In this document: positions 1-64,000 of the stretch, piece by piece
Layout of the letters: each line of letters begins with the position of its first letter
How positions within the stretch are numbered: position 1 is the first letter of the stretch
Source: an uncultured Prevotella sp.
GTDB taxonomy: Bacteria; Bacteroidota; Bacteroidia; Bacteroidales; Bacteroidaceae
DNA length: 64,000 nt
Assembly (NCBI GenBank): GCA_944319915.1
Contig: CALUEY010000035.1
Location: 1,163 to 65,162 of the forward strand
Reading direction: 5' to 3'
Position numbers and translations under genes: made by a program
Notes under the pieces: model-generated
The model's input: only the letters and a program-made list of their open reading frames with translations
The model's database searches: none
Told to the model about the DNA's origin: nothing

Positions 1-2
1 TT

Positions 3-1295
3 GGAAATTATTATTATTACAAAGGCGACTACAGCAATGCCCTTGCTACGTTCAGGAAACTGAAAAGGCACCTCGAAACCCACAACGCCGAAGACACGTA
101 TGACATGTACCTCTGCCTCGTAAACATGGCCGACATTTTCCTCAACCTCGACCTGACCGACAGCGCACAGGCATACGTGGACAAGGCTGCAGGCTACTTT
201 GCCGCAAACGACATAAAGCCAGGCATATATTACGCCAACACCATAAGGATAGGCATAGCCGCCAAGCAAGGAAGGCATGGCGACATTGAACGCATACTGA
301 AGGAAGAACCAGCCTTTGAGGGCTACAACCAAAGCATAAGGAACATAAGGAGCAAGTACTTGCAGGAATATTACACTGCAACAGGAAACTATAAGAAAGC
401 CTACAGCGACTTGTTGCTCAACATTGCACAGAACGACAGCCTTGAACACAACCGCACTTACATGAAAGCCGCCGAGATAATGATGCGGTACACGGAAGAC
501 ACCCTGAAGCTGCACCACCTGCTCGAAATCAACGCCAAGAACGCCGAAGTAAGCAAGAGCAAGGCCACGCTATGGCTACTGATAAGCATAGCAGTGGCCT
601 TAGCCTCGATATTGGTGAGCGGCACCATTGCATTCCGCAAGCGCAAGGTTCAATTGAAGATGCAGGCCATGAAGCTCCGCCTCAACAACGCAAGGCAAAG
701 AATATCGCCCCACTTCGTGTTCAACGTGCTAAACACAAGGATAGGATCAGCCAGCATCGGGGAGACCGATGCGCTGCTAAGGTTGGCAAAGCTCATAAGG
801 TCTAGCCTCGACATGACCGGCAAGCCTTTCGTGACGCTGCGCGAAGAGCTTGACTTCATTACTGAATACATAAGCCTGGAGCGCGCCTTCATAGGCGATG
901 ACTTCGAGTTCCGGCTGACAGCACCCGACGAAAAAACGCAAGGTGAGGTGCGCCTGCCGGCCATGTTCATACAGATTCTCGTGGAAAACGCCATCAAGCA
1001 TGGACTGAAGTGCGTCGCCGGACACAAAAGGCTCGAAGTAAGCATTGCTTGCTCCGATGGCGGCATCAACATCGATGTTACCGACAACGGCCCCGGATTC
1101 GACATACGCCACCACGACTACGGACGCACAAAAAACGGGCTGAGCATCATAAGGCAAACCATATCCATAGTCAACCAAGAAAACAGAGGCGGCGAAAAAA
1201 TGCATTTCTGCATACAGAACATGGAGGATGCCAACGGCAACGTGTGCGGCTGCAAAGCGTCGCTAAAGATACCCCAAACCATAAAATTCATATAA
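3..1295 (+). CDS. LytS/YehU-family sensor histidine kinase, 5'-truncated by the window edge
   Basis: Frame open from position 3 (GNYYYYKGDY..., TPR-like); TM helix; H-box RISPHFVFNVLN; N-box ILVENAIKHG; G1 DNGPG; adjacent to LytTR regulator. Confidence 0.9.
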   Translation, partial: GNYYYYKGDYSNALATFRKLKRHLETHNAEDTYDMYLCLVNMADIFLNLDLTDSAQAYVDKAAGYFAANDIKPGIYYANTIRIGIAAKQGRHGDIERILKEEPAFEGYNQSIRNIRSKYLQEYYTATGNYKKAYSDLLLNIAQNDSLEHNRTYMKAAEIMMRYTEDTLKLHHLLEINAKNAEVSKSKATLWLLISIAVALASILVSGTIAFRKRKVQLKMQAMKLRLNNARQRISPHFVFNVLNTRIGSASIGETDALLRLAKLIRSSLDMTGKPFVTLREELDFITEYISLERAFIGDDFEFRLTAPDEKTQGEVRLPAMFIQILVENAIKHGLKCVAGHKRLEVSIACSDGGINIDVTDNGPGFDIRHHDYGRTKNGLSIIRQTISIVNQENRGGEKMHFCIQNMEDANGNVCGCKASLKIPQTIKFI

Positions 1296-1305
1296 CTATA
1301 TAACA

Positions 1306-2058
1306 ATGAAAACCATAATCATCGACGACAGCACGTCGGCCATAGAGGCACTGGCCGACAAGCTTGCCAAACATGAAGACATACAGCTCGTCGGCACAGC
1401 CAACAACGGTCGCATCGGGCTTAACCTCGCCAAGGAAGTAAACCCGGATGTGGTTTTCCTCGACATCGAACTGCCCGACATGTCGGGCGTCGAGTTCCTC
1501 GAGCAGATGGACAACATATTGCCCGAACAGTGCCACGTGGTCATGTACACCGGCCATCCGCAATATATGTTGCCCGCTTTCCGCAAAAACGCCTTCGACT
1601 ACTTACTCAAGCCTATCGACGACAACGAACTCGAACAAATCATCCATCGCATTCAGTCGGCAAGGCAAAGGCAGGCTGAACACGGCTTCTCCGATGGCAT
1701 AATTAGGCAGAAAAGCGACAACAAACTGCTCTTCTACACCAATTCCGTTGACTTCCGCCTCGTCCACATACGTGACATCGGCCTCTTTCAGTACAACCAC
1801 GAAATAAGGGTATGGGAGGTTGTGATAGCCGGGCGCAAAACGCCCATCAGGCTCAAGCGCAGCGTAAACAACGAAACCCTGCTCAGCATAGACGACAGGT
1901 TCATACAGGTGAGCCAGCGGTACGTGATAAACATCAATTACCTATTAGAGGTAAACGACAACAAATGCCAGTTTTACCCACCGTTCGACAAGATTGACTA
2001 CGTTAAGGTGGGGCGGCTTTTCCGCAAAAAGCTCATCGAGCGCTTCTGCTCGTTGTGA
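1306..2058 (+). CDS. LytTR-family response regulator
   Basis: Receiver motifs IIIDD, FLDIELPDMSG, YLLKP; C-terminal FIQVSQRYVININY is LytTR-like. Confidence 0.92.
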   Translation: MKTIIIDDSTSAIEALADKLAKHEDIQLVGTANNGRIGLNLAKEVNPDVVFLDIELPDMSGVEFLEQMDNILPEQCHVVMYTGHPQYMLPAFRKNAFDYLLKPIDDNELEQIIHRIQSARQRQAEHGFSDGIIRQKSDNKLLFYTNSVDFRLVHIRDIGLFQYNHEIRVWEVVIAGRKTPIRLKRSVNNETLLSIDDRFIQVSQRYVININYLLEVNDNKCQFYPPFDKIDYVKVGRLFRKKLIERFCSL

Positions 2059-2082
2059 CCCAGCCACAGAGCAAGGAAAAAG

Positions 2083-2123
2083 AAAGGCGGCACCTGAATC
2101 TCGTTGTTTCCGGTGCCGCCTTT
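2083..2123. terminator. Hairpin between convergent genes, probable terminator
   Basis: AAAGGCGGCACC / GGTGCCGCCTTT 12-bp inverted repeat with A/T flanks. Confidence 0.75.
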
Positions 2124-2144
2124 GCTGTCATGCCAAACGAAGCT

Positions 2145-3089
2145 TCACTCCGACTTGAACAAGTCCTTTATCCCGCCGATGCTTCCCATGAGGTTTGTTG
2201 CCTCATAAGGCAGGTAAACAGTTTTAGTTGTGTTGCCCTTTGCAATTTCCTCCAGCGTATGGATGTATTTCTGCGCAAGCAGATAGTTAGCTGGGTTGGT
2301 GCTCTTTCCCACGGCCTCGGTTATCTTCTGGATGGCAATGGCCTCAGCCTCGGCCTTGCGAATGCGGGCTTGGGCTTCTCCTTCTGCATAGAGTATGGCT
2401 TCCTGCTTGGCAGCCTCGGCACGGTTGATGGTGGCCATCTTCTCGCCTTCCGACTGCAGTATGTCGGAGGCTTTCTTGCCCTCGCTCGTCAATATAGTGG
2501 CGCGCTTGTTGCGCTCTGCCTGCATCTGCTTTTCCATGGCGGTGAGCACGCTTGCGGGCGGCGTTATGTCCTGCAGTTCAACGCGGTTCACCTTTATTCC
2601 CCATTTGTTGGTAGCATCGTCGAGCACGGCCCTGAGCTTTGTGTTGATTGTGTCACGGCTGGTCAGCGTCTGGTCCAGCTCAAGCTCTCCTATTATGTTA
2701 CGCAGCGTTGTCTGCGTAAGCTTCTCGATGGCGTTAGGCAGGTTGTTGATTTCGTAGACAGCCTTGAAAGGGTCTACAATCTGGAAATACAGCAGCGCAT
2801 TGATCTCAGTCTGCACATTATCCTTAGTGATAACGTTCTGCTTGGGGAAGTCGTACACCTGCTCCCTGAGGTCGATTGTCGATGAGTAAGAGTATCGGCC
2901 GCGCTGCATGACGACTATTTCCTTTGCCCGGTCGATGAAAGGGATGATGACGTTGATGCCCGGCTGCAAAGTGGCATAGTAGCGGCCGAGCCGCTCTATA
3001 ATCTTTGTCTCCGACTGCGGAATGATCACCAGTGCCATCTTGGCGAAGATAATGATGCATATTACGCACCCAATCAAAACGTAAATCAT
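2145..3089 (-). CDS. SPFH/band-7 (QmcA-like) membrane protein
   Basis: N-terminal TM; IERLGRY, QNVITKDNV, QMQAERNKRA motifs. Confidence 0.93.
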   Translation of the reverse strand: MIYVLIGCVICIIIFAKMALVIIPQSETKIIERLGRYYATLQPGINVIIPFIDRAKEIVVMQRGRYSYSSTIDLREQVYDFPKQNVITKDNVQTEINALLYFQIVDPFKAVYEINNLPNAIEKLTQTTLRNIIGELELDQTLTSRDTINTKLRAVLDDATNKWGIKVNRVELQDITPPASVLTAMEKQMQAERNKRATILTSEGKKASDILQSEGEKMATINRAEAAKQEAILYAEGEAQARIRKAEAEAIAIQKITEAVGKSTNPANYLLAQKYIHTLEEIAKGNTTKTVYLPYEATNLMGSIGGIKDLFKSE

Positions 3090-3097
3090 AAGCTAAA

Positions 3098-3547
3098 CTA
3101 TTTGGTTTTGGTTACTTTCACAATCACGCTGTCGCGCCCAACGATTTCAACGGGCGTCCCGGCAGGAAGCTCCTCGCTCTCTACGGCGCAAGCCTTCCAA
3201 TCGTCACCATCGATAGACACGCGCCCGTAGCCCCCAGCCTTAATGGCTTCGCTAACAATGCCCTTACGACCCAATATGGCATCGGCATTGCTCACTCGGC
3301 CCGTTCCATGCTTATGGATGCATCGCAAGGCAAAAGGCCTCACGCAGGATACGCTCAGGGCAGTGAACACTATAAACACTATGAGCTGCACATATATGCC
3401 GGAAAAGGCGGATGCCACCGCCGCACAAGCTGCCCCGATGGCAAAGCAAAGCACGACAAAGCCACCAGTGCACAACTCAACCACAAGCAGCAAGACAGCC
3501 GTAGCCAACCACGCCGCCCACAGGTTTGCAAAGAAATACTCAATCAT
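3098..3547 (-). CDS. NfeD-like (YbbJ) partner of SPFH protein
   Basis: Hydrophobic N-half, C-terminal OB-fold GRVSIDGDDWKA; canonical NfeD-SPFH gene pair. Confidence 0.9.
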   Translation of the reverse strand: MIEYFFANLWAAWLATAVLLLVVELCTGGFVVLCFAIGAACAAVASAFSGIYVQLIVFIVFTALSVSCVRPFALRCIHKHGTGRVSNADAILGRKGIVSEAIKAGGYGRVSIDGDDWKACAVESEELPAGTPVEIVGRDSVIVKVTKTK

Positions 3548-3581
3548 AAGCCATAAAGTAATAACATTAGCAATTTGTTGG

Positions 3582-3613
3582 CAAAGTTAACAAAACTTTC
3601 CCAAACTGCCAAA
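3582..3613 (-). promoter_or_regulatory. Bacteroidota sigma-A promoter of nfeD-SPFH
   Basis: TTTG-N20-TAACTTTG on minus strand. Confidence 0.75.
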
Positions 3614-3651
3614 CCATACATTTACTTTATTGGCACGTCAGCAAAATAAAG

Positions 3652-3693
3652 CCTCCATGGTGCGCCGAAACTCCGCCTGGCGCGCCATGGAGG
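3652..3693 (-). terminator. Probable terminator of truA-EamA
   Basis: CCTCCATGGTGCGCC / GGCGCGCCATGGAGG stem followed by T-rich run on minus strand. Confidence 0.7.
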
Positions 3694-3724
3694 AAAAGGC
3701 CTTGGCAGTAAAGCCACAGCTACG

Positions 3725-4642
3725 TCAGCGCGATCCAATATAAAGAAACACCATGCCGAGCAGCACAAGGGCAAGGTCGACGGCCTTGGCCTTAAGGTTC
3801 TTCTCATGGAAAGCCACCGCCCCGAACAAGAAGCTCACCACCACGCTGCCGCGGCGCACCATAGAGACTATGCTTATCATGGCCCCTGGGATGGTCAAAG
3901 CGTAGAAGTAAACGAAGTCGGCGGCACTGAGGAACACGCTCACACACACAATGCTCCAATGCCAGTGGAACGGCGTGGTATGCTGGCGCTTAGGCCACCA
4001 CAGCAGCAAGAGCATGGCCCCCATCATGAAGAACTGGTAAATGTTGTACCATCCCTGCACTATCATCTGGTTAAGCCCCACCCCGCCCTCGTTCACAGGG
4101 GCCATCAGAAACTTGTCGTAAAGCCCACTGACAGCTCCGAGCGCCGCAGCCGCCACTATCATCCATATCCAACTGTTTGTCCTGAAGTCAATGCCCTCTT
4201 TTTTCCCGCTCCTGCTTAGCATGAAGAAAGAGGCCACAGCCAGCACCACTCCGGCCCACTGCCAAAGGTTAAGGCGCTCGCCAAAGAAGAGAAACGCGCC
4301 CACAAGCACCATGACGGGGCGCGTGGCATTGATAGGCCCCACTATCGTCAGGGGCAGGTTTTTCATGCCAAAATAGCCGAACACCCAGCTGCTGAGCACA
4401 ATGGCACTCTTCAGCAGTATGTACTTGTGGACATCCCAGCCCGCCACAGGCACATGGAGCATTGTGCCATCGAGCAATGAGGTATGGGCGCTGAGCAATA
4501 TCAGCGGCAAGAAAATGACCGAACAGAAAAGCGTGTTGAGAAACAACACCGGCAAGACCGCATTGTCAGAAAGAGCCTCCTTCTTGAAAGCGTCATAAAA
4601 GCCAAGCAGTGTAGCCGACAGAAATGCTAATACTAACCACAT
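3725..4642 (-). CDS. EamA/DMT-family transporter
   Basis: About 10 TM helices; FFGERL and AFHEK repeat ends. Confidence 0.85.
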   Translation of the reverse strand: MWLVLAFLSATLLGFYDAFKKEALSDNAVLPVLFLNTLFCSVIFLPLILLSAHTSLLDGTMLHVPVAGWDVHKYILLKSAIVLSSWVFGYFGMKNLPLTIVGPINATRPVMVLVGAFLFFGERLNLWQWAGVVLAVASFFMLSRSGKKEGIDFRTNSWIWMIVAAAALGAVSGLYDKFLMAPVNEGGVGLNQMIVQGWYNIYQFFMMGAMLLLLWWPKRQHTTPFHWHWSIVCVSVFLSAADFVYFYALTIPGAMISIVSMVRRGSVVVSFLFGAVAFHEKNLKAKAVDLALVLLGMVFLYIGSR

Positions 4643-4650
4643 GGAAAAAC

Positions 4651-5379
4651 TTAATATTTAATGTCTTCGAGAAACAACGCATGGCCCGGCATCGACTCTC
4701 CGGCCGCTGCGCGCGCGCCTCCCTCTATTACTTTCCTGAATCCATCTACTGTCATGCGGTGGCGGCCCACCTCCACCAAAGTCCCCACCACTGCCCTAAC
4801 CATATTGCGAAGGAAACGGTTGGCGCTAATCTCAAAATACCATGCCGATGGCGACAGCCGATGCCATGCAGCCGACTTAACCATGCAGAGCGTGGTCTTG
4901 ACATCAGAGTTGCTTTTGCAGAAAGCCCCGAAGTCACGATACTCAAGCAGCAAGGCGGCTGCCTCGTTCATCAACTCGAAGTCAAGATCGTAATGAAGCG
5001 CGCAGGAATATGCCCGCACAAAAGGATCCTTTTGAAGGTGAACATAGTAATGGTATGTGCGAAGCGTGGCGCTGAAGCGGGCGTGCATATCGTCGGCCAC
5101 AGGCTCCACGCGGCTCACAGAGATGTCGCACGGCAGAAAGCGGTTGAGCTTATATGCCAGATTATGGCAATCAAGGGCAGCATTGAAGTCGAAATGAGCC
5201 ACCATCTTGCGGGCATGCACACCCGCATCGGTACGGCCAGCCCCCACAACGGCCACAGGCTCACGCAGAAGCACAGTGAGGGCCTTCTCCATTTCGGCCT
5301 GCACGGAGTTTCCGTTTGGCTGCACTTGCCAGCCATGATAACGTGTGCCGTCATAACTTAAAGTAATGAAATAGCGCAT
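4651..5379 (-). CDS. truA: tRNA pseudouridine(38-40) synthase
   Basis: YDGTRYHGWQ, GAGRTDAGVHA, FLRNMVR; start placed at MRYF (5379), downstream of TACCTTTG at 5400-5407. Confidence 0.96.
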   Translation of the reverse strand: MRYFITLSYDGTRYHGWQVQPNGNSVQAEMEKALTVLLREPVAVVGAGRTDAGVHARKMVAHFDFNAALDCHNLAYKLNRFLPCDISVSRVEPVADDMHARFSATLRTYHYYVHLQKDPFVRAYSCALHYDLDFELMNEAAALLLEYRDFGAFCKSNSDVKTTLCMVKSAAWHRLSPSAWYFEISANRFLRNMVRAVVGTLVEVGRHRMTVDGFRKVIEGGARAAAGESMPGHALFLEDIKY

Positions 5380-5613
5380 TGCAAACTTAAATTTGGGTGC
5401 AAAGGTAGCAAAAAGGATGGCATCACAATAAGGTTTAGGGATTAAAAGTTTGCCAAAGCTCATTGCCACTTGCCTACGCCTGCTAACACACAGAACAAGC
5501 CTCACCAGCCATAACGCTGAGTATCCATGCATAATAATATTGTAATGACACTGGCTTGAACACTCTCAAAACCAGAAAAAACAGAAAAAACACAGAAGAA
5601 AATCGCAAAAAAG

Positions 5614-5645
5614 TTTGGAGGAAACAAAAAAAGTGCGTACCTTTG
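5614..5645 (+). promoter_or_regulatory. Promoter of tRNA-Lys pair
   Basis: TTTG-N20-TACCTTTG, preceded by repeated A-tracts (5567-5612). Confidence 0.8.
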
Positions 5646-5666
5646 CACCCGCAAAACAACAAGGAT

Positions 5667-5739
5667 GCGCTTGTAGCTCAGTTGGTAGAGCACCTGACTC
5701 TTAATCAGGGTGTCCAGGGTTCGACCCCCTGCAGGCGTA
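5667..5739 (+). tRNA. tRNA-Lys(CTT)
   Basis: Cloverleaf; anticodon arm CCTGA-CT-CTT-AA-TCAGG; T-loop GTTCGAC; CCA not encoded. Confidence 0.96.
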
Positions 5740-5766
5740 CAAAGAAAAAAGGAGGACAACAAGGAT

Positions 5767-5839
5767 GCGCTTGTAGCTCAGTTGGTAGAGCACCTGACTC
5801 TTAATCAGGGTGTCCAGGGTTCGACCCCCTGCAGGCGTA
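5767..5839 (+). tRNA. tRNA-Lys(CTT), identical second copy
   Basis: Exact copy 100 bp downstream of the first. Confidence 0.96.
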
Positions 5840-5845
5840 CAGAGA

Positions 5846-5885
5846 GCAAGGGAAGTAACTGCAATGCGGTTGCTTCCCTGCTTTT
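5846..5885 (+). terminator. Intrinsic terminator after tRNAs
   Basis: GGGAAGTAACTGC / GCGGTTGCTTCCC stem followed by GCTTTT. Confidence 0.75.
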
Positions 5886-5976
5886 ATATATGTTTATGAC
5901 ATTTTCCGCATTGCCTACTTTCACAATTCAATTTTAATGCTTAACTTTGCAACCCGAAAAAAACATTACGATTCAG

Positions 5977-8427
5977 ATGGACAACAAACAAAACAAGTCT
6001 TTCTCGATGATAGCCGACATTGAGGGCGATTACAGCGAGCTTTCCAAGTCGTCTGAAATGCCGACGTCGCTGCCAATACTCGCGGTAAGGAACCTCGTGC
6101 TCTTTCCAGGCGTGGTTTCGCCGATACTCATTGGCCGCGAATCGAGCATGAGCCTTGTGAAGAGAGCCGAAAAAAACAGCATAACCATTGGCATAGTGTG
6201 CCAGCGCGACCCCGAAATTGACGAGCCGGGGCGCAACGACCTCTACGAATATGGCGTATACGCCCGCGTAGTGAAAATATTGACGCTGCCCAACGGCAAC
6301 ATCACCGCAATAGTGCAAGGTTTCGGGAGGCTTCGCCTGGCAGAGATAACCCGCAAGAAGCCGTATCTCTACGGCAAGGTGGAACAGGCCCCCGAAGTGG
6401 TGCCGGCAAGCGACGAGAGCGAGTTTGTGGCCGCCATGGAAGACTTGCGCCAGATGACCAACGAATACATCAAGCTTAACGATGACATACCCGAAGAGGC
6501 CACGTTCGCAATAAAGAACGTGAGCAACAACGTCATGGCCCTCAACTTCATCTGCTCAAACATGGCCTTCACCATAAAGGAAAAGATGGACTTGCTGCAA
6601 AAGGACTCCATAAAGGAAAGGCTCTTCGGCACGATGCGCATCATAAATAGGGAACTGTCGCTCCTGAGCCTCAAACAGGACATACGCAACAAGACCCGCG
6701 ATGACATCGACGAGCAACAACGCAACTACTTCCTGCAACAGCAGATAAAGAACCTCCAGGCCGAAATGAGCAATGGGGAAAGCTCACCCGAGAAGCAAGA
6801 ACTGCTTGAAAAGGCCGAGGGCAAGAAGTGGCCACAGGATGTGGCAAAGACATTCAGCAAGGAGGTGGACAAGCTCGACCAGCTGAGCCAGCAAAGCCCG
6901 GAATACAATGTGCAGCTCACTTACCTGCAGACGCTCGTGTCGCTGCCTTGGGGCGAATACACAAAGGACGACCTCAACCTAAACCGCGCCCAGAAAATGC
7001 TCGACAAAGACCACTACGGCATGGAGAAGGTGAAGGAAAGGATACTGGAATACATAGCCGTGCTGAGCCTTAGGGGCGACCTCAAGTCGCCCATACTCTG
7101 CCTCTACGGCCCGCCGGGCGTAGGCAAGACGAGCCTTGGCAAAAGCATCGCCGCGGCCATGAACAGGAAATATGTGCGCATATCGCTTGGCGGACTGCAC
7201 GATGAAGCCGAAATCAGGGGCCACCGCCGCACATATATCGGGGCCATGCCCGGGCGCATAATCAAGAGCATACAAAAGGCCGGCGCGTCAAACCCGGTGT
7301 TCGTGCTCGACGAAATAGACAAGGTGACGCAGAACACCGTGAACGGCGACCCTGCTTCGGCACTGCTCGAAGTTCTCGACCCCGAGCAGAACTCGGCCTT
7401 CCATGACAACTATCTCGACGTGGACTATGACTTATCGAAAGTACTGTTCATTGCCACAGCCAACGACCTCAACACCATCCCGCGGCCTCTGCTTGACAGA
7501 ATGGAGGTAATTGAGGTGAGCGGATACATCACCGAAGAGAAAATAGAGATAGCACGCCGCCACCTAATACCCAAGGAAAAGGAGAACACCGGCCTTGACA
7601 AGGAAAAGAAGCTGACGTTCAACAAGCCCGCCATTGAGAAAATAATAGAGCAATATACACGCGAGAGCGGCGTGAGGCAGCTTGAGAAGCAGGTGAACAA
7701 GGCCCTGCGCAAGCTGGCTTTCATGAAAGCCAAGGAGCAAGAACTGCCATACAGCAAAATAACTCCCGACGAGATAGAAAGCCTGCTCGGCAAGCCACCA
7801 TTCTACCGCGACATATACCAGGGCAACGACTATGCAGGCGTGGTGACCGGGCTCGCATGGACAAGCGTGGGCGGAGAGATACTTTTCATTGAGACCAGCC
7901 TCAGCAAGGGCAAGGGCTCTAAGCTAACGCTTACCGGCAATCTGGGCGACGTGATGAAAGAGTCGGCTATACTGGCGCTTGAATACGTTAAGGCGCACGC
8001 CGACATGCTCAACATCGACTACCGCATCTTTGACCACTGGAACATCCATATCCATGTGCCAGAAGGTGCCACGCCAAAGGATGGACCTTCGGCCGGCATA
8101 ACCATCGCCACGTCAATAGCTTCGGCACTGACACAGCGGAAAGTGCGCAAGAACACGGCCATGACCGGCGAGATAACGCTCCGCGGAAAGGTGCTGCCCG
8201 TGGGCGGCATAAAGGAAAAGATACTTGCCGCAAAGCGCGCAGGCATCACCGATATCGTGATGTGCAAGGACAACAAGAAAGACATAGACGAAATTCCCGA
8301 CATTTACCTCAGGGGCGTTAGCTTCCATTACGTGGAGAACGTGCAGGATGTATGGAACTTTGCACTGACCGATGAGTTGGTGGACAACCCCCTGAAGTTT
8401 GAAATAGAAGAAGAGAAGAAAGAATGA
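5977..8427 (+). CDS. lon: ATP-dependent protease La
   Basis: [27 protein letters not shown]; TAACTTTG box at 5942-5949 supports ATG 5977. Confidence 0.97.
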
Positions 8428-9551
8428 CGTTCGAACTGACACACACTGACCCACATTCCGAGGCACGGGCCGGGGTGATAAGTACTGCCCACGGACAAAT
8501 ATCCACACCCATATTCATGCCCGTAGGAACGTGCGGAAGCGTCAAGGGGGTGCATTTCTCAGAACTCAAGGAGCAGGTTAAAGCCCAAATAATCTTGGGA
8601 AACACATACCACTTGTACCTGCGCCCGGGCCTCGACACCCTGCGGGCAGCTGGCGGACTCCACCGCTTCGGAGGATGGGATCGCCCAATACTAACCGACT
8701 CGGGTGGGTTTCAGGTGTTCTCGCTCACCGGCATAAGGAAACTGAAAGAGGAAGGCTGCGAGTTCAGGTCACACATCGATGGGTCAAAGCACATCTTCAC
8801 GCCGGAGAACGTGATAGACACCGAGCGAATCATCGGGGCCGACATCATGATGGCTTTCGATGAATGCCCGCCTGGCCAAAGCGACTACTCATACGCCAAG
8901 AAAAGCCTGGCCATGACCCAGCGGTGGCTTGACCGCTGCATCAAGAGGTTCAACGAGACGACGCCGCTGTATGGCTATGAGCAAACCCTTTTCCCCATAG
9001 TGCAGGGCTGCACATACAAGGACTTGCGCTCTGACGCCGCAAAGTTCGTGGCCGACAAGGGAGCCGACGGCAACGCCATCGGCGGCCTTGCCGTCGGCGA
9101 GCCTACTGAAGTGATGTATGAAATGATAGAAGTGGTGAACGCCATCCTGCCCAAGGACAAGCCACGCTACCTCATGGGGGTGGGTACTCCCCAGAACATA
9201 CTTGAGGCGATAGAGCGCGGAGTGGACATGTTCGACTGCGTTATGCCAACGCGCAACGGGCGCAACGCTATGCTCTTTACATACAACGGCACGATGAACA
9301 TGAGGAACAAGAAGTGGGAAAAAGACTTCTCGCCCATCGACCCTGACGGCTGCGACGTGGACAAAGCCTACACAAAGGCTTACCTCCACCATCTCTTCAA
9401 GGCCGGCGAACTGCTTGCAATGCAGATAGCCAGCATCCACAACCTTGCCTTTTACCTGCGTCTGGTAGGAGATGCACGCCGCCACATCATCGCTGGCGAC
9501 TACGTGGCGTGGAAGAAGAGCGTAGTCGGCAACCTCGGGCAAAGGATATAA
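8424..9551 (+). CDS. tgt: tRNA-guanine transglycosylase
   Basis: TPIFMPVGT, LTDSGGFQVFSL, DMFDCVMPTRNGR. Confidence 0.97.
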   Translation: MTFELTHTDPHSEARAGVISTAHGQISTPIFMPVGTCGSVKGVHFSELKEQVKAQIILGNTYHLYLRPGLDTLRAAGGLHRFGGWDRPILTDSGGFQVFSLTGIRKLKEEGCEFRSHIDGSKHIFTPENVIDTERIIGADIMMAFDECPPGQSDYSYAKKSLAMTQRWLDRCIKRFNETTPLYGYEQTLFPIVQGCTYKDLRSDAAKFVADKGADGNAIGGLAVGEPTEVMYEMIEVVNAILPKDKPRYLMGVGTPQNILEAIERGVDMFDCVMPTRNGRNAMLFTYNGTMNMRNKKWEKDFSPIDPDGCDVDKAYTKAYLHHLFKAGELLAMQIASIHNLAFYLRLVGDARRHIIAGDYVAWKKSVVGNLGQRI

Positions 9552-9577
9552 AACCAACGGAAGACAACCGGCAGAAC

Positions 9578-10798
9578 ATGAAATACAGCGTCATAAGGAA
9601 ACGGCACAGGGCCTTGAAACGACTTCGGTCGATAAGGCGCCGGACGGCATGGACATCACGCTTCATGCGCGCCACGGCCGCAATCCTTGGCAAGGCAAAT
9701 CCTCTTAGGTATATCAAGAAGATAGATGGATACATCATAAAGAAGTTCATCGGCACATACATATATTCAATTGCGCTGATAATATCCATCTCCATCGTCT
9801 TCGACATCAACGAGAACCTTGCAAAGTTCAGCACCAACAACGCTCCCCTAAGGGCAATAGTGTTTGACTACTACGCCAACTTTGTACCTTATTTCGCCAA
9901 CCTGTTCAGCCCACTGTTCGTCTTCATTGCCGTGATTTTCTTCACGTCAAAGCTGGCCGGGAACTCTGAGATAATAGCCATGATGGCCTGCGGCATGAGC
10001 TTCAAGAGGTTGCTAAGGCCTTATATGATATCTGCCGCGCTCATCTCCGCACTCAACTTCTACCTCGGCTCCTACGTCATCCCCAAAGGAACTGTCATCC
10101 GCCATAACTTTGAGTCGCTTTACACGAAAAACAAGAAGAACACTTCGGCGAGCAACGTACAGCTGCAGGTTGGGCCAGGTGTCATCGCATACATAGCCCA
10201 ATATGACAACGTACACAAGACGGGCTATGGCTTTTCGCTCGACAAGTTTGAAAACAAGAAGCTTGTAAGCCACATGACTGCAAACATCATACAGTATGAC
10301 ACGATTTCTGACAGCCGCTATCACTGGAAAGCCATCAACTACAAGATACGCACACTCAAGGGGATGCGGGAGCACATAAAGACCGGCATGGAGACTGATA
10401 CAACTATCATGATGGAGCCTACGGACTTGGTGTTCAGCAAAGGGCAGCAGGAAACATTCACCAGCCCGGAGCTGAAGCGGTACATATCCAAGCAGAAAAA
10501 CCGCGGCTCAAGCAACGTGGTGCAATACGAGGTGGAATACCACAAGCGCATCGCCACTTGCTTCGCATCGTTCATACTGACCATCATCGGGGCCAGCTTG
10601 AGTGCCCGAAAGCGGAAAGGCGGTATGGGGCTATACCTCGGCATCGGCCTTGCACTTAGCTTTTCGTACATCCTCCTGCAAACCATAAGCTCCACGTTTG
10701 CCATTAATGCCAATACCCCACCGATGCTGGCTGCGTGGATACCAAACTTACTTTATTTCGTAATTGCATATTTCTGTTATAAAAAAGCACCAAACTAA
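9578..10798 (+). CDS. LptF/LptG-family LPS export permease (start uncertain)
   Basis: IDGYIIKKF, SEIIAMMACGMSFKRL, AAWIPN; 3+3 TM layout. Confidence 0.88.
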   Translation: MKYSVIRKRHRALKRLRSIRRRTAWTSRFMRATAAILGKANPLRYIKKIDGYIIKKFIGTYIYSIALIISISIVFDINENLAKFSTNNAPLRAIVFDYYANFVPYFANLFSPLFVFIAVIFFTSKLAGNSEIIAMMACGMSFKRLLRPYMISAALISALNFYLGSYVIPKGTVIRHNFESLYTKNKKNTSASNVQLQVGPGVIAYIAQYDNVHKTGYGFSLDKFENKKLVSHMTANIIQYDTISDSRYHWKAINYKIRTLKGMREHIKTGMETDTTIMMEPTDLVFSKGQQETFTSPELKRYISKQKNRGSSNVVQYEVEYHKRIATCFASFILTIIGASLSARKRKGGMGLYLGIGLALSFSYILLQTISSTFAINANTPPMLAAWIPNLLYFVIAYFCYKKAPN

Positions 10799-12123
10799 TG
10801 AGATTTGAAGAAACATACCTGAACGATAACATCCTGGATGCGCTTTACGACATGCACTTCGATGAGTGTACACCTATTCAAGAGAAATGCATACCTGAGA
10901 TCCTTGACAAACATGACTTAATAGGAGTGGCGCAGACTGGAACCGGCAAGACCGCCGCCTACCTGCTGCCGATACTTAGTATGCTCGACGATGGGGGCTA
11001 CCCGCAGAACTCCATCAACTGCATAGTTATGTCTCCAACGCGCGAACTTGCCCAACAGATAGACCAGGCAATGCAGGGGTTTGGCTACTATCTCAATGGG
11101 GTAAGCAGCGTTGCCGTATATGGCGGGAACGACGGCAACCGCTATGACCAGGAGATGAAGAGCCTGAAACTTGGCGCTGACGTGGTAATAGCCACGCCCG
11201 GGCGACTGCTCAGCCACATACGCATGGGCAATGTTGACTTGAGCAAGGTAAGCTTCTTTGTGCTCGACGAGGCCGACCGAATGCTTGACATGGGATTTAG
11301 CGACGACATAATGCAGATAGCCAAAGGGCTGCCTGACGATGTGCAAACAATAATGTTCTCTGCCACTATGCCCGACAAGATACAGCAACTGGCCCGCACG
11401 CTGCTCAAGAACCCGGTGGAGGTAAAGATTGCCGTAAGCAAACCTGCCGAAAAGATACAGCAGTCTGCCTACGTATGTCATGAGGCACAGAAGATTGGCA
11501 TCATAAAGTATCTCTTCAGCACCGACCAACTCAAAAGGGTAATCATATTCTCTGGAAAGAAAGAAAAAGTAAAAGACATCGCCCGCGAGCTGAAAAGACT
11601 CAACATAAACTGCTGTCAGATGCACAGCGACCTTACGCAGCAAGAGCGCGATGAAGTGATGTACAAGTTCAAATCGGGGCAGAAAGACGTGCTTGTGGCA
11701 ACTGACATCGTGGCGCGCGGAATCGACATTGATGACATACTCATGGTAATCAACTACGATGTTCCGCACGATGCAGAAGACTATGTGCACCGCATCGGGC
11801 GCACTGCGCGCGCCGACCGCGATGGAGTGGCAATCACGTTCGTCAGCGAAAACGACATGTATGCTTTCGGGCAGATTGAGAAATTCCTCGAAAAGGAGAT
11901 AAAGAAGAACCCTCTACCTGAGAAACTCGGCAAGGGACCGGACTACGTCACAGACCGCAAAAGCAACCCACGGGTCAGGGAAAACGGACACAAACGAAAC
12001 GGCGGCAGACGCGGACACGGCGATGCTGCAAAGGCTAATGCCAGCGAGAAGCAGGACAACAAGCGCAGGCGACCAAGAAGACGCGGACGCAGGAAGCCTG
12101 GCAATGGCGGCGAGGGTCAATGA
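10798..12123 (+). CDS. DEAD-box RNA helicase
   Basis: AQTGTGKT, PTRELA, DEAD, SAT, HRIGRTAR; basic C-terminal tail. Confidence 0.96.
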   Translation: MRFEETYLNDNILDALYDMHFDECTPIQEKCIPEILDKHDLIGVAQTGTGKTAAYLLPILSMLDDGGYPQNSINCIVMSPTRELAQQIDQAMQGFGYYLNGVSSVAVYGGNDGNRYDQEMKSLKLGADVVIATPGRLLSHIRMGNVDLSKVSFFVLDEADRMLDMGFSDDIMQIAKGLPDDVQTIMFSATMPDKIQQLARTLLKNPVEVKIAVSKPAEKIQQSAYVCHEAQKIGIIKYLFSTDQLKRVIIFSGKKEKVKDIARELKRLNINCCQMHSDLTQQERDEVMYKFKSGQKDVLVATDIVARGIDIDDILMVINYDVPHDAEDYVHRIGRTARADRDGVAITFVSENDMYAFGQIEKFLEKEIKKNPLPEKLGKGPDYVTDRKSNPRVRENGHKRNGGRRGHGDAAKANASEKQDNKRRRPRRRGRRKPGNGGEGQ

Positions 12124-12238
12124 AAAAAGCCACAAACAATGTTCGGCTTACAATTAAGAACAAGCGCTCACGACAACCTACATACCGCTTGCCAAATGCC
12201 AATCCACGCTTTTGGCTGAAGCAAAATAAATAAATGAT

Positions 12239-12275
12239 AGCAGGTGACATTGACGCACAGTCATTGTCACCTGCT
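12239..12275. terminator. Hairpin between convergent operons
   Basis: AGCAGGTGACA / TGTCACCTGCT inverted repeat. Confidence 0.7.
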
Positions 12276-12278
12276 CTT

Positions 12279-12914
12279 TCATTCTGAATCATCATCTTTC
12301 AGCACCGGAAGCGAAACATGATATCTTACAGCCAAGAAACGGATGGCGCATGTCACCAAGAAACTGGTCAACGCCGTGACTTGTATGGCTAATTCGAGTT
12401 CAGACAGCCCCCAATAAACAATGCCTCCAGCAATGCTTGCCAAAGCATAAATCTCCTTGCGAAGAATTACCGGCTCATTATTAAGGAGCACATCACGTAT
12501 CACGCCACCGGCAGCCCCAGTGATGCAGCCCATTATTATAGCCACCCAAAAAGGCTGACCATAGTCAAGGCTTTTCTGTATTCCAGCAATGGTAAACAGT
12601 GCAAGCCCCAAAGTGTCAAAGACAAACCAGGCATTCTGCAACCGCTCCATATATTTGGAAAATGCTATCACCATACATAAGGCGATGGCTGTACATATCA
12701 TATAAATGGGATTGGTCATCCAAAACGGTGTAGCTCCAAGCATCACATCGCGTATGGTTCCGCCCCCTATGGCCACGGCAATGCCACATACATAACCGCC
12801 AAACCAGTCGAAATGCTTAGCAGCAGCGTGCCTTATGCCCGATATGGCAAAAGCAAACGTACCCAGGAACTCAATGAGTTGCTGAGCCGTGGCTATCGTT
12901 ATGTCATCGTTCAT
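12279..12914 (-). CDS. TRIC/UPF0126 (YadS-like) membrane protein
   Basis: Duplicated GGGTIRD / GGVIRD motifs, FDTLGL. Confidence 0.9.
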   Translation of the reverse strand: MNDDITIATAQQLIEFLGTFAFAISGIRHAAAKHFDWFGGYVCGIAVAIGGGTIRDVMLGATPFWMTNPIYMICTAIALCMVIAFSKYMERLQNAWFVFDTLGLALFTIAGIQKSLDYGQPFWVAIIMGCITGAAGGVIRDVLLNNEPVILRKEIYALASIAGGIVYWGLSELELAIQVTALTSFLVTCAIRFLAVRYHVSLPVLKDDDSE

Positions 12915-13876
12915 CCGTTCACCACATTGGCAGGAGAGCCCTCCATGAACGTCCTCAAATTCTCAACGGCAATGTCCAGCAGTCTGCCTCTCGCCTCAAA
13001 CGTAGCCCATGCGATGTGCGGCGTAATGAAAGCGTTGGGTGCTGAGAGCAACGGATTGTCCACGGCGGGCGGCTCCTGGCACATTACGTCAGCCCCATAG
13101 CCTCCCAGCTGCCCGCTCTTGAGAGCCGCAGCCACATCTGCCTCGTTGACAAGTGGCCCCCGCCCTGTGTTGATAAGTATAGCCCCGCGTTTCATCCGCT
13201 TCAATATAGTGGAGTTGATCATCCCACGAGTGTTGTCAGTAAGCGGGCAATGCAGTGTAAGTATGTCGCTCACGCCAAGAAGCCCTTGCAGCGTAGTCTT
13301 CTGGATTCCATCAGGCAACGAAGACGAATGCTTGCTGGTAGAGGCGAATACGTCCATTCCGAACTCTCTGGCAATGCGGGCTACTTTCATGCCTATATGC
13401 CCCAAGCCCACGATGCCCATTGTTTTCCCAGCGAGTTCGTGCAGCGGGGTGTCCCAGTAGCAGAAGTCCTCATTACGGCTCCACCGCCCCTCGCGGCTCA
13501 GCCTGGCATAATGCCCTACCCTATTGGTTATGTTCAGGATATGGGCAAACACCATTTGGGCAACGCTGTCGGTGCTATACGCCGGAATGTTTGTCACGCA
13601 AACGCCTCGCTCGCGAGCTGCCGCAATGTCAACCACATTATATCCCGTGGCCAAAACACCAATGTATTTCAACTTTGGCAGGTGCGACATTACGCCAGCA
13701 TCTATAACCACTTTATTGGTGAGAAGGGCATCGGCATCCTTACAACGGTCTACCAACTCATCTCCAGTCGTGCGTGGGAACACCACAACATCGCCCAAAG
13801 CCTGCAATTCCGTCCACGACAAATCGCCAGGATTGACCGTGTATCCATCCAAAACAATAATCTTCATCTTTTCCAT
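12911..13876 (-). CDS. D-2-hydroxyacid dehydrogenase (glycerate dehydrogenase-like)
   Basis: GIVGLGHIG, INTGRG, TPHIAW. Confidence 0.92.
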   Translation of the reverse strand: MEKMKIIVLDGYTVNPGDLSWTELQALGDVVVFPRTTGDELVDRCKDADALLTNKVVIDAGVMSHLPKLKYIGVLATGYNVVDIAAARERGVCVTNIPAYSTDSVAQMVFAHILNITNRVGHYARLSREGRWSRNEDFCYWDTPLHELAGKTMGIVGLGHIGMKVARIAREFGMDVFASTSKHSSSLPDGIQKTTLQGLLGVSDILTLHCPLTDNTRGMINSTILKRMKRGAILINTGRGPLVNEADVAAALKSGQLGGYGADVMCQEPPAVDNPLLSAPNAFITPHIAWATFEARGRLLDIAVENLRTFMEGSPANVVNG

Positions 13877-13884
13877 TTATGTAT

Positions 13885-15162
13885 CTACTCTTTAAACTTA
13901 TCACCCCAGCAATCGTGCATCCGCTGGCACAACTTGTCCTCTTGCGGGTTGTGTTGACCATGCCACAGCCGTTCGTTGGCAAGGGCATCGGGCAAATACT
14001 GCTGCGGTATGAAGTGGCCGGGGTAATCATGGGGGTATTTATATCCATCATGATAGCCAAGGTCTTTCATCAGCTTGGTTGGTGCATTGCGCAGATGCAA
14101 CGGCACTGGTTGGTTGCCGGTGCGCCTTACAAGCTCTAAGGCTGCATCAATGCCAAGGTAAGCAGAGTTGCTCTTAGCGCTTGTTGCCAGATAGACCGTG
14201 GCTTCGGCCAGCGGTATGCGCCCTTCTGGCCAGCCAATCTTGGTCACAGCATCAAAGGCAGCATTAGCCAAAAGCAAGGCATTGGGATTGGCAAGGCCAA
14301 TGTCTTCAGCAGCACTGATGACAAGCCTCCGGGCAATGAACTTAGGATCCTCACCTCCCTCAATCATACGTGCAAGCCAATAAAGTGCCGCATCAGGGTC
14401 GCTTCCGCGGATGCTCTTGATGAAAGCAGATATTATGTCATAGTGCATCTCGCCATCCTTGTCGTATGCCAACGGGTTTTGCTGAAGGCGGCTTACCACA
14501 AGCTCGTCGGTGATTACCACTGGCTCATCCGCAGGAGACGCGTCAACCACAAGTTCCAATATGTTGAGGAGCTTGCGCGCATCGCCACCACCGTAACGCA
14601 GCATAGCCCCCGTCTCTTTCAGCTCTATGTGGCGCTTGCAAAGCTCAACGTCCTTCGTTATGGCCCTGTTCAGCAGTTCAAGCATATCGTCAGGCTCAAG
14701 TGACTTCAGCACGTAAAGCTGGCAGCGAGAGAGCAACGGACGTATAACCTCAAATGAGGGGTTCTCTGTCGTTGCGCCTATAAGCGTTATAACCCCTTTC
14801 TCTACCGCGCCAAGCAGCGAATCCTGCTGTGACTTGCTGAAGCGATGGATTTCATCAATGAACAGTATTGGCGATGCCTCGTTGAAAAAGCGCCCCCTGC
14901 CTGCCTTTTCGATAACCTCGCGGACATCCTTAACGCCGCTCGTCACTGCGCTCAATGTATAGAACGGGGTGGCGAGCTTGTTGGCTATGATTTGCGCCAG
15001 AGTAGTCTTCCCCACTCCAGGCGGCCCCCACAATATGAACGAAGGCACCCGTCCGGCATCTATCATCTTGCGCAACACGGCACCCTCACCCACAAGGTGC
15101 TTCTGCCCTATGTACTCATCGAGGGTGCGCGGCCTGAGTCTTTCTGCTAATGGTTGTGACAT
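13885..15162 (-). CDS. rarA: Replication-associated recombination protein A
   Basis: [34 protein letters not shown]; TACCTTTG at 15174-15181. Confidence 0.95.
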   Translation of the reverse strand: MSQPLAERLRPRTLDEYIGQKHLVGEGAVLRKMIDAGRVPSFILWGPPGVGKTTLAQIIANKLATPFYTLSAVTSGVKDVREVIEKAGRGRFFNEASPILFIDEIHRFSKSQQDSLLGAVEKGVITLIGATTENPSFEVIRPLLSRCQLYVLKSLEPDDMLELLNRAITKDVELCKRHIELKETGAMLRYGGGDARKLLNILELVVDASPADEPVVITDELVVSRLQQNPLAYDKDGEMHYDIISAFIKSIRGSDPDAALYWLARMIEGGEDPKFIARRLVISAAEDIGLANPNALLLANAAFDAVTKIGWPEGRIPLAEATVYLATSAKSNSAYLGIDAALELVRRTGNQPVPLHLRNAPTKLMKDLGYHDGYKYPHDYPGHFIPQQYLPDALANERLWHGQHNPQEDKLCQRMHDCWGDKFKE

Positions 15163-15251
15163 ATATCTGTCCACAAAGGTACTAATTAATATTCAACTGT
15201 GTGCGACAATCAATGCAAAAAAACAGCTACATAAACTTACATTACATTAAC

Positions 15252-15295
15252 ACAGTGAGCCACAAGTGCCGTATTATGCGACCGTGGCTCACTGT
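15252..15295 (-). terminator. Hairpin downstream of oxidoreductase operon
   Basis: ACAGTGAGCCAC / GTGGCTCACTGT 12-bp inverted repeat. Confidence 0.6.
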
Positions 15296-15372
15296 ACATT
15301 GCCTCAATGCTTATCATGCAGTTAGCTTGTTGATGGTCAAGGAAAGGCGCGGATGCACCTTTCAACTTGCCA

Positions 15373-15915
15373 TCATGCCTTTACGATGATCTTTCCTCCC
15401 TCTTCAAGTGCCTGCATATTTAGTGGGATAAGGTTGTGATGGCGCTCGGGCAGAGTCTTTGTCAGAGCTTTCTCTATGCCATCGCTGCTTATTATGGGGC
15501 ACACCTTGAGGAAACCGCCAAGCACAATCATGTTGAATATCTTGCCATTCTTCATCTCGGCAGCCTTGTCCATGGCATCCACCCGGTATACGGTTATGTC
15601 CTTCCTCACAGGTGGATTGATGATGCCATAACCATCGTATATCAATATTCCGCCCGGTTTCAGCTTCGGCTCAAACTTCTCTAACGACGGTTGGTTGAGC
15701 ACGATGGCCACATCATAAGAGCTCAATATGGGCGACGAGATCTTGTCATCGCTCACGATGACGGTCACATTGGCAGTGCCTCCTCGCTGCTCAGGCCCGT
15801 ATGCAGGCATCCAGGTCACCTCCTTGCCATCCATCAAGCCCGAATAAGCAAGAATCTTACCCATCGACAAGACACCCTGCCCGCCAAAACCAGAGATTAT
15901 TATTTCTTTCTTCAT
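15373..15915 (-). CDS. 2-oxoacid:ferredoxin oxidoreductase gamma subunit
   Basis: SGFGGQG, YGPEQRGG. Confidence 0.92.
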   Translation of the reverse strand: MKKEIIISGFGGQGVLSMGKILAYSGLMDGKEVTWMPAYGPEQRGGTANVTVIVSDDKISSPILSSYDVAIVLNQPSLEKFEPKLKPGGILIYDGYGIINPPVRKDITVYRVDAMDKAAEMKNGKIFNMIVLGGFLKVCPIISSDGIEKALTKTLPERHHNLIPLNMQALEEGGKIIVKA

Positions 15916-15963
15916 ATCGGTTTCGATTAAAAAACGTTGGTTAAATCACGGCCAAACCACCCG

Positions 15964-16722
15964 TCAGATAGTATCCTTGAGGTCACCTTTGGGGTAGAAT
16001 GGAAACATATTTTCTTCCATCCACTTGTTAGCTTGGAGAGGGGTGAGCTTCCAGCCACTGTTGCATGTAGAGACAATCTCCACAAGACTGCTTCCCTTGC
16101 CGTCCATTGATGCCTGGAAAGCCTTGCGGATGGCCTTCTTTGCCTTGCGGATGGAGGCCACTGACTCCACGCTCTGCCGCGTTACGTAGCACGTGCCTTC
16201 AAGCTGCGCGGCCATCTCTGTTATTTTCAGCGGATAGCCGTGCAAGGCCGGTTCACGCCCGTATGGGCATGTGCTCGTTTTTTGCCCTATGAGCGTGGTG
16301 GGAGCCATTTGCCCGCCTGTCATGCCATAGATTGCGTTGTTGATGAAGATGATGGTAATGTTTTCGCCCCTATTAAGCGCATGAATTGTTTCGCAAGTGC
16401 CTATGCAAGCCAGGTCGCCGTCACCTTGGTAAGTGAAAACGAGGCGGTCGGGCCATAGCCGCTTGATGCCCGTGGCCACCGCTGGGGCGCGCCCATGTGC
16501 CGCCTCCTGCCAATCGATGTCAATATAACGGTATGCGAACACAGCACACCCCACTGGGCTTACGCCAATGGCCTTGCCTTCCATGCCCATTTCCTCGATG
16601 ACTTCAGCCACAAGTTTGTGCACCACACCATGGCTGCATCCCGGGCAATAGTGCATAGGAACATCGTTCATCAACTTTGGCTTCTCGTAGACAAGATTCT
16701 CTGGTGATATGATATTATCCAT
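15964..16722 (-). CDS. 2-oxoacid:ferredoxin oxidoreductase beta (TPP-binding) subunit
   Basis: YCPGC, GDGD, NNAIYGMTGGQ. Confidence 0.93.
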   Translation of the reverse strand: MDNIISPENLVYEKPKLMNDVPMHYCPGCSHGVVHKLVAEVIEEMGMEGKAIGVSPVGCAVFAYRYIDIDWQEAAHGRAPAVATGIKRLWPDRLVFTYQGDGDLACIGTCETIHALNRGENITIIFINNAIYGMTGGQMAPTTLIGQKTSTCPYGREPALHGYPLKITEMAAQLEGTCYVTRQSVESVASIRKAKKAIRKAFQASMDGKGSSLVEIVSTCNSGWKLTPLQANKWMEENMFPFYPKGDLKDTI

Positions 16723-16734
16723 AACAGTGCCTCC

Positions 16735-17817
16735 TTACATCAGTTTAGTCTTCAGTGCATTAACGATTTCATCAGGCTCCGGCACGATGCCCCCAAGCCG
16801 CCCGAAATACTCAACGGGCTCGCGCCCATTGATGGCAAGGCGCACGTCCTCCACCATCTGTCCTGCGTTTATCTCTGCCACAAGCACGCCTTTCTTGCCC
16901 CTTGCCGCTTCGGCCAGTTGCCCCATAGGGAACGGCCACAGCGTTATAGGCCGGAATAGACCCACCTTAATTCCCTCGGCTCGGGCTATCTCGATAGCCT
17001 TCTGCGCTATGCGCGCCGCACTTCCGAAAGCCACTATGAGGTAGTCGGCATCATCGCACTGCTGAGTTTCGTACCTTACTTCAGCCTTCCTTATCTGGGC
17101 ATACTTTTCCTGCAAGTGAATGTTGCGCTGCTCCATCACCTCCGGCTGAAGCTCCAAGGAGGTTATGATGTTTGGCTTCCTGCCCCCTATGCGGCCGAAC
17201 GTGGCCCAAGGGCATTCGCGCATTATCTCCTCCTCTGTGCGCCGAGGCTTGTAAGGCGGCAGCACCACTTTCTCCATCATCTGCCCTATGACCCCATCGC
17301 TTAGAATCATGGCCGGTATGCGGTACTTGAAGGCAAGGTTGAAAGCCAAGTCAACGAAGTCGGCCATCTCCTGCACTGAGTTTGGCGCAAGCACTATTAT
17401 GTAATAATCACCGTTGCCTCCACCGCGCGTCGCCTGGAAATAGTCGCTCTGCGATGGCTGAATTGTGCCAAGCCCGGGGCCTCCTCGCTGCACGTTGACT
17501 ATCACGCCGGGCAACTCTGCCCCAGCCATATAGGCAATGCCCTCCTGCATCAAGGCCACTCCAGGACTCGACGATGAAGTCATCGCCCTCTTGCCGGCAG
17601 CGGCAGCTCCATACACCATGTTTATCGATGCCACCTCGCTCTCGGCCTGCACGACCACCATGCCAGTGGTTTCCCACGGCTTTTCGAGCGCAAGCGTCTC
17701 TATAACCTCACTCTGCGGCGTGATTGGATAGCCAAAGTAGCCGTCCACCCCGCAACGAATCGCGGCACGGGCTATAGCCTCGTTGCCTTTCATAAGTGTC
17801 ACTTCTTGGTCTGCCAT
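16735..17817 (-). CDS. vorB: 2-oxoacid:ferredoxin oxidoreductase alpha subunit (VorB-like)
   Basis: GNEA, GYPITPQSE, TSSSSPG, QRGGPG. Confidence 0.88.
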   Translation of the reverse strand: MADQEVTLMKGNEAIARAAIRCGVDGYFGYPITPQSEVIETLALEKPWETTGMVVVQAESEVASINMVYGAAAAGKRAMTSSSSPGVALMQEGIAYMAGAELPGVIVNVQRGGPGLGTIQPSQSDYFQATRGGGNGDYYIIVLAPNSVQEMADFVDLAFNLAFKYRIPAMILSDGVIGQMMEKVVLPPYKPRRTEEEIMRECPWATFGRIGGRKPNIITSLELQPEVMEQRNIHLQEKYAQIRKAEVRYETQQCDDADYLIVAFGSAARIAQKAIEIARAEGIKVGLFRPITLWPFPMGQLAEAARGKKGVLVAEINAGQMVEDVRLAINGREPVEYFGRLGGIVPEPDEIVNALKTKLM

Positions 17818-17821
17818 AGCC

Positions 17822-18052
17822 TCATTCCTCCATTCTTTTCCTATATACAGTTATGCATCCGTCGGGGCAGACGATGGCACACGCAGCACATCCTACGCAG
17901 GCTTCGCCCCTTACAGGCTCCACGTAGGGATAACCATGGACGTTGACCCTCTTGCCCAAGGCGATGACTCCCTGCGGGCAAGCCTCCACGCATAGCGAAC
18001 ATCCCTTGCACCTGTCGGTATTCACGACGATGGCACCTCTGATTTTACCCAT
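17822..18052 (-). CDS. 2x[4Fe-4S] ferredoxin (delta subunit)
   Basis: Two CxxCxxCxxxCP motifs. Confidence 0.93.
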   Translation of the reverse strand: MGKIRGAIVVNTDRCKGCSLCVEACPQGVIALGKRVNVHGYPYVEPVRGEACVGCAACAIVCPDGCITVYRKRMEE

Positions 18053-18092
18053 AAAGTATTCTCCTTTCTCTAATCTCAGTTAAGCTATATCA

Positions 18093-18272
18093 CTAAGGAT
18101 TGTATGCATCCTTGTTGTAAAAGTTCAGTATGTCGTCGAGCATCGCCTTAGCCTCCGCCGCAGGACTGTCTGGGTCAAGCTCCATGGCAGCCACGTAGCT
18201 GTTGATGGCCATCTGCCAGTTGCCCTCGCGGCGGTATCTGTTGCCCAGCCGGTAATATTCCTCAGCAGTCAT
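18093..18272 (-). CDS. Small TPR protein
   Basis: Single TPR (YYRLGN...AINSY..AMELDP); in operon order. Confidence 0.8.
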   Translation of the reverse strand: MTAEEYYRLGNRYRREGNWQMAINSYVAAMELDPDSPAAEAKAMLDDILNFYNKDAYNP

Positions 18273-18285
18273 GGCGAAAAGCCGT

Positions 18286-19164
18286 TTAGCGGTAATACTC
18301 TTTCTTTCCGGCGGCAAGGGTGTTCTTCATCAGCGAGCAGATGGTCATAGGGCCAACGCCGCCAGGCACTGGAGTGATGAACGAGCACTTGGGAGCCACC
18401 TCGTCGAACTTGACATCGCCATTGAGCCGGAAGCCACTCTTGCGCGAGGCATCAGGCACTCGCGTCGTGCCAACATCAATGATTACCGCACCGGGCTTTA
18501 CCATGTCGGCCGTAACGAAGTCGGGGCGGCCTATCGCGGCTATGATGATGTCGGCCTGCCGGCACTCTTCCTTGAGCGTGGCCGAGTGGCTGTGGCACAC
18601 CGTCACCGTGGCGTCGCCATACTGCTTCTGCATCATCAGCTGTGCCATAGGCTTGCCAACTATGTTGCTGCGCCCAAGTATTACACACTTCTTGCCGCTT
18701 GTCTCTACATTGTAACGGCGCAGCAGCGTAAGGATGCCAAGCGGGGTTGCCGATATGAAGCAAGGCAAGCCGATGGCCATGCGGCCCACATTTACGGGGT
18801 GGAACCCATCCACATCCTTGCGATAGTCTATGGCCTCTATCACCTTTTGCTCGTCGATGTGCTTTGGCAGTGGCAGCTGCACGATGAAGCCGTCCACATC
18901 AGGGTCGGCATTTAGCCTGCCCACACACGCCAGGAGCTCATCTTCAGTGACAGTGTCCTCAAAGCGGATGAGCGACGACTTGAAGCCGCAGGCCTCACAG
19001 GCGATGACCTTGTTCTTTACATAAGTCTCCGAACCGCCGTCATGCCCTACAAGTACGGCAGCCAAATGGGGGCGCTTGCCTCCGGCAGCCACAATGGCGG
19101 CCACTTCCTCGGCTATTTCTTCCTTTATCTTGGCCGCAGTGGCCTTTCCGTCTATAAGTTGCAT
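18286..19164 (-). CDS. folD: Methylenetetrahydrofolate dehydrogenase/cyclohydrolase
   Basis: [31 protein letters not shown]. Confidence 0.97.
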
Positions 19165-19175
19165 ATAGTAATATT

Positions 19176-20525
19176 TTATCTTAGTCGTCCTTTCATCTGC
19201 CTCATGGCATTGGCCATCTGCATCATCTTGCTGTTAGGCGCGCCGGTTACGAGCTTCATCATCGAACGCATTTGGTCGAACTGCTTCATGAGCCGGCTAA
19301 CGTCCTGCAGTGTGGTACCCGACCCCTTGGCTATGCGCATACGGCGGCTCTGGTTGATAATCTTGGGATTCGACCGTTCCTTGGGTGTCATGCTGTAGAT
19401 TATGGCCTCAATGTTCTTCAGCACACTATCGTCGATGTCAATATCCTTTATCGCCTTGCCCATGCCCGGAATCATGGCAGCCAGATCCTTAAGGTTGCCC
19501 ATCTTCTTTATCTGTTGTATTTGGGCCAGGAAGTCGTTGAAGTCAAACTGGTTCTTGCGTATCTTCTTCTCAAGCTCCTTTGCCTGCTTCTCGTCAAACT
19601 GTTCCTGGGCGCGCTCAACGAGGCTCACTATGTCGCCCATGCCCAATATGCGGTCGGCCATGCGGGCAGGGTGGAATACGTCGATGGCCTCCATCTTCTC
19701 GCCAGTACCTATGAATTTTATTGGCTTGGTAACCACAGTACGTATCGACAATGCCGCACCGCCGCGAGTGTCGCCGTCGAGCTTTGTCAGCACAACGCCG
19801 TCAAAGTCGAGCCTATCGTTGAATTCCTTGGCGGTGTTAACGGCATCCTGTCCGGTCATGGAGTCTACCACAAACAGCGTCTCGTCAGGCTTCACAGCAT
19901 CCTTGAGCGTGGCAATCTCATCCATCATTTGCTCGTCCACCGCAAGACGTCCCGCAGTATCAATTATAACCACGTCGTAGCCCTTGGCCTTTGCCTCACG
20001 GATGGCATTCTGGGCTATACCCACCACGTCCTTGTTGCCAGGCTCCGAATAAACCGGCACTCCTACGGTCTGCCCTACCACGCCAAGCTGCTCGATGGCG
20101 GCCGGACGGTAAACGTCGCAAGCCACAAGCAGCGGGTTCTTGCGGTTCTTTGCCTTAAGCATATTTGCCAGCTTGCCGCTGAAGGTCGTCTTTCCCGAGC
20201 CCTGCAAGCCAGACATGAGTATTATGGCCGGGCGGCCCTCAAGATGCAACTCCGCAGCCGTGCCTCCCATGAGTTCGGCCAGCTCGTCGTGCACAATCTT
20301 CACCATAAGCTGCCCTGGCTTCACGGCCGTGAGCACGTTCATACCCAGTGCTTTCTGCTTAACTGTGTCGGTGAACGTCTTGGCCACCTTGTAGTTTACA
20401 TCGGCATCGAGCAGCGCACGGCGCACGTCTTTCAGCGTCTCGGCTACGTTTATCTCGGTTATCTTCCCTTCGCCCTTCAGTATCTTGAATGAGCGTTCAA
20501 GTCTGTCGCTTAAGTTTTCAAACAT
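19176..20525 (-). CDS. ffh: Signal recognition particle protein
   Basis: [24 protein letters not shown], Met-rich M domain. Confidence 0.97.
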
Positions 20526-20635
20526 ATTTAACTATGTGTAATCTGTAACGTCGCAATACCTATCCAAATTTGCAATTGACAATGCCTAAGCGGACAATAG
20601 CATGCACTGCCCTGCCCTAAGCTGCCTATCTTATG

Positions 20636-20667
20636 CAAAGATAATCCTTATTATCAATATAAGCAAA
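20636..20667 (-). promoter_or_regulatory. Promoter of ffh operon
   Basis: TTTG-N20-TATCTTTG on minus strand. Confidence 0.75.
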
Positions 20668-20858
20668 TATGCGGAAGATGTTTTAAAGTATTTTAAAACG
20701 GCATAATGGCAAATTGCGCACATACAATTTGCGTGTGCAGCAGCAGTGCATCCGGGCTTGTCAGCCACGCTCCGCGGACAAAAACGGCAGGATGGCACAT
20801 GCAAAGTCAGGAGGCCTGCTTACGAAACGCTGATGGGCCGCCCCGGCACAACGCACAG

Positions 20859-20899
20859 AAAAAAGCGGAAGCCCAAATGCTGATGCACCTGGGCTTCCG
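20859..20899 (-). terminator. Terminator of bamD-rpoZ-DUF4293
   Basis: GCGGAAGCCCA / TGGGCTTCCGC stem plus T6 on minus strand. Confidence 0.85.
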
Positions 20900-20923
20900 C
20901 CTCTATACTTTGGATCCCAATCG

Positions 20924-21382
20924 TTACCGTATCCTGTCTGCTGCCCTCACAAGACGCTCATCGGCCTTGATGGCTCGCTGGGCAAGGAACGTAAAGACCA
21001 AGGCTGCCATGGGGCAAACGCTCGCCCACGACGGACTGAACTTTACATCGGCTGTGCCGGGCATCAACATCAATGCGTATGCCGCATATATGGCATACCA
21101 CCCAACACGCAGCATTATGCTGAACCAGCAGAACCGAGCCTGCAAGCGCCGGTTGGAATACTTGAAGATAGCATACAAGTCCACCGCGGCAGACAATAGC
21201 AAAACCACAAAAAGCGGCCACGTGGCAAAGTTGCGGGTGCCAGTGAAGTTAACAAGCCACAAGTTATACTCATGTGCAAGCTCAAAGCCTTCTACAGAAA
21301 AGACGCCTATCTCCATGCAAAGGCAAACCACGCACAATACAACTGCCACGAGCAAGTAAACCGTCTGAATACGCTGTATCAT
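20924..21382 (-). CDS. DUF4293-family membrane protein
   Basis: MIQRIQTVYL start, DERLVRAADRIR end, 4 TM; follows rpoZ as usual in Bacteroidota. Confidence 0.85.
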   Translation of the reverse strand: MIQRIQTVYLLVAVVLCVVCLCMEIGVFSVEGFELAHEYNLWLVNFTGTRNFATWPLFVVLLLSAAVDLYAIFKYSNRRLQARFCWFSIMLRVGWYAIYAAYALMLMPGTADVKFSPSWASVCPMAALVFTFLAQRAIKADERLVRAADRIR

Positions 21383-21402
21383 GACTAACGCAGGCCTGTT
21401 CC

Positions 21403-21744
21403 TTACTTGTCTTCACCCTGCTGGGCGTCCTTCGACGGGTCACGCCAATAAACCTTACCCTCCACAAACTCCTGCGTGGCAAGCAGCGATGGCTTTGGCA
21501 ACTTCTCGTAATAACGGGAAATCTCTATTTGCTCACGGTTTTCAAACACTTCTTCAAGGCTGTCGTTATAGGAAGCGAACTCTGCCAGTTTCTTGCTGAG
21601 GTCTTCCTTTATCTGTACTGAAATCTGGTTGGCACGCTTGGCGATGATTGCAACACTCTCATAGATGTTGCCTGTCTCGTCACACAAGTCCATGATGTTT
21701 CGCGTAACGGTGTTTACCGGAGCTTTTGATTTCTTGTAATCCAT
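21403..21744 (-). CDS. rpoZ: RNA polymerase omega subunit (Bacteroidota type)
   Basis: GNIYESVAIIAKRANQI, EISRYYEKLPKP. Confidence 0.9.
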   Translation of the reverse strand: MDYKKSKAPVNTVTRNIMDLCDETGNIYESVAIIAKRANQISVQIKEDLSKKLAEFASYNDSLEEVFENREQIEISRYYEKLPKPSLLATQEFVEGKVYWRDPSKDAQQGEDK

Positions 21745-21882
21745 TTTAAAATATTCCTAATCTGAGTTTGGTTTCTATATCCTTGACTTTCAACTTGTCT
21801 CAAACGACCTTTCTGCCGCCACCTCATGGCTACATAAGAACCTCTATACCACAGTGACCGAAGGCTTTGGGGCGCAATGCGT

Positions 21883-22707
21883 TCAGTCTTTCGTGAACTT
21901 CTTGCACTTTTCGATGAACTTCTTGGCTGTGGCTGCCTCCTCGCTGTCTGGATATTCATTGAGGAAGCCGTAGCACTCGTCCTCTGCGTCGCGGTACCGC
22001 TCAAGGCGCTTCGACTCAACACTTTGCTCTGCCAATTCGAACTTGCTTTTCATTATTAGCACGGCAAAATCCTCCCTCAAGCTACTATAAGGATAGGTCT
22101 TGAGTGCCTGCTGTGCGGTAATGATGCAAGCCTCGTAGTTTGAACCTCCGCCTATGCAGTTGAGAAAATAGTCGCCCAAGTCATAGTAAAGCTTGGCTGA
22201 AAGATACTCCTTCATTACCAATTTGTCTTGCAAGGCGAAAAGCCTCTGCTGCGCCGATGGGCGCAACTTTGAGTCGGGATAGAGGTCGAGAAACTGCTGG
22301 TAAGCGTTTATGGCCCCTACAGTGGGTGTCTGGTCGAGGCGCGGTTCCGGCGTACTTTCGTACAACGACTGCCCAATGTAATAGGCGGCCTGCTCAGCAT
22401 ACATGCCCTTGGGATAGGAAGAAAAGTATTTTTTGAACGTCGCCGACGCGCTTTCGTAATCTCCGTCGCAGTATTCAGCCATAGCCAGCATATAGAGACT
22501 TTCCTCGCCGCTGTCTGTTCCCTTCAGTATTGTTACGAGTTCCTGCAAAAGCGTCACCGCATGCATATACTTGCCGTTGGCATAGCACTCCTTCGCATAC
22601 TCATATTTATATGCATAATCGCCTGACTTGTACACGCGGTTGAACTCCGTAGCGCAACCGCTAAAGAGGGCCGCGCAGCAAAACAATATGAAAATCCTGC
22701 TCTTCAT
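21883..22707 (-). CDS. bamD: Outer-membrane assembly lipoprotein BamD
   Basis: Lipobox FSGC, TPRs, LDQTPT..AI, YP.S motifs. Confidence 0.9.
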   Translation of the reverse strand: MKSRIFILFCCAALFSGCATEFNRVYKSGDYAYKYEYAKECYANGKYMHAVTLLQELVTILKGTDSGEESLYMLAMAEYCDGDYESASATFKKYFSSYPKGMYAEQAAYYIGQSLYESTPEPRLDQTPTVGAINAYQQFLDLYPDSKLRPSAQQRLFALQDKLVMKEYLSAKLYYDLGDYFLNCIGGGSNYEACIITAQQALKTYPYSSLREDFAVLIMKSKFELAEQSVESKRLERYRDAEDECYGFLNEYPDSEEAATAKKFIEKCKKFTKD

Positions 22708-22726
22708 CCGTTGCTGTTTTGGATTG

Positions 22727-22827
22727 CAAAATTAGTCATTTTCCGCAGATAATCAAAGCATTTGGTTTGATTTTTTGCAAAATGTCCTCCTTTATAACGT
22801 TTGTTACGATGAAAATGAGTACTTTTG
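22727..22827. promoter_or_regulatory. Divergent promoters bamD / uvrB
   Basis: TAATTTTG on minus (22727-22734) and TACTTTTG on plus (22820-22827). Confidence 0.7.
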
Positions 22828-22833
22828 CCGACG

Positions 22834-24876
22834 ATGAACAGCTTTAAACTAACATCGCAATACAAGCCCACAGGCGACCAGCCAGAAGCTATCCGTGAAC
22901 TGACCGAAGGCCTGATGCGCGGCGACAAGGCTCAGGTTCTGCTTGGAGTTACCGGCTCGGGGAAGACGTTTACCATGGCAAACGTGATAGCCAATGCAGG
23001 AAGGCCAGCCCTCATACTGAGCCACAACAAGACCCTTGCTGCCCAGCTTTATGAGGAGATGCGCGGTTTTTTCCCCGAAAACGCCGTGGAATACTACGTG
23101 AGCTACTATGATTATTACCAGCCCGAGGCTTACATACCGAGCACAGACACCTACATTGAAAAAGACTTGGCAATCAACGAGGAAATAGACCGGCTGCGGC
23201 TACGGGCAGTATCGTCACTCCTCTCGGGGCGAAAAGACGTGGTGGTTGTTTCGTCCGTGAGCTGCATCTACGGCATGGGGAGCCCTGTGGCACTATCTGA
23301 GAACGTGATAGAACTGAAGCGCGGCCAGGCGACAGACCGCAACGCACTGCTGCGCAAGCTCGTGCAAGCCCTTTATGTGCGCAACGACATCGACTTGCAG
23401 CGTGGCACGTTCCGCGTCAAGGGCGACACGATCGACATCGCCATGGCATACAACGAGACCGTGTTGCGCATCACTTTCTGGGGCGACGAGATAGACGCCA
23501 TAGAGGAACGCGACCCTGCAACGCTCGACAGGCTGGCCTCATTCGATGAATACAAGCTCTACCCGGCCAACCTTTTCATGACCACCCAGGAGCAGACCAA
23601 CATCGCCATACGCAACATCCAGGACGACCTCGTGAAGCAGGTGGACTATTTCACCGAGCTGGGCGACACCATCAAGGCACAAAGAATAAAGGAACGAGTG
23701 GAATATGACATGGAGATGATCAAGGAACTTGGCCATTGCTCGGGCATTGAGAACTACTCGCGATACTTCGATGGACGCCAGCCGGGCGAGCGCCCATACT
23801 GCTTGCTCGACTTCTTCCCCCACGACTACATCATGTTCATCGACGAGAGCCACGTCAGTGTGCCGCAGATAAATGCCATGTATGGCGGCGACCGCGCCCG
23901 AAAGACCAACCTCGTGGAGTTTGGCTTCCGCCTCCCTGCCGCCTTCGACAACCGACCACTGACATTCGACGAGTTCCACAGCATGATAAACCAAGTGATT
24001 TACGTCTCGGCTACGCCTGCCGACTACGAGCTGCGCGAGGCCGAAGGAGTTGTTGTGGAGCAGGTGATACGCCCCACGGGGCTGCTCGACCCCGAGATAG
24101 AGGTGCGCCCCAGCGAGAACCAGATAGACGACTTGATGGAAGAGATAAAGGTGCGCACGGAGCGGAAGGAGCGCGTGCTTGTGACAACACTGACCAAGCG
24201 GATGGCCGAGGAGCTGACGGAATACCTGCTGGACCATGGCGTGAGCACGGCATACATACACAGCGACGTGGCAACACTCGACCGGGTGAGGATACTCGAG
24301 GAACTGCGCGAGGGCCGCTACGACGTGCTTGTGGGCGTAAACCTGCTGCGCGAGGGGCTCGACTTGCCCGAGGTGTCGCTCGTGGCGATACTGGATGCCG
24401 ACAAGGAGGGATTCCTCCGCAGCCACCGCAGCCTGACCCAGACCGCGGGGCGCGCCGCCCGCAACGTGAATGGCAAGGTAATAATGTATGCCGACACCAT
24501 AACAGCCAGCATGCAACAAACCATCGACGAGACCGCACGGCGCCGCATGAAGCAGATGCACTACAACGAAATGAACGGCATAACCCCTACGCAGGTGAAG
24601 AAATCGCTGAAAACGGGAGTGCTGAGAGCCGAGATTGGCGGCAACGCAGAAGTTGAGGCGACAAAGCCAGAGGTTCGCATGGCATACGTGGAACCCGAGG
24701 GCGGAGCCTTCGCCGCCGACCCGATAGTGGAGCGGATGACACGGCCGCAGCTCGAAAAGAGCATCGCTAACACCACCAAGCTAATGAAGGAGGCAGCAAA
24801 GCGGCTCGACTTCATACAAGCGGCACAGTATCGCGACGAGATAATAAGGCTACAAAAGGAGCTTGAGCTGAAGTGA
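22834..24876 (+). CDS. uvrB: Excinuclease ABC subunit B
   Basis: PTGDQP, GVTGSGKT, YYDYYQPEAY, DESH, C-terminal UVR domain. Confidence 0.97.
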   Translation: MNSFKLTSQYKPTGDQPEAIRELTEGLMRGDKAQVLLGVTGSGKTFTMANVIANAGRPALILSHNKTLAAQLYEEMRGFFPENAVEYYVSYYDYYQPEAYIPSTDTYIEKDLAINEEIDRLRLRAVSSLLSGRKDVVVVSSVSCIYGMGSPVALSENVIELKRGQATDRNALLRKLVQALYVRNDIDLQRGTFRVKGDTIDIAMAYNETVLRITFWGDEIDAIEERDPATLDRLASFDEYKLYPANLFMTTQEQTNIAIRNIQDDLVKQVDYFTELGDTIKAQRIKERVEYDMEMIKELGHCSGIENYSRYFDGRQPGERPYCLLDFFPHDYIMFIDESHVSVPQINAMYGGDRARKTNLVEFGFRLPAAFDNRPLTFDEFHSMINQVIYVSATPADYELREAEGVVVEQVIRPTGLLDPEIEVRPSENQIDDLMEEIKVRTERKERVLVTTLTKRMAEELTEYLLDHGVSTAYIHSDVATLDRVRILEELREGRYDVLVGVNLLREGLDLPEVSLVAILDADKEGFLRSHRSLTQTAGRAARNVNGKVIMYADTITASMQQTIDETARRRMKQMHYNEMNGITPTQVKKSLKTGVLRAEIGGNAEVEATKPEVRMAYVEPEGGAFAADPIVERMTRPQLEKSIANTTKLMKEAAKRLDFIQAAQYRDEIIRLQKELELK

Positions 24877-24947
24877 ACCTTGCAGTGCCAACAAGCACCT
24901 CGAGCCAGCAAAAAGGTAAAACAATTTTACGGCATCCTGCATCTTAC

Positions 24948-25112
24948 GCAACCTCCTGGTTTACAATATGTTGCAGAACGGCCTCTTTCGCGTTGCCAAA
25001 CAGGCCGTCCGAGCTTGCCAAACGGCCTCTTTTGCAGTGCGAAAGAAGCCGTTTGGCATTTCAATTTCGAACACATAGCCTGCAAGCATCAACTTTGTAA
25101 GCTTATTGTCAC
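24948..25112 (+). repeat. Dispersed 22-bp-phased element, copy A
   Basis: 27-bp dyad 24948-24974; unit cores at 24976, 24998, 25020, 25042, (25064 degenerate); TGTAAGC at 25096. Confidence 0.85.
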
Positions 25113-25296
25113 GCTGTAAGAACCCACCTGCAAGCCTTGGCATTACATTGCATCATGGCACGCGTAAAACCATGAGGCAAGCCGCAAAAACGGGCTACTG
25201 GCCAACAAAACAATGTTAATCTGTGTAATCTGTTCTGAAGATAGGGAGATATTTTGTAATTTTGCAAATCAAACAGCATAACAACACATTACCAAC

Positions 25297-25899
25297 ATGA
25301 AAAAGATTATCATTGCAATAATGGCTTGCCTGCCATTCATGGGCATGGCACAGAACTCGTGGGAGACTGAAAACGAGCAGGGGCAGCAGGTAAACCCAGA
25401 CCAGAAGTACCTCGCCGGGGCAGTGCCTTTGGTAAACGGCAAGGTGCAGTTTTCCACTGAGATAAACGCTCCGGGCAAGTCGGCCGCTCAGATTTACGAC
25501 ATTATTCTCAAATACTTCACCCAGCTCACCAAGGAAGACAACCAGCTGGAACAAAGCCGCATCGACGCCAAAGACTCAATAGGGCACCAGATTTCGGCAT
25601 CTTACCAAGAGTGGCTCGTATTCAAGAACAAGCCTCTCGTGCTCGACCGCACACGCTTCATGTACACCCTCGTGGCACAGTGCCAGGACGGCAAGGCCAC
25701 AATAACGATGAGGCGCATATATTACCTTTACGACGAGGAGCGCAATCCGCAAACGTACATGGCCGAAGAATGGATTACCGATGAATACGGCCTTAAGAAG
25801 AACAAGCAGAAGCTGTCGCGCGTCAGCGGCAAGTTCCGCCGCAAGACAATTGACCGCAAGGACTACCTTTTCAACAAGATAGCAAGCCTGCTGAAGTAA
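25297..25899 (+). CDS. DUF4468-like exported protein
   Basis: Signal peptide ending GMA-Q; KYLAGAVP, AEEWITD motifs; TAATTTTG at 25257-25264. Confidence 0.75.
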   Translation: MKKIIIAIMACLPFMGMAQNSWETENEQGQQVNPDQKYLAGAVPLVNGKVQFSTEINAPGKSAAQIYDIILKYFTQLTKEDNQLEQSRIDAKDSIGHQISASYQEWLVFKNKPLVLDRTRFMYTLVAQCQDGKATITMRRIYYLYDEERNPQTYMAEEWITDEYGLKKNKQKLSRVSGKFRRKTIDRKDYLFNKIASLLK

Positions 25900-25963
25900 G
25901 CAGAGGCCACGCCACCAAAACGCAGAGGTGAAGCATGGTTTACAACCACCACTAACCGCCACA

Positions 25964-26206
25964 ATGACAATGGACGAGATAGACGAGATAGTGCAGAGGC
26001 AGCAAGCCGAAAGGCACCGCAGGCCAGACGTGAACAGGCTCAGAACGCAGCAATTGCGCAACGTGCTGAACATAATATTCATGGCAGTGGCCGTGGTCGG
26101 AGTGGGAATATACCTCAGCGGCAAGACCTTGGTGGGAACGTATGTGTTTTTGGCCTCGATGCCTTTCAAGCTCGTTGAAGTGGCCATCAGAATATTGAAA
26201 AGGTAA
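25964..26206 (+). CDS. Small hypothetical membrane protein (2 TM)
   Basis: LRNVLNIIFM...FKLVE; stop abuts start of next gene. Confidence 0.7.
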   Translation: MTMDEIDEIVQRQQAERHRRPDVNRLRTQQLRNVLNIIFMAVAVVGVGIYLSGKTLVGTYVFLASMPFKLVEVAIRILKR

Positions 26207-28561
26207 ATGAAGAGCATACTCATAACGTTGCTGTGCCTCACAGCCATGGCTGCAAAGGCCCAAGTGTACAACCAAATAGACGAAACAGGCCAAATAACGC
26301 AACGAAGCTCCGACGGAAGCAGCAACTTCAACAAGCACAGCAACGACACCACGAAAAACAAGGAGGTGCCAAAAGGCATATATGTATGGACGGTTGACCG
26401 CAGGTTCGGCGACATCACGCCTGCAGTGGTCGACACGCTCCAGCACCTCTACATGAACTCTATATTCAACACGGGGCTGCACGGAGAATTCAACACCACG
26501 GGCAACAACTACACAGCCCGCGAGAGCCGCATCGTCATCGACCGCCCGCTGCCGGCACAGTTCATGTTCACGCAGCCTTACAGCTACATCATTACGCAGC
26601 CCGACGAGCTGCACTTCACCAACACGCTCTCGCCAATCACCAACATATCTTACGACAACTGTGGGAACAAAACCAACGGTGAGGACCACATAGATGCAAA
26701 GTTCGCCGTAAATGCGGGCAAACGGCTCGGCTTCGGCTTCGACATCAACTACGCCTATGCCCGCGGATATTATGCCAACCAAAGCACGTCGCACCTTGGT
26801 GCCTCCTTGTGGGCTTCCTACCTCGGCGACCGCTACAATATGCACACCATATTCTCAACATACCACCAAAAGGTGGCCGAGAACGGCGGAATAACCGACG
26901 ACAATTACATAACTCACCCCGAAAGCTTCGACGATGCTTTCAGCGACGACGAAATTCCTACCGTTCTCAGCCAGAACTGGAACCGCAACAACAGTCTGCA
27001 CTTCTTCCTTACACACCGCTACAGCCTCGGTTTCTACCGCATGGAGAAACTTACCGAGGCGGAGCTTGAGGCACGACGCTTTGCGGCGCAAGCGCGCAAG
27101 GACAACGAGAAGAAAGAGAAAGAAGACGATGAGGAAGTGGCCGCCGCAGGACGGCCAGACAATGTCCGCGTGGCAGAAGAGGCTCCAACAGGACGCCCCG
27201 AAGGGGCAATCATCGCGGGCGACGAACCTACCGCAGGCGGCAAACTGGCCGTTGACACGACCCGAATAGACGTAGAGTCGGCCGAAAAGATGGACAGTCT
27301 GCTTGCAGCCAAACAACGCCAGGACTCCATCGATGCCACGATGAAGCGCGTGTTCGTACCCGTCACGAGCTTCATACATACGGTAGACATCAACCGCTAC
27401 GACCGCATCTACCAAGCATACGACTCACCCGAAAACTACTACGCCAACACTTACTATACCCACGACGAGAACATGGCATACGGAGGAGACTCCATCTACG
27501 ACCGCACCAAGCTCCTATCGGTCAAGAATACGCTGGCCATAGCTTTGCTCGAAGGTTTCAACAAATATGCCAAAGCCGGCCTCAAAGTGTTTGCAAGCCA
27601 CGAGCTGCGCAAGTTCGACATGCCGGAAGCATTCCAAGCCAACGGCTACTCGCTTACGCGCCTGGCCAGCTGGGCGGAGAACAACGTCAGCGTCGGAGGG
27701 CAGATAGTGAAGGCACAAGGCAAGACCCTGCACTACAACGCAACGGCCGAAGCATGGCTCGTGGGCGAAGATGCCGGGCAGCTGAAGGTTGACTTCAAGG
27801 CCGACGTAAACTTCCCGCTCTTCGGCGACACCGTGACCTTGGCCGCCAAGGCTTACTTCTACCGCCTCAACCCAACGTTCTACCAACGCCGCTACCACTC
27901 AAAGCACATCTGGTGGGACAATGACGACATGAGCAAGGAAACGCGAACACGCATAGAAGGACTCTTCACATACAGAAAGACAAAGACCAGCCTGCGCGTG
28001 GCCATCGAGGAAATACAGAACTACACTTACTTCTCAACGGCCTACGATGCCACTACCGATGGGCGTACCAATCTCTCGGCTGCCGTCAACCAAAATGGGG
28101 GGAACATAAACTTATTTACAGCACAGCTGCGTCAGGACTTCCGTCTCGGCATCCTCAATTGGGAGAACATCATAACTTACCAAAACTCAAGCAACCAGGA
28201 AGTGCTCCCCGTGCCGGCTCTGAACATCTTCACGAACCTGTACATAAAGTTCAAGATTGTGAAGCAGCTGTCGGTGGAGCTTGGCGCCGATGGTTATTTC
28301 TTCACGAATTACTTCGCTCCCGACTTCGTTCCGCAGCTCAACCAGTTTGCCGTGCAGACCAACAGTGCCAGCCGCGTGAAGCTGGGCGGCTATCCTTTCG
28401 TGGACGTTTACGCCAACCTGCACCTTAAGCGTACCCGCTTCTTCATCATGTACAGCCACGCAACGGCAGGCAACGGAAACAGTATGTACTTCCTTGCACC
28501 GCACTACCCGCAGAACGGAGCCACCATCCGCTTCGGGCTTTCGTGGAACTTCTTCAACTGA
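26207..28561 (+). CDS. Putative porin / outer-membrane beta-barrel (Porin_10-like)
   Basis: Signal peptide AKA-Q, amphipathic strands, terminal FGLSWNFFN. Confidence 0.8.
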   Translation: MKSILITLLCLTAMAAKAQVYNQIDETGQITQRSSDGSSNFNKHSNDTTKNKEVPKGIYVWTVDRRFGDITPAVVDTLQHLYMNSIFNTGLHGEFNTTGNNYTARESRIVIDRPLPAQFMFTQPYSYIITQPDELHFTNTLSPITNISYDNCGNKTNGEDHIDAKFAVNAGKRLGFGFDINYAYARGYYANQSTSHLGASLWASYLGDRYNMHTIFSTYHQKVAENGGITDDNYITHPESFDDAFSDDEIPTVLSQNWNRNNSLHFFLTHRYSLGFYRMEKLTEAELEARRFAAQARKDNEKKEKEDDEEVAAAGRPDNVRVAEEAPTGRPEGAIIAGDEPTAGGKLAVDTTRIDVESAEKMDSLLAAKQRQDSIDATMKRVFVPVTSFIHTVDINRYDRIYQAYDSPENYYANTYYTHDENMAYGGDSIYDRTKLLSVKNTLAIALLEGFNKYAKAGLKVFASHELRKFDMPEAFQANGYSLTRLASWAENNVSVGGQIVKAQGKTLHYNATAEAWLVGEDAGQLKVDFKADVNFPLFGDTVTLAAKAYFYRLNPTFYQRRYHSKHIWWDNDDMSKETRTRIEGLFTYRKTKTSLRVAIEEIQNYTYFSTAYDATTDGRTNLSAAVNQNGGNINLFTAQLRQDFRLGILNWENIITYQNSSNQEVLPVPALNIFTNLYIKFKIVKQLSVELGADGYFFTNYFAPDFVPQLNQFAVQTNSASRVKLGGYPFVDVYANLHLKRTRFFIMYSHATAGNGNSMYFLAPHYPQNGATIRFGLSWNFFN

Positions 28562-28581
28562 CAAGCACCGCCACCACGGCT

Positions 28582-29262
28582 TCACCTGCCGCAACGGGCA
28601 TACCACTCGCGGAGCAAACCGCGCGGTGTTCCGTCTTTCACCATGGCATCGAGCGCAGCGCGAGCCTCGCGCTTCTGCCCCATTGCAAGCAGCACATCAA
28701 CGCGCGATATCTTGAAATCAGAGTTGGCAGGTTCCAAGAGCATGGCTTTCTCCCAATCGTAGATGGCTGCGTGATAGTTACCAAGCTCCTTCTCAAGCGC
28801 AGCGCGGGCTGCATATGCAGTGGCACTGTCGGGGAAAAGTTCCACCGCACGGTTCATCTCATCCATGGCAAGGCCGTTACGCCCAAGCTTTAAGTACGTA
28901 TGGGCCAAGCCAAGACGGGCCTCCAAGTTCACCGGAGCTATCCTAAGGAACTCTTCATAGTCATTCCGGGCAAGCTCATAGCGGCGCAACTGGGTGTTAG
29001 CATAGGCACGGTAAAACAGAGCCGCAAGGTTCTGGGCATCCTTAGCAAGCACCGTTCCGCACTCCTCAACAGCATAATCCCATTGCCCCAGCTCCAAGTT
29101 CACTGCAACCTTGCGCAAGCGCAAGTCAACAGAATGGGGCGAAGCAGCAATCTGCCTGCCCAACACCGCCAAAGAGTCGCGCCACTGCTGGGCGGTTTGG
29201 GCATAGGCCTCACCGCCCAGCAGCAAGCCTGCGACAATGGCTAATGAATATATTGGTTTCAA
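28582..29262 (-). CDS. Exported TPR protein
   Basis: Signal peptide AYA-Q; tandem TPRs; overlaps leuB stop. Confidence 0.85.
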
Positions 29263-30326
29263 TTTTTGGCCTTGTTAATATAGTCAACTATCCATGCGCC
29301 AACCTCTTTGGTGCCATACTTGCCACCTCCTTCTACCTGTATCTCGGGTGTACGGACGTTGTCATCAAGCGAAGCGTCAACAGCTTGACGAATCAAAGCA
29401 CCCTCTTCCTTGAGATTGAAATGCTCAAACAGCATGGCGGCAGATAATATTTGTGCAAGCGGATTGGCGATGTTCTGCCCCTTGGCCTGCGGCCACGAGC
29501 CATGAACTGGCTCAAACACAGGGGTACTCTCGCCCGTGGAAGCCGACGGCAACAGCCCCATTGATCCCGAGATGCAGCTTCCCTCATCGGTAAGGATGTC
29601 TCCGAAGGTGTTCTCCGTCACCATCACATCAAAGAAAGTTGGCTCGGTTATCATGCGCATGGCAGCATTGTCCACATACATATAGTCAACCTTGACATCA
29701 GGATAGGACGGCTCCATCTCCTGGGCTATCTGCCTCCAGAGACGGCTTGAGGCCAGAACATTGGCCTTGTCTACAACAGTAAGGTGGCGGTTGCGCCTGC
29801 GAGCATACTCAAAGCCAACGCGCAGGATGCGCTCAACCTCCGGCCTTGTGTAGTAATTCGTGTCGTATGCCTTGTCGTTGTCCTGATATTTTTCCCCAAA
29901 ATACATTCCGCCGGTAAGCTCGCGAATGCAGATGAAGTCGGCCCCATCAACCAGCTCGGGCCGTAACGGCGACTTGTGCAGCAGGCACTTGAAGGTTTGC
30001 ACAGGCCTGATGTTGGCGTAGAGGCCGAGCTTCTTGCGCATTGCAAGCAAGCCTTGCTCAGGCCTTACCTTGGCCGTGGGGTCGTTGTCAAACCTCGTGT
30101 CGCCCACAGCCGCGAACAAAACAGCATCGGCTTCCTTGCAGATACGGTACGTCTCATCGGGAAACGGGTCGCCCACCTCGTCTATTGCATGAGCCCCACA
30201 AAGAGCCTCTTCATACTCTATCTCATGGCCGAATTTAGCGGCAATGGCATCCATCACGGCCACTCCCTGTTCCATAATCTCTGGCCCTATCCCATCACCA
30301 GGCAATACTGCGATTTTCAGTTTCAT
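29259..30326 (-). CDS. leuB: 3-isopropylmalate dehydrogenase
   Basis: [27 protein letters not shown]. Confidence 0.97.
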
Positions 30327-30337
30327 CGTATTATAGG

Positions 30338-31909
30338 TTATTGTTTGTTGTTTTCTTCAATTATATTAAGCATCTTGAATGTCGCCTTTATGGCCGCCTC
30401 AGTCTGGTCTGCGTCAAGTCCGCGTGTGCGAAGCAGCCTGTCACCATTCCGCCATGTTATCACTGTCTGCACAAGAGCGTCAGTGCGGCCTCCGGGAGGA
30501 ATCGTCACGGCATAGTTTTCAAGTGTAGGGAACGTTCGGCCAAGACTGTCGCGGTATATTCTGCGCAGTGCCTTGACAAACGCATCATACTGGCCGTCGC
30601 CGGTAGAGAAACCCTCGTACTCGCTGCCATTGATGCAAACCTTTATGCTCGCAAGCGGCTTCAATCCATATGATGAGGAAACCATGTAGCTTACGAGGCG
30701 CACCTTGTCCTCCGGGGCGGTGTGCTTCAGCACATCGCTGACGATGAACGGCAAATCCTCGGGAGTAACAATCTCCTTGCGGTCGCCCAACTCCGTGATG
30801 CGCCTCGTAACCCGCTGTGTCTGCTCAGGCGTCAGTTCCAACCCAAGCTCATGCAAGTTGCGGGCTATGTTTGCCTTGCCGCTGGTCTTCCCGAGCGCAT
30901 ACTCACGCTTACGTCCGAAACGTTCTGGCACAAGGTCATTGCAATAAAGGCCGGCCTTGTTGTCTCCGTCAGCGTGTACTCCAGCCACCTGGGTAAACAC
31001 ATTCTCCCCCACAATGGGTTGGTTTGGAGCCACCGCTATGCCCGAATAGCCCTCCACAAGGCGGCTTATGGCGTTAAGTTCGCTCTCGTTGATACTCGTC
31101 TTTGCGTGAAACTGGTCTTTCAGGATGACCTGCACACTCGAAAGTGGGGCATTTCCACATCGTTCGCCAAGTCCGTTCACCGTGACATGAATGCCTCTCG
31201 CGCCGCTGAGCACAGCCGCCAGCGAGTTGCTTACAGCCAAGTCGTAGTCGTTGTGGGCATGGAAATCGAAATGAGTGCCAGGATATCTCTTGCGCATCTT
31301 GCGGAAATACTCTATTACCTGCAGCGGATTCATGATGCCGAGAGTGTCGGGGAGCATGAACCTACTGATGCCGCTTGCACAGAGCGAGTCCATGAGTGCA
31401 TACACGTAGTCTGGCGAATCCTTCATGCCGTTACTCCAGTCTTCAAGATACAAGTTCACGGAAAACCCTTTGCTGAAAGCGTAGTCAACGGTTCGCAATA
31501 TGTCGCCAATATGCTCTGTAGGCGTCTTATGCAGCTGCCCGGCACAGTGCTTAAGCGACCCCTTGGCCAGCAAGTTTATTACCTTGCCGCCACAACCGTC
31601 TATCCAGTCAACCGACAAGCGCCCGTCAACAAACCCAAGTACCTCCACCCTCTCCAGCATTCCATTCTGGCGGGCATAACGGCAAATCATGGTCACAGCC
31701 TCCTTCTCGCCTTCCGACACTCGCGCCGAAGCCACCTCGATGCGGTCTACGTTTACATCCTTCAATAGCTTGCGGGCAATTACGAGTTTTTCGTGAGGCA
31801 GGAAGGACACTCCGCTGGTCTGTTCACCATCGCGGAGAGTGCTGTCCATGATTTCCACAAAAGGCTGTATCCGACTGTTTGAGTCGTTTACTTGTTGCGC
31901 CGTTCCCAT
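30338..31909 (-). CDS. cimA: Citramalate synthase (LeuA paralog)
   Basis: [30 protein letters not shown]; second DRE-TIM synthase in the leu operon. Confidence 0.8.
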
Positions 31910-32478
31910 GCCTCTATCATGTCCTTGTTTTGTATTAGGTAATCGATGTCGTCAAGACCGTTCATCAAGCAATGTTTCTTGTAGGCATTAATCCCAAACT
32001 TCTCGCTCCGCCCAGTAGCCTTGTTGGTCACCGTCTGGTGCGGCAGGTCAACCTCAACTTCAGTTTTGGGGTCGGCTGCAATGCTCTTGAAAAGCTCCTG
32101 CAAGAACTGTTCAGTCACCACAACAGGCAGCACAAAGTTGTTAAGCTCGTTGTTTTTGTGTATGTCGGCAAAGAAACTGCTTATCACAACGCGGAATCCA
32201 TAGCCAGCGATAGCCCACGCAGCATGCTCCCTACTCGACCCCGAGCCAAAGTTCTTGCCTGCCACTAAGATGCAGCCGCAGTACTTTGGGTCGTTCAAAA
32301 CGAAATCCTTCTTTGGCGATCCGTCGGCATTATAGCGCCAATCACGGAACAGATTGTCGCCAAAGCCAGCCTTGTCGGTGGCCTTTAGGAAGCGCGCCGG
32401 TATTATTTGGTCGGTGTCCACGTTCTCGAGAGGGAGCGGAACACAAGTGCTTGTTATAACGTCAAACTTCTGTTTCAT
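31888..32478 (-). CDS. leuD: Isopropylmalate isomerase small subunit
   Basis: NVDTDQIIP, GSGSSREHA. Confidence 0.97.
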   Translation of the reverse strand: MKQKFDVITSTCVPLPLENVDTDQIIPARFLKATDKAGFGDNLFRDWRYNADGSPKKDFVLNDPKYCGCILVAGKNFGSGSSREHAAWAIAGYGFRVVISSFFADIHKNNELNNFVLPVVVTEQFLQELFKSIAADPKTEVEVDLPHQTVTNKATGRSEKFGINAYKKHCLMNGLDDIDYLIQNKDMIEAWERRNK

Positions 32479-32588
32479 ACTTAACGATTAATTTTTTACG
32501 AGTTAAGAATTAAGAAAGGCAGCCACAGCCATTGGCCGACCGAAGCAGGACAAAGCCGTTGGACAAACATTGCCATTCCACCTTTCCG

Positions 32589-33989
32589 CTATTCATCCAT
32601 CAAGCTCCGAGGGTCAGTGATGCACCCTGTGACTGCCGCAGCGGCAGCCACAAGCGGCGAAGCAAGGATGGTGCGCGCCCCGGGGCCCTGCCTTCCCTCA
32701 AAGTTGCGGTTGCTTGTAGACACAGCATACTTGCCCGCCGGCACCTTGTCATCGTTCATGGCAAGGCATGCCGAGCAACCAGGCTGTCGAATCTCGAAAC
32801 CGGCCTCAGCCAAAACCCGGTCAAGCCCCTCCTCGCTTATCTGGCGGCTCACGGCCCATGAGCCAGGCACAAGCCATGCCACGATGCCTTCAGCCTTCTT
32901 CCTGCCGCGCACAATCGAGGCAAACGCCCTGAAATCCTCTATCCGCCCGTTGGTGCAGGCACCGAGGAACACATAGTCCACCTTGTGGCCAAGCAGCCGC
33001 TGACCTGGCTCGAAGCCCATGTATGCAAGCGATTTCAAGAACGAAGCCCTGCCGGCCTCGGCGATGTCATCAACGGAAGGAACGGCCTGAGTGATGCCCA
33101 TGCCCATGCCAGGATTAGTACCGTAAGTCACCATAGGCTCTATTTCGGCGGCGTCGAATGTGAGCTCCTTGTCGAACACTGCATCGTCACCACTCTTCAA
33201 TGTGCGCCAGTAGGCCACGGCCTTGTCCCAATCATCGCCTTTCGGTGCATACTCACGCCCCTTGATATAAGCGAACGTAGTTTCGTCGGGAGCCACGAAG
33301 CCCCCCCTGGCGCCCATCTCAATCGATAGGTTACAAAGCGTAAGCCTGCCCTCCATGCTCATGTCGCGCACCACGGAGCCTGCATACTCAACGAAATATC
33401 CAGTGGCACCCGATGTAGTGAGCCTCGACATGAGGAAGAGAGCCACGTCCTTGGTCGTGACGCCACGGCCAAGTTTGCCCTCAATGCTTATGCGCATCGA
33501 CTTTGGTTTCTGCTGCAGAATGCACTGAGAGGCCAAGACCATCTCCACCTCACTCGTTCCGATGCCGAAAGCAACAGCCCCTACAGCCCCATGAGTAGAT
33601 GTGTGGGAGTCGCCACAAACGATGGTCATGCCCGGCAACGACAGCCCTTTCTCCGGGCCTACCACATGGATTATGCCGTTGTCGGGCGACATCATGCCAT
33701 AATATGTAAGCCCGAACTCAGCAGCGTTGGCGGCAAGCGTGTCAACCTGCCTGCGCGAAACAGGGTCGGCTATAGGCTTATCCTGGTCGTGGGTGGGCGT
33801 ATTGTGGTCGGGCATACAGTATACCTGGCCCGGGCGGAAGCACTTCAGCCCACGGCTGCGCATGCCGTCGAATGCCTGCGGCGAGGTCACCTCGTGGCAA
33901 TAGAGGCGGTCGATGTAAAGCTGTGTTGGGCCGTCGTCAATCACCTGCACGACGTGTCTGTCCCATATTTTATCGAAAAGTGTGTTCAT
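32589..33989 (-). CDS. leuC: Isopropylmalate isomerase large subunit
   Basis: [44 protein letters not shown]. Confidence 0.97.
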
Positions 33990-33995
33990 CTGTAC

Positions 33996-35495
33996 TTATT
34001 TTCTGAATTTGTTGATACAGTCAATGTAAGCCTCTACGGAAGCCGTCACTATGTCTGTGTTGGCCCCGAAACCATAATAAAGGTCGCCGTTGTATTCCAC
34101 CTGCATGTGAACCTTGCCCACGTCATCCGACCCCTTGCTTATGGCTTGGATGGTAAACTCCTTCAGCGTCATCTGTTTGCGGATGATTCTCTTCAGAGCC
34201 TTGATGGCAGCGTCAACCGGGCCATTGCCCGTAGACGACTCCTCAAACTTCTGGCCTGATATGTCGAGCCCTACGCTGGCCACGCTCCTAACGCCCATGC
34301 CGGTGGTTACCTGTAGGTAGTCGAGCTTCACCGTGTGGGCCTCGGCAGTGTCAGCCCCTGCGAGCATGAGTATGTCGTCGTCGTTCACCTCCTTTTTCTG
34401 GTCGGCCAGTTTAAGGAAGCTCTGGTATATCTTGTCCACTTTCTCTTCGCTGTCGATGCTCACGCCAAGCACGCCGAGCCTGTACTTCAAGGCAGCGCGG
34501 CCAGAGCGGGCCGTAAGCACTATGGAATTGTCGTCCAGCCCCACGTCCTTCGGGTTCATTATCTCGTAAGTCTGCGCGTTCTTCAGCACACCGTCTTGGT
34601 GGATTCCGCTCGAATGGGCGAAGGCGTTGCGCCCCACCACGGCCTTGTTTGGCTGCACCGGCATATTCATCAGGCTCGACACCATGCGGCTTGCGGGGTA
34701 AATCTTCTGCGTGTTGATGTTCGTGTCGATGTCGATGTCCTTGTGGCATTTAAGAATCATGGCAATTTCCTCGAGCGACGTGTTGCCAGCGCGCTCGCCA
34801 ATGCCGTTCACCGTCACCTCCACCTGGCGCGCACCGTTGAGCACGCCGCTGAGGGTGTTGGCCGTGGCCATGCCCAGGTCGTTGTGGCAGTGTGTGGAAA
34901 TCACGGCGCGGTCAATGCCGTCAACATGATCCACCAGATACTTTATCTTCTCACCGTACTCCGATGGCAGGCAGTAGCCCGTAGTGTCGGGAATGTTTAC
35001 CACCGTAGCACCTGCCTTGATCACGGCCTCTATGACGCGGGCAAGGTACTCATTGTCGGTGCGCCCGGCATCCTCGGCGTAGAACTCCACATCGTCAACG
35101 AACCTGCGGGCATACTTAACAGCGGCCACGGCACGCTCTATGATTTCCTCGCGGTTGCTGTTGAACTTGTATTTTATATGCTCATCGCTCGTGCCTATGC
35201 CTGTATGGATTCGCTTGTGCTTGGCATATTTCAGCGACTCGGCAGCCACGTCGATATCCTTTTCCACCGCCCTCGTCAGCGCGCAGATGGTAGGCCACGT
35301 CACGGCCTTGGATATCTCGATGACCGAGTTGAAGTCGCCAGGGCTCGAAATGGGGAATCCCGCCTCTATCACGTCTACCCCAAGTTGCTCCAGCATTTTG
35401 GCCACCTGTATTTTCTCTACAGTGTTAAGCTGGCAGCCAGGCACCTGCTCGCCGTCGCGCAGCGTAGTGTCAAAAATGAAAAGTCTGTCACTCAT
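33996..35495 (-). CDS. leuA: 2-isopropylmalate synthase
   Basis: [34 protein letters not shown]. Confidence 0.97.
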
Positions 35496-35524
35496 AGTCT
35501 TATCTCTGTATTTGTTATTCAACT

Positions 35525-35608
35525 AAAAGACCTTTCCCACAAGCGGAAGTGAGAAAGGTCTGACGCTATTTTGCTACATGCGGCTACACGACTGATTCTC
35601 CACTTCCC
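35525..35608 (-). promoter_or_regulatory. Attenuator (terminator/antiterminator) of leu operon
   Basis: Terminator stem 35561-35549 / 35540-35528 plus U run; GGAAGUGGAGAA (35607-35596) can pair with UUCUCACUUCC (35555-35545). Confidence 0.8.
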
Positions 35609-35664
35609 TTTAAATAAGGTAGTAGAATAATGTTTATCAGCTGTGCAAGACTTCTGTATTCCAT
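35584..35664 (-). CDS. Leader peptide, 26 aa MEYRSLAQLINIILLPYLKGSGESVV
   Basis: Codon run CTG ATA AAC ATT ATT CTA CTA CCT TAT TTA between promoter and attenuator; too short for the ORF track. Confidence 0.78.
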   Translation of the reverse strand: MEYRSLAQLINIILLPYLKGSGESVV

Positions 35665-35688
35665 GTTGCCATATTTTATTTCTGATTG

Positions 35689-35720
35689 CAAAGTTAAGCA
35701 AAATATAGCAAACAGACAAA
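35689..35720 (-). promoter_or_regulatory. Promoter of leu operon
   Basis: TTTG-N20-TAACTTTG. Confidence 0.8.
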
Positions 35721-35881
35721 TAATCCGTAACTTTTTTAGTTGGTTTTGTGACATTTTACCTTAACGGAGAGGCATCATATACATCGTATATACCCACTTT
35801 CCGTGATATTGCCACAAGCAATGAGGCATCAAGCTACGCAAGCACTCGTTGCAGAAATTCAGCAAAAACACAGCAATAGGC

Positions 35882-35912
35882 TTTGACAAACTGATTAAAA
35901 TGCCTATTTTTG
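35882..35912 (+). promoter_or_regulatory. Promoter facing element B and TlpA-like gene
   Basis: TTTG-N19-TATTTTTG. Confidence 0.6.
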
Positions 35913-36035
35913 CATGAAGCATGGCAGAGGTTCCCACTACACGCAAGGCATTCGCCGTCAGCCAAGGCTTATACATATTATTATGTAAAGCACAGTGTAG
36001 CACACCTACCCTCACCAGGACTGTTCGCGACCAAG

Positions 36036-36203
36036 GCGGTAACAAATGTTTACATAGAGGCCCCAATGATGCAATAAAGGCGATATGGCATTGCCAAACG
36101 TGCTGTTTCAGTCCTCAAAACAGCCCATATTGCAGGGCGAAACAGGCTGTTTGGCAACGCATTCTCGGCAGAATTGCAAAACTCCTGGCAATCAACAAGT
36201 TTG
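36036..36203 (-). repeat. Dispersed 22-bp-phased element, copy B
   Basis: GTTTACA 36048-36054; cores at 36074, 36096, 36118, 36140, (36162); 27-bp dyad 36177-36203. Confidence 0.85.
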
Positions 36204-36244
36204 CTAAATTTGATTTACGAGTAACGAATATTTACAGAACAGAC

Positions 36245-37789
36245 ATGAAAACCAAAATGAGACAAGCACTGCTTGCAGCGGCATTCTTTGCCTTAAGCGG
36301 TGCCCAAGATGCCATCAAGGCAACAAACAGTTGTGACGCAAACAACGTCGCAACAAACGCAACGGCTACTGATAGCGTGTTTTTCCGCAGCGGCACCGGA
36401 GTGCTGCAAGGGCGCGTGGAAGGCGAGCAGCCCGATGGCATCATCTATTATGGATATAATGGCGTGACCCACGAAAGCAGGCCGAAAGCCTACAGCGTGA
36501 ATGCAGACGGCACGTTTACCATAACTTTCAACCTCGACTACCCCATCCTGGACTACATCATGGTGGGCGACAACGCCATTTACTTCTATGCCAGCCCGGG
36601 CGACACTACCCATGTGGCCATCGACAGCACCGGCCACGCGCGATATTCCGACAGCTCGCGTCACCGCCGCCTGCTCGAACTGCTCACGAACAACGCCCCT
36701 AAACTGCGCATAAACAAGAAACAGCTGATAGCAAAGGCGCAGAAGTCGGACTTTGGGGAGTTCGCCGCGTGGGCTGCAACGCAGGTGGACAGCCTTGCAG
36801 AAGCCGCCGACAGCATTGCGGCAAGCCAAAGGCTATCAACGGAAGAAGCAAAACTGCTGCGCACACTCACGCTCGCGGACAACTGCACAGACTGCTACGA
36901 CTACAAGTACATAAGGAAGTCCAACTTTAACATGGCAACTGCCGACTATGCATTCATGCGCCGCCTGCAACCATACGACCTCAGCTGCCTCATGGTTCCA
37001 TCGCGACTTTACTTCCTCGTAAACCGATACAAATACTGCGGTCCTATATTCTGGATGGCTACGCCTGGCAAAAAGGATAGCTACAAAAACGCCACCGACA
37101 GCGCGGCCATGGCTGCCGACAGGGCCATCTTCGGCATAGACAAGCCTTCGCTCTTCCTCCAATTGGCATGGACAGACATTCATTCTTACATGGAAGACTA
37201 CGAGGAAGAGCCGCAAAAGACATTGGAAAAGATGGCACGACGGGCTAAGCTGATTACCGTGCCTTACCTGAGGCAGCTCTTGGAAGAGCAAGCCGCCCTG
37301 CTGCAAAAGCCAAAGGCAGCCACTTACGAGCTGCCGGCAGGAAGCGCAACCGACATATTCAATGCTCTTATTGCCAAACACCGTGGCAAATTCGTGCTCG
37401 TTGACTTCTGGAGCACGGGCTGCGGCCCATGCCGACAATCCATTGAGCGAAGCCACGCCCTGCGCGACTCGCTGGCCAAGGCTGAAGGCTTTGAATTGGT
37501 GTTCATTACCAATGAGCGTGAGTCGCCGCTGAAAGCATACAACGATTACACAACCAAGCACCTTCAAGGCGAAGAGTGCCTACGCATAACCAACGCCGAC
37601 TACGGGCAGCTGATGGCCTTGTTCGGCTTCACCGGCATACCGCACAACGAGCTTGTGACGCCCGACGGCCGCATAGCAACAACCGACATTGACCTGCGGC
37701 AGTTCAAGGACATAAAAGCATTCAGGAAATGGCTTGACAAGATAAAAAACGCTATCGGCACCGAAAAAGCCCAAGGCAAGCAAGACTAA
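36245..37789 (+). CDS. Exported TlpA/thioredoxin-like protein
   Basis: Signal peptide after MKTKMRQ; C-terminal LVDFWSTGCGPC and cis-Pro GIP; ORF-track start 35921 probably too far upstream. Confidence 0.82.
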   Translation: MKTKMRQALLAAAFFALSGAQDAIKATNSCDANNVATNATATDSVFFRSGTGVLQGRVEGEQPDGIIYYGYNGVTHESRPKAYSVNADGTFTITFNLDYPILDYIMVGDNAIYFYASPGDTTHVAIDSTGHARYSDSSRHRRLLELLTNNAPKLRINKKQLIAKAQKSDFGEFAAWAATQVDSLAEAADSIAASQRLSTEEAKLLRTLTLADNCTDCYDYKYIRKSNFNMATADYAFMRRLQPYDLSCLMVPSRLYFLVNRYKYCGPIFWMATPGKKDSYKNATDSAAMAADRAIFGIDKPSLFLQLAWTDIHSYMEDYEEEPQKTLEKMARRAKLITVPYLRQLLEEQAALLQKPKAATYELPAGSATDIFNALIAKHRGKFVLVDFWSTGCGPCRQSIERSHALRDSLAKAEGFELVFITNERESPLKAYNDYTTKHLQGEECLRITNADYGQLMALFGFTGIPHNELVTPDGRIATTDIDLRQFKDIKAFRKWLDKIKNAIGTEKAQGKQD

Positions 37790-37847
37790 CCAAAAAATAA
37801 ACAAGTTTGAACGGCACATCAAGCACAGCAGAAAGCACACAGCAAAC

Positions 37848-37885
37848 ACAAAGCGGGGCGGCACCAAGATGCCGCCCCGCTTTGT
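37848..37885. terminator. Bidirectional terminator
   Basis: ACAAAGCGGGGCGGCA / TGCCGCCCCGCTTTGT perfect 16-bp stem between convergent genes. Confidence 0.85.
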
Positions 37886-37903
37886 CATATCAGCAAACTG
37901 CCA

Positions 37904-40045
37904 TCAGAAGAACATATAGCGGTTGTCTACCACGTCAGACTTAAGGTAAAGCTCGTTCAGGAAGCGGCTAGCTGCCTGCATGGCCTGCTGCCTGAGCTGC
38001 TGCTCCATGACCTTCTCGTCGAATTTAGCTCCCTGGCGCTGCTTCTTATCGATTACCTGGAACATATATGCGCCACCGTTGCCCTTGATGACCCGGGGGC
38101 AGAATGTGCCTTTCTTGGTTGCAGCCACAGCACCGCTAAGGGCAGGTTCGCTTGCACCCGTTGCCTGCACGAATACAGGTGCGCCGAAAGTAATCTGCCT
38201 TACGGTGTCAACGCGCGCACCTTTCGTCTTGGCCGAAGCAATGTTATTTGCACCGGCAAGCTTGCCTTTGAGCATATCAAACTTCTTGTCGCGCATCACC
38301 TCCTGCTTAAGCACATCCTTTACGTCCTCCATGTCGCGATAGCCCACGGGGTGAACCTTTGTCATGGCAACAACGAGCAGGTGGTCATTGTTTCCGCACT
38401 CATAAAGCGGCGAGACATCGCCTGCCTTTGCGTCGAAAATCCACTTCATGGCCTCACCCGTAGCGCGGATTCCGGCCACATTGTGCTCTGAATTGAACAA
38501 GTCGTTGCGCTCACTTACCTTGTAACCAAATTTGGCGGCATTCTTCTCCATTGCCTCAACAGTCTGGTTTGCGCTGACAAACTGGCTGAACTTATTGTAA
38601 GCGGCAGAGTAAGTGGCCTTTGAGAAATCGATGGTGTGCTTCACTACGGCAGCCACATATTTGTCTACCATGGCGTTGCGGGCGGTCACCTGCACGATAA
38701 CATTGCCTTGAGTGAACGCAATGTTCTTCATCTCGTTGACACCGAGCGTATTGAGGGCTTCAAGGTAAAGCTTCGAATCAGCATCGATGGTCTGTGAATT
38801 TTCATACATTGCCGATGTAAGCCACTGCTTCTGCCCTGTTTGGCCGTACTTCTTGGCTATCGAATCGAAAGGTGCTCCGGCCTGAAGGGCAGCATACACG
38901 CTGTCGGCCGTCTTGCGGGCAGCCTCCACTGTGGCGCCAACTATCTGAATCTGCCTGTACTCCACCGAATCAGGCATTTGGGTCTTTGAAATCAACTTGA
39001 CCACATTGAGCGTGTTGTCTGCGGTCGTTTCAAACGGTGAAGAAGTCTGGCCAACAGCCAAGGAGTCTATCTTGGCCGCTATGTCGCGTGGGAATGCATT
39101 GCGTGTAACGGGAATCCCGAGGTAAGCCTCTTGCGACTGGGCCTTGCGAACAACCACAGCCGGGTCGCCCCCCTCCTGCAACTGCTTCTGGGCATCGGCC
39201 ATGGTGGCCTGTATGGCCTTGCGGTCGGCGGCGGAGGGAAGCACCTGGAATTCCACATACTTTATGTCGCGGCTCTCCACATACTGCTTGTACATTTCCT
39301 TCTGCTCGTCGTACTTGGCCTTGAGTTCTGCGTCGCTCACTTTCACGTCGTTGTCATTGACCGTGGAATAGGCGATGGAAGCCAACTGGATGTCGCTTTC
39401 CTCAGCCTGCGCGTCGAAAGCCATCTTGGCTGAAACAGGGTTTGACAAAAGGCAACCGGCCAGCAAGTTCTGGTACTTCATGGCGAGTATCTGCTGGCGG
39501 AGCGATTTCTCTATGAACTGCCAATACTTGTAGATGGTGCGGTACTGCTCTGCCATCTGGGCATCCTGCCCGTTCTCCACCTTCTTATAATCATCGAGGA
39601 ACTTGGTCAGCATCGAAGCATCAAAGCGCCTTGTTTGCTGGTTTACAAACGGGGTCTGCAAGAGAATGGGGTTTGTTCCGTCGCGAAGCACGTTCTGAAG
39701 CTCATCCTTCGTGACCGTGAGGCCAAGCTTGCCAGCTTCAGCCTCAACGATGGTGTTGTTGACGTAAGTGTTCCACACCTGATCTTTAACCTGGTTCAGC
39801 TCGTCTTCGCTGAGATTGTCGCGACCTTGGGTCATCTTGATTACCTCCTGGTACTCATCAATCAGGTTCTGGAAGTCCTGCACAGAGAGTTTCTTGCCTA
39901 ACACCTCGCCTACCTGAAGACGCCGCTCATTGCTCGTTGCCTCGCACGAGCGGAACATCTCTTCGGCGATAAACGCAAAGAGGCCTAGACCGATGATCAC
40001 GATCAAGATTACGCCTCTTTTTCTGATTGTTCCTAATGCTGCCAT
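37904..40045 (-). CDS. PpiD/SurA-N-domain periplasmic chaperone
   Basis: MAALGTIRKRG plus TM anchor, SurA-N helices, parvulin-like region, VVDNR end; TAATTTTG at 40137-40144. Confidence 0.88.
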   Translation of the reverse strand: MAALGTIRKRGVILIVIIGLGLFAFIAEEMFRSCEATSNERRLQVGEVLGKKLSVQDFQNLIDEYQEVIKMTQGRDNLSEDELNQVKDQVWNTYVNNTIVEAEAGKLGLTVTKDELQNVLRDGTNPILLQTPFVNQQTRRFDASMLTKFLDDYKKVENGQDAQMAEQYRTIYKYWQFIEKSLRQQILAMKYQNLLAGCLLSNPVSAKMAFDAQAEESDIQLASIAYSTVNDNDVKVSDAELKAKYDEQKEMYKQYVESRDIKYVEFQVLPSAADRKAIQATMADAQKQLQEGGDPAVVVRKAQSQEAYLGIPVTRNAFPRDIAAKIDSLAVGQTSSPFETTADNTLNVVKLISKTQMPDSVEYRQIQIVGATVEAARKTADSVYAALQAGAPFDSIAKKYGQTGQKQWLTSAMYENSQTIDADSKLYLEALNTLGVNEMKNIAFTQGNVIVQVTARNAMVDKYVAAVVKHTIDFSKATYSAAYNKFSQFVSANQTVEAMEKNAAKFGYKVSERNDLFNSEHNVAGIRATGEAMKWIFDAKAGDVSPLYECGNNDHLLVVAMTKVHPVGYRDMEDVKDVLKQEVMRDKKFDMLKGKLAGANNIASAKTKGARVDTVRQITFGAPVFVQATGASEPALSGAVAATKKGTFCPRVIKGNGGAYMFQVIDKKQRQGAKFDEKVMEQQLRQQAMQAASRFLNELYLKSDVVDNRYMFF

Positions 40046-40439
40046 TACTTTTTTACTATTGTTTTTTTGTTTTATGTTTCTTCCTTCACTTCAATCAGCA
40101 ACAGGCCGACAAACAGCCCGCCGCCGCTTTAGTGGGCAAAATTACTAAATTTATGCCAATTGGCAACACATTTTGCGGAAAAAATACTCACAACCGCCTT
40201 TTATTGACCACTTTGAGAGCTGTCGGCCAAGATGCCTTTGATGCCGATAATGCCCGTTGGGCGATGCTTGCAAGGATTGGGAGCTTCTTGCAATGCACTC
40301 ACTTTGACAAAAGGAACGGAAAGCTTGGCGAGAACACTGCAAATGGGAGAAACAGCGGTATGAGGAAAGATAGAACCCCATCGGGAGCTTATCGTTTGTA
40401 AGAAATATTCAAATTCCATGATGGCTTTGACGTCAATGC

Positions 40440-40607
40440 ATAACACGCTGTGACACAATGAAATACAAAAGCGGCCGAACGATGTTGCAAAACGAGCCAA
40501 ACTGCAACTTGAAACAGGCCGTTTGATGCTGCAAAACGTGCCATCTTGCAACGCAAAATGGCAGGCATGGCAATTCCATACGCACTATTGTAAACAAAAG
40601 TTACCAC
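40440..40607 (+). repeat. Dispersed 22-bp-phased element, copy C
   Basis: 27-bp dyad 40440-40466; cores at 40468, 40490, 40512, 40534, 40556; TGTAAAC at 40589. Confidence 0.85.
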
Positions 40608-40715
40608 TGATGGCATCGTCATTTCCGGCCAACAAGGCTTGTCAAAGCACCATGCGCTTTATTCGCAGCCCCTTGCCCAAACTTGCCGGAAGAGGTTTAC
40701 GCAAAGCCACAATAA

Positions 40716-41378
40716 TCATCTCGCGCGCAAAGTAGCGGCACGAGGCGTGGCAGCAGGGCGTAACGGCGGTAGCGCAACTGCACTGTCGGCAGCGGCAGAC
40801 GAATCGGCCGGTGTGGCCTGCCCACCCTCCATGTCGGACTTGACGAACGAGCCTTGCGAGTTGGAAACGGTATAGTGGGTCATGTGTTCGTCGCTTCGGA
40901 AGTACGTTCCCTCCAATGTGCGCTCGGGAGTAATCAGAGTTGAGAACTTGTTAGAATACATCTCGTGGGTAATTCCGTCCCAGAACAACTCCTCGCTGCG
41001 GAATATCAAGCCCTTGACATTGCGCACACGGACACGCCCGCGCAGTTCCCAAAGTTTCAACTTGTCGTAATACCACGCCGTGTCGGCCTGTATGTAAGCC
41101 TCGACATGGAACTTCTCGTCAAACTGTTCGAGGAATATGCCTTTGATAAACGTCCAACGCGAGGGTTGCCTTACTTGGTTTACATCCCAGCGTTCGGTGA
41201 CTATCCGATACTTGATGACACCAGAATCTGACACCAAAGTGTTGACCCCATAGCTCACCATGACCGAAACAGAATCGCGGTCATGGATGGCCGGAGCCAG
41301 GTGCTCCTTTTCCTCGGAACACGAAACCACGGCCAACGAGGCCAGCACAAGCGGCAGCCCCGCAGCAAAAAGCCTCAT
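40716..41378 (-). CDS. lptC: LPS export protein LptC (start may be 41414)
   Basis: Lipobox VVSC; LVSDSG, ADTAWY, SEELFWD beta-jellyroll pattern. Confidence 0.8.
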   Translation of the reverse strand: MRLFAAGLPLVLASLAVVSCSEEKEHLAPAIHDRDSVSVMVSYGVNTLVSDSGVIKYRIVTERWDVNQVRQPSRWTFIKGIFLEQFDEKFHVEAYIQADTAWYYDKLKLWELRGRVRVRNVKGLIFRSEELFWDGITHEMYSNKFSTLITPERTLEGTYFRSDEHMTHYTVSNSQGSFVKSDMEGGQATPADSSAAADSAVALPPLRPAATPRAATLRAR

Positions 41379-41419
41379 GGCAACACTCTTACCTGACGAA
41401 AACACTCTCACCAAAATGT

Positions 41420-42706
41420 TTACTCAACCTTCCACTTCATGAACCAACGCTCATTGAAAGTGATGCCTATGTTGATGCGGAACGTATTCTCGGTGATAAA
41501 AGCCTTCGATTCGGAGCGCACCCACTGTCCGCTTATGTTAAGGAAAGAACGGTTGTTGTAGCCATTGACGATGGGAATGCCGAATCCAGCACTCACGCTA
41601 TATTCCTTGGGGCCGTCCAAACCTTGTATCTTAACGTAAGGTGTGGCATACGAAGCACCAACTCGATAGCGTATGCGACGGAAGAAATCCTGGCTCATTT
41701 CATCGGAGACCCACTCGCCGCCCACAGTCACCTTGTGGCGGTCGGAGAGCAAACCGCTTTTCAGTACATAGTCGCCTGTGGAGGCATCAGTCTCAGGGAT
41801 GTCTACACCACCCCACTGCTGGAGTGTGTAGTCAAGGCCAACGGTAAGCTGGTTGGCGTGCCGCCAAGCAAGGCCAAAGCCGTATGACATGGGTATGGCA
41901 AGCCCGTCGGCGACAACAAGTGTGCTTGACGATGACACGCCAGTCTGGCTGTTAGACGATGTTGTAGTCACTTCCGGGTCGGCACCGAGCTTGTGGCCGA
42001 TGCCCACAGTAGCACCAAGAGTAAGCCTGTCTTGCTTGGTAAGCGGCTGGTCCAACTGCAGGCCAAGGTCAACCTTGTAGCTGTTAACAGTTGCGCTGTA
42101 CGTTCTCTGCATCGTGTTGACGTAACTGTCGCTGCTGGAAATTGATATCTGGCGGTCGTATGACCCCCATAGGTAAGAGATGTTGGCACCTACCGACAAG
42201 CCAGCAAACACGTTCCAACCCACGCCAACGAATGCCTGATGGATGCCGCCAGACCCGGAATGAGCCTCTGCGGTAGTTGTCTCTGATGTTCCGACACGCG
42301 AAGTAGACGAATAACTGTAACCAATATTAGTGAAAGGAATAAGCCCGACGCTTAGTCCAACCTTTGGGAACACACGGAAAGCGGCCACGGCATACTCAAA
42401 GTCGGCGTTCTTGGCGTTGCGGCTTACGCCGTCCTCCTTAAAGTTGGTGAACTGCCCCGACAGACCAGCATCAAAGATCATGGTCAGCGAGTCGATGGCC
42501 GAATAAGAGGCTGGGTTAAGTACATTGACCTGGTTGCCATACCGAAGTCCGAGTGCCAAGCCGTTCATTCCCCTGTTGAAGCCCTGGGCCTGTTCCGAAA
42601 GGATGCCCAAGCCGTACTGGCTGTATGGGGAGTTTGTTCCACTCTGCGCCACTGCCGACACGGCTGCCAGGCCCAACGCAAGACTACATACTATTGCTCT
42701 TTTCAT
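41420..42706 (-). CDS. FadL-like outer-membrane barrel
   Basis: Signal peptide AVA-Q; NSPYSQYGLG, NPASYS; terminal ITFNERWFMKWK. Confidence 0.8.
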   Translation of the reverse strand: MKRAIVCSLALGLAAVSAVAQSGTNSPYSQYGLGILSEQAQGFNRGMNGLALGLRYGNQVNVLNPASYSAIDSLTMIFDAGLSGQFTNFKEDGVSRNAKNADFEYAVAAFRVFPKVGLSVGLIPFTNIGYSYSSTSRVGTSETTTAEAHSGSGGIHQAFVGVGWNVFAGLSVGANISYLWGSYDRQISISSSDSYVNTMQRTYSATVNSYKVDLGLQLDQPLTKQDRLTLGATVGIGHKLGADPEVTTTSSNSQTGVSSSSTLVVADGLAIPMSYGFGLAWRHANQLTVGLDYTLQQWGGVDIPETDASTGDYVLKSGLLSDRHKVTVGGEWVSDEMSQDFFRRIRYRVGASYATPYVKIQGLDGPKEYSVSAGFGIPIVNGYNNRSFLNISGQWVRSESKAFITENTFRINIGITFNERWFMKWKVE

Positions 42707-43046
42707 CGAAAGTTATATCTTCATTATGGAGATAGAAGCGGGTCACGCCTGTAGGCATGAGCATATCGCCTGCAAAGTTGCACTTTTTTTCCGGGATATG
42801 CAAATAGTAACGCTCCCTTCCAGTTAAATAAACAAAAAGCCTTGGGTATTTTAAGATATCATCACGAAAGCCACAAACAGATGCGTCAACGCCGCCAGCA
42901 CTACAGTACTGAGACTCCGCGGCAGCACCAAAAAGAGCCGACACACCCGCGCAACGTCCACTTGCTTCAGCCGGCATGGCTGCTACCGCGCTGCCGTGAA
43001 GCACGAGATTTGTGCAGGTGCTGCCTCTATTGATAAATTGGTACAT
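42684..43046 (-). pseudogene. coaX: Internally deleted type III pantothenate kinase (CoaX) vestige, frame still open
   Basis: N-term FINRGST vs CoaX IIDIGNT; C-term KYPRLFVYLTG...FA..ML..G..R matches the CoaX tail; 120 aa vs about 245 aa; own TAATTTTG at 43073-43080. Confidence 0.62.
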
Positions 43047-43170
43047 CTGTCCGTCTTTTCGCTATCTGCCTGCAAAATTATTGAAAAAAATCGGAATAAT
43101 GGCACGGCGTATGGAAAAAAGAGAGTAATTTTGCAGCGTGAGACAGCCAGCAGACATATTGAGACCTCTC

Positions 43171-44346
43171 ATGGCAATCGCCGTGGCCATCATTTTGGGC
43201 GCGATAGCACCGCCAGCGAGCCGAGCACAAGGCAGCGCGGCGGACTCTGTGGAGGTTAGCCTGCTGACTTGCGCACCCGGCGATGAGGTTTACAGCCTCT
43301 ACGGCCACACGGCCCTGCGCTACCATGACCTGCGCACCGGCGGCGACTGGACGTTCAACTACGGCGTATTCAACTTCAATAAACCTTTCTTCGTGCTACG
43401 TTTCGTATTCGGGCATACCGACTACGAGTTGGGCATCATGCCTTACCAGGCATTCTGCGAGGAATACCGCAGGCACGGACGTTGGGTGGTAGAGCAAGTA
43501 ATAAACCTAACCCCGGAGGAGAAAAAAAAGCTCTACTATGCACTGGCCGACAACTATCGGCCCGAAAACAGGACTTACAGGTACAATTATTTTTACGATA
43601 ACTGCACCACGAGAGCGCGCGACATGATAGAGATGTGCATCGGCGGAACAATTAAATATGCCACTGCCAAGGAAACACCGCGCCCCACATATAGGCAGAT
43701 GATACACGAAAAGACCGAAGGCCACCCGTGGGCTGAATTCGGAGACGACCTCTGCATTGGCGCAAAAGCAGACATGGAGGCAGACGCCAGGCAGCAACAG
43801 TTTCTGCCGGAAAACCTCATGCGCGCTTTCGGCGAGGCCACAATAATCGACAGCAAAGGCAAGCGGCCACTCGTAAAGGAAACCCGGCTGGCCGTAGACG
43901 CCTCGCTCCCGCCAGTCAAGGGTGGCTTCCCGCTTACACCGCGCCATTGCGCGTACATACTATTATTTGCGTCTGCAACAATCGCCATAGTCGAGGCAAG
44001 GCGAAAAAAGACATTCAAGGCATGGGACATTGCACTGTTCACGTGTGTTGGCATAGCTGGAATCGTGGTGACAGCCTTGCTTTTTTCCGAGCACCCAACG
44101 ACGAGCACAAACCTCCAGGCACTCGTGCTCAACCCACTGCCGCTGTTTTTCCTGCCATCGATAGCAAGGAGAAAGCCGACATTCTGGCGCATCTTCGCCG
44201 TTCTGACGGCTTTGTTCCTCATAGGCGCACTGTTCCAAGACTACGCCGACGGAATGGTGATTGTGGCACTATGTTTGCTGACAAGGTGTGCGGCAAACCT
44301 TGCGCCAGCACGTAAACAACACAAACAAAGAACTAACAAAGCATGA
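43171..44346 (+). CDS. DUF4105 protein, probable lipoprotein N-acyltransferase Lnb (start may be GTG 43138)
   Basis: SLLTCAPG, YGHTALR, FNYGVF, YNYFYDNCTTR (His/Cys) plus C-terminal TMs. Confidence 0.8.
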   Translation: MAIAVAIILGAIAPPASRAQGSAADSVEVSLLTCAPGDEVYSLYGHTALRYHDLRTGGDWTFNYGVFNFNKPFFVLRFVFGHTDYELGIMPYQAFCEEYRRHGRWVVEQVINLTPEEKKKLYYALADNYRPENRTYRYNYFYDNCTTRARDMIEMCIGGTIKYATAKETPRPTYRQMIHEKTEGHPWAEFGDDLCIGAKADMEADARQQQFLPENLMRAFGEATIIDSKGKRPLVKETRLAVDASLPPVKGGFPLTPRHCAYILLFASATIAIVEARRKKTFKAWDIALFTCVGIAGIVVTALLFSEHPTTSTNLQALVLNPLPLFFLPSIARRKPTFWRIFAVLTALFLIGALFQDYADGMVIVALCLLTRCAANLAPARKQHKQRTNKA

Positions 44347-45917
44347 AATACAGGTACATTTCGCTGACGCTGCTCGCGGCATTCTCCACAACCGGGGGGA
44401 AAGCTGACGTGCCGCAGGCCGTGCAGTCGGCCCCAAAGCTGGTGGTGAACATCGCAATCGACCAGCTGCGGACGGACTACCTCGAAGCCTTCGCCCCACT
44501 CTACGGCCAGGAAGGCTTCCGCCTCCTGCTCACCAAAGGCAAGGTTTACGAAAATGCATCCTACCCTTTCTCCTCCATCGACCGGGCTTCGGCCATAGCC
44601 GCGATAGCCACCGGAACGACTCCTTACTACAACAGCATAGTAGGGGCACGCTGGCTCGACAAAGAGACATTGCGCCCGGTGTTTTGCGTAGACGACAGCA
44701 AGTATGGCGGATACCTGACGCAAGACTGCTCGTCGCCCAAGAACTTGCTTACGTCTACTATAGGCGACGAGCTGAAAGTGGCCACCGGCGGCGCAGCCAT
44801 TGTCTACGCCGTAGCCCCTTTCCGCGATGCGGCTGTGCTTTCGGCCGGCCATGCCGCCGATGGAGCTCTGTGGATTGACAACGACAACGGCTACTGGTGC
44901 TCTTCAAACTATTACTTCAAGAGCAACCCGTCGTGGATACAGGCATTCAACAACCTACACGCCAGAGACATAGAGGAGAACCCGTGGACACCGGCCAACC
45001 AGCTTTCGGGAAGCTTCAGTTACTTCATGGGGGGCGGCGCACAGAAGCCGTTTAAGCATACGTTCGACAGCGACCGGCGCTACCGCGAGTTCAAGGCAAG
45101 CGGCCTCGTAAACGCAAGTGTCACCGACATGGCGCTACAGTGCGTGGCCACTAACGCCATGGGGGCGGACAACGTGACCGACCTGCTCAACATAACATAC
45201 TATGCCGGCAACTTCGACCACAAGGCTGTGGCCGAGTGCCAGATGGAGATACAAGACACATACGTGCGGCTCGACGGAGAGATAGCACGGCTCGTGAAGG
45301 AGCTTGAGCGCAGGGTCGGTGCGCAGCACGTGCTCTTCGTGCTCACCAGCACGGGCTACTACGACGAGGGAAACGCCGACTACGCCAAGTACAACATACC
45401 CACCGGCACATACTACGTGAACCGCACGGCCAACCTGCTCAATATGTACTTCGGGGCATTGTGGGGGCCGGCGCAGTATGTTGAGGCATGCTTCGGCACC
45501 CAGATATTCCTTGACCACAAGCAGCTGGAGCAGAAGCGCATCAACGTTTCAATGGCCACGGAGCGCGCCCAAGAGTTCCTCACGCAGATATCGGGTGTGC
45601 GCAACGTCTACACATCGCAGCAATTGCTGTCGAGCGGCAACCAGCACATATACAAGATACGCAACGGTTACAACCCCGAACGCAACGGAGACATACTCAT
45701 CGAGGTGGCACCTGGGTGGCAGGTTCTTAACGAAACCAGCCTCAAGACCCACCTGTCGCGCGCTTCGTTCACACAATTCCCAATAATAATCTACGGAGCT
45801 GGCACCAAAGCCGAACGCCTGCCAGACCACGTAACCACCGACCGTATAGCCCCGACGATATCGAAGGCCATACGCATACGCGCTCCCAACGCCTGCTCGG
45901 CGGAGCCTCTTTTCTGA
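44343..45917 (+). CDS. Alkaline phosphatase/PafA-family protein
   Basis: PKLVVNIAIDQLRTDYL, TGTTP, STIGDELK. Confidence 0.85.
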   Translation: MKYRYISLTLLAAFSTTGGKADVPQAVQSAPKLVVNIAIDQLRTDYLEAFAPLYGQEGFRLLLTKGKVYENASYPFSSIDRASAIAAIATGTTPYYNSIVGARWLDKETLRPVFCVDDSKYGGYLTQDCSSPKNLLTSTIGDELKVATGGAAIVYAVAPFRDAAVLSAGHAADGALWIDNDNGYWCSSNYYFKSNPSWIQAFNNLHARDIEENPWTPANQLSGSFSYFMGGGAQKPFKHTFDSDRRYREFKASGLVNASVTDMALQCVATNAMGADNVTDLLNITYYAGNFDHKAVAECQMEIQDTYVRLDGEIARLVKELERRVGAQHVLFVLTSTGYYDEGNADYAKYNIPTGTYYVNRTANLLNMYFGALWGPAQYVEACFGTQIFLDHKQLEQKRINVSMATERAQEFLTQISGVRNVYTSQQLLSSGNQHIYKIRNGYNPERNGDILIEVAPGWQVLNETSLKTHLSRASFTQFPIIIYGAGTKAERLPDHVTTDRIAPTISKAIRIRAPNACSAEPLF

Positions 45918-46013
45918 CGCCATGACGCTTTGTGGGCATTATGCCAATCCGCCCGAAAAAGCGACGGCTGCCAAGTTTCACGGCCCCATGGCAAAGGCAG
46001 GCATCTTCACCTA

Positions 46014-46180
46014 AGCTGAATTTGTTTACAACGGCACAACCCATTGCCCAACAACGGCCTTTCGGCTTTACAAAACAGGCTGTTTGGAACGGCTAAACGG
46101 CACTTTTGACAATGCGAAACGGCCCTTCCTGCAAGGCGGAAACACCGCCAAACACAAGCCCTTGAGCCTCAACGGCATAC
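46014..46180 (-). repeat. Dispersed 22-bp-phased element, copy D
   Basis: GTTTACA 46024-46030; cores at 46051, 46073, 46095, 46117, (46139); 27-bp dyad 46154-46180. Confidence 0.85.
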
Positions 46181-46429
46181 AAACTTGGCGCAAAGGATGG
46201 GGAAAGAGGTTTCAAGATGTAAAAAAACTTTTACAGTAAACGGGAGCCTTTACAGGTAGCATTGCCGCCATGGAGAGAGCCATGCTAAATAAAAAATGCC
46301 CTTAAACGGAGCAAACAACGAATCGAGAAACAATTTAAAACGACTCGCTGCAAGCATTTAACAAAAAAGATGTAAATTTGCAGACGATAGTCGCCAAGTT
46401 AAAAACAGAAAATAAAAAAACAACATAAA

Positions 46430-49400
46430 ATGAACTTCAACAAACTTTTAAAGTCGCTGTTCGGTGACAAATCAAGCAGAGACATGAAGCTGATCCAGCC
46501 AATCGTGGAAAAAGTCAAGGCCGTATACCCGGAGGTGGAGAAGCTTAGCAACGACTCGCTGCGCGCGCGCACCCAGCAGATAAGGCAGGAGGTGCAGGGC
46601 GCAGCCCAAAGCCAGAAAGACCAGATTGCCGAACTAAAGGCGAAAATCGAAGACACCCCGATAGACGAGCGCGAGGAAATCTTCAACAAGGTGGACAAGC
46701 TCGAAAAGGAAATACTCGACATCTACGAGCAGAAACTCAACGAGGTGCTGCCCGAGGTGTTCGCCATAGTGAAGGAAACGGCGCGCCGCTTCGCACAGAA
46801 CGAGGAGACCATAGTGACCGCAACCGACTTCGACCGCGAGCTGGCAGCCGACCCGCGCAAGGACTTCATCACCATCGAAGGCGACATGGCCGTATACCAC
46901 AACCATTGGACGGCTGGAGGCAACGACCTCAAGTGGGAGATGGTGCACTACGACGTGCAGCTCTTCGGTGGCGTGGTGCTTCACCAAGGCAAGATAGCCG
47001 AGATGGCCACCGGAGAGGGAAAGACTCTCGTGGCCACGCTACCGGTGTTCCTCAACGCACTGACCGGCAACGGCGTACACGTGGTTACGGTGAACGACTA
47101 CCTTGCAAAGCGCGACTCTGAGTGGATGGGGCCGCTCTATGAGTTCCACGGCCTGTCGGTAGACTGCATAGACAAGCACCAACCCAACTCGCCCGAAAGG
47201 CGCAAGGCCTACCAAGCCGACATCACCTTCGGCACCAACAACGAGTTCGGCTTCGACTACCTTCGCGACAACATGGCCCTCTCGCCTGCCGACCTCGTGC
47301 AGCGGGCGCACAACTACGCAATCGTGGACGAGGTGGACTCCGTGCTCATCGACGACGCCCGGACACCTCTCATCATATCCGGGCCGGTGCCAAAGGGCGA
47401 CGTGCAGATGTTCGAAGAATACCAGCCGCTCGTGGAAAGGCTCGTTGACGTGCAGCGAAGGCTCGCCACACAGTACCTCGCCGACGCCAAACAGAAGATA
47501 AGCGAGGGCCGCGCCAAGAACGACCAAAAGCTCCTTGACGAGGGTTTCCTGTCGCTCTACCGCTCGCACAAGGCCCTGCCAAAGAACAAACCGCTCATAA
47601 AGTATCTCTCTGAGGAAGGAATCAAGGCCGGAATGCTGAAGACCGAGGAGATATACATGGAGAACAACAACCGCCGTATGCCTGAGGCCGTAGAGCCGCT
47701 GTACTTCGTGGTTGACGAGAAGCTGAACTCATGCGACCTCACTGACAAGGGTACCGACTGGCTGGCAGGCCAGGTGAACGATGCCGCCCTGTTCGTGCTG
47801 CCCGACATAACATCGCAGCTATCAGCGCTGGAGGCCGAGACCAACATCACAGATCAGGAACGGCTCGACAAGAAAGACGAGCTGCTCAACCACTACGCCG
47901 TGCAGAGCGAGCGCGTACATACGCTGCAGCAACTGCTCAAGGCCTACACGATGTTCAACAAGGACGACGAATACGTAGTAATCGACGGGGAGGTGAAGAT
48001 CGTAGACGAGCAGACAGGCCGCATCATGGAAGGTCGCCGCTGGAGCGACGGACTGCACCAGGCAATCGAAGCCAAGGAGCACGTCAAGGTGGAAGCGGCC
48101 ACGCAGACCTTCGCCACCATAACGCTGCAGAACTACTTCCGAATGTACCACAAGCTGGCGGGAATGACCGGTACGGCATCAACAGAATCAGGAGAGTTCT
48201 GGGACATCTACAAGCTCGACGTGGTGGAGATACCCACCAACCGCCCCGTAATCCGTCAGGACATGGACGACCGCGTATATAAGACTGCCCGCGAGAAGTA
48301 CAACGCCGTGATAGAGGAAATTGTAAAGATGCGCAACAGCGGGCGGCCGTGCCTCGTGGGCACCACCTCCGTGGAGATATCCGAACTGCTCTCAAAGATG
48401 CTCGATATGCGCAAGATACCCCACCAGGTGCTCAACGCCAAGCTCCACCAGAAGGAAGCCGACATCGTTGCGCAGGCCGGACAGAGCACAAACGGCCTCG
48501 GTGCCGTAACCATAGCCACCAACATGGCTGGCCGAGGCACCGACATCAAGCTCTCGCCTGAGGTGAAGGCAGCCGGCGGACTGGCAATCATTGGCACCGA
48601 GAGGCATGAGAGCCGCCGCGTTGACCGCCAGCTCAGAGGCCGCGCAGGCCGCCAGGGCGACCCTGGCTCGTCGGTGTTCTACGTATCGCTCGAAGACAAG
48701 CTCATGCGACTCTTCGGCTCGGAGCGCATCGCGAAGTTGATGGACAAGTTCGGCTTCAAGGAGGGCGACATGATAGAAAACCCCATGATATCGAACAGCA
48801 TCGAGCGTGCGCAGAAGAAAGTGGAGGAAAACAACTTCGGCATACGCAAGCGCCTGCTCGAATACGACGACGTGATGAACAAGCAGCGAACCGTGGTCTA
48901 CGAAAAGCGCCGCCACGCCTTGATGGGCGAACGCATCGGCATGGACATATCCAACATCATCTGGGACCGCGTTGTCAGCATCATCGAGCAGAACGACTAC
49001 GAGGGTTGCAAGGAAGAATTCCTAAAGATACTGGCCATGGAAGTGCCTTTCACTGACCTGCAATTCACCAACGAGAAGCACGAAGACCTTGCTGAAAGTG
49101 CTTTCCAAATGGCCATGGCCGACTTCAAGCGCAAGACGGAGCGCATACAGGCAGTGGCCTGGCCCATCGTCAAGCAGGTCTACGAGACTCAAGGAACAAT
49201 GTACGAGCGCATCATGGTGCCCATCACCGACGGCCGCAGGATATACAACATACCTTGCGACCTCAAGGAAGCCTACGAGTCGGAGTGCAAGAGTGTGGTA
49301 AAGCAATTTGAGAAAGTGATACTCCTCCACATCATCGATGACTGCTGGAAAGAGAACCTACGCGAGCTTGACGAACTGAAGCACAGCGTGCAGAACGCAT

Positions 49401-49771
49401 CATACGAGCAGAAAGACCCATTGCTCATCTTCAAGCTCGAAAGCGTGAAGCTATTCGACAGCATGGTGAACACCATGAACAACCGCATCACCGGAATACT
49501 GATGCGTGGCGCAATACCCGAGATGCAGCAATCCGTGCAGGAGGCAGCACCCGAGGAACAGCAGCCCAAACCGCAATACACAGAGTCGAAGCGCGACCTC
49601 AGCGAGGAACAGCTAACCGACCCCAACCAGGCTGCGGCTGCCGCCCATGACACAAGGGAACGCCAACAGCACACCCCAATCGTAAAGGACAAGCTGCCGG
49701 GCCGCAACGACCCATGCCCATGCGGCAGCGGCAAGAAGTTCAAGAACTGCCACGGGCGCGGCCTCGTTTAA
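46430..49771 (+). CDS. secA: Preprotein translocase subunit SecA
   Basis: [48 protein letters not shown]; TAAATTTG at 46373-46380. Confidence 0.98.
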
Positions 49772-49781
49772 GCAGCTTCGC

Positions 49782-49820
49782 AATGGCGTTTGGCTCTCTT
49801 GTCGAGCCAAACGCCATTTT
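49782..49820 (+). terminator. Terminator after secA
   Basis: AATGGCGTTTGGCTC / GAGCCAAACGCCATT plus TT. Confidence 0.85.
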
Positions 49821-49912
49821 CTTGCATCATGACCCTTACCTGGCAACCCGACAAACAGTCTCCTAAGGCAAGTAGCAGCAAGCCCGCCACTACCTACAAG
49901 AACACCTTGAGC

Positions 49913-50653
49913 ATGATAAGCATAGACAACCTGACAAAAAGATACGGCGAAACGACCGCCTGCGACATACCGAAACTGACCATACCCGACGGCGAAATAG
50001 TAGGCCTTGTGGGCAACAATGGGGCCGGGAAGACCACGCTGTTCCGCCTGATGCTCGACCTCGCAAAAGCCGACACAGGGCAAATAACCACCACACCGCC
50101 ACACAACGACGGAACAAATGCACCGCTCCCCATGCCAATCAACGTTGCAAGAAGCGAAAGCTGGAAAGCATTCACCGGGGCATACCTCAACGAAAGCTTC
50201 CTCATCGACTACCTTACGCCAGAAGAATACTTCAACTTCCTCGCCAAGATTTCGGGCACAAGCAGCAGCGAAATGGCCAAGAAACTCACGCAGTTCGACA
50301 CATTTGCCGATGGCGAAGTGCTCGGGCAAGGCAAGCTAATACGCGACCTCTCAGCAGGAAACAGGCAGAAAGTGGGCATAATGGCAGCCCTGGCAGGAGG
50401 CCCCTCGGTCGTAATCCTCGACGAACCGTTTAACTTCTTAGACCCGCAAAGCCAGAACCGCCTGAAGAAACTGCTCAAGCAATACAACCGTGAAACCGGC
50501 GCAACAATACTGATAAGCAGCCACAATCTCGCCCACACCATCGACATAAGCACCCGCATCATCTTGCTCGAAAGCGGAAAGATAATCCGTGACATACCAA
50601 ATAATGATGAAGCGGCAGCCCGCGAACTTGACAAATACTTTGACGCAGAGTGA
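49913..50653 (+). CDS. ABC transporter ATP-binding protein
   Basis: GNNGAGKTT, LSAGNRQK, ILDEP, SSH. Confidence 0.92.
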   Translation: MISIDNLTKRYGETTACDIPKLTIPDGEIVGLVGNNGAGKTTLFRLMLDLAKADTGQITTTPPHNDGTNAPLPMPINVARSESWKAFTGAYLNESFLIDYLTPEEYFNFLAKISGTSSSEMAKKLTQFDTFADGEVLGQGKLIRDLSAGNRQKVGIMAALAGGPSVVILDEPFNFLDPQSQNRLKKLLKQYNRETGATILISSHNLAHTIDISTRIILLESGKIIRDIPNNDEAAARELDKYFDAE

Positions 50654-50750
50654 CTCCCATGCCCATTTATAGGTATTTTACCAAAAACAAGCAGATGCCA
50701 TTCGTATTTCTTACGGCTTATTTGTAATTTTGCATCACAATTGCAGAAAC

Positions 50751-53303
50751 ATGAGACTTTCAGAACTAAAGACAGGAGAATACGGGGTCATCGTCAAGGT
50801 GCTCGGCCATGGCGGATTCCGCAAGCGCATCGTGGAGATGGGCTTCATAAAGGGCAAGGTGGTTGAGGTGCTGCTCAACGCCCCGCTACAAGACCCCGTG
50901 AAGTACAAGATAATGGGATACGAGGTTTCGCTGCGCCACAACGAGGCCGAAATGATTGAAATCATATCGCCTGAGGAAGCCAAACTATTGGAAAAAGATG
51001 GTGCTGGCGCAGACTTCAATCGCCCTGAAATTTCGACAGAGAATGACGGATACACACGCCAACTAACAGACCAGCAACTGCACGATGCAGCCATGAAAAA
51101 GCGCAGGACTATCAACGTGGCACTCGTGGGAAACCCCAACTGCGGCAAGACATCGCTATTCAACTTCGCCTCCGGGGCTCACGAACGTGTCGGCAACTAC
51201 TCTGGCGTAACCGTAGACGCCAAGGAAGGACATGCCGAATTTGAGGGTTACACATTCAACCTCGTAGACCTGCCTGGCACATACTCGCTCTCCGCCTACT
51301 GCCCGGAAGAGCTTTACGTGCGCCGCCAGATAATAGACAAGACACCAGACGTGGTAATCAACGTGATCGACTCCAGCAACCTGGAGCGCAACCTCTACCT
51401 AACAACCCAGCTCGTTGACATGAACCTGCGAATGGTTTGCGCCCTGAATATGTTCGACGAGTTCGAAAAGCGCGGCGACAAGCTCGACTACAACAAGTTG
51501 GGGCAACTTTTCGGAGTTCCGATGGTGCCAACGGTGTTCAAGACCGGCAAAGGGGTAGACCTGCTCTTCCACATAATCATCAACCTTTACGAGGGAGTAG
51601 ACTTCATCGACAAGGACGGCAACATTAACCCCGAAGTGGCAGCCGAGATACAAAACTGGCACAAAGACTACGAAACTAAGCACGAGCTTGACCACACGGA
51701 GGACTTTGCCCATGGCGCAAAGCCCAACAACAGCGTGTTCCGCCACGTACACCTCAACCACGGCAAACTGCTTGAGGAAAGCATAGAAGCCATAAAGCGC
51801 GAGGTGCAGAAAGACGAGGACATCCGCCACAAATATTCCACCCGATACCTTGCCATAAAGCTCCTCGAGGGAGACAAGGCCACAGAGGAGGCCGTGGCCA
51901 AGCTTCCCAATGCCAAGGAAATAATCAAAGTGCGCGATGGCGAGGCCCGCAGGATACTCGAAGAGACAAAGGAAGACTCCGAGACAGCCATAATGGATGC
52001 CAAGTACGGCCTTATCCACGGTGCGCTGAAAGAGGCAGGTTTCGAGGAAGGCAACAAGCAAGACACGTACCAACTGACGCACTTCATCGACAAGATAATA
52101 ACCAACAAGTACGCTGGTTTCCCCATCTTCTTCCTCATGCTGTACGTCATGTTCGAGGTGACTTTCACCCTCGGGCAATATCCCATGGACTGGATTGAGG
52201 CAGGCGTTGGCGCGCTCGGCGAGTGGGTAAGCTCAACCCTGCCCGACGGCCCGCTCAAGGCGATGCTTGCAGATGGCGTGATAGGCGGCGTAGGTGCGGT
52301 GATAGTGTTCCTCCCACAAATCCTTATCCTTTACGCCTTCATCTCGTTCATGGAAGACTCCGGCTACATGGCACGCGCAGCTTTCATCATGGACAAGCTC
52401 ATGCACAAGATGGGGCTGCACGGCAAGTCGTTCATACCGCTCATCATGGGCTTCGGCTGCAACGTGCCTGCCGTCATGGCCACACGCACCATCGAGAGCC
52501 GCCGCTCGCGCCTCATCACCATGCTTATACTGCCGATGATGAGCTGCTCGGCGCGCCTCCCCATCTACATAATGATTACCGGAACGTTCTTCGCCTTGCG
52601 CTACCAGAGCCTCATCATGATATCGCTTTACGCCATAGGCATACTCATGGCCGTCATCGTGAGCCGTGTGCTCAGCCGGTGGCTCATACGTGGCGAGGAC
52701 ACACCGTTCGTCATGGAGCTGCCTCCATACCGTTTCCCCACGGCCAAGGCCATTGGCCGGCACACATGGGAGAAAGGCAAGCAATACCTCAAGAAGATGG
52801 GAGGCATAATCCTCTTTGCAAGCATCATAGTATGGGCCTTGGGCTACTATCCACACAATGACAGCCTCACGCCACAGCAGCAAAAGGAACAGAGCTACAT
52901 AGGCAGCATAGGCAAGGCCATCGAGCCTGTGTTCCGCGCCCAAGGCTTCGACTGGAAGCTCGACGTAGGCCTCGTGGCTGGCGTTGGCGCAAAGGAGATT
53001 GTGGCTTCAACGATGGGCGTACTGTACAGCGGCGACGAAAGTGTGGCCGACGACACTGCCGAGGACAACTCGTCTAAATACGCCGCCCTTTACGAGAAGA
53101 TGGCTGCCGACGGCATTACGCCCCTCATAGCCTTCTGCTATCTCATCTTCGTACTGCTCTACTTCCCGTGCCTGGCCACCATTGCTGCCATAAAGGGCGA
53201 AAGCGGCTCGTGGAAGTGGGCAACCTTCGCGGCAGTATACACAACGGCGCTGGCCTGGGCAGTGTCGGCACTTGTCTACCAAATAGGCAGCATCTTCGTT
53301 TAG
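50751..53303 (+). CDS. feoB: Ferrous iron transporter, FeoA-FeoB fusion
   Basis: N-terminal FeoA (MGF..G..VE...APLQDP); GNPNCGKT, DLPGTYSL, GFGCNVP, MSCSARLP; TAATTTTG at 50725-50732. Confidence 0.96.
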   Translation: MRLSELKTGEYGVIVKVLGHGGFRKRIVEMGFIKGKVVEVLLNAPLQDPVKYKIMGYEVSLRHNEAEMIEIISPEEAKLLEKDGAGADFNRPEISTENDGYTRQLTDQQLHDAAMKKRRTINVALVGNPNCGKTSLFNFASGAHERVGNYSGVTVDAKEGHAEFEGYTFNLVDLPGTYSLSAYCPEELYVRRQIIDKTPDVVINVIDSSNLERNLYLTTQLVDMNLRMVCALNMFDEFEKRGDKLDYNKLGQLFGVPMVPTVFKTGKGVDLLFHIIINLYEGVDFIDKDGNINPEVAAEIQNWHKDYETKHELDHTEDFAHGAKPNNSVFRHVHLNHGKLLEESIEAIKREVQKDEDIRHKYSTRYLAIKLLEGDKATEEAVAKLPNAKEIIKVRDGEARRILEETKEDSETAIMDAKYGLIHGALKEAGFEEGNKQDTYQLTHFIDKIITNKYAGFPIFFLMLYVMFEVTFTLGQYPMDWIEAGVGALGEWVSSTLPDGPLKAMLADGVIGGVGAVIVFLPQILILYAFISFMEDSGYMARAAFIMDKLMHKMGLHGKSFIPLIMGFGCNVPAVMATRTIESRRSRLITMLILPMMSCSARLPIYIMITGTFFALRYQSLIMISLYAIGILMAVIVSRVLSRWLIRGEDTPFVMELPPYRFPTAKAIGRHTWEKGKQYLKKMGGIILFASIIVWALGYYPHNDSLTPQQQKEQSYIGSIGKAIEPVFRAQGFDWKLDVGLVAGVGAKEIVASTMGVLYSGDESVADDTAEDNSSKYAALYEKMAADGITPLIAFCYLIFVLLYFPCLATIAAIKGESGSWKWATFAAVYTTALAWAVSALVYQIGSIFV

Positions 53304-53313
53304 CCCCAAGCCC

Positions 53314-53371
53314 GCCCACCGTCCATCCATGGCCATGCAGCGCGGCACATGGCCATGGATGGACGGTGGGC
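53314..53371. repeat. Perfect 24-bp inverted repeat after feoB
   Basis: GCCCACCGTCCATCCATGGCCATG - 10 nt - CATGGCCATGGATGGACGGTGGGC. Confidence 0.9.
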
Positions 53372-53507
53372 ATCCAGCCAGCGGAATGCTTGAAGCCATG
53401 CGGCATCAATGCAAAAAATTGCCTAACAAAAGCAAAAAAGCCCGCCCATTTTCTGATATTACGGGGCATTTAAGTATCTTTGCGAAGACGATCAAATATA
53501 GAATGAC

Positions 53508-54146
53508 ATGAGAAAGAACAACATCATTGCCGTAATCTTCTCCACCATCGTGGGGCTTACGGCCTTCACCGGAACATCGTGCGCACAGGAAACAGCCTTG
53601 CCCGCCCCACAGAAGAGTGCCGACGCAGGGTCGCTGCTCAAGGCTTTGCAAGACCGCAAGTCAGTGCGCAAGTTCGCCAACAAGCCCCTCACCGACCAGC
53701 AACTGTCAGACCTGCTTTGGGCTGCCTGCGGCGTAAACCGCCCCGACGGCCACCTCACAGTGCCTTCAGCGCGCAACAAGCAGGACATAACGGTATACGT
53801 GGGCAAGGCCGACGGCACATACAGATACGACGCCAAGGTCCACAAGCTCATCAAGATAGGCAACAGCGACCTGCGGCGCGAGGCCGCCAAGCGCAACGCC
53901 TTCATACAGGCAGCTCCGGTGGTGGTGGTGATAGCGTCGGACACCGCGCTGCAAAACGGCAACATGGCCATCTGCGGGATTGACGCCGGAGCCGTGATGC
54001 AGAACATTTACCTGCACTGTGCCGCCAACGGGCTGGCCACAGTGTGCTGCTATGCCGGCGACGATGTGTCGGCAATGCAGAAGTTCCTCGGCATAAAGCC
54101 AGAGCTTAAACCGCTCATCTGCATGCCAGTGGGCCTGCCCGAATAA
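53508..54146 (+). CDS. Nitroreductase-family protein with signal peptide
   Basis: RKSVRKF, LLWAACG, PSARN, QNIYLHC...GL; TATCTTTG at 53475-53482. Confidence 0.88.
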   Translation: MRKNNIIAVIFSTIVGLTAFTGTSCAQETALPAPQKSADAGSLLKALQDRKSVRKFANKPLTDQQLSDLLWAACGVNRPDGHLTVPSARNKQDITVYVGKADGTYRYDAKVHKLIKIGNSDLRREAAKRNAFIQAAPVVVVIASDTALQNGNMAICGIDAGAVMQNIYLHCAANGLATVCCYAGDDVSAMQKFLGIKPELKPLICMPVGLPE

Positions 54147-54183
54147 GGCGAATGTCACCCGCCGTGCAGCATGTACCCCGCCG

Positions 54184-54234
54184 TCAGCCCGCCGAGTGGC
54201 CTGCCAAGGCAGCCATCCCGGCGGGTTGATTTTT
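54184..54234 (+). terminator. Terminator after nitroreductase
   Basis: TCAGCCCGCCG / CGGCGGGTTGA plus TTTTT. Confidence 0.75.
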
Positions 54235-54316
54235 GATTGCGGGCATTTTCCATATGCAGACAGATGCGCATTCAGCCCTTTTTTGTACCTTTGCACTCCC
54301 AAAGCTTATTTTCACT

Positions 54317-55864
<1,548 letters not shown>

Positions 55865-55880
55865 CGGCTGCACCGCGCAG

Positions 55881-55919
55881 CCAAAAGCGGTGCGCCACTA
55901 TGACGCGCCGCTTTTTTGG
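55881..55919 (+). terminator. Terminator after dnaB
   Basis: AAAAGCGGTGCG / CGCGCCGCTTTTTT. Confidence 0.8.
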
Positions 55920-55999
55920 TTTGCCCCTGCGCAGCACTTCGACACTGGCTGATTTTGTAAATATTTGCGCGGAATGGCCACCATTTTCGCAATGCACTT

Positions 56000-56167
56000 A
56001 CAACCACCTGGCACAGAGCCACTTGCCGCCAAGTCACGAACGGCGGTGCAAAACAGCCCGTTTCAGCCCGTCGAACAGCCTGTTTTGCTTTGCCAAACGG
56101 GCTGTTTGGCAAGTCCAAAAGGCAAGTGAGGCATCCGTGGATGCATAATGTAAACATTAATTATCAC
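56000..56167 (+). repeat. Dispersed 22-bp-phased element, copy E
   Basis: 27-bp dyad 56000-56026; cores at (56029), 56051, 56073, 56095, 56117; TGTAAAC at 56149. Confidence 0.85.
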
Positions 56168-56284
56168 CTCGCCCAATTCCAGCCTGCCATTTTGCGCCAA
56201 ACCCACGTGGCCGGGAAATGCATCTTTGCAGGCGCGCCATGGGCTATAATATGACAAGCCAAACACAAAAATACAAGCACTGCA

Positions 56285-57151
56285 ATGACACAAGCATACA
56301 TTCAAGAAAAGGCCTGCACGGCAAACCACTGCCACATAACCATGCTCGGCACGGGAGAGGCCACAGTCACCAAATGCTACAACACGTGCTTCGCCCTTTG
56401 CTCGCCAGGATGCACAATGCTCATAGATGCGGGCGGAGGCAATGGCATACTGGCGCAAATGGAGAGAGCGGGAATTGGCTTCGATGAACTCGACTGCCTG
56501 TTCGTGACCCATGCTCACACCGACCACATCCTTGGTGCCGTATGGGTGGTGAGGATGGTGATGCACTCCATCGCAGCAGGAAAGCGCGCCAGGGCTTTCG
56601 CCGTATACGGCCACGACCGCGCCTTGACCGTGCTCGATGCAATCTGCACCATGACGCTGCCTGCCACATACCGCAGCATGAGGGGAAAACAGATAATGTT
56701 GCGCGAAGTGACCGATGGGGAGCAGTTGATGTGTGGCGACATCAGCCTGACCTTTTTCGACATTTTTTCCACCAAAGAAAAACAGTTTGGCTTCTGCGCC
56801 AGCCTGCCCGGAGGCCTGCGGCTTGCCTGCCTCGGCGACGAGCCTTTCAACGAGCGCAACCGCGCCCTCGTGGAGAATGCCGACTGGCTACTATGCGAAG
56901 CCTTCTGCCTCGAGCGCGACAAGGATATATTCAAGCCCCACGAGAAACACCACAGCACAGCGCTTGAGGCCGGCATGGAGGCAAGCAAGCTAAACGCGGG
57001 CCACCTGCTGCTGTACCACATGGAGGACAGCAGCCTGGCCACACGCAAGAAAGATTATACAGAAGAGGCCGGGATGTTTTTCAAGGGCAAGATTGTCGTA
57101 CCCTACGACCTTGAGACTGTAAGCCTCGCCCCACCCTCGCAAAATGGCTGA
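56285..57151 (+). CDS. MBL-fold metallohydrolase (RNase Z-like)
   Basis: LGTG, IDAGGG, THAHTDH, HHST, LLYH. Confidence 0.88.
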   Translation: MTQAYIQEKACTANHCHITMLGTGEATVTKCYNTCFALCSPGCTMLIDAGGGNGILAQMERAGIGFDELDCLFVTHAHTDHILGAVWVVRMVMHSIAAGKRARAFAVYGHDRALTVLDAICTMTLPATYRSMRGKQIMLREVTDGEQLMCGDISLTFFDIFSTKEKQFGFCASLPGGLRLACLGDEPFNERNRALVENADWLLCEAFCLERDKDIFKPHEKHHSTALEAGMEASKLNAGHLLLYHMEDSSLATRKKDYTEEAGMFFKGKIVVPYDLETVSLAPPSQNG

Positions 57152-57170
57152 AAGACCCCGACCAGGCCTT

Positions 57171-58331
57171 TCAGCCACCGTATTCGTAATACCACCAGTA
57201 AGTTCCTGCATACTGCGGGCGCACCGCGTTCATGCGCGCCTCGCGCAAACTGTAAAGGCGCTCCAACCTCTGCAAGTCTTCATAGTCAGTGTCCATCACG
57301 TCGTTATGGTAAACTACAGTCGGATTGGCGCGCAGATGGGCGTATAGTATGAGTGCCTCGCGATAGTGAAGCGGCAGCCGGTCGTTTATCTCGTAATAAG
57401 TAGGCAGAGCCTTTGCAAACGCATCGATGTCGCGGTCGATGAGAAAGCCGCACAGAAGGTAGTCTTTGGCGGCATCCGATGCAAAACCGGAGCGCAGCAA
57501 GGCCTGAAGGTACAGACTGGCAGCCATGGGCCGCGCAGGCTTCGCGCCGAGGAAGCGATAAATGCTGTCGGTGGGATATATGAGGCACAACGTGCCTTCG
57601 GCCATTGGCACAAGGTCGGCCGACGTTCCCCTTACGGGGTACTTGAACAGCCTATCGCCAAGCTGCCCTTGGCGGGCAAGGGCATAGGCGCGAAGCATGG
57701 TAAGCCCCGCATCGGTCTCTTGCGACTTCTGGCCCACGGCTGCGGCACCGGCATGGTCGCCCCTAATGAGGCACGCCTCGGCCCGCATACGGTAATGCAT
57801 CACAGCATCGTTGTTGCCAACAAACCCCACAAAGAGGAACATTGCAGCCAAGGCAAAAAGGTTGCGCCAGGCCACAGCCGACGTAACAAGCAGCCCGGAG
57901 ACGCCAGAGGCGAAAGCGTCGGGCAGGCGCCGCAGCATGACGCAGGCCGCCACCCACAGCGCAAGGAGCAAAACAGCCACCCACCAAGCCATCCCCAGCC
58001 CTACGGTGCCGCCATCAGCAGGCTCCATGCTCGACAGTAGCGCAAGCAGCAGGGCCGACGGGAAATAGGTAAGTGCGTGGAAACTGCCCCCAAAAGGCCA
58101 TATCGACGACACGCCGAACTGGAGGAGCTGAAGCACGGCTGTTAATATCACAGCTCCAATCAAGCCATTGTATGTCGTGGCCCCGCCGCTCAGTATGTGC
58201 TGGGCTACGGCAAGCATATCAGCCTGATAGAAGTATAGGTAAACGAAAATGAACCCACAAAAAAGGATAGCACATGCCGTCTTGAGGACTGATGTGCTAC
58301 CCATCTTGCCGCTATAATCGTTGTAATTCAT
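57171..58331 (-). CDS. Membrane protein, DUF6057-like
   Basis: N-terminal TMs plus helical C-domain with LPLHYREAL and terminal TYWWYY. Confidence 0.65.
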   Translation of the reverse strand: MNYNDYSGKMGSTSVLKTACAILFCGFIFVYLYFYQADMLAVAQHILSGGATTYNGLIGAVILTAVLQLLQFGVSSIWPFGGSFHALTYFPSALLLALLSSMEPADGGTVGLGMAWWVAVLLLALWVAACVMLRRLPDAFASGVSGLLVTSAVAWRNLFALAAMFLFVGFVGNNDAVMHYRMRAEACLIRGDHAGAAAVGQKSQETDAGLTMLRAYALARQGQLGDRLFKYPVRGTSADLVPMAEGTLCLIYPTDSIYRFLGAKPARPMAASLYLQALLRSGFASDAAKDYLLCGFLIDRDIDAFAKALPTYYEINDRLPLHYREALILYAHLRANPTVVYHNDVMDTDYEDLQRLERLYSLREARMNAVRPQYAGTYWWYYEYGG

Positions 58332-58400
58332 CCTTAATTCTCTACATACGTAACTCAAAAACAATGCCGATGGCTTGCCTCGACGGCAAGCCACGGCACA

Positions 58401-60476
58401 TCATATCTTGCGCAGCACCACAGCGGAGCGCGCCGGGATGTACAGCTTGAGCCACTCCTTGTGGTCTTCCACATACAGAGGGTCAAAGTTTGTGACGTGT
58501 GTCATGCTGTCATCGGCAAAGCCGTTGCCGCCGAACTGCCTCGAATCTGTATTGAGAACCACCTCGTAAGCACCTGTAGGCACAAGGAAACCATAGTCCG
58601 TATACGAGCGCGTGGGGCTGAAGTTGAACACAAACACCAGATCGCCACGGCTGAAAGCCAGCACTTGGTCGCCATCGTTGTGCCAAACTTCCTGCAAAGG
58701 CAGAGCCTGGAAGTTCTTCACGCTCTTCATCACTTTCAGCATCTCGCGGTCAAAGTCTCCAAGGTAGTGATAGTCAAGCTCCTTGTTGTCCACGAGGTTC
58801 CACTGCCTACGGGCGTACTTGTAGCTCCAACCATTTCCCTCACGGGGAAAGTCTATCCATTCCGGATGGCCGAACTCATTGCCCATGAAGTTGAGATAGC
58901 CGCCGTTAATGGCCGCCGCCGTCACAAGGCGAATCATCTTGTGCAAGGCAATGCCTCGGTTAACGGCCCCATTCTCGTCGCCAATCTTGAAGTGCCAGTA
59001 CATATCCGCATCAATAAGGCGGAAGATGATGGTCTTATCCCCTACCAATGCCTGGTCGTGACTCTCGCAATAGCTTATGGTCTTCTCGTCGGGCCTGCGG
59101 TTCTTCACCTCCCAGAATATCGAGCTGGGCTTCCAGTCCTCATCCTTCAACTCCTTGATTGTCTTTATCCAGAAGTCGGGTATGTTCATGGCCATTCGGT
59201 AATCGAAGCCATAGCCACCGTCCTCGAACTTGGCCGCCAAGCCCGGCATACCGCTCACTTCCTCGGCAATGGTGATTGCATTGGGATTTACTTCGTGAAT
59301 CAGCTTGTTGGCCAAAGTAAGGTAGCAGATGGCGTTGTCGTCCTCATGCCCGTTGAAATAGTCGCCGTAATTGCAGAAAGCCTCACCCAGACCGTGGCTG
59401 TAATAGAGCATGGAAGTAACTCCGTCGAAGCGGAAGCCATCGAAGTGATACTCCTCCAGCCAATATTTGCAGTTTGAAAGCAGGAAGTGGAGCACTTCGT
59501 CCTTGCCGTAATCAAAGCACAGGCTGTCCCATGCCGGGTGCTCATGGCGCTCGCCCGGATAGAAGAACTGGTTTGGGTCGCCGGCAAGGTTGCCCAAGCC
59601 CTCTACCTCGTTCTTCACAGCGTGAGAGTGAACGATGTCCATTATGACGGCTATGCCGTTCCTATGGGCAGTGTCGATGAGTTCCTTCAGCTCCTCGGGA
59701 GTGCCGAACCTGCTTGATGGGGCGAAGAAAGAACTCACATGATAGCCAAACGATCCGTAGTAAGGATGCTCCTGAATTGCCATAACTTGTATGCAGTTGT
59801 AGCCGTCGGCCTTGACGCGCGGCAGCACGTTCTCCTGGAACTCGCGGTACGTTCCCACCTTTTCCGCATCCTGAGCCATGCCCACGTGGCACTCATAGAT
59901 AAGCAAAGGAGAGCGGTCGGCCTTGAATCTCTTGCGCTTGAACACGTATGGCTTCTCCGGGTTCCACACCTGTGCGGAGAATATCTTCGTGCTGTCATCT
60001 TGCACAACGCGCTGGCACCAGGCCGGGATCCGTTCGCCCTCGCCGCCGTTCCACTTCACCTTCATCTTGTAAAGGTCGCCGTGCTTGATAGCTTTCTCGC
60101 TGAGCTTAAGTTCCCAGTTGCCCGTTCCCTCGATGCGCTTGAGCTTGAACCTCGGCGTTTCCTTCCAGTCGTTGAAGTCGCCTATGAGGTAAATCTCGGT
60201 GGCATTGGGCGCCCACTCTCGGAACACCCAGCCCTTTGCGAGCTTATGAAGGCCGAAGTAGAGATGGCCGCTGGCAAAGTCTGACAGGGTGCGCTTGCCC
60301 CCGGCAGTGAGCTGCCCCATCTTCCACAGGGCATGGTCGTGCCTGCCACGTATGGCCTCCTCGTAAGGCTCAAGCCATGGGTCGTTTCTTACCAGCCCGA
60401 TATGGGCAGGAGCTTTCGCTTCCGGGGCGGCCTCGGCAGTTTTCCTTTTCCGCCCTACAGTCTTCTTTTCTGCCAT
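58401..60476 (-). CDS. glgB: 1,4-alpha-glucan branching enzyme (GH13)
   Basis: FREWAPNA, IYECHVG, DGFRFDGVTSM, AEEVSG, ESHDQ, FMGNEFGHPEW. Confidence 0.95.
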   Translation of the reverse strand: MAEKKTVGRKRKTAEAAPEAKAPAHIGLVRNDPWLEPYEEAIRGRHDHALWKMGQLTAGGKRTLSDFASGHLYFGLHKLAKGWVFREWAPNATEIYLIGDFNDWKETPRFKLKRIEGTGNWELKLSEKAIKHGDLYKMKVKWNGGEGERIPAWCQRVVQDDSTKIFSAQVWNPEKPYVFKRKRFKADRSPLLIYECHVGMAQDAEKVGTYREFQENVLPRVKADGYNCIQVMAIQEHPYYGSFGYHVSSFFAPSSRFGTPEELKELIDTAHRNGIAVIMDIVHSHAVKNEVEGLGNLAGDPNQFFYPGERHEHPAWDSLCFDYGKDEVLHFLLSNCKYWLEEYHFDGFRFDGVTSMLYYSHGLGEAFCNYGDYFNGHEDDNAICYLTLANKLIHEVNPNAITIAEEVSGMPGLAAKFEDGGYGFDYRMAMNIPDFWIKTIKELKDEDWKPSSIFWEVKNRRPDEKTISYCESHDQALVGDKTIIFRLIDADMYWHFKIGDENGAVNRGIALHKMIRLVTAAAINGGYLNFMGNEFGHPEWIDFPREGNGWSYKYARRQWNLVDNKELDYHYLGDFDREMLKVMKSVKNFQALPLQEVWHNDGDQVLAFSRGDLVFVFNFSPTRSYTDYGFLVPTGAYEVVLNTDSRQFGGNGFADDSMTHVTNFDPLYVEDHKEWLKLYIPARSAVVLRKI

Positions 60477-60482
60477 AGTACG

Positions 60483-60929
60483 TCAAGCCAAAACCTTGAA
60501 TATAGCCTTCTTTATCTCAGCCTCTCCCGAGATGCAGGGAGCGTGGCCGTCCTGCGGGAAGAAGATTGCGAACATTCCCGGCTGGCATGTTACGTAGCTG
60601 TCGGCAGCAAGCCCCGGAAGCTTCGTGATGTCCTTCTTCTCGTCATACTCGCCTTCGGGCAAGTTGCACAGCGGGGTGTAGCCGTATGTCTCGGCGCAGG
60701 AAAGCGGTATCTGTATGTCAATCATCTTCTTGTGGGTTTCGAGCACGGCTTCATCTGGTGTCTTGCCCTTGGCCGTGGTTATGTTTACGAACAGCTCGTC
60801 GCCCTTTATCAGGTGCTTTCCCGGTTCGAGCTTTGCCAGGTCGTTGGCCTTTATGAATTCCACAACGTCGTCAAACAAAGGGTTGAGCCCTTTGTAGAAA
60901 GCAAGCTTGTCAAGTGTGTCTATTACCAT
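60483..60929 (-). CDS. YhcH/YjgK/YiaL-family protein
   Basis: ETHKKMIDIQ, FAIFFPQDGHAP. Confidence 0.9.
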   Translation of the reverse strand: MVIDTLDKLAFYKGLNPLFDDVVEFIKANDLAKLEPGKHLIKGDELFVNITTAKGKTPDEAVLETHKKMIDIQIPLSCAETYGYTPLCNLPEGEYDEKKDITKLPGLAADSYVTCQPGMFAIFFPQDGHAPCISGEAEIKKAIFKVLA

Positions 60930-60982
60930 AACTAATAATATTTAAGTTAAACATGTGCATGTTCAATTGCATCGGGCAGCTG

Positions 60983-62092
60983 TCAGTCCAAGCGTTTTTG
61001 GCCACGGATGTACACCCCCTGAGCCGTTATGTTGCCGTCGCGGTCTTTTTCCACGAAGCGCCCGTCGCGTACATCGTCGAGGTAAGAGCCTTCAAAGCGG
61101 TTACCGTCCTTGTCCTCCTCTATGGCCGGGCCGTTGCGCTTGCCATCCTTGAAAGTTCCCTTGAACTTCCAGCCATCGGCATAGCGCACGATGCCCTCGC
61201 CGTCAATCTTTCCGTTCTTGAACTGCCCTTCAAACACATCGCCGACCTTAGTGGTCAGCTTTCCGGCACCGCTGGGTGTGTCGGCTTTCCATTCGCCCAC
61301 GTATACATTGCCGTTTTTCCACACGAGAGTGCCTCGCCCTTGCTTGGCTCCCTCATAAAACTGGCCCGTGTACTTATCTCCGTTGGCATACTTGAATATG
61401 CCCACGCCCGTGCGCTCGCCGTTAACGTAGTCTCCTTCGTAAACATCGCCGTTCTTGAACCGATAGATTCCCTTTCCGTTCTGGATGTCGTCCTTCCATT
61501 CGCCGGTGTAAACATCTCCGTCGGCATACTTAAAAGTACCCCGGCCCGAGCGTTGGTTGTCCTTCCATTCGCCATCGTAGGTGGAGCCGTCGCCCCAGTC
61601 GAAGAAGCCCTTGCCGTTCTTCTTGTCGCCGAGCCACTCCCCCTTGTAATACGCCCCGCTGGCAAATGTGTATGTGCCGCGGCCGTTTCTGTGATCCTGG
61701 AACCATTCGCCATCATACTTGTCGCCGTTGTAGTAGTACATCACGCCGTGGCCTTGCTGGTAATCGCGGAACCACAGCCCAACATACTTGTTGTTGTTGG
61801 CAAAATAATACGTACCCCTGCCATGCTGCTGGTCTTGAAACCACTGGCCCTCATACTTCTCCCCGTCGAAGAAAGTGTACACTCCGTATCCCTGGCGCTT
61901 GCCCTTCACGTAGGAGCCTTCATACCTGTTCCCGTTCTTGTAGACGGTTTTCCCCTTGCCGTGGGGCTTGCCTCCGGCCATCTCGCCGTTGTACTGCCCC
62001 CCATCCTTGGTCTGGCACGTTCCCAGCGAAATCCTTTGGGCGCAGGCCATCAACGGCAGGGCGACAAGCAAAGATAATATAATATGTCTCAA
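60983..62092 (-). CDS. Exported MORN-repeat protein (start uncertain, TTG 62092)
   Basis: About 14 tandem 23-aa YxGxWxxxxxxGxGxxxxxxGxx repeats; signal peptide ACA-Q; TACTTTTG at 62117-62124. Confidence 0.88.
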   Translation of the reverse strand: MRHIILSLLVALPLMACAQRISLGTCQTKDGGQYNGEMAGGKPHGKGKTVYKNGNRYEGSYVKGKRQGYGVYTFFDGEKYEGQWFQDQQHGRGTYYFANNNKYVGLWFRDYQQGHGVMYYYNGDKYDGEWFQDHRNGRGTYTFASGAYYKGEWLGDKKNGKGFFDWGDGSTYDGEWKDNQRSGRGTFKYADGDVYTGEWKDDIQNGKGIYRFKNGDVYEGDYVNGERTGVGIFKYANGDKYTGQFYEGAKQGRGTLVWKNGNVYVGEWKADTPSGAGKLTTKVGDVFEGQFKNGKIDGEGIVRYADGWKFKGTFKDGKRNGPAIEEDKDGNRFEGSYLDDVRDGRFVEKDRDGNITAQGVYIRGQKRLD

Positions 62093-62258
62093 AATGTGTC
62101 TGCTTAAAATTATTGCCAAAAGTAATAAAAAAAACGCAGGTGTCAAAAAAGATTAGTTTTTTTAACTGATTGTCAATCCATTATTTTATACCTTTGCACT
62201 GCTGAGGGGTATACGGCCAGTCCGACCGCCCCTCGCCACATACCATATCATATAGCTT

Positions 62259-63017
62259 ATGAAATTCATCGGAATAATTCCTGCGCGCTATTCCTCATCG
62301 CGCTTTCCCGGGAAGCCCCTTGCCATGCTCGGCGGAAAGCCCGTGATACAGCGCGTTTACGAACAGGCAGCATCGGTGCTCGACAGTGTTTGCGTGGCCA
62401 CCGACGACGAGCGTATACGCAAGGCTGTGGAAAACTTCGGCGGCCACGCCGTAATGACATCGGCCAACCACCGCAGCGGAACCGACCGCATACGCGAGGC
62501 CGCAGAGCTTACCGGCACAGACTGCGACGTGATTATAAACATACAGGGCGACGAGCCGTTTGTTGCGCCTACTCAGATAAAGGCAGTGTGCGACTGCTTC
62601 GCCGACCCCGCTACACAGATTGCCACGCTAGGCATACCGTTCGGAGCCGACGCCAAGGCCATAGCCAACCCCAACTCGCCCAAGATAGTGGTCGACACCA
62701 ACGGCTACGCCATGTATTTCAGCCGCAGCGTCATCCCCTACGTAAGGGGCAAGGAGGCGTCAGAGTGGCCCGGGGCATTCCCTTTCCTTAAGCACATAGG
62801 GCTATACGGATACCGCCACAAGGTGCTCATGCAGGTCACAAACCTGCCGCCAAGCCCGCTCGAAGTGGCCGAGAGCCTGGAGCAACTGCGTTGGCTGCAA
62901 AACGGATACAAGATAAAGGTGGCACTCACAGACATTGAGACCATTGGCATCGACACGCCTGAAGACCTCGCGCGGGCCGAAGCTTTCCTCGCCAAGACGG
63001 GCAACAAAACGGCATAA
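62259..63017 (+). CDS. kdsB: CMP-Kdo synthetase
   Basis: IIPARYSSSRFPGKPL, NIQGDEP, HIGLYGY, ESLEQLR; TACCTTTG at 62189-62196. Confidence 0.97.
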   Translation: MKFIGIIPARYSSSRFPGKPLAMLGGKPVIQRVYEQAASVLDSVCVATDDERIRKAVENFGGHAVMTSANHRSGTDRIREAAELTGTDCDVIINIQGDEPFVAPTQIKAVCDCFADPATQIATLGIPFGADAKAIANPNSPKIVVDTNGYAMYFSRSVIPYVRGKEASEWPGAFPFLKHIGLYGYRHKVLMQVTNLPPSPLEVAESLEQLRWLQNGYKIKVALTDIETIGIDTPEDLARAEAFLAKTGNKTA

Positions 63018-63022
63018 GGAGC

Positions 63023-63718
63023 ATGGGGGCCAATAGGTTTGACTTCAAGCAGTTCGCGGTGCGCCAGGAGCGGTGTGCCATGAAGGTTGGCACCGACGCC
63101 ACCCTCCTCGGGGCGTGGGCGCGTGTGCCGGCTGCTTGCGCCCACCAGCCTACTATACTCGACATAGGCACAGGCACAGGCATCATAGCGCTCATGATGG
63201 CTCAACGCTTCCCTGAGGCAACGCTAACGGCAATCGACATAGAGCCCGACGCCGCAGCCCAAGCTGCCGACAACGCCGCCGCATCGCCTTACACAGGGCG
63301 CATCAATGTGGCCTGCATACCGGTGCAGCAGTACGATGGAGGGCCGTTTGCCGCCATAGTGTGCAACCCACCCTACTTCGCAGGCTCGCTCCATAGCCCC
63401 GACCGCAAGCGCACACTCTGCCGCCACACAGCCTCGCTCACATACACCGAGCTGGCAAGCCATGCCTACCGGCTGCTGAGGGCCGACGGCGAATTCTCTG
63501 TCATCATACCTACCAGCCAAGCGTCAATGATGGACGAAGCAAGGGCCTTAGCCGGCTTCTTCGAGGTTAGGCGCTGCCTCGTCAGGACAAAGCCCGAAGC
63601 ACAGCCAAAGCGCATGATGCTGGCCTACGCCAAAGCCCCGCAGCCCGCCCACGAAACTGAAGAACTGACACTGGGAGACGCAAGGCACAAGATGATGACG
63701 GCCGACTTCTACCTCTGA
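63023..63718 (+). CDS. tRNA1(Val) A37 N6-methyltransferase (YfiC/TrmN6-like)
   Basis: FKQF, MKVGTD, LDIGTGTG, NPPYF. Confidence 0.9.
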   Translation: MGANRFDFKQFAVRQERCAMKVGTDATLLGAWARVPAACAHQPTILDIGTGTGIIALMMAQRFPEATLTAIDIEPDAAAQAADNAAASPYTGRINVACIPVQQYDGGPFAAIVCNPPYFAGSLHSPDRKRTLCRHTASLTYTELASHAYRLLRADGEFSVIIPTSQASMMDEARALAGFFEVRRCLVRTKPEAQPKRMMLAYAKAPQPAHETEELTLGDARHKMMTADFYL

Positions 63719-63746
63719 GCGGCATCGCCGCAACCACCTCACAAGC

Positions 63747-63912
63747 TTGACAATTTCTTTACACGCACCAGCTCGGCAGGCACCATGCACCGTTTTGCGC
63801 CACAATACAGGCCGTTTCACACTCCCAAACGCACCGTTTCGCAACGCTAAACGGCAGGTTTTGCACCGCAAAACGGCGCACACCCGTATCCAACTATAAA
63901 TCAGCCATTTAC
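63747..63912 (-). repeat. Dispersed 22-bp-phased element, copy F
   Basis: CTTTACA 63757-63763; cores at 63783, 63805, 63827, 63849, 63871; 27-bp dyad 63886-63912. Confidence 0.85.
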
Positions 63913-63939
63913 ACAAACGCGCTTAAGCAATACAACATC

Positions 63940-64000
63940 ATGACAAAAACATTACAAACACCAACGCAAGCCAACGGCCAAGACACCATCTGCGCCATAG
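63940..64000 (+). CDS. mnmE: Probable start of tRNA modification GTPase MnmE (truncated by window)
   Basis: MTKTLQTPTQANGQDTICAI; DTICAI is the typical MnmE N-terminal motif, only 20 codons visible. Confidence 0.6.
   Translation, partial: MTKTLQTPTQANGQDTICAI

Follow-up and report, generated by a model that had tools for sequence, protein, structure and literature searches.

The genome of this uncultured Prevotella carries about 210 intergenic loci of a repeat element, far more than chance would give, and the family is homologous to PINSR, a repeat described in the Prevotella intermedia group. The parts of the element are spaced at quantised distances, it lacks strand bias, its key bases are conserved in place between species and its copies exclude one another at short range. 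From its sequence organisation we propose that the element is a domesticated site at which DNA is bent and wrapped to help fold the chromosome, a reading to which we assign slightly less than an even chance.

Results

Six copies lie in the window, the 64-kb stretch of DNA that was analysed. They occupy the coordinates and strands given in a preliminary description of this DNA, and the gaps between the end of the dyad and the end motif are 121, 122, 122, 123, 122 and 122 bp, exactly as reported there. The length of ~165 bp that it assigned to the element was too short: a TGTAA-type left box is also found 34-56 bp before the dyad in 6/6 window copies (weakly in copy 1), which extends the element to ~195-220 bp in all six. 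The copies and their parts are as follows.

Copy 1, 24915..25110, + strand, between uvrB and a DUF4468 gene: left box 24915-24929 (weak), dyad 24948-24974, 11-bp phased array ~24975-25059, right box 25096-25110
Copy 2, 36040..36236, - strand, upstream of the leuA operon: left box 36236-36222, dyad 36203-36177, array ~36176-36091, right box 36054-36040
Copy 3, 40397..40603, + strand, upstream of a SurA-like gene: left box 40397-40411 (one helical turn further out), dyad 40440-40466, array ~40467-40551, right box 40589-40603
Copy 4, 46016..46235, - strand, between a phosphodiesterase-family gene and secA: left box 46235-46221 (two turns further out), dyad 46180-46154, array ~46153-46068, right box 46030-46016
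Copy 5, 55956..56163, + strand, between dnaB and a metallo-beta-lactamase-fold gene: left box 55956-55970, dyad 56000-56026, array ~56027-56112, right box 56149-56163
Copy 6, 63749..63956, - strand, downstream of a methyltransferase gene: left box 63956-63942, dyad 63912-63886, array ~63885-63800, right box 63763-63749

The array had been described as five units; units 2-4 score well in 6/6 copies, but unit 1 and unit 5 are each positive in only 2/6. At gathering score, Rfam matched two tRNAs and nothing else in the window. No element was present at the dnaB loci of 14 other genomes of the genus, the position held here by copy 5.

Scanning the 2.63-Mb genome with a profile built from the six copies returned 229 unique loci; 215 of these pass E<1e-3 and 206 pass E<1e-5, while the reversed genome gave 2 matches below 1e-3. 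A matrix for the dyad alone matched 253 times, compared with 15 in one block-shuffled genome. (A covariance-model search scored 19 candidates per genome and was unusable for copy counts.) The three outcomes that would have spoken against a selected cis-acting site, namely broadly distributed spacing, equally good matches in shuffled sequence and identity with a described IS or MITE, were not seen in searches that left out ISfinder. Full-length identity in the major class averages 53% and reaches at most 74% (n=55); the best local pair shares 89% over 135 bp. A second subfamily of 19 copies has the same core and another pair of boxes.

None of 184 cores overlapped a gene predicted by our home-made gene caller by more than 30%. 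Orientation relative to genes is split 38 to 45, and the element is found at 27% of divergent and 16% of convergent junctions, so that there is neither a strand bias nor a preference for 3' ends or convergent junctions. Orientation agreed with the local GC skew in 60/121 elements, a test of replichore polarity that is uninformative in this draft genome because genes also split 598/1171. No gene family is enriched beside the elements, the largest group being five neighbours from one 19-member paralog cluster; a sigma-70 promoter scan is ill-suited to the phylum of the host genome.

The distances in the window are exact, but the 'fixed geometry' of the preliminary description gives way across the genome to spacers that are quantised and shift in ~11-bp steps. 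The right box starts at offset 147-149 in 113/130 cases, the remainder being mostly at 125, 136-138, 158-159 and 169, and the left box at -33 to -35 in 87/133 and -44 to -46 in 36/133. Non-modal box-to-box distances (n=42) give a resultant of 0.82 at a period of 11.0 compared with 0.54 at 10.0. The two boxes occur together or not at all (both, neither or one: 118/44/11/11, p=9e-22); in this genome they are quasi-palindromic and directly oriented, and span ~196 bp from box start to box end in the major class. Each 22-bp unit is itself two-fold symmetric, with fillers that are free to vary, and the A/T period of the array is therefore 11.0 bp. The dyad stands at the exact offset in 113/119 elements that were ascertained without it. 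No TGTAA boxes were seen by eye in 24 copies viewed from four other genomes.

Comparison with an 84%-identical genome (G506) points to selection at each locus. In 37 ortholog pairs the key bases of the dyad are 97% identical and its free bases 49%, with spacers at 49-50% and four-fold codon sites at 72.5%; orientation is kept in 36/37 pairs. Single copies are nevertheless readily lost, since up to 21/59 of the G506 sites in synteny have no copy here. Ten of these 21 empty sites were aligned and, among the alignments listed, all are ragged deletions, several with remnants. The element also behaves as duplex DNA: RNAalifold predicted 0 pairs and no consensus fold, Watson-Crick complementarity at the free dyad positions is 0.21-0.26 against an independent expectation of 0.26-0.27, no antidiagonal covariation was found in 179 cores, and gene-orientation bias is absent. 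The earlier suggestion of a selected cis-acting site rather than a recently spread MITE thus holds up, given the lack of near-identical full-length copies, target duplications and RNA covariation, the exact placing of the dyad, and the key bases and positions kept between species.

Copies avoid one another over a few kilobases. Under three stratified nulls 13-20 pairs closer than 2 kb and 19-27 pairs at 2-4 kb were expected; 0 and 3 were observed, giving 3 pairs below 4 kb in total against 32-47 expected, and the observed/expected ratio is near 1 from 4 kb on. Below 8 kb there are 30 pairs in the same orientation and 22 in opposite orientation, and direct pairs are not depleted at short range. 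The exclusion radius varies between genomes. The second chromosomes of P. intermedia have no deficit below 4 kb (16/56 and 18/61 gaps, with 19 and 23 expected) and are short of gaps only below 2 kb; in another genome (G418) 3/11 gaps are below 4 kb.

The preliminary description knew of no comparator with such an architecture; PINSR (PMC4755523) proved to be a homologous family. The text of that 2016 paper describes a 188-bp repeat of the P. intermedia group with ~180 intergenic copies whose positions are largely conserved between strains; it confines the repeat to four species and offers no internal anatomy, spacing rule or function. We judged homology to the PINSR consensus indirectly, through loci that match the PINSR primers, and these loci hit the profile of this genome at E 4e-14 to 2e-20. 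P. falsenii is PCR-positive for PINSR in the same paper, and its loci found with a primer-derived pattern have 4-6/30 mismatches to the forward and 1-2/18 to the reverse primer, a product of 150 vs 149 bp, and matches to our profile at E 4e-14 to 1e-16. A copy in another genome (G471) has 2 mismatches to PINSR-F and 0 to PINSR-R. Searches with the forward primer only gave 0 matches at <=3 mismatches in this genome, PINSR-F likewise gave 0 at <=3 mismatches in a 401-genome family sample, and an exact scan of named genomes with 25 bases of it also gave 0; a relaxed two-part pattern returned 5 Prevotella loci and 1 chance match.

PINSR and the element described here share the left box, the 27-bp dyad and the unit offsets (46, 68, 90), and the 206-215 intergenic, non-coding copies agree with the ~180 of PINSR. 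They differ in the right box, which is direct and ~6 bp further out in this genome and inverted in PINSR-type copies, 14/16 of which measure 186 bp from TGT to ACA with inverted boxes. Fillers differ too, as does identity among copies (53% here vs 77-85% in PINSR). Orthologs of the PINSR type are no closer than paralogs (0.82-0.84 vs 0.80-0.87), and gene conversion seems to homogenise the copies of that lineage (n=2 pairs). Judged by its sequence, the element is a diverged PINSR relative. P. aurantiaca, which is not among the PCR-positive species listed in PMC4755523, carries it as well. Fillers are lineage-specific, and the geometry pattern had no match in 171/250 genomes of the genus and at least 10 matches in 17/250. 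As carriers are also interleaved with non-carriers, the function of the element would be either dispensable or met by other variants.

The dyad has the consensus GCAAC-nnn-YTG-N5-CAR-nnn-GTTGC (an example is at 56000-56026), which matches the IHF core CAR-N4-TTR twice, in inverted and overlapping register. The full IHF consensus is WATCARNNNNTTR (PMC8421141). Across 368 half-sites the core positions are occupied at C 0.96, A 0.99, R 0.99, T 0.94, T 1.00 and R 0.95; the WAT part is not conserved in the dyads of this GC-rich genome, with A there at 0.18. The 9 bp between the two near-invariant TG/CA steps of the dyad would correspond to the 9 bp that separate the two kinks made by IHF (10.1101/382655). 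The preliminary description was right that the window encodes no cognate protein, but a candidate is found elsewhere in the genome, where a single IHF-like gene has IHF as its top PDB matches. Its product has an Arg equivalent to R46 of IHF-beta, which is named as one of its specificity residues (10.1101/057489); it lacks the equivalents of E44 and R42, and Ile replaces the intercalating Pro. The symmetry of the dyad fits a homodimer, which would read TTR on both arms, and an IHF-type protein probably binds there. The IHF-like gene is present in 34/34 genomes tested whether or not they have the repeat, so it does not account for the patchy distribution of the latter, and repeat carriers are interleaved with non-carriers in a short IHF tree.

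HU-HIG was considered as a binder and rejected: the sole clear HU-HIG gene has only a very weak upstream match (E 0.6-0.7), and an insensitive tblastn search with the protein found nothing in 43 array loci.

Searches of the literature, with subscription journals largely outside their scope, returned nothing on PINSR beyond the original description (PMC4755523), and PINSR and BrickBuilt as the relevant Prevotella intergenic repeats or MITEs. The element was not found in work on the Prevotella nucleoid and IHF or on IHF binding sites in Bacteroidetes, and the open-access part of the same literature was not found to describe the double IHF match, the 11.0-bp period, the ~11-bp spacer steps or the mutual avoidance.

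Discussion

The element is conserved base by base at each locus, and we propose that it serves there as an architectural site. In this mechanism the 27-bp dyad would be kinked by a homodimeric IHF-like protein, and the 11-bp-phased A/T array next to it would form one arm by curving or wrapping. A further protein would likely clamp both end boxes, so that a supercoil loop would be pinned every 5-12 kb. Simulations in which IHF pins the apices of plectonemes (PMC9519438) describe a behaviour of this kind. Wrapping of the array and clamping of the boxes seem to us about evenly balanced between right and wrong, and a role in chromosome folding falls just below that mark. The initial spread of the family must have been by copying.

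That copying might have been transposition. The element could be a non-autonomous mini-transposon of the Mu/Tn7/IS21 type, with the TGT...ACA boxes as its ends, target immunity having spaced its insertions until saturation; the IHF site and phased array would then pair two ends 190 bp apart in register and, in the strongest form of this explanation, the host would keep copies as beacons that confer immunity to a cognate transposon or to a transposable phage. PINSR-type copies end in imperfect inverted repeats (9-11/14 bases in 16/16 copies), so a transposon origin is conceivable, and the pairing of the boxes, with a second pair around the same core in the 19-copy subfamily, suits it, as do lineage-specific fillers, which would reflect copying or conversion at the level of the lineage. 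The exclusion profile also fits Mu-type target immunity: cis-immunity in Mu is strong within ~2 kb, with a sharp rise near 5 kb and bulk reached at ~7 kb (PMC7350765), and Tn7 ends are arrays of 22-bp sites that confer immunity (PMC9308760). With both kinds of end the element shares a 22-bp period, short-range exclusion of neighbours and, in the PINSR form, TG...CA-type termini. The units of the element are, however, symmetric with variable fillers, unlike head-to-tail TnsB sites; its boxes are direct in this genome; and neither 118 copies here nor 16 of the PINSR type have an excess of same-copy direct repeats of 3-9 bp, although these may have decayed with age. There are no near-identical full-length copies, and the aligned empty sites (10) are ragged deletions among those listed. 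No partner transposase was found: rve and IS66 transposases were not found in this genome (89.8% complete), and the sole IS21 (IstB in 1/5 genomes) has unrelated ends. Immunity at the time of insertion could not by itself explain later selection in place, and we consider the mini-transposon unlikely, although it is the leading alternative.

The element may alternatively be a tag for transfer of self-DNA by uptake, packaging or mobilisation, maintained by molecular drive like the Neisseria DUS; fragments with one copy would be favoured in transfer, a second copy per fragment adding nothing. Its intergenic position, lack of strand bias, lineage-specific spelling and short-range exclusion are what such a tag would show, as is the finding that PINSR-type orthologs are no closer than paralogs. 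According to PMC4755523, PINSR is missing from most strain-specific mobile regions; DUS, too, are lacking in recently acquired genes and are spaced at the size of conversion fragments (PMC2397512). DUS and the USS of Pasteurellaceae are likewise species-branded and conserved in place. They are 10-30 bp long and often lie within genes, whereas the element is 130-200 bp long and strictly intergenic, as the 184 cores attest, and with three kinds of site it is far above the complexity of a tag. One copy compared by blastn with 72,556 plasmids and 50,697 phages gave no match, a search of low sensitivity for so diverged a family. We regard a transfer tag as distinctly unlikely.

A strong site for gyrase or another type II topoisomerase, like the Mu SGS or BIME-2, with the array wrapping the C-terminal domain of GyrA, is more doubtful again. 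Dyad and array together cover ~130 bp with AT/GC alternation at 11.0 bp, close to the 130-bp, 10.75-bp gyrase motif (PMC6379681), and an E. coli gyrase matrix scores 7.7 for elements against 6.7 for their own shuffles (n=179, p=3e-9). The gain is ~1 bit, and the scores are far below the 16 of a known strong site, that of pSC101; just 7/179 elements score beyond the 99.99th percentile of the genome, and their predicted centres are scattered at 11-bp intervals. The dyad axis falls on a base pair, where a 4-bp staggered cut should need an axis between pairs, and the junction counts have no 3'-end or convergent bias.

Least credible, and already disfavoured, is a REP-like hairpin in RNA or single-stranded DNA (terminator, mRNA stabiliser or HUH-transposase substrate), for although the units are palindromic, single copies are able to fold, fillers occur in both orientations in several species and 8 loci have sub-threshold Rfam matches to unrelated eukaryotic miRNA hairpins (taken as chance), there is no consensus fold, covariation, strand preference, Rfam family at gathering score or GTAG tag in the consensus, and the 3.2-kb locus of the only Y1 transposase match, a weak one, contains no element.

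A Xer site (cer, psi or dif) consists of two 11-bp recombinase arms around a 6-8-bp centre and is present once or a few times per genome. IHF spacing fits the odd-centred dyad better than this layout does, and an active recombination core is hard to reconcile with ~210 copies lying in both orientations.

Returning to the architectural site, the closest parallels in E. coli are BIME-1/RIB and BIME-2, which according to PMC3333891, PMC6379681 and PMC6907758 also have hundreds of intergenic copies, lineage-specific sequence and modular mosaic units. BIME-1 includes an IHF site within a composite repeat, and roles in topology and as domain barriers are proposed for these repeats. Unlike BIMEs, the element has no GTAG-tagged REP hairpins, covariation, 3'-end placement or adjacent TnpA-REP, and its IHF-like site is symmetric and followed by the 11-bp phased array. 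BrickBuilt of Porphyromonas gingivalis (PMC4596501) resembles it in being an intergenic repeat of the Bacteroidales with tandem 22-23 bp units and flanking modules. BrickBuilt, however, is present in 19 copies of 1-23 direct 23-nt units each, bounded by IS5-type terminal repeats and in some cases by target duplications, in contrast to ~210 copies, a near-fixed count of symmetric units, a dyad and no duplications in the element.

We suggest, tentatively and as a possibility that falls well short of the likely, that the chromosomes of several Prevotella lineages encode in their sequence a grid of 200-300 nucleoprotein sites, which lie at least a few kilobases apart and consist of three parts: a symmetric IHF bend, an 11-bp phased arm and paired clamp boxes. 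Such a grid would set the positions of supercoiled loops chromosome-wide or, if the sites are domesticated transposon ends, would blanket the chromosome with immunity against a Mu/Tn7-like invader; in the latter case it would represent a new kind of defence against transposable elements. PINSR gains an anatomy and a candidate protein, the range of the family now extends beyond the four species reported for it, and the Bacteroidales IHF-like host factor acquires a candidate consensus site. The identity of topological barriers in bacteria is not established, according to PMC6907758. About 200 mapped, selected and mutually excluding sites per genome, with a phase rule, offer a handle on how loops and barriers are positioned.

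Results

All six element copies named in the preliminary description were found in the window, and their dyad-to-end-motif distances proved exact on re-measurement. The window contig (C35) includes the housekeeping genes lon, uvrB, the leu operon, secA and dnaB; just upstream of lon lie two tandem tRNA genes (window 5667-5739 and 5767-5839) of equal Rfam score. A profile of the six copies detected 229 loci, 206 of them at E<1e-5, in the Prevotella sp. draft genome G000 (2.63 Mb, 45 contigs, 56.8% G+C, 89.8% complete), and 2 matches below 1e-3 in a reversed-genome control. The anatomy, drawn from 102 full-length copies and position matrices, has four parts:

Part 1: left 15-bp box, starting TGTAA
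Part 2: 27-bp dyad, GCAAC-nnn-YTG-N5-CAR-nnn-GTTGC
Part 3: array of symmetric 22-bp units, A-tracts and T-tracts alternating every 11.0 bp
Part 4: right TGTAA box, direct orientation

The extent first proposed, running from dyad through array to end motif, missed the left box; of the five units counted there, the middle three (2-4) are strong, with units 1 and 5 partial. In G000 an in-phase array accompanies 184 of 253 dyad matches; both boxes are present in 118 of these 184 elements, one in 22 and neither in 44. Subfamily B, with 19 copies in G000, keeps the core but has end boxes of its own: TTAACA-N6-TGTTAA on the left and, on the right, TTGCA-N4-TGCAA at offset 161-162 (18/19 at 160-162).

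Subfamily B examples in G000 (contig:position): C2:3990, C3:139755, C3:157728, C4:144454

Identity among some of its copies reaches 77-80% over 250 bp, which makes them younger than the main class. In the left box of subfamily B, the right half may resemble a XerD-binding arm of dif but has no central region. TGTAA boxes occur in at least two of six copies in the comparison genome G506, and the 24 copies inspected by eye in four others (G453, G459, G467, G575) show dyad and array only. The dyad with its array therefore forms the core of the element, to which boxes were added at the level of lineages.

In none of the 184 element cores does overlap with a predicted gene exceed 30% (home-made caller, 1945 genes in G000). 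The share of junctions that bear an element is 27% for divergent, 16% for convergent and 7% for tandem ones; in tandem junctions 38 elements are oriented with the genes and 45 against them.

The near-constant dyad-to-end-motif distance originally described holds for the six window copies; genome-wide the spacing is instead quantised in steps of about 11 bp. The right box starts at offset 147-149 in 113 of 130 boxed copies and otherwise mostly at 125, 136-138, 158-159 or 169, while the left box lies at -33 to -35 in 87/133 and at -44 to -46 in 36/133. Box-to-box distances cluster at 159, 170, 181, 193, 204 and 215, and the 42 non-modal distances give circular resultants of 0.54, 0.71, 0.82 and 0.84 for periods of 10.0, 10.5, 11.0 and 11.5, respectively. 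Unit slippage does not account for the 11-bp step on the left because the left spacer is non-repetitive and near random among copies (35% identity vs 27% expected). As an ascertainment control, 119 elements were picked by array and right box alone; the dyad stood at exactly -46 or -47 in 113 of them, and its key bases matched 6/6 in 98, compared with 0/119 in each of three shifted controls.

The preliminary description knew of no comparator with this architecture, a view that is not supported: PINSR, which occupies intergenic sites in P. intermedia (188 bp long; 177 copies in one strain and 184 in another; PMC4755523), is homologous by shared dyad, unit phase and profile matches. It is described there as without terminal repeats and of unknown function; our comparison rests on its primers and copy coordinates. 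A primer-derived pattern retrieved three P. falsenii loci, two P. aurantiaca loci and one unrelated chance locus. The five Prevotella loci have a primer span of 150 bp (149 in PMC4755523), the same dyad as in G000 and units that keep its phase (at offsets 46 and 90 for 5/5 loci and at 68 for 2/5), and they match the G000 profile at E 4e-14 to 2e-20. Unlike the G000 element, PINSR-type copies end in an inverted box (9-11 of 14 bases inverted); 14 of 16 are 186 bp long, one 164 and one 208. The PINSR forward primer has no match in G000 at up to 3 mismatches, so the G000 element is a PINSR variant, not PINSR as defined. BrickBuilt (PMC4596501) is set apart by its unit, its ends and the number of its copies. 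The family is already known as PINSR, from one paper; the literature searched, mostly outside subscription journals, yielded no account of its parts and phase rule, of an exclusion zone or selection in place, or of the wider range and the direct-box and subfamily B variants.

The geometry pattern, allowing up to 2 mismatches, matched 83 times in G000. Among 250 genomes of the genus, 79 had at least one match, 17 at least ten (up to 250 and 241) and 171 none, with 0-1 matches in reversed-pattern controls for the 17 rich genomes; among 200 genomes of the family, nine had 1-2 matches, which is background level. Zero matches do not equal absence, since the zero-match genome G436 carries arrays without the dyad. 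Such 22-bp A/T-phased arrays occur in this close relative (loci L191-L194, G436:C7) and in other genera (L032-L034, L041-L043), so that the array module reaches further than the complete element. Across carriers the dyad and A/T phase stay constant, with 7-bp fillers that are specific to each species. Carriers and non-carriers interleave in an IHF tree of 91 columns with few well-supported branches.

G506 (788 kb compared, 84% identity to G000) has 92 elements: 59 with syntenic flanks in G000, where the partner is present in 38 cases and absent in 21, and 33 unmappable. At least one of the 21 'empty' sites is occupied after all (C33:76514, by dyad scan). In the reverse comparison, 38 of 42 mappable G000 elements are present in G506. 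Across 37 ortholog pairs, orientation is kept in 36 and spacer class in most; identity is 97% at key and 49% at free dyad bases, 74% in A/T tracts, 52% in fillers and 49-50% in spacers, and four-fold codon sites of the two genomes are 72.5% identical. Ten of the empty sites, as far as aligned, are ragged deletions, with remnants in several. We found no target duplication at elements and no young clusters among G000 copies. In the PINSR lineage, both of two syntenic sites are common to genomes G418 and G471. There (L178-L185) orthologous copies resemble each other no more closely than paralogs do, and the 7-bp fillers comprise few words in both orientations and differ between orthologs, which suggests homogenisation by modular gene conversion at fixed positions.

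Gaps among 213 G000 loci average 11.0 kb with a CV of 0.55, against 0.87-0.91 for random spacers (0/1000 permutations). Set against three nulls that take junction type and G+C as strata, pair counts reveal a hard core: below 2 kb the count is 0 against 13-20 in the nulls, at 2-4 kb it is 3 against 19-27, and from 4 kb on the observed/null ratio is about 1. C9:21747 and C9:22427, 680 bp apart in a shared spacer and counted once in these statistics, are the sole loci pair below 1 kb and an exception to the exclusion. Gaps below 4 kb number 8/85 in G506 (32 under an exponential) and, by the coordinates in PMC4755523, 6/119 and 7/121 on the PINSR first chromosomes (about 29 and 32 under an exponential null cruder than the spacer null). 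On the denser second chromosomes depletion is seen only below 2 kb, and G418 has 3/11 gaps below 4 kb; the exclusion radius therefore decreases as density rises. Short-range pairs in G000 are direct in 30 cases and inverted in 22; direct pairs are not rarer, which speaks against neighbours being lost through recombination with each other. Two otherwise dense genomes have element-free stretches, of ~114 kb (L185-L190, G471:C2 ~507-620 kb) and ~75 kb (L141-L143, G506:C2 ~51-127 kb), possibly mobile regions such as the PINSR paper describes.

The element has no consensus fold and no covariation, and so acts as duplex DNA. Both dyad halves match the IHF core CAR-N4-TTR (0.94-1.0) and not the WAT part of the consensus given in PMC8421141. 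IHF is described as kinking DNA twice, 9 bp apart, with TTR clamped on the flank (10.1101/382655, PMC5829579); we infer a likeness to this spacing in the TG and CA steps of the dyad, which bracket 9 bp. One of three HU-fold genes in G000 is IHF-like by PDB search, its product keeping the R46-equivalent arginine without E44, R42 and proline equivalents. As the gene is single-copy, its product is expected to be a homodimer, whose target would be symmetric. Both G000 and G506 have an element upstream of the gene, a weak sign because many spacers bear one. In the comparisons made, HU-HIG proteins gained no support as binders of this element. Of the 41 G000 tRNA genes, 5 (3 Met, 2 Leu) are followed 7-15 bp downstream by a lone dyad:

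tRNA-adjoining lone dyads in G000: C5:13494, C11:5709, C14:10330, C19:15521, C45 near 1669

These are possibly host-factor sites at integration hot spots; a Bacteroides protein of the IHF-like clade is reported as host factor for CTnDOT integration (PMC5499826). A box-less element (C15:13591-13810) stands close to a tyrosine integrase gene (C15:13809-14168, minus), ~100-200 bp from its 3' part; the other 7 integrase matches in G000 have no element within 8 kb. Near a contig end in G506 (L201, G506:C6:1-3172), an element lies ~850 bp from a weak, below cut-off rve-type integrase match, with a second lone dyad on its far side.

Discussion

The spacing could reflect a mini-transposon held apart by target immunity, for which Mu cis-immunity of similar range (PMC7350765) and the 22-bp sites reported in Tn7 ends (PMC9308760) offer parallels; the searches made yielded no target duplications, young copies or partner transposase, and we consider it rather unlikely, although such an origin may account for the elements and their spacing, with the host accounting for retention. 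A transfer tag under molecular drive, of the kind discussed in PMC2397512, is quite unlikely. A gyrase site is more doubtful still: elements score 7.7 vs 6.7 for their shuffles with the E. coli matrix (PMC6379681, Table DS10), with no single centre under it. An RNA or REP-like hairpin (compare PMC3333891) is very improbable, and the remaining probability falls to roles outside these readings.

We tentatively favour a model in which a bend, a curved or wrapped arm and a box clamp together would pin a loop. An IHF-type bend is predicted at the dyad, and simulations in PMC9519438 place IHF at plectoneme apices. The 11-bp array would form a right-handed curved or wrapped arm, its handedness suggested by a period above 10.5, and the paired boxes would be clamped. 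With a loop pinned in this way, a second site within a few kb would be redundant or interfering.
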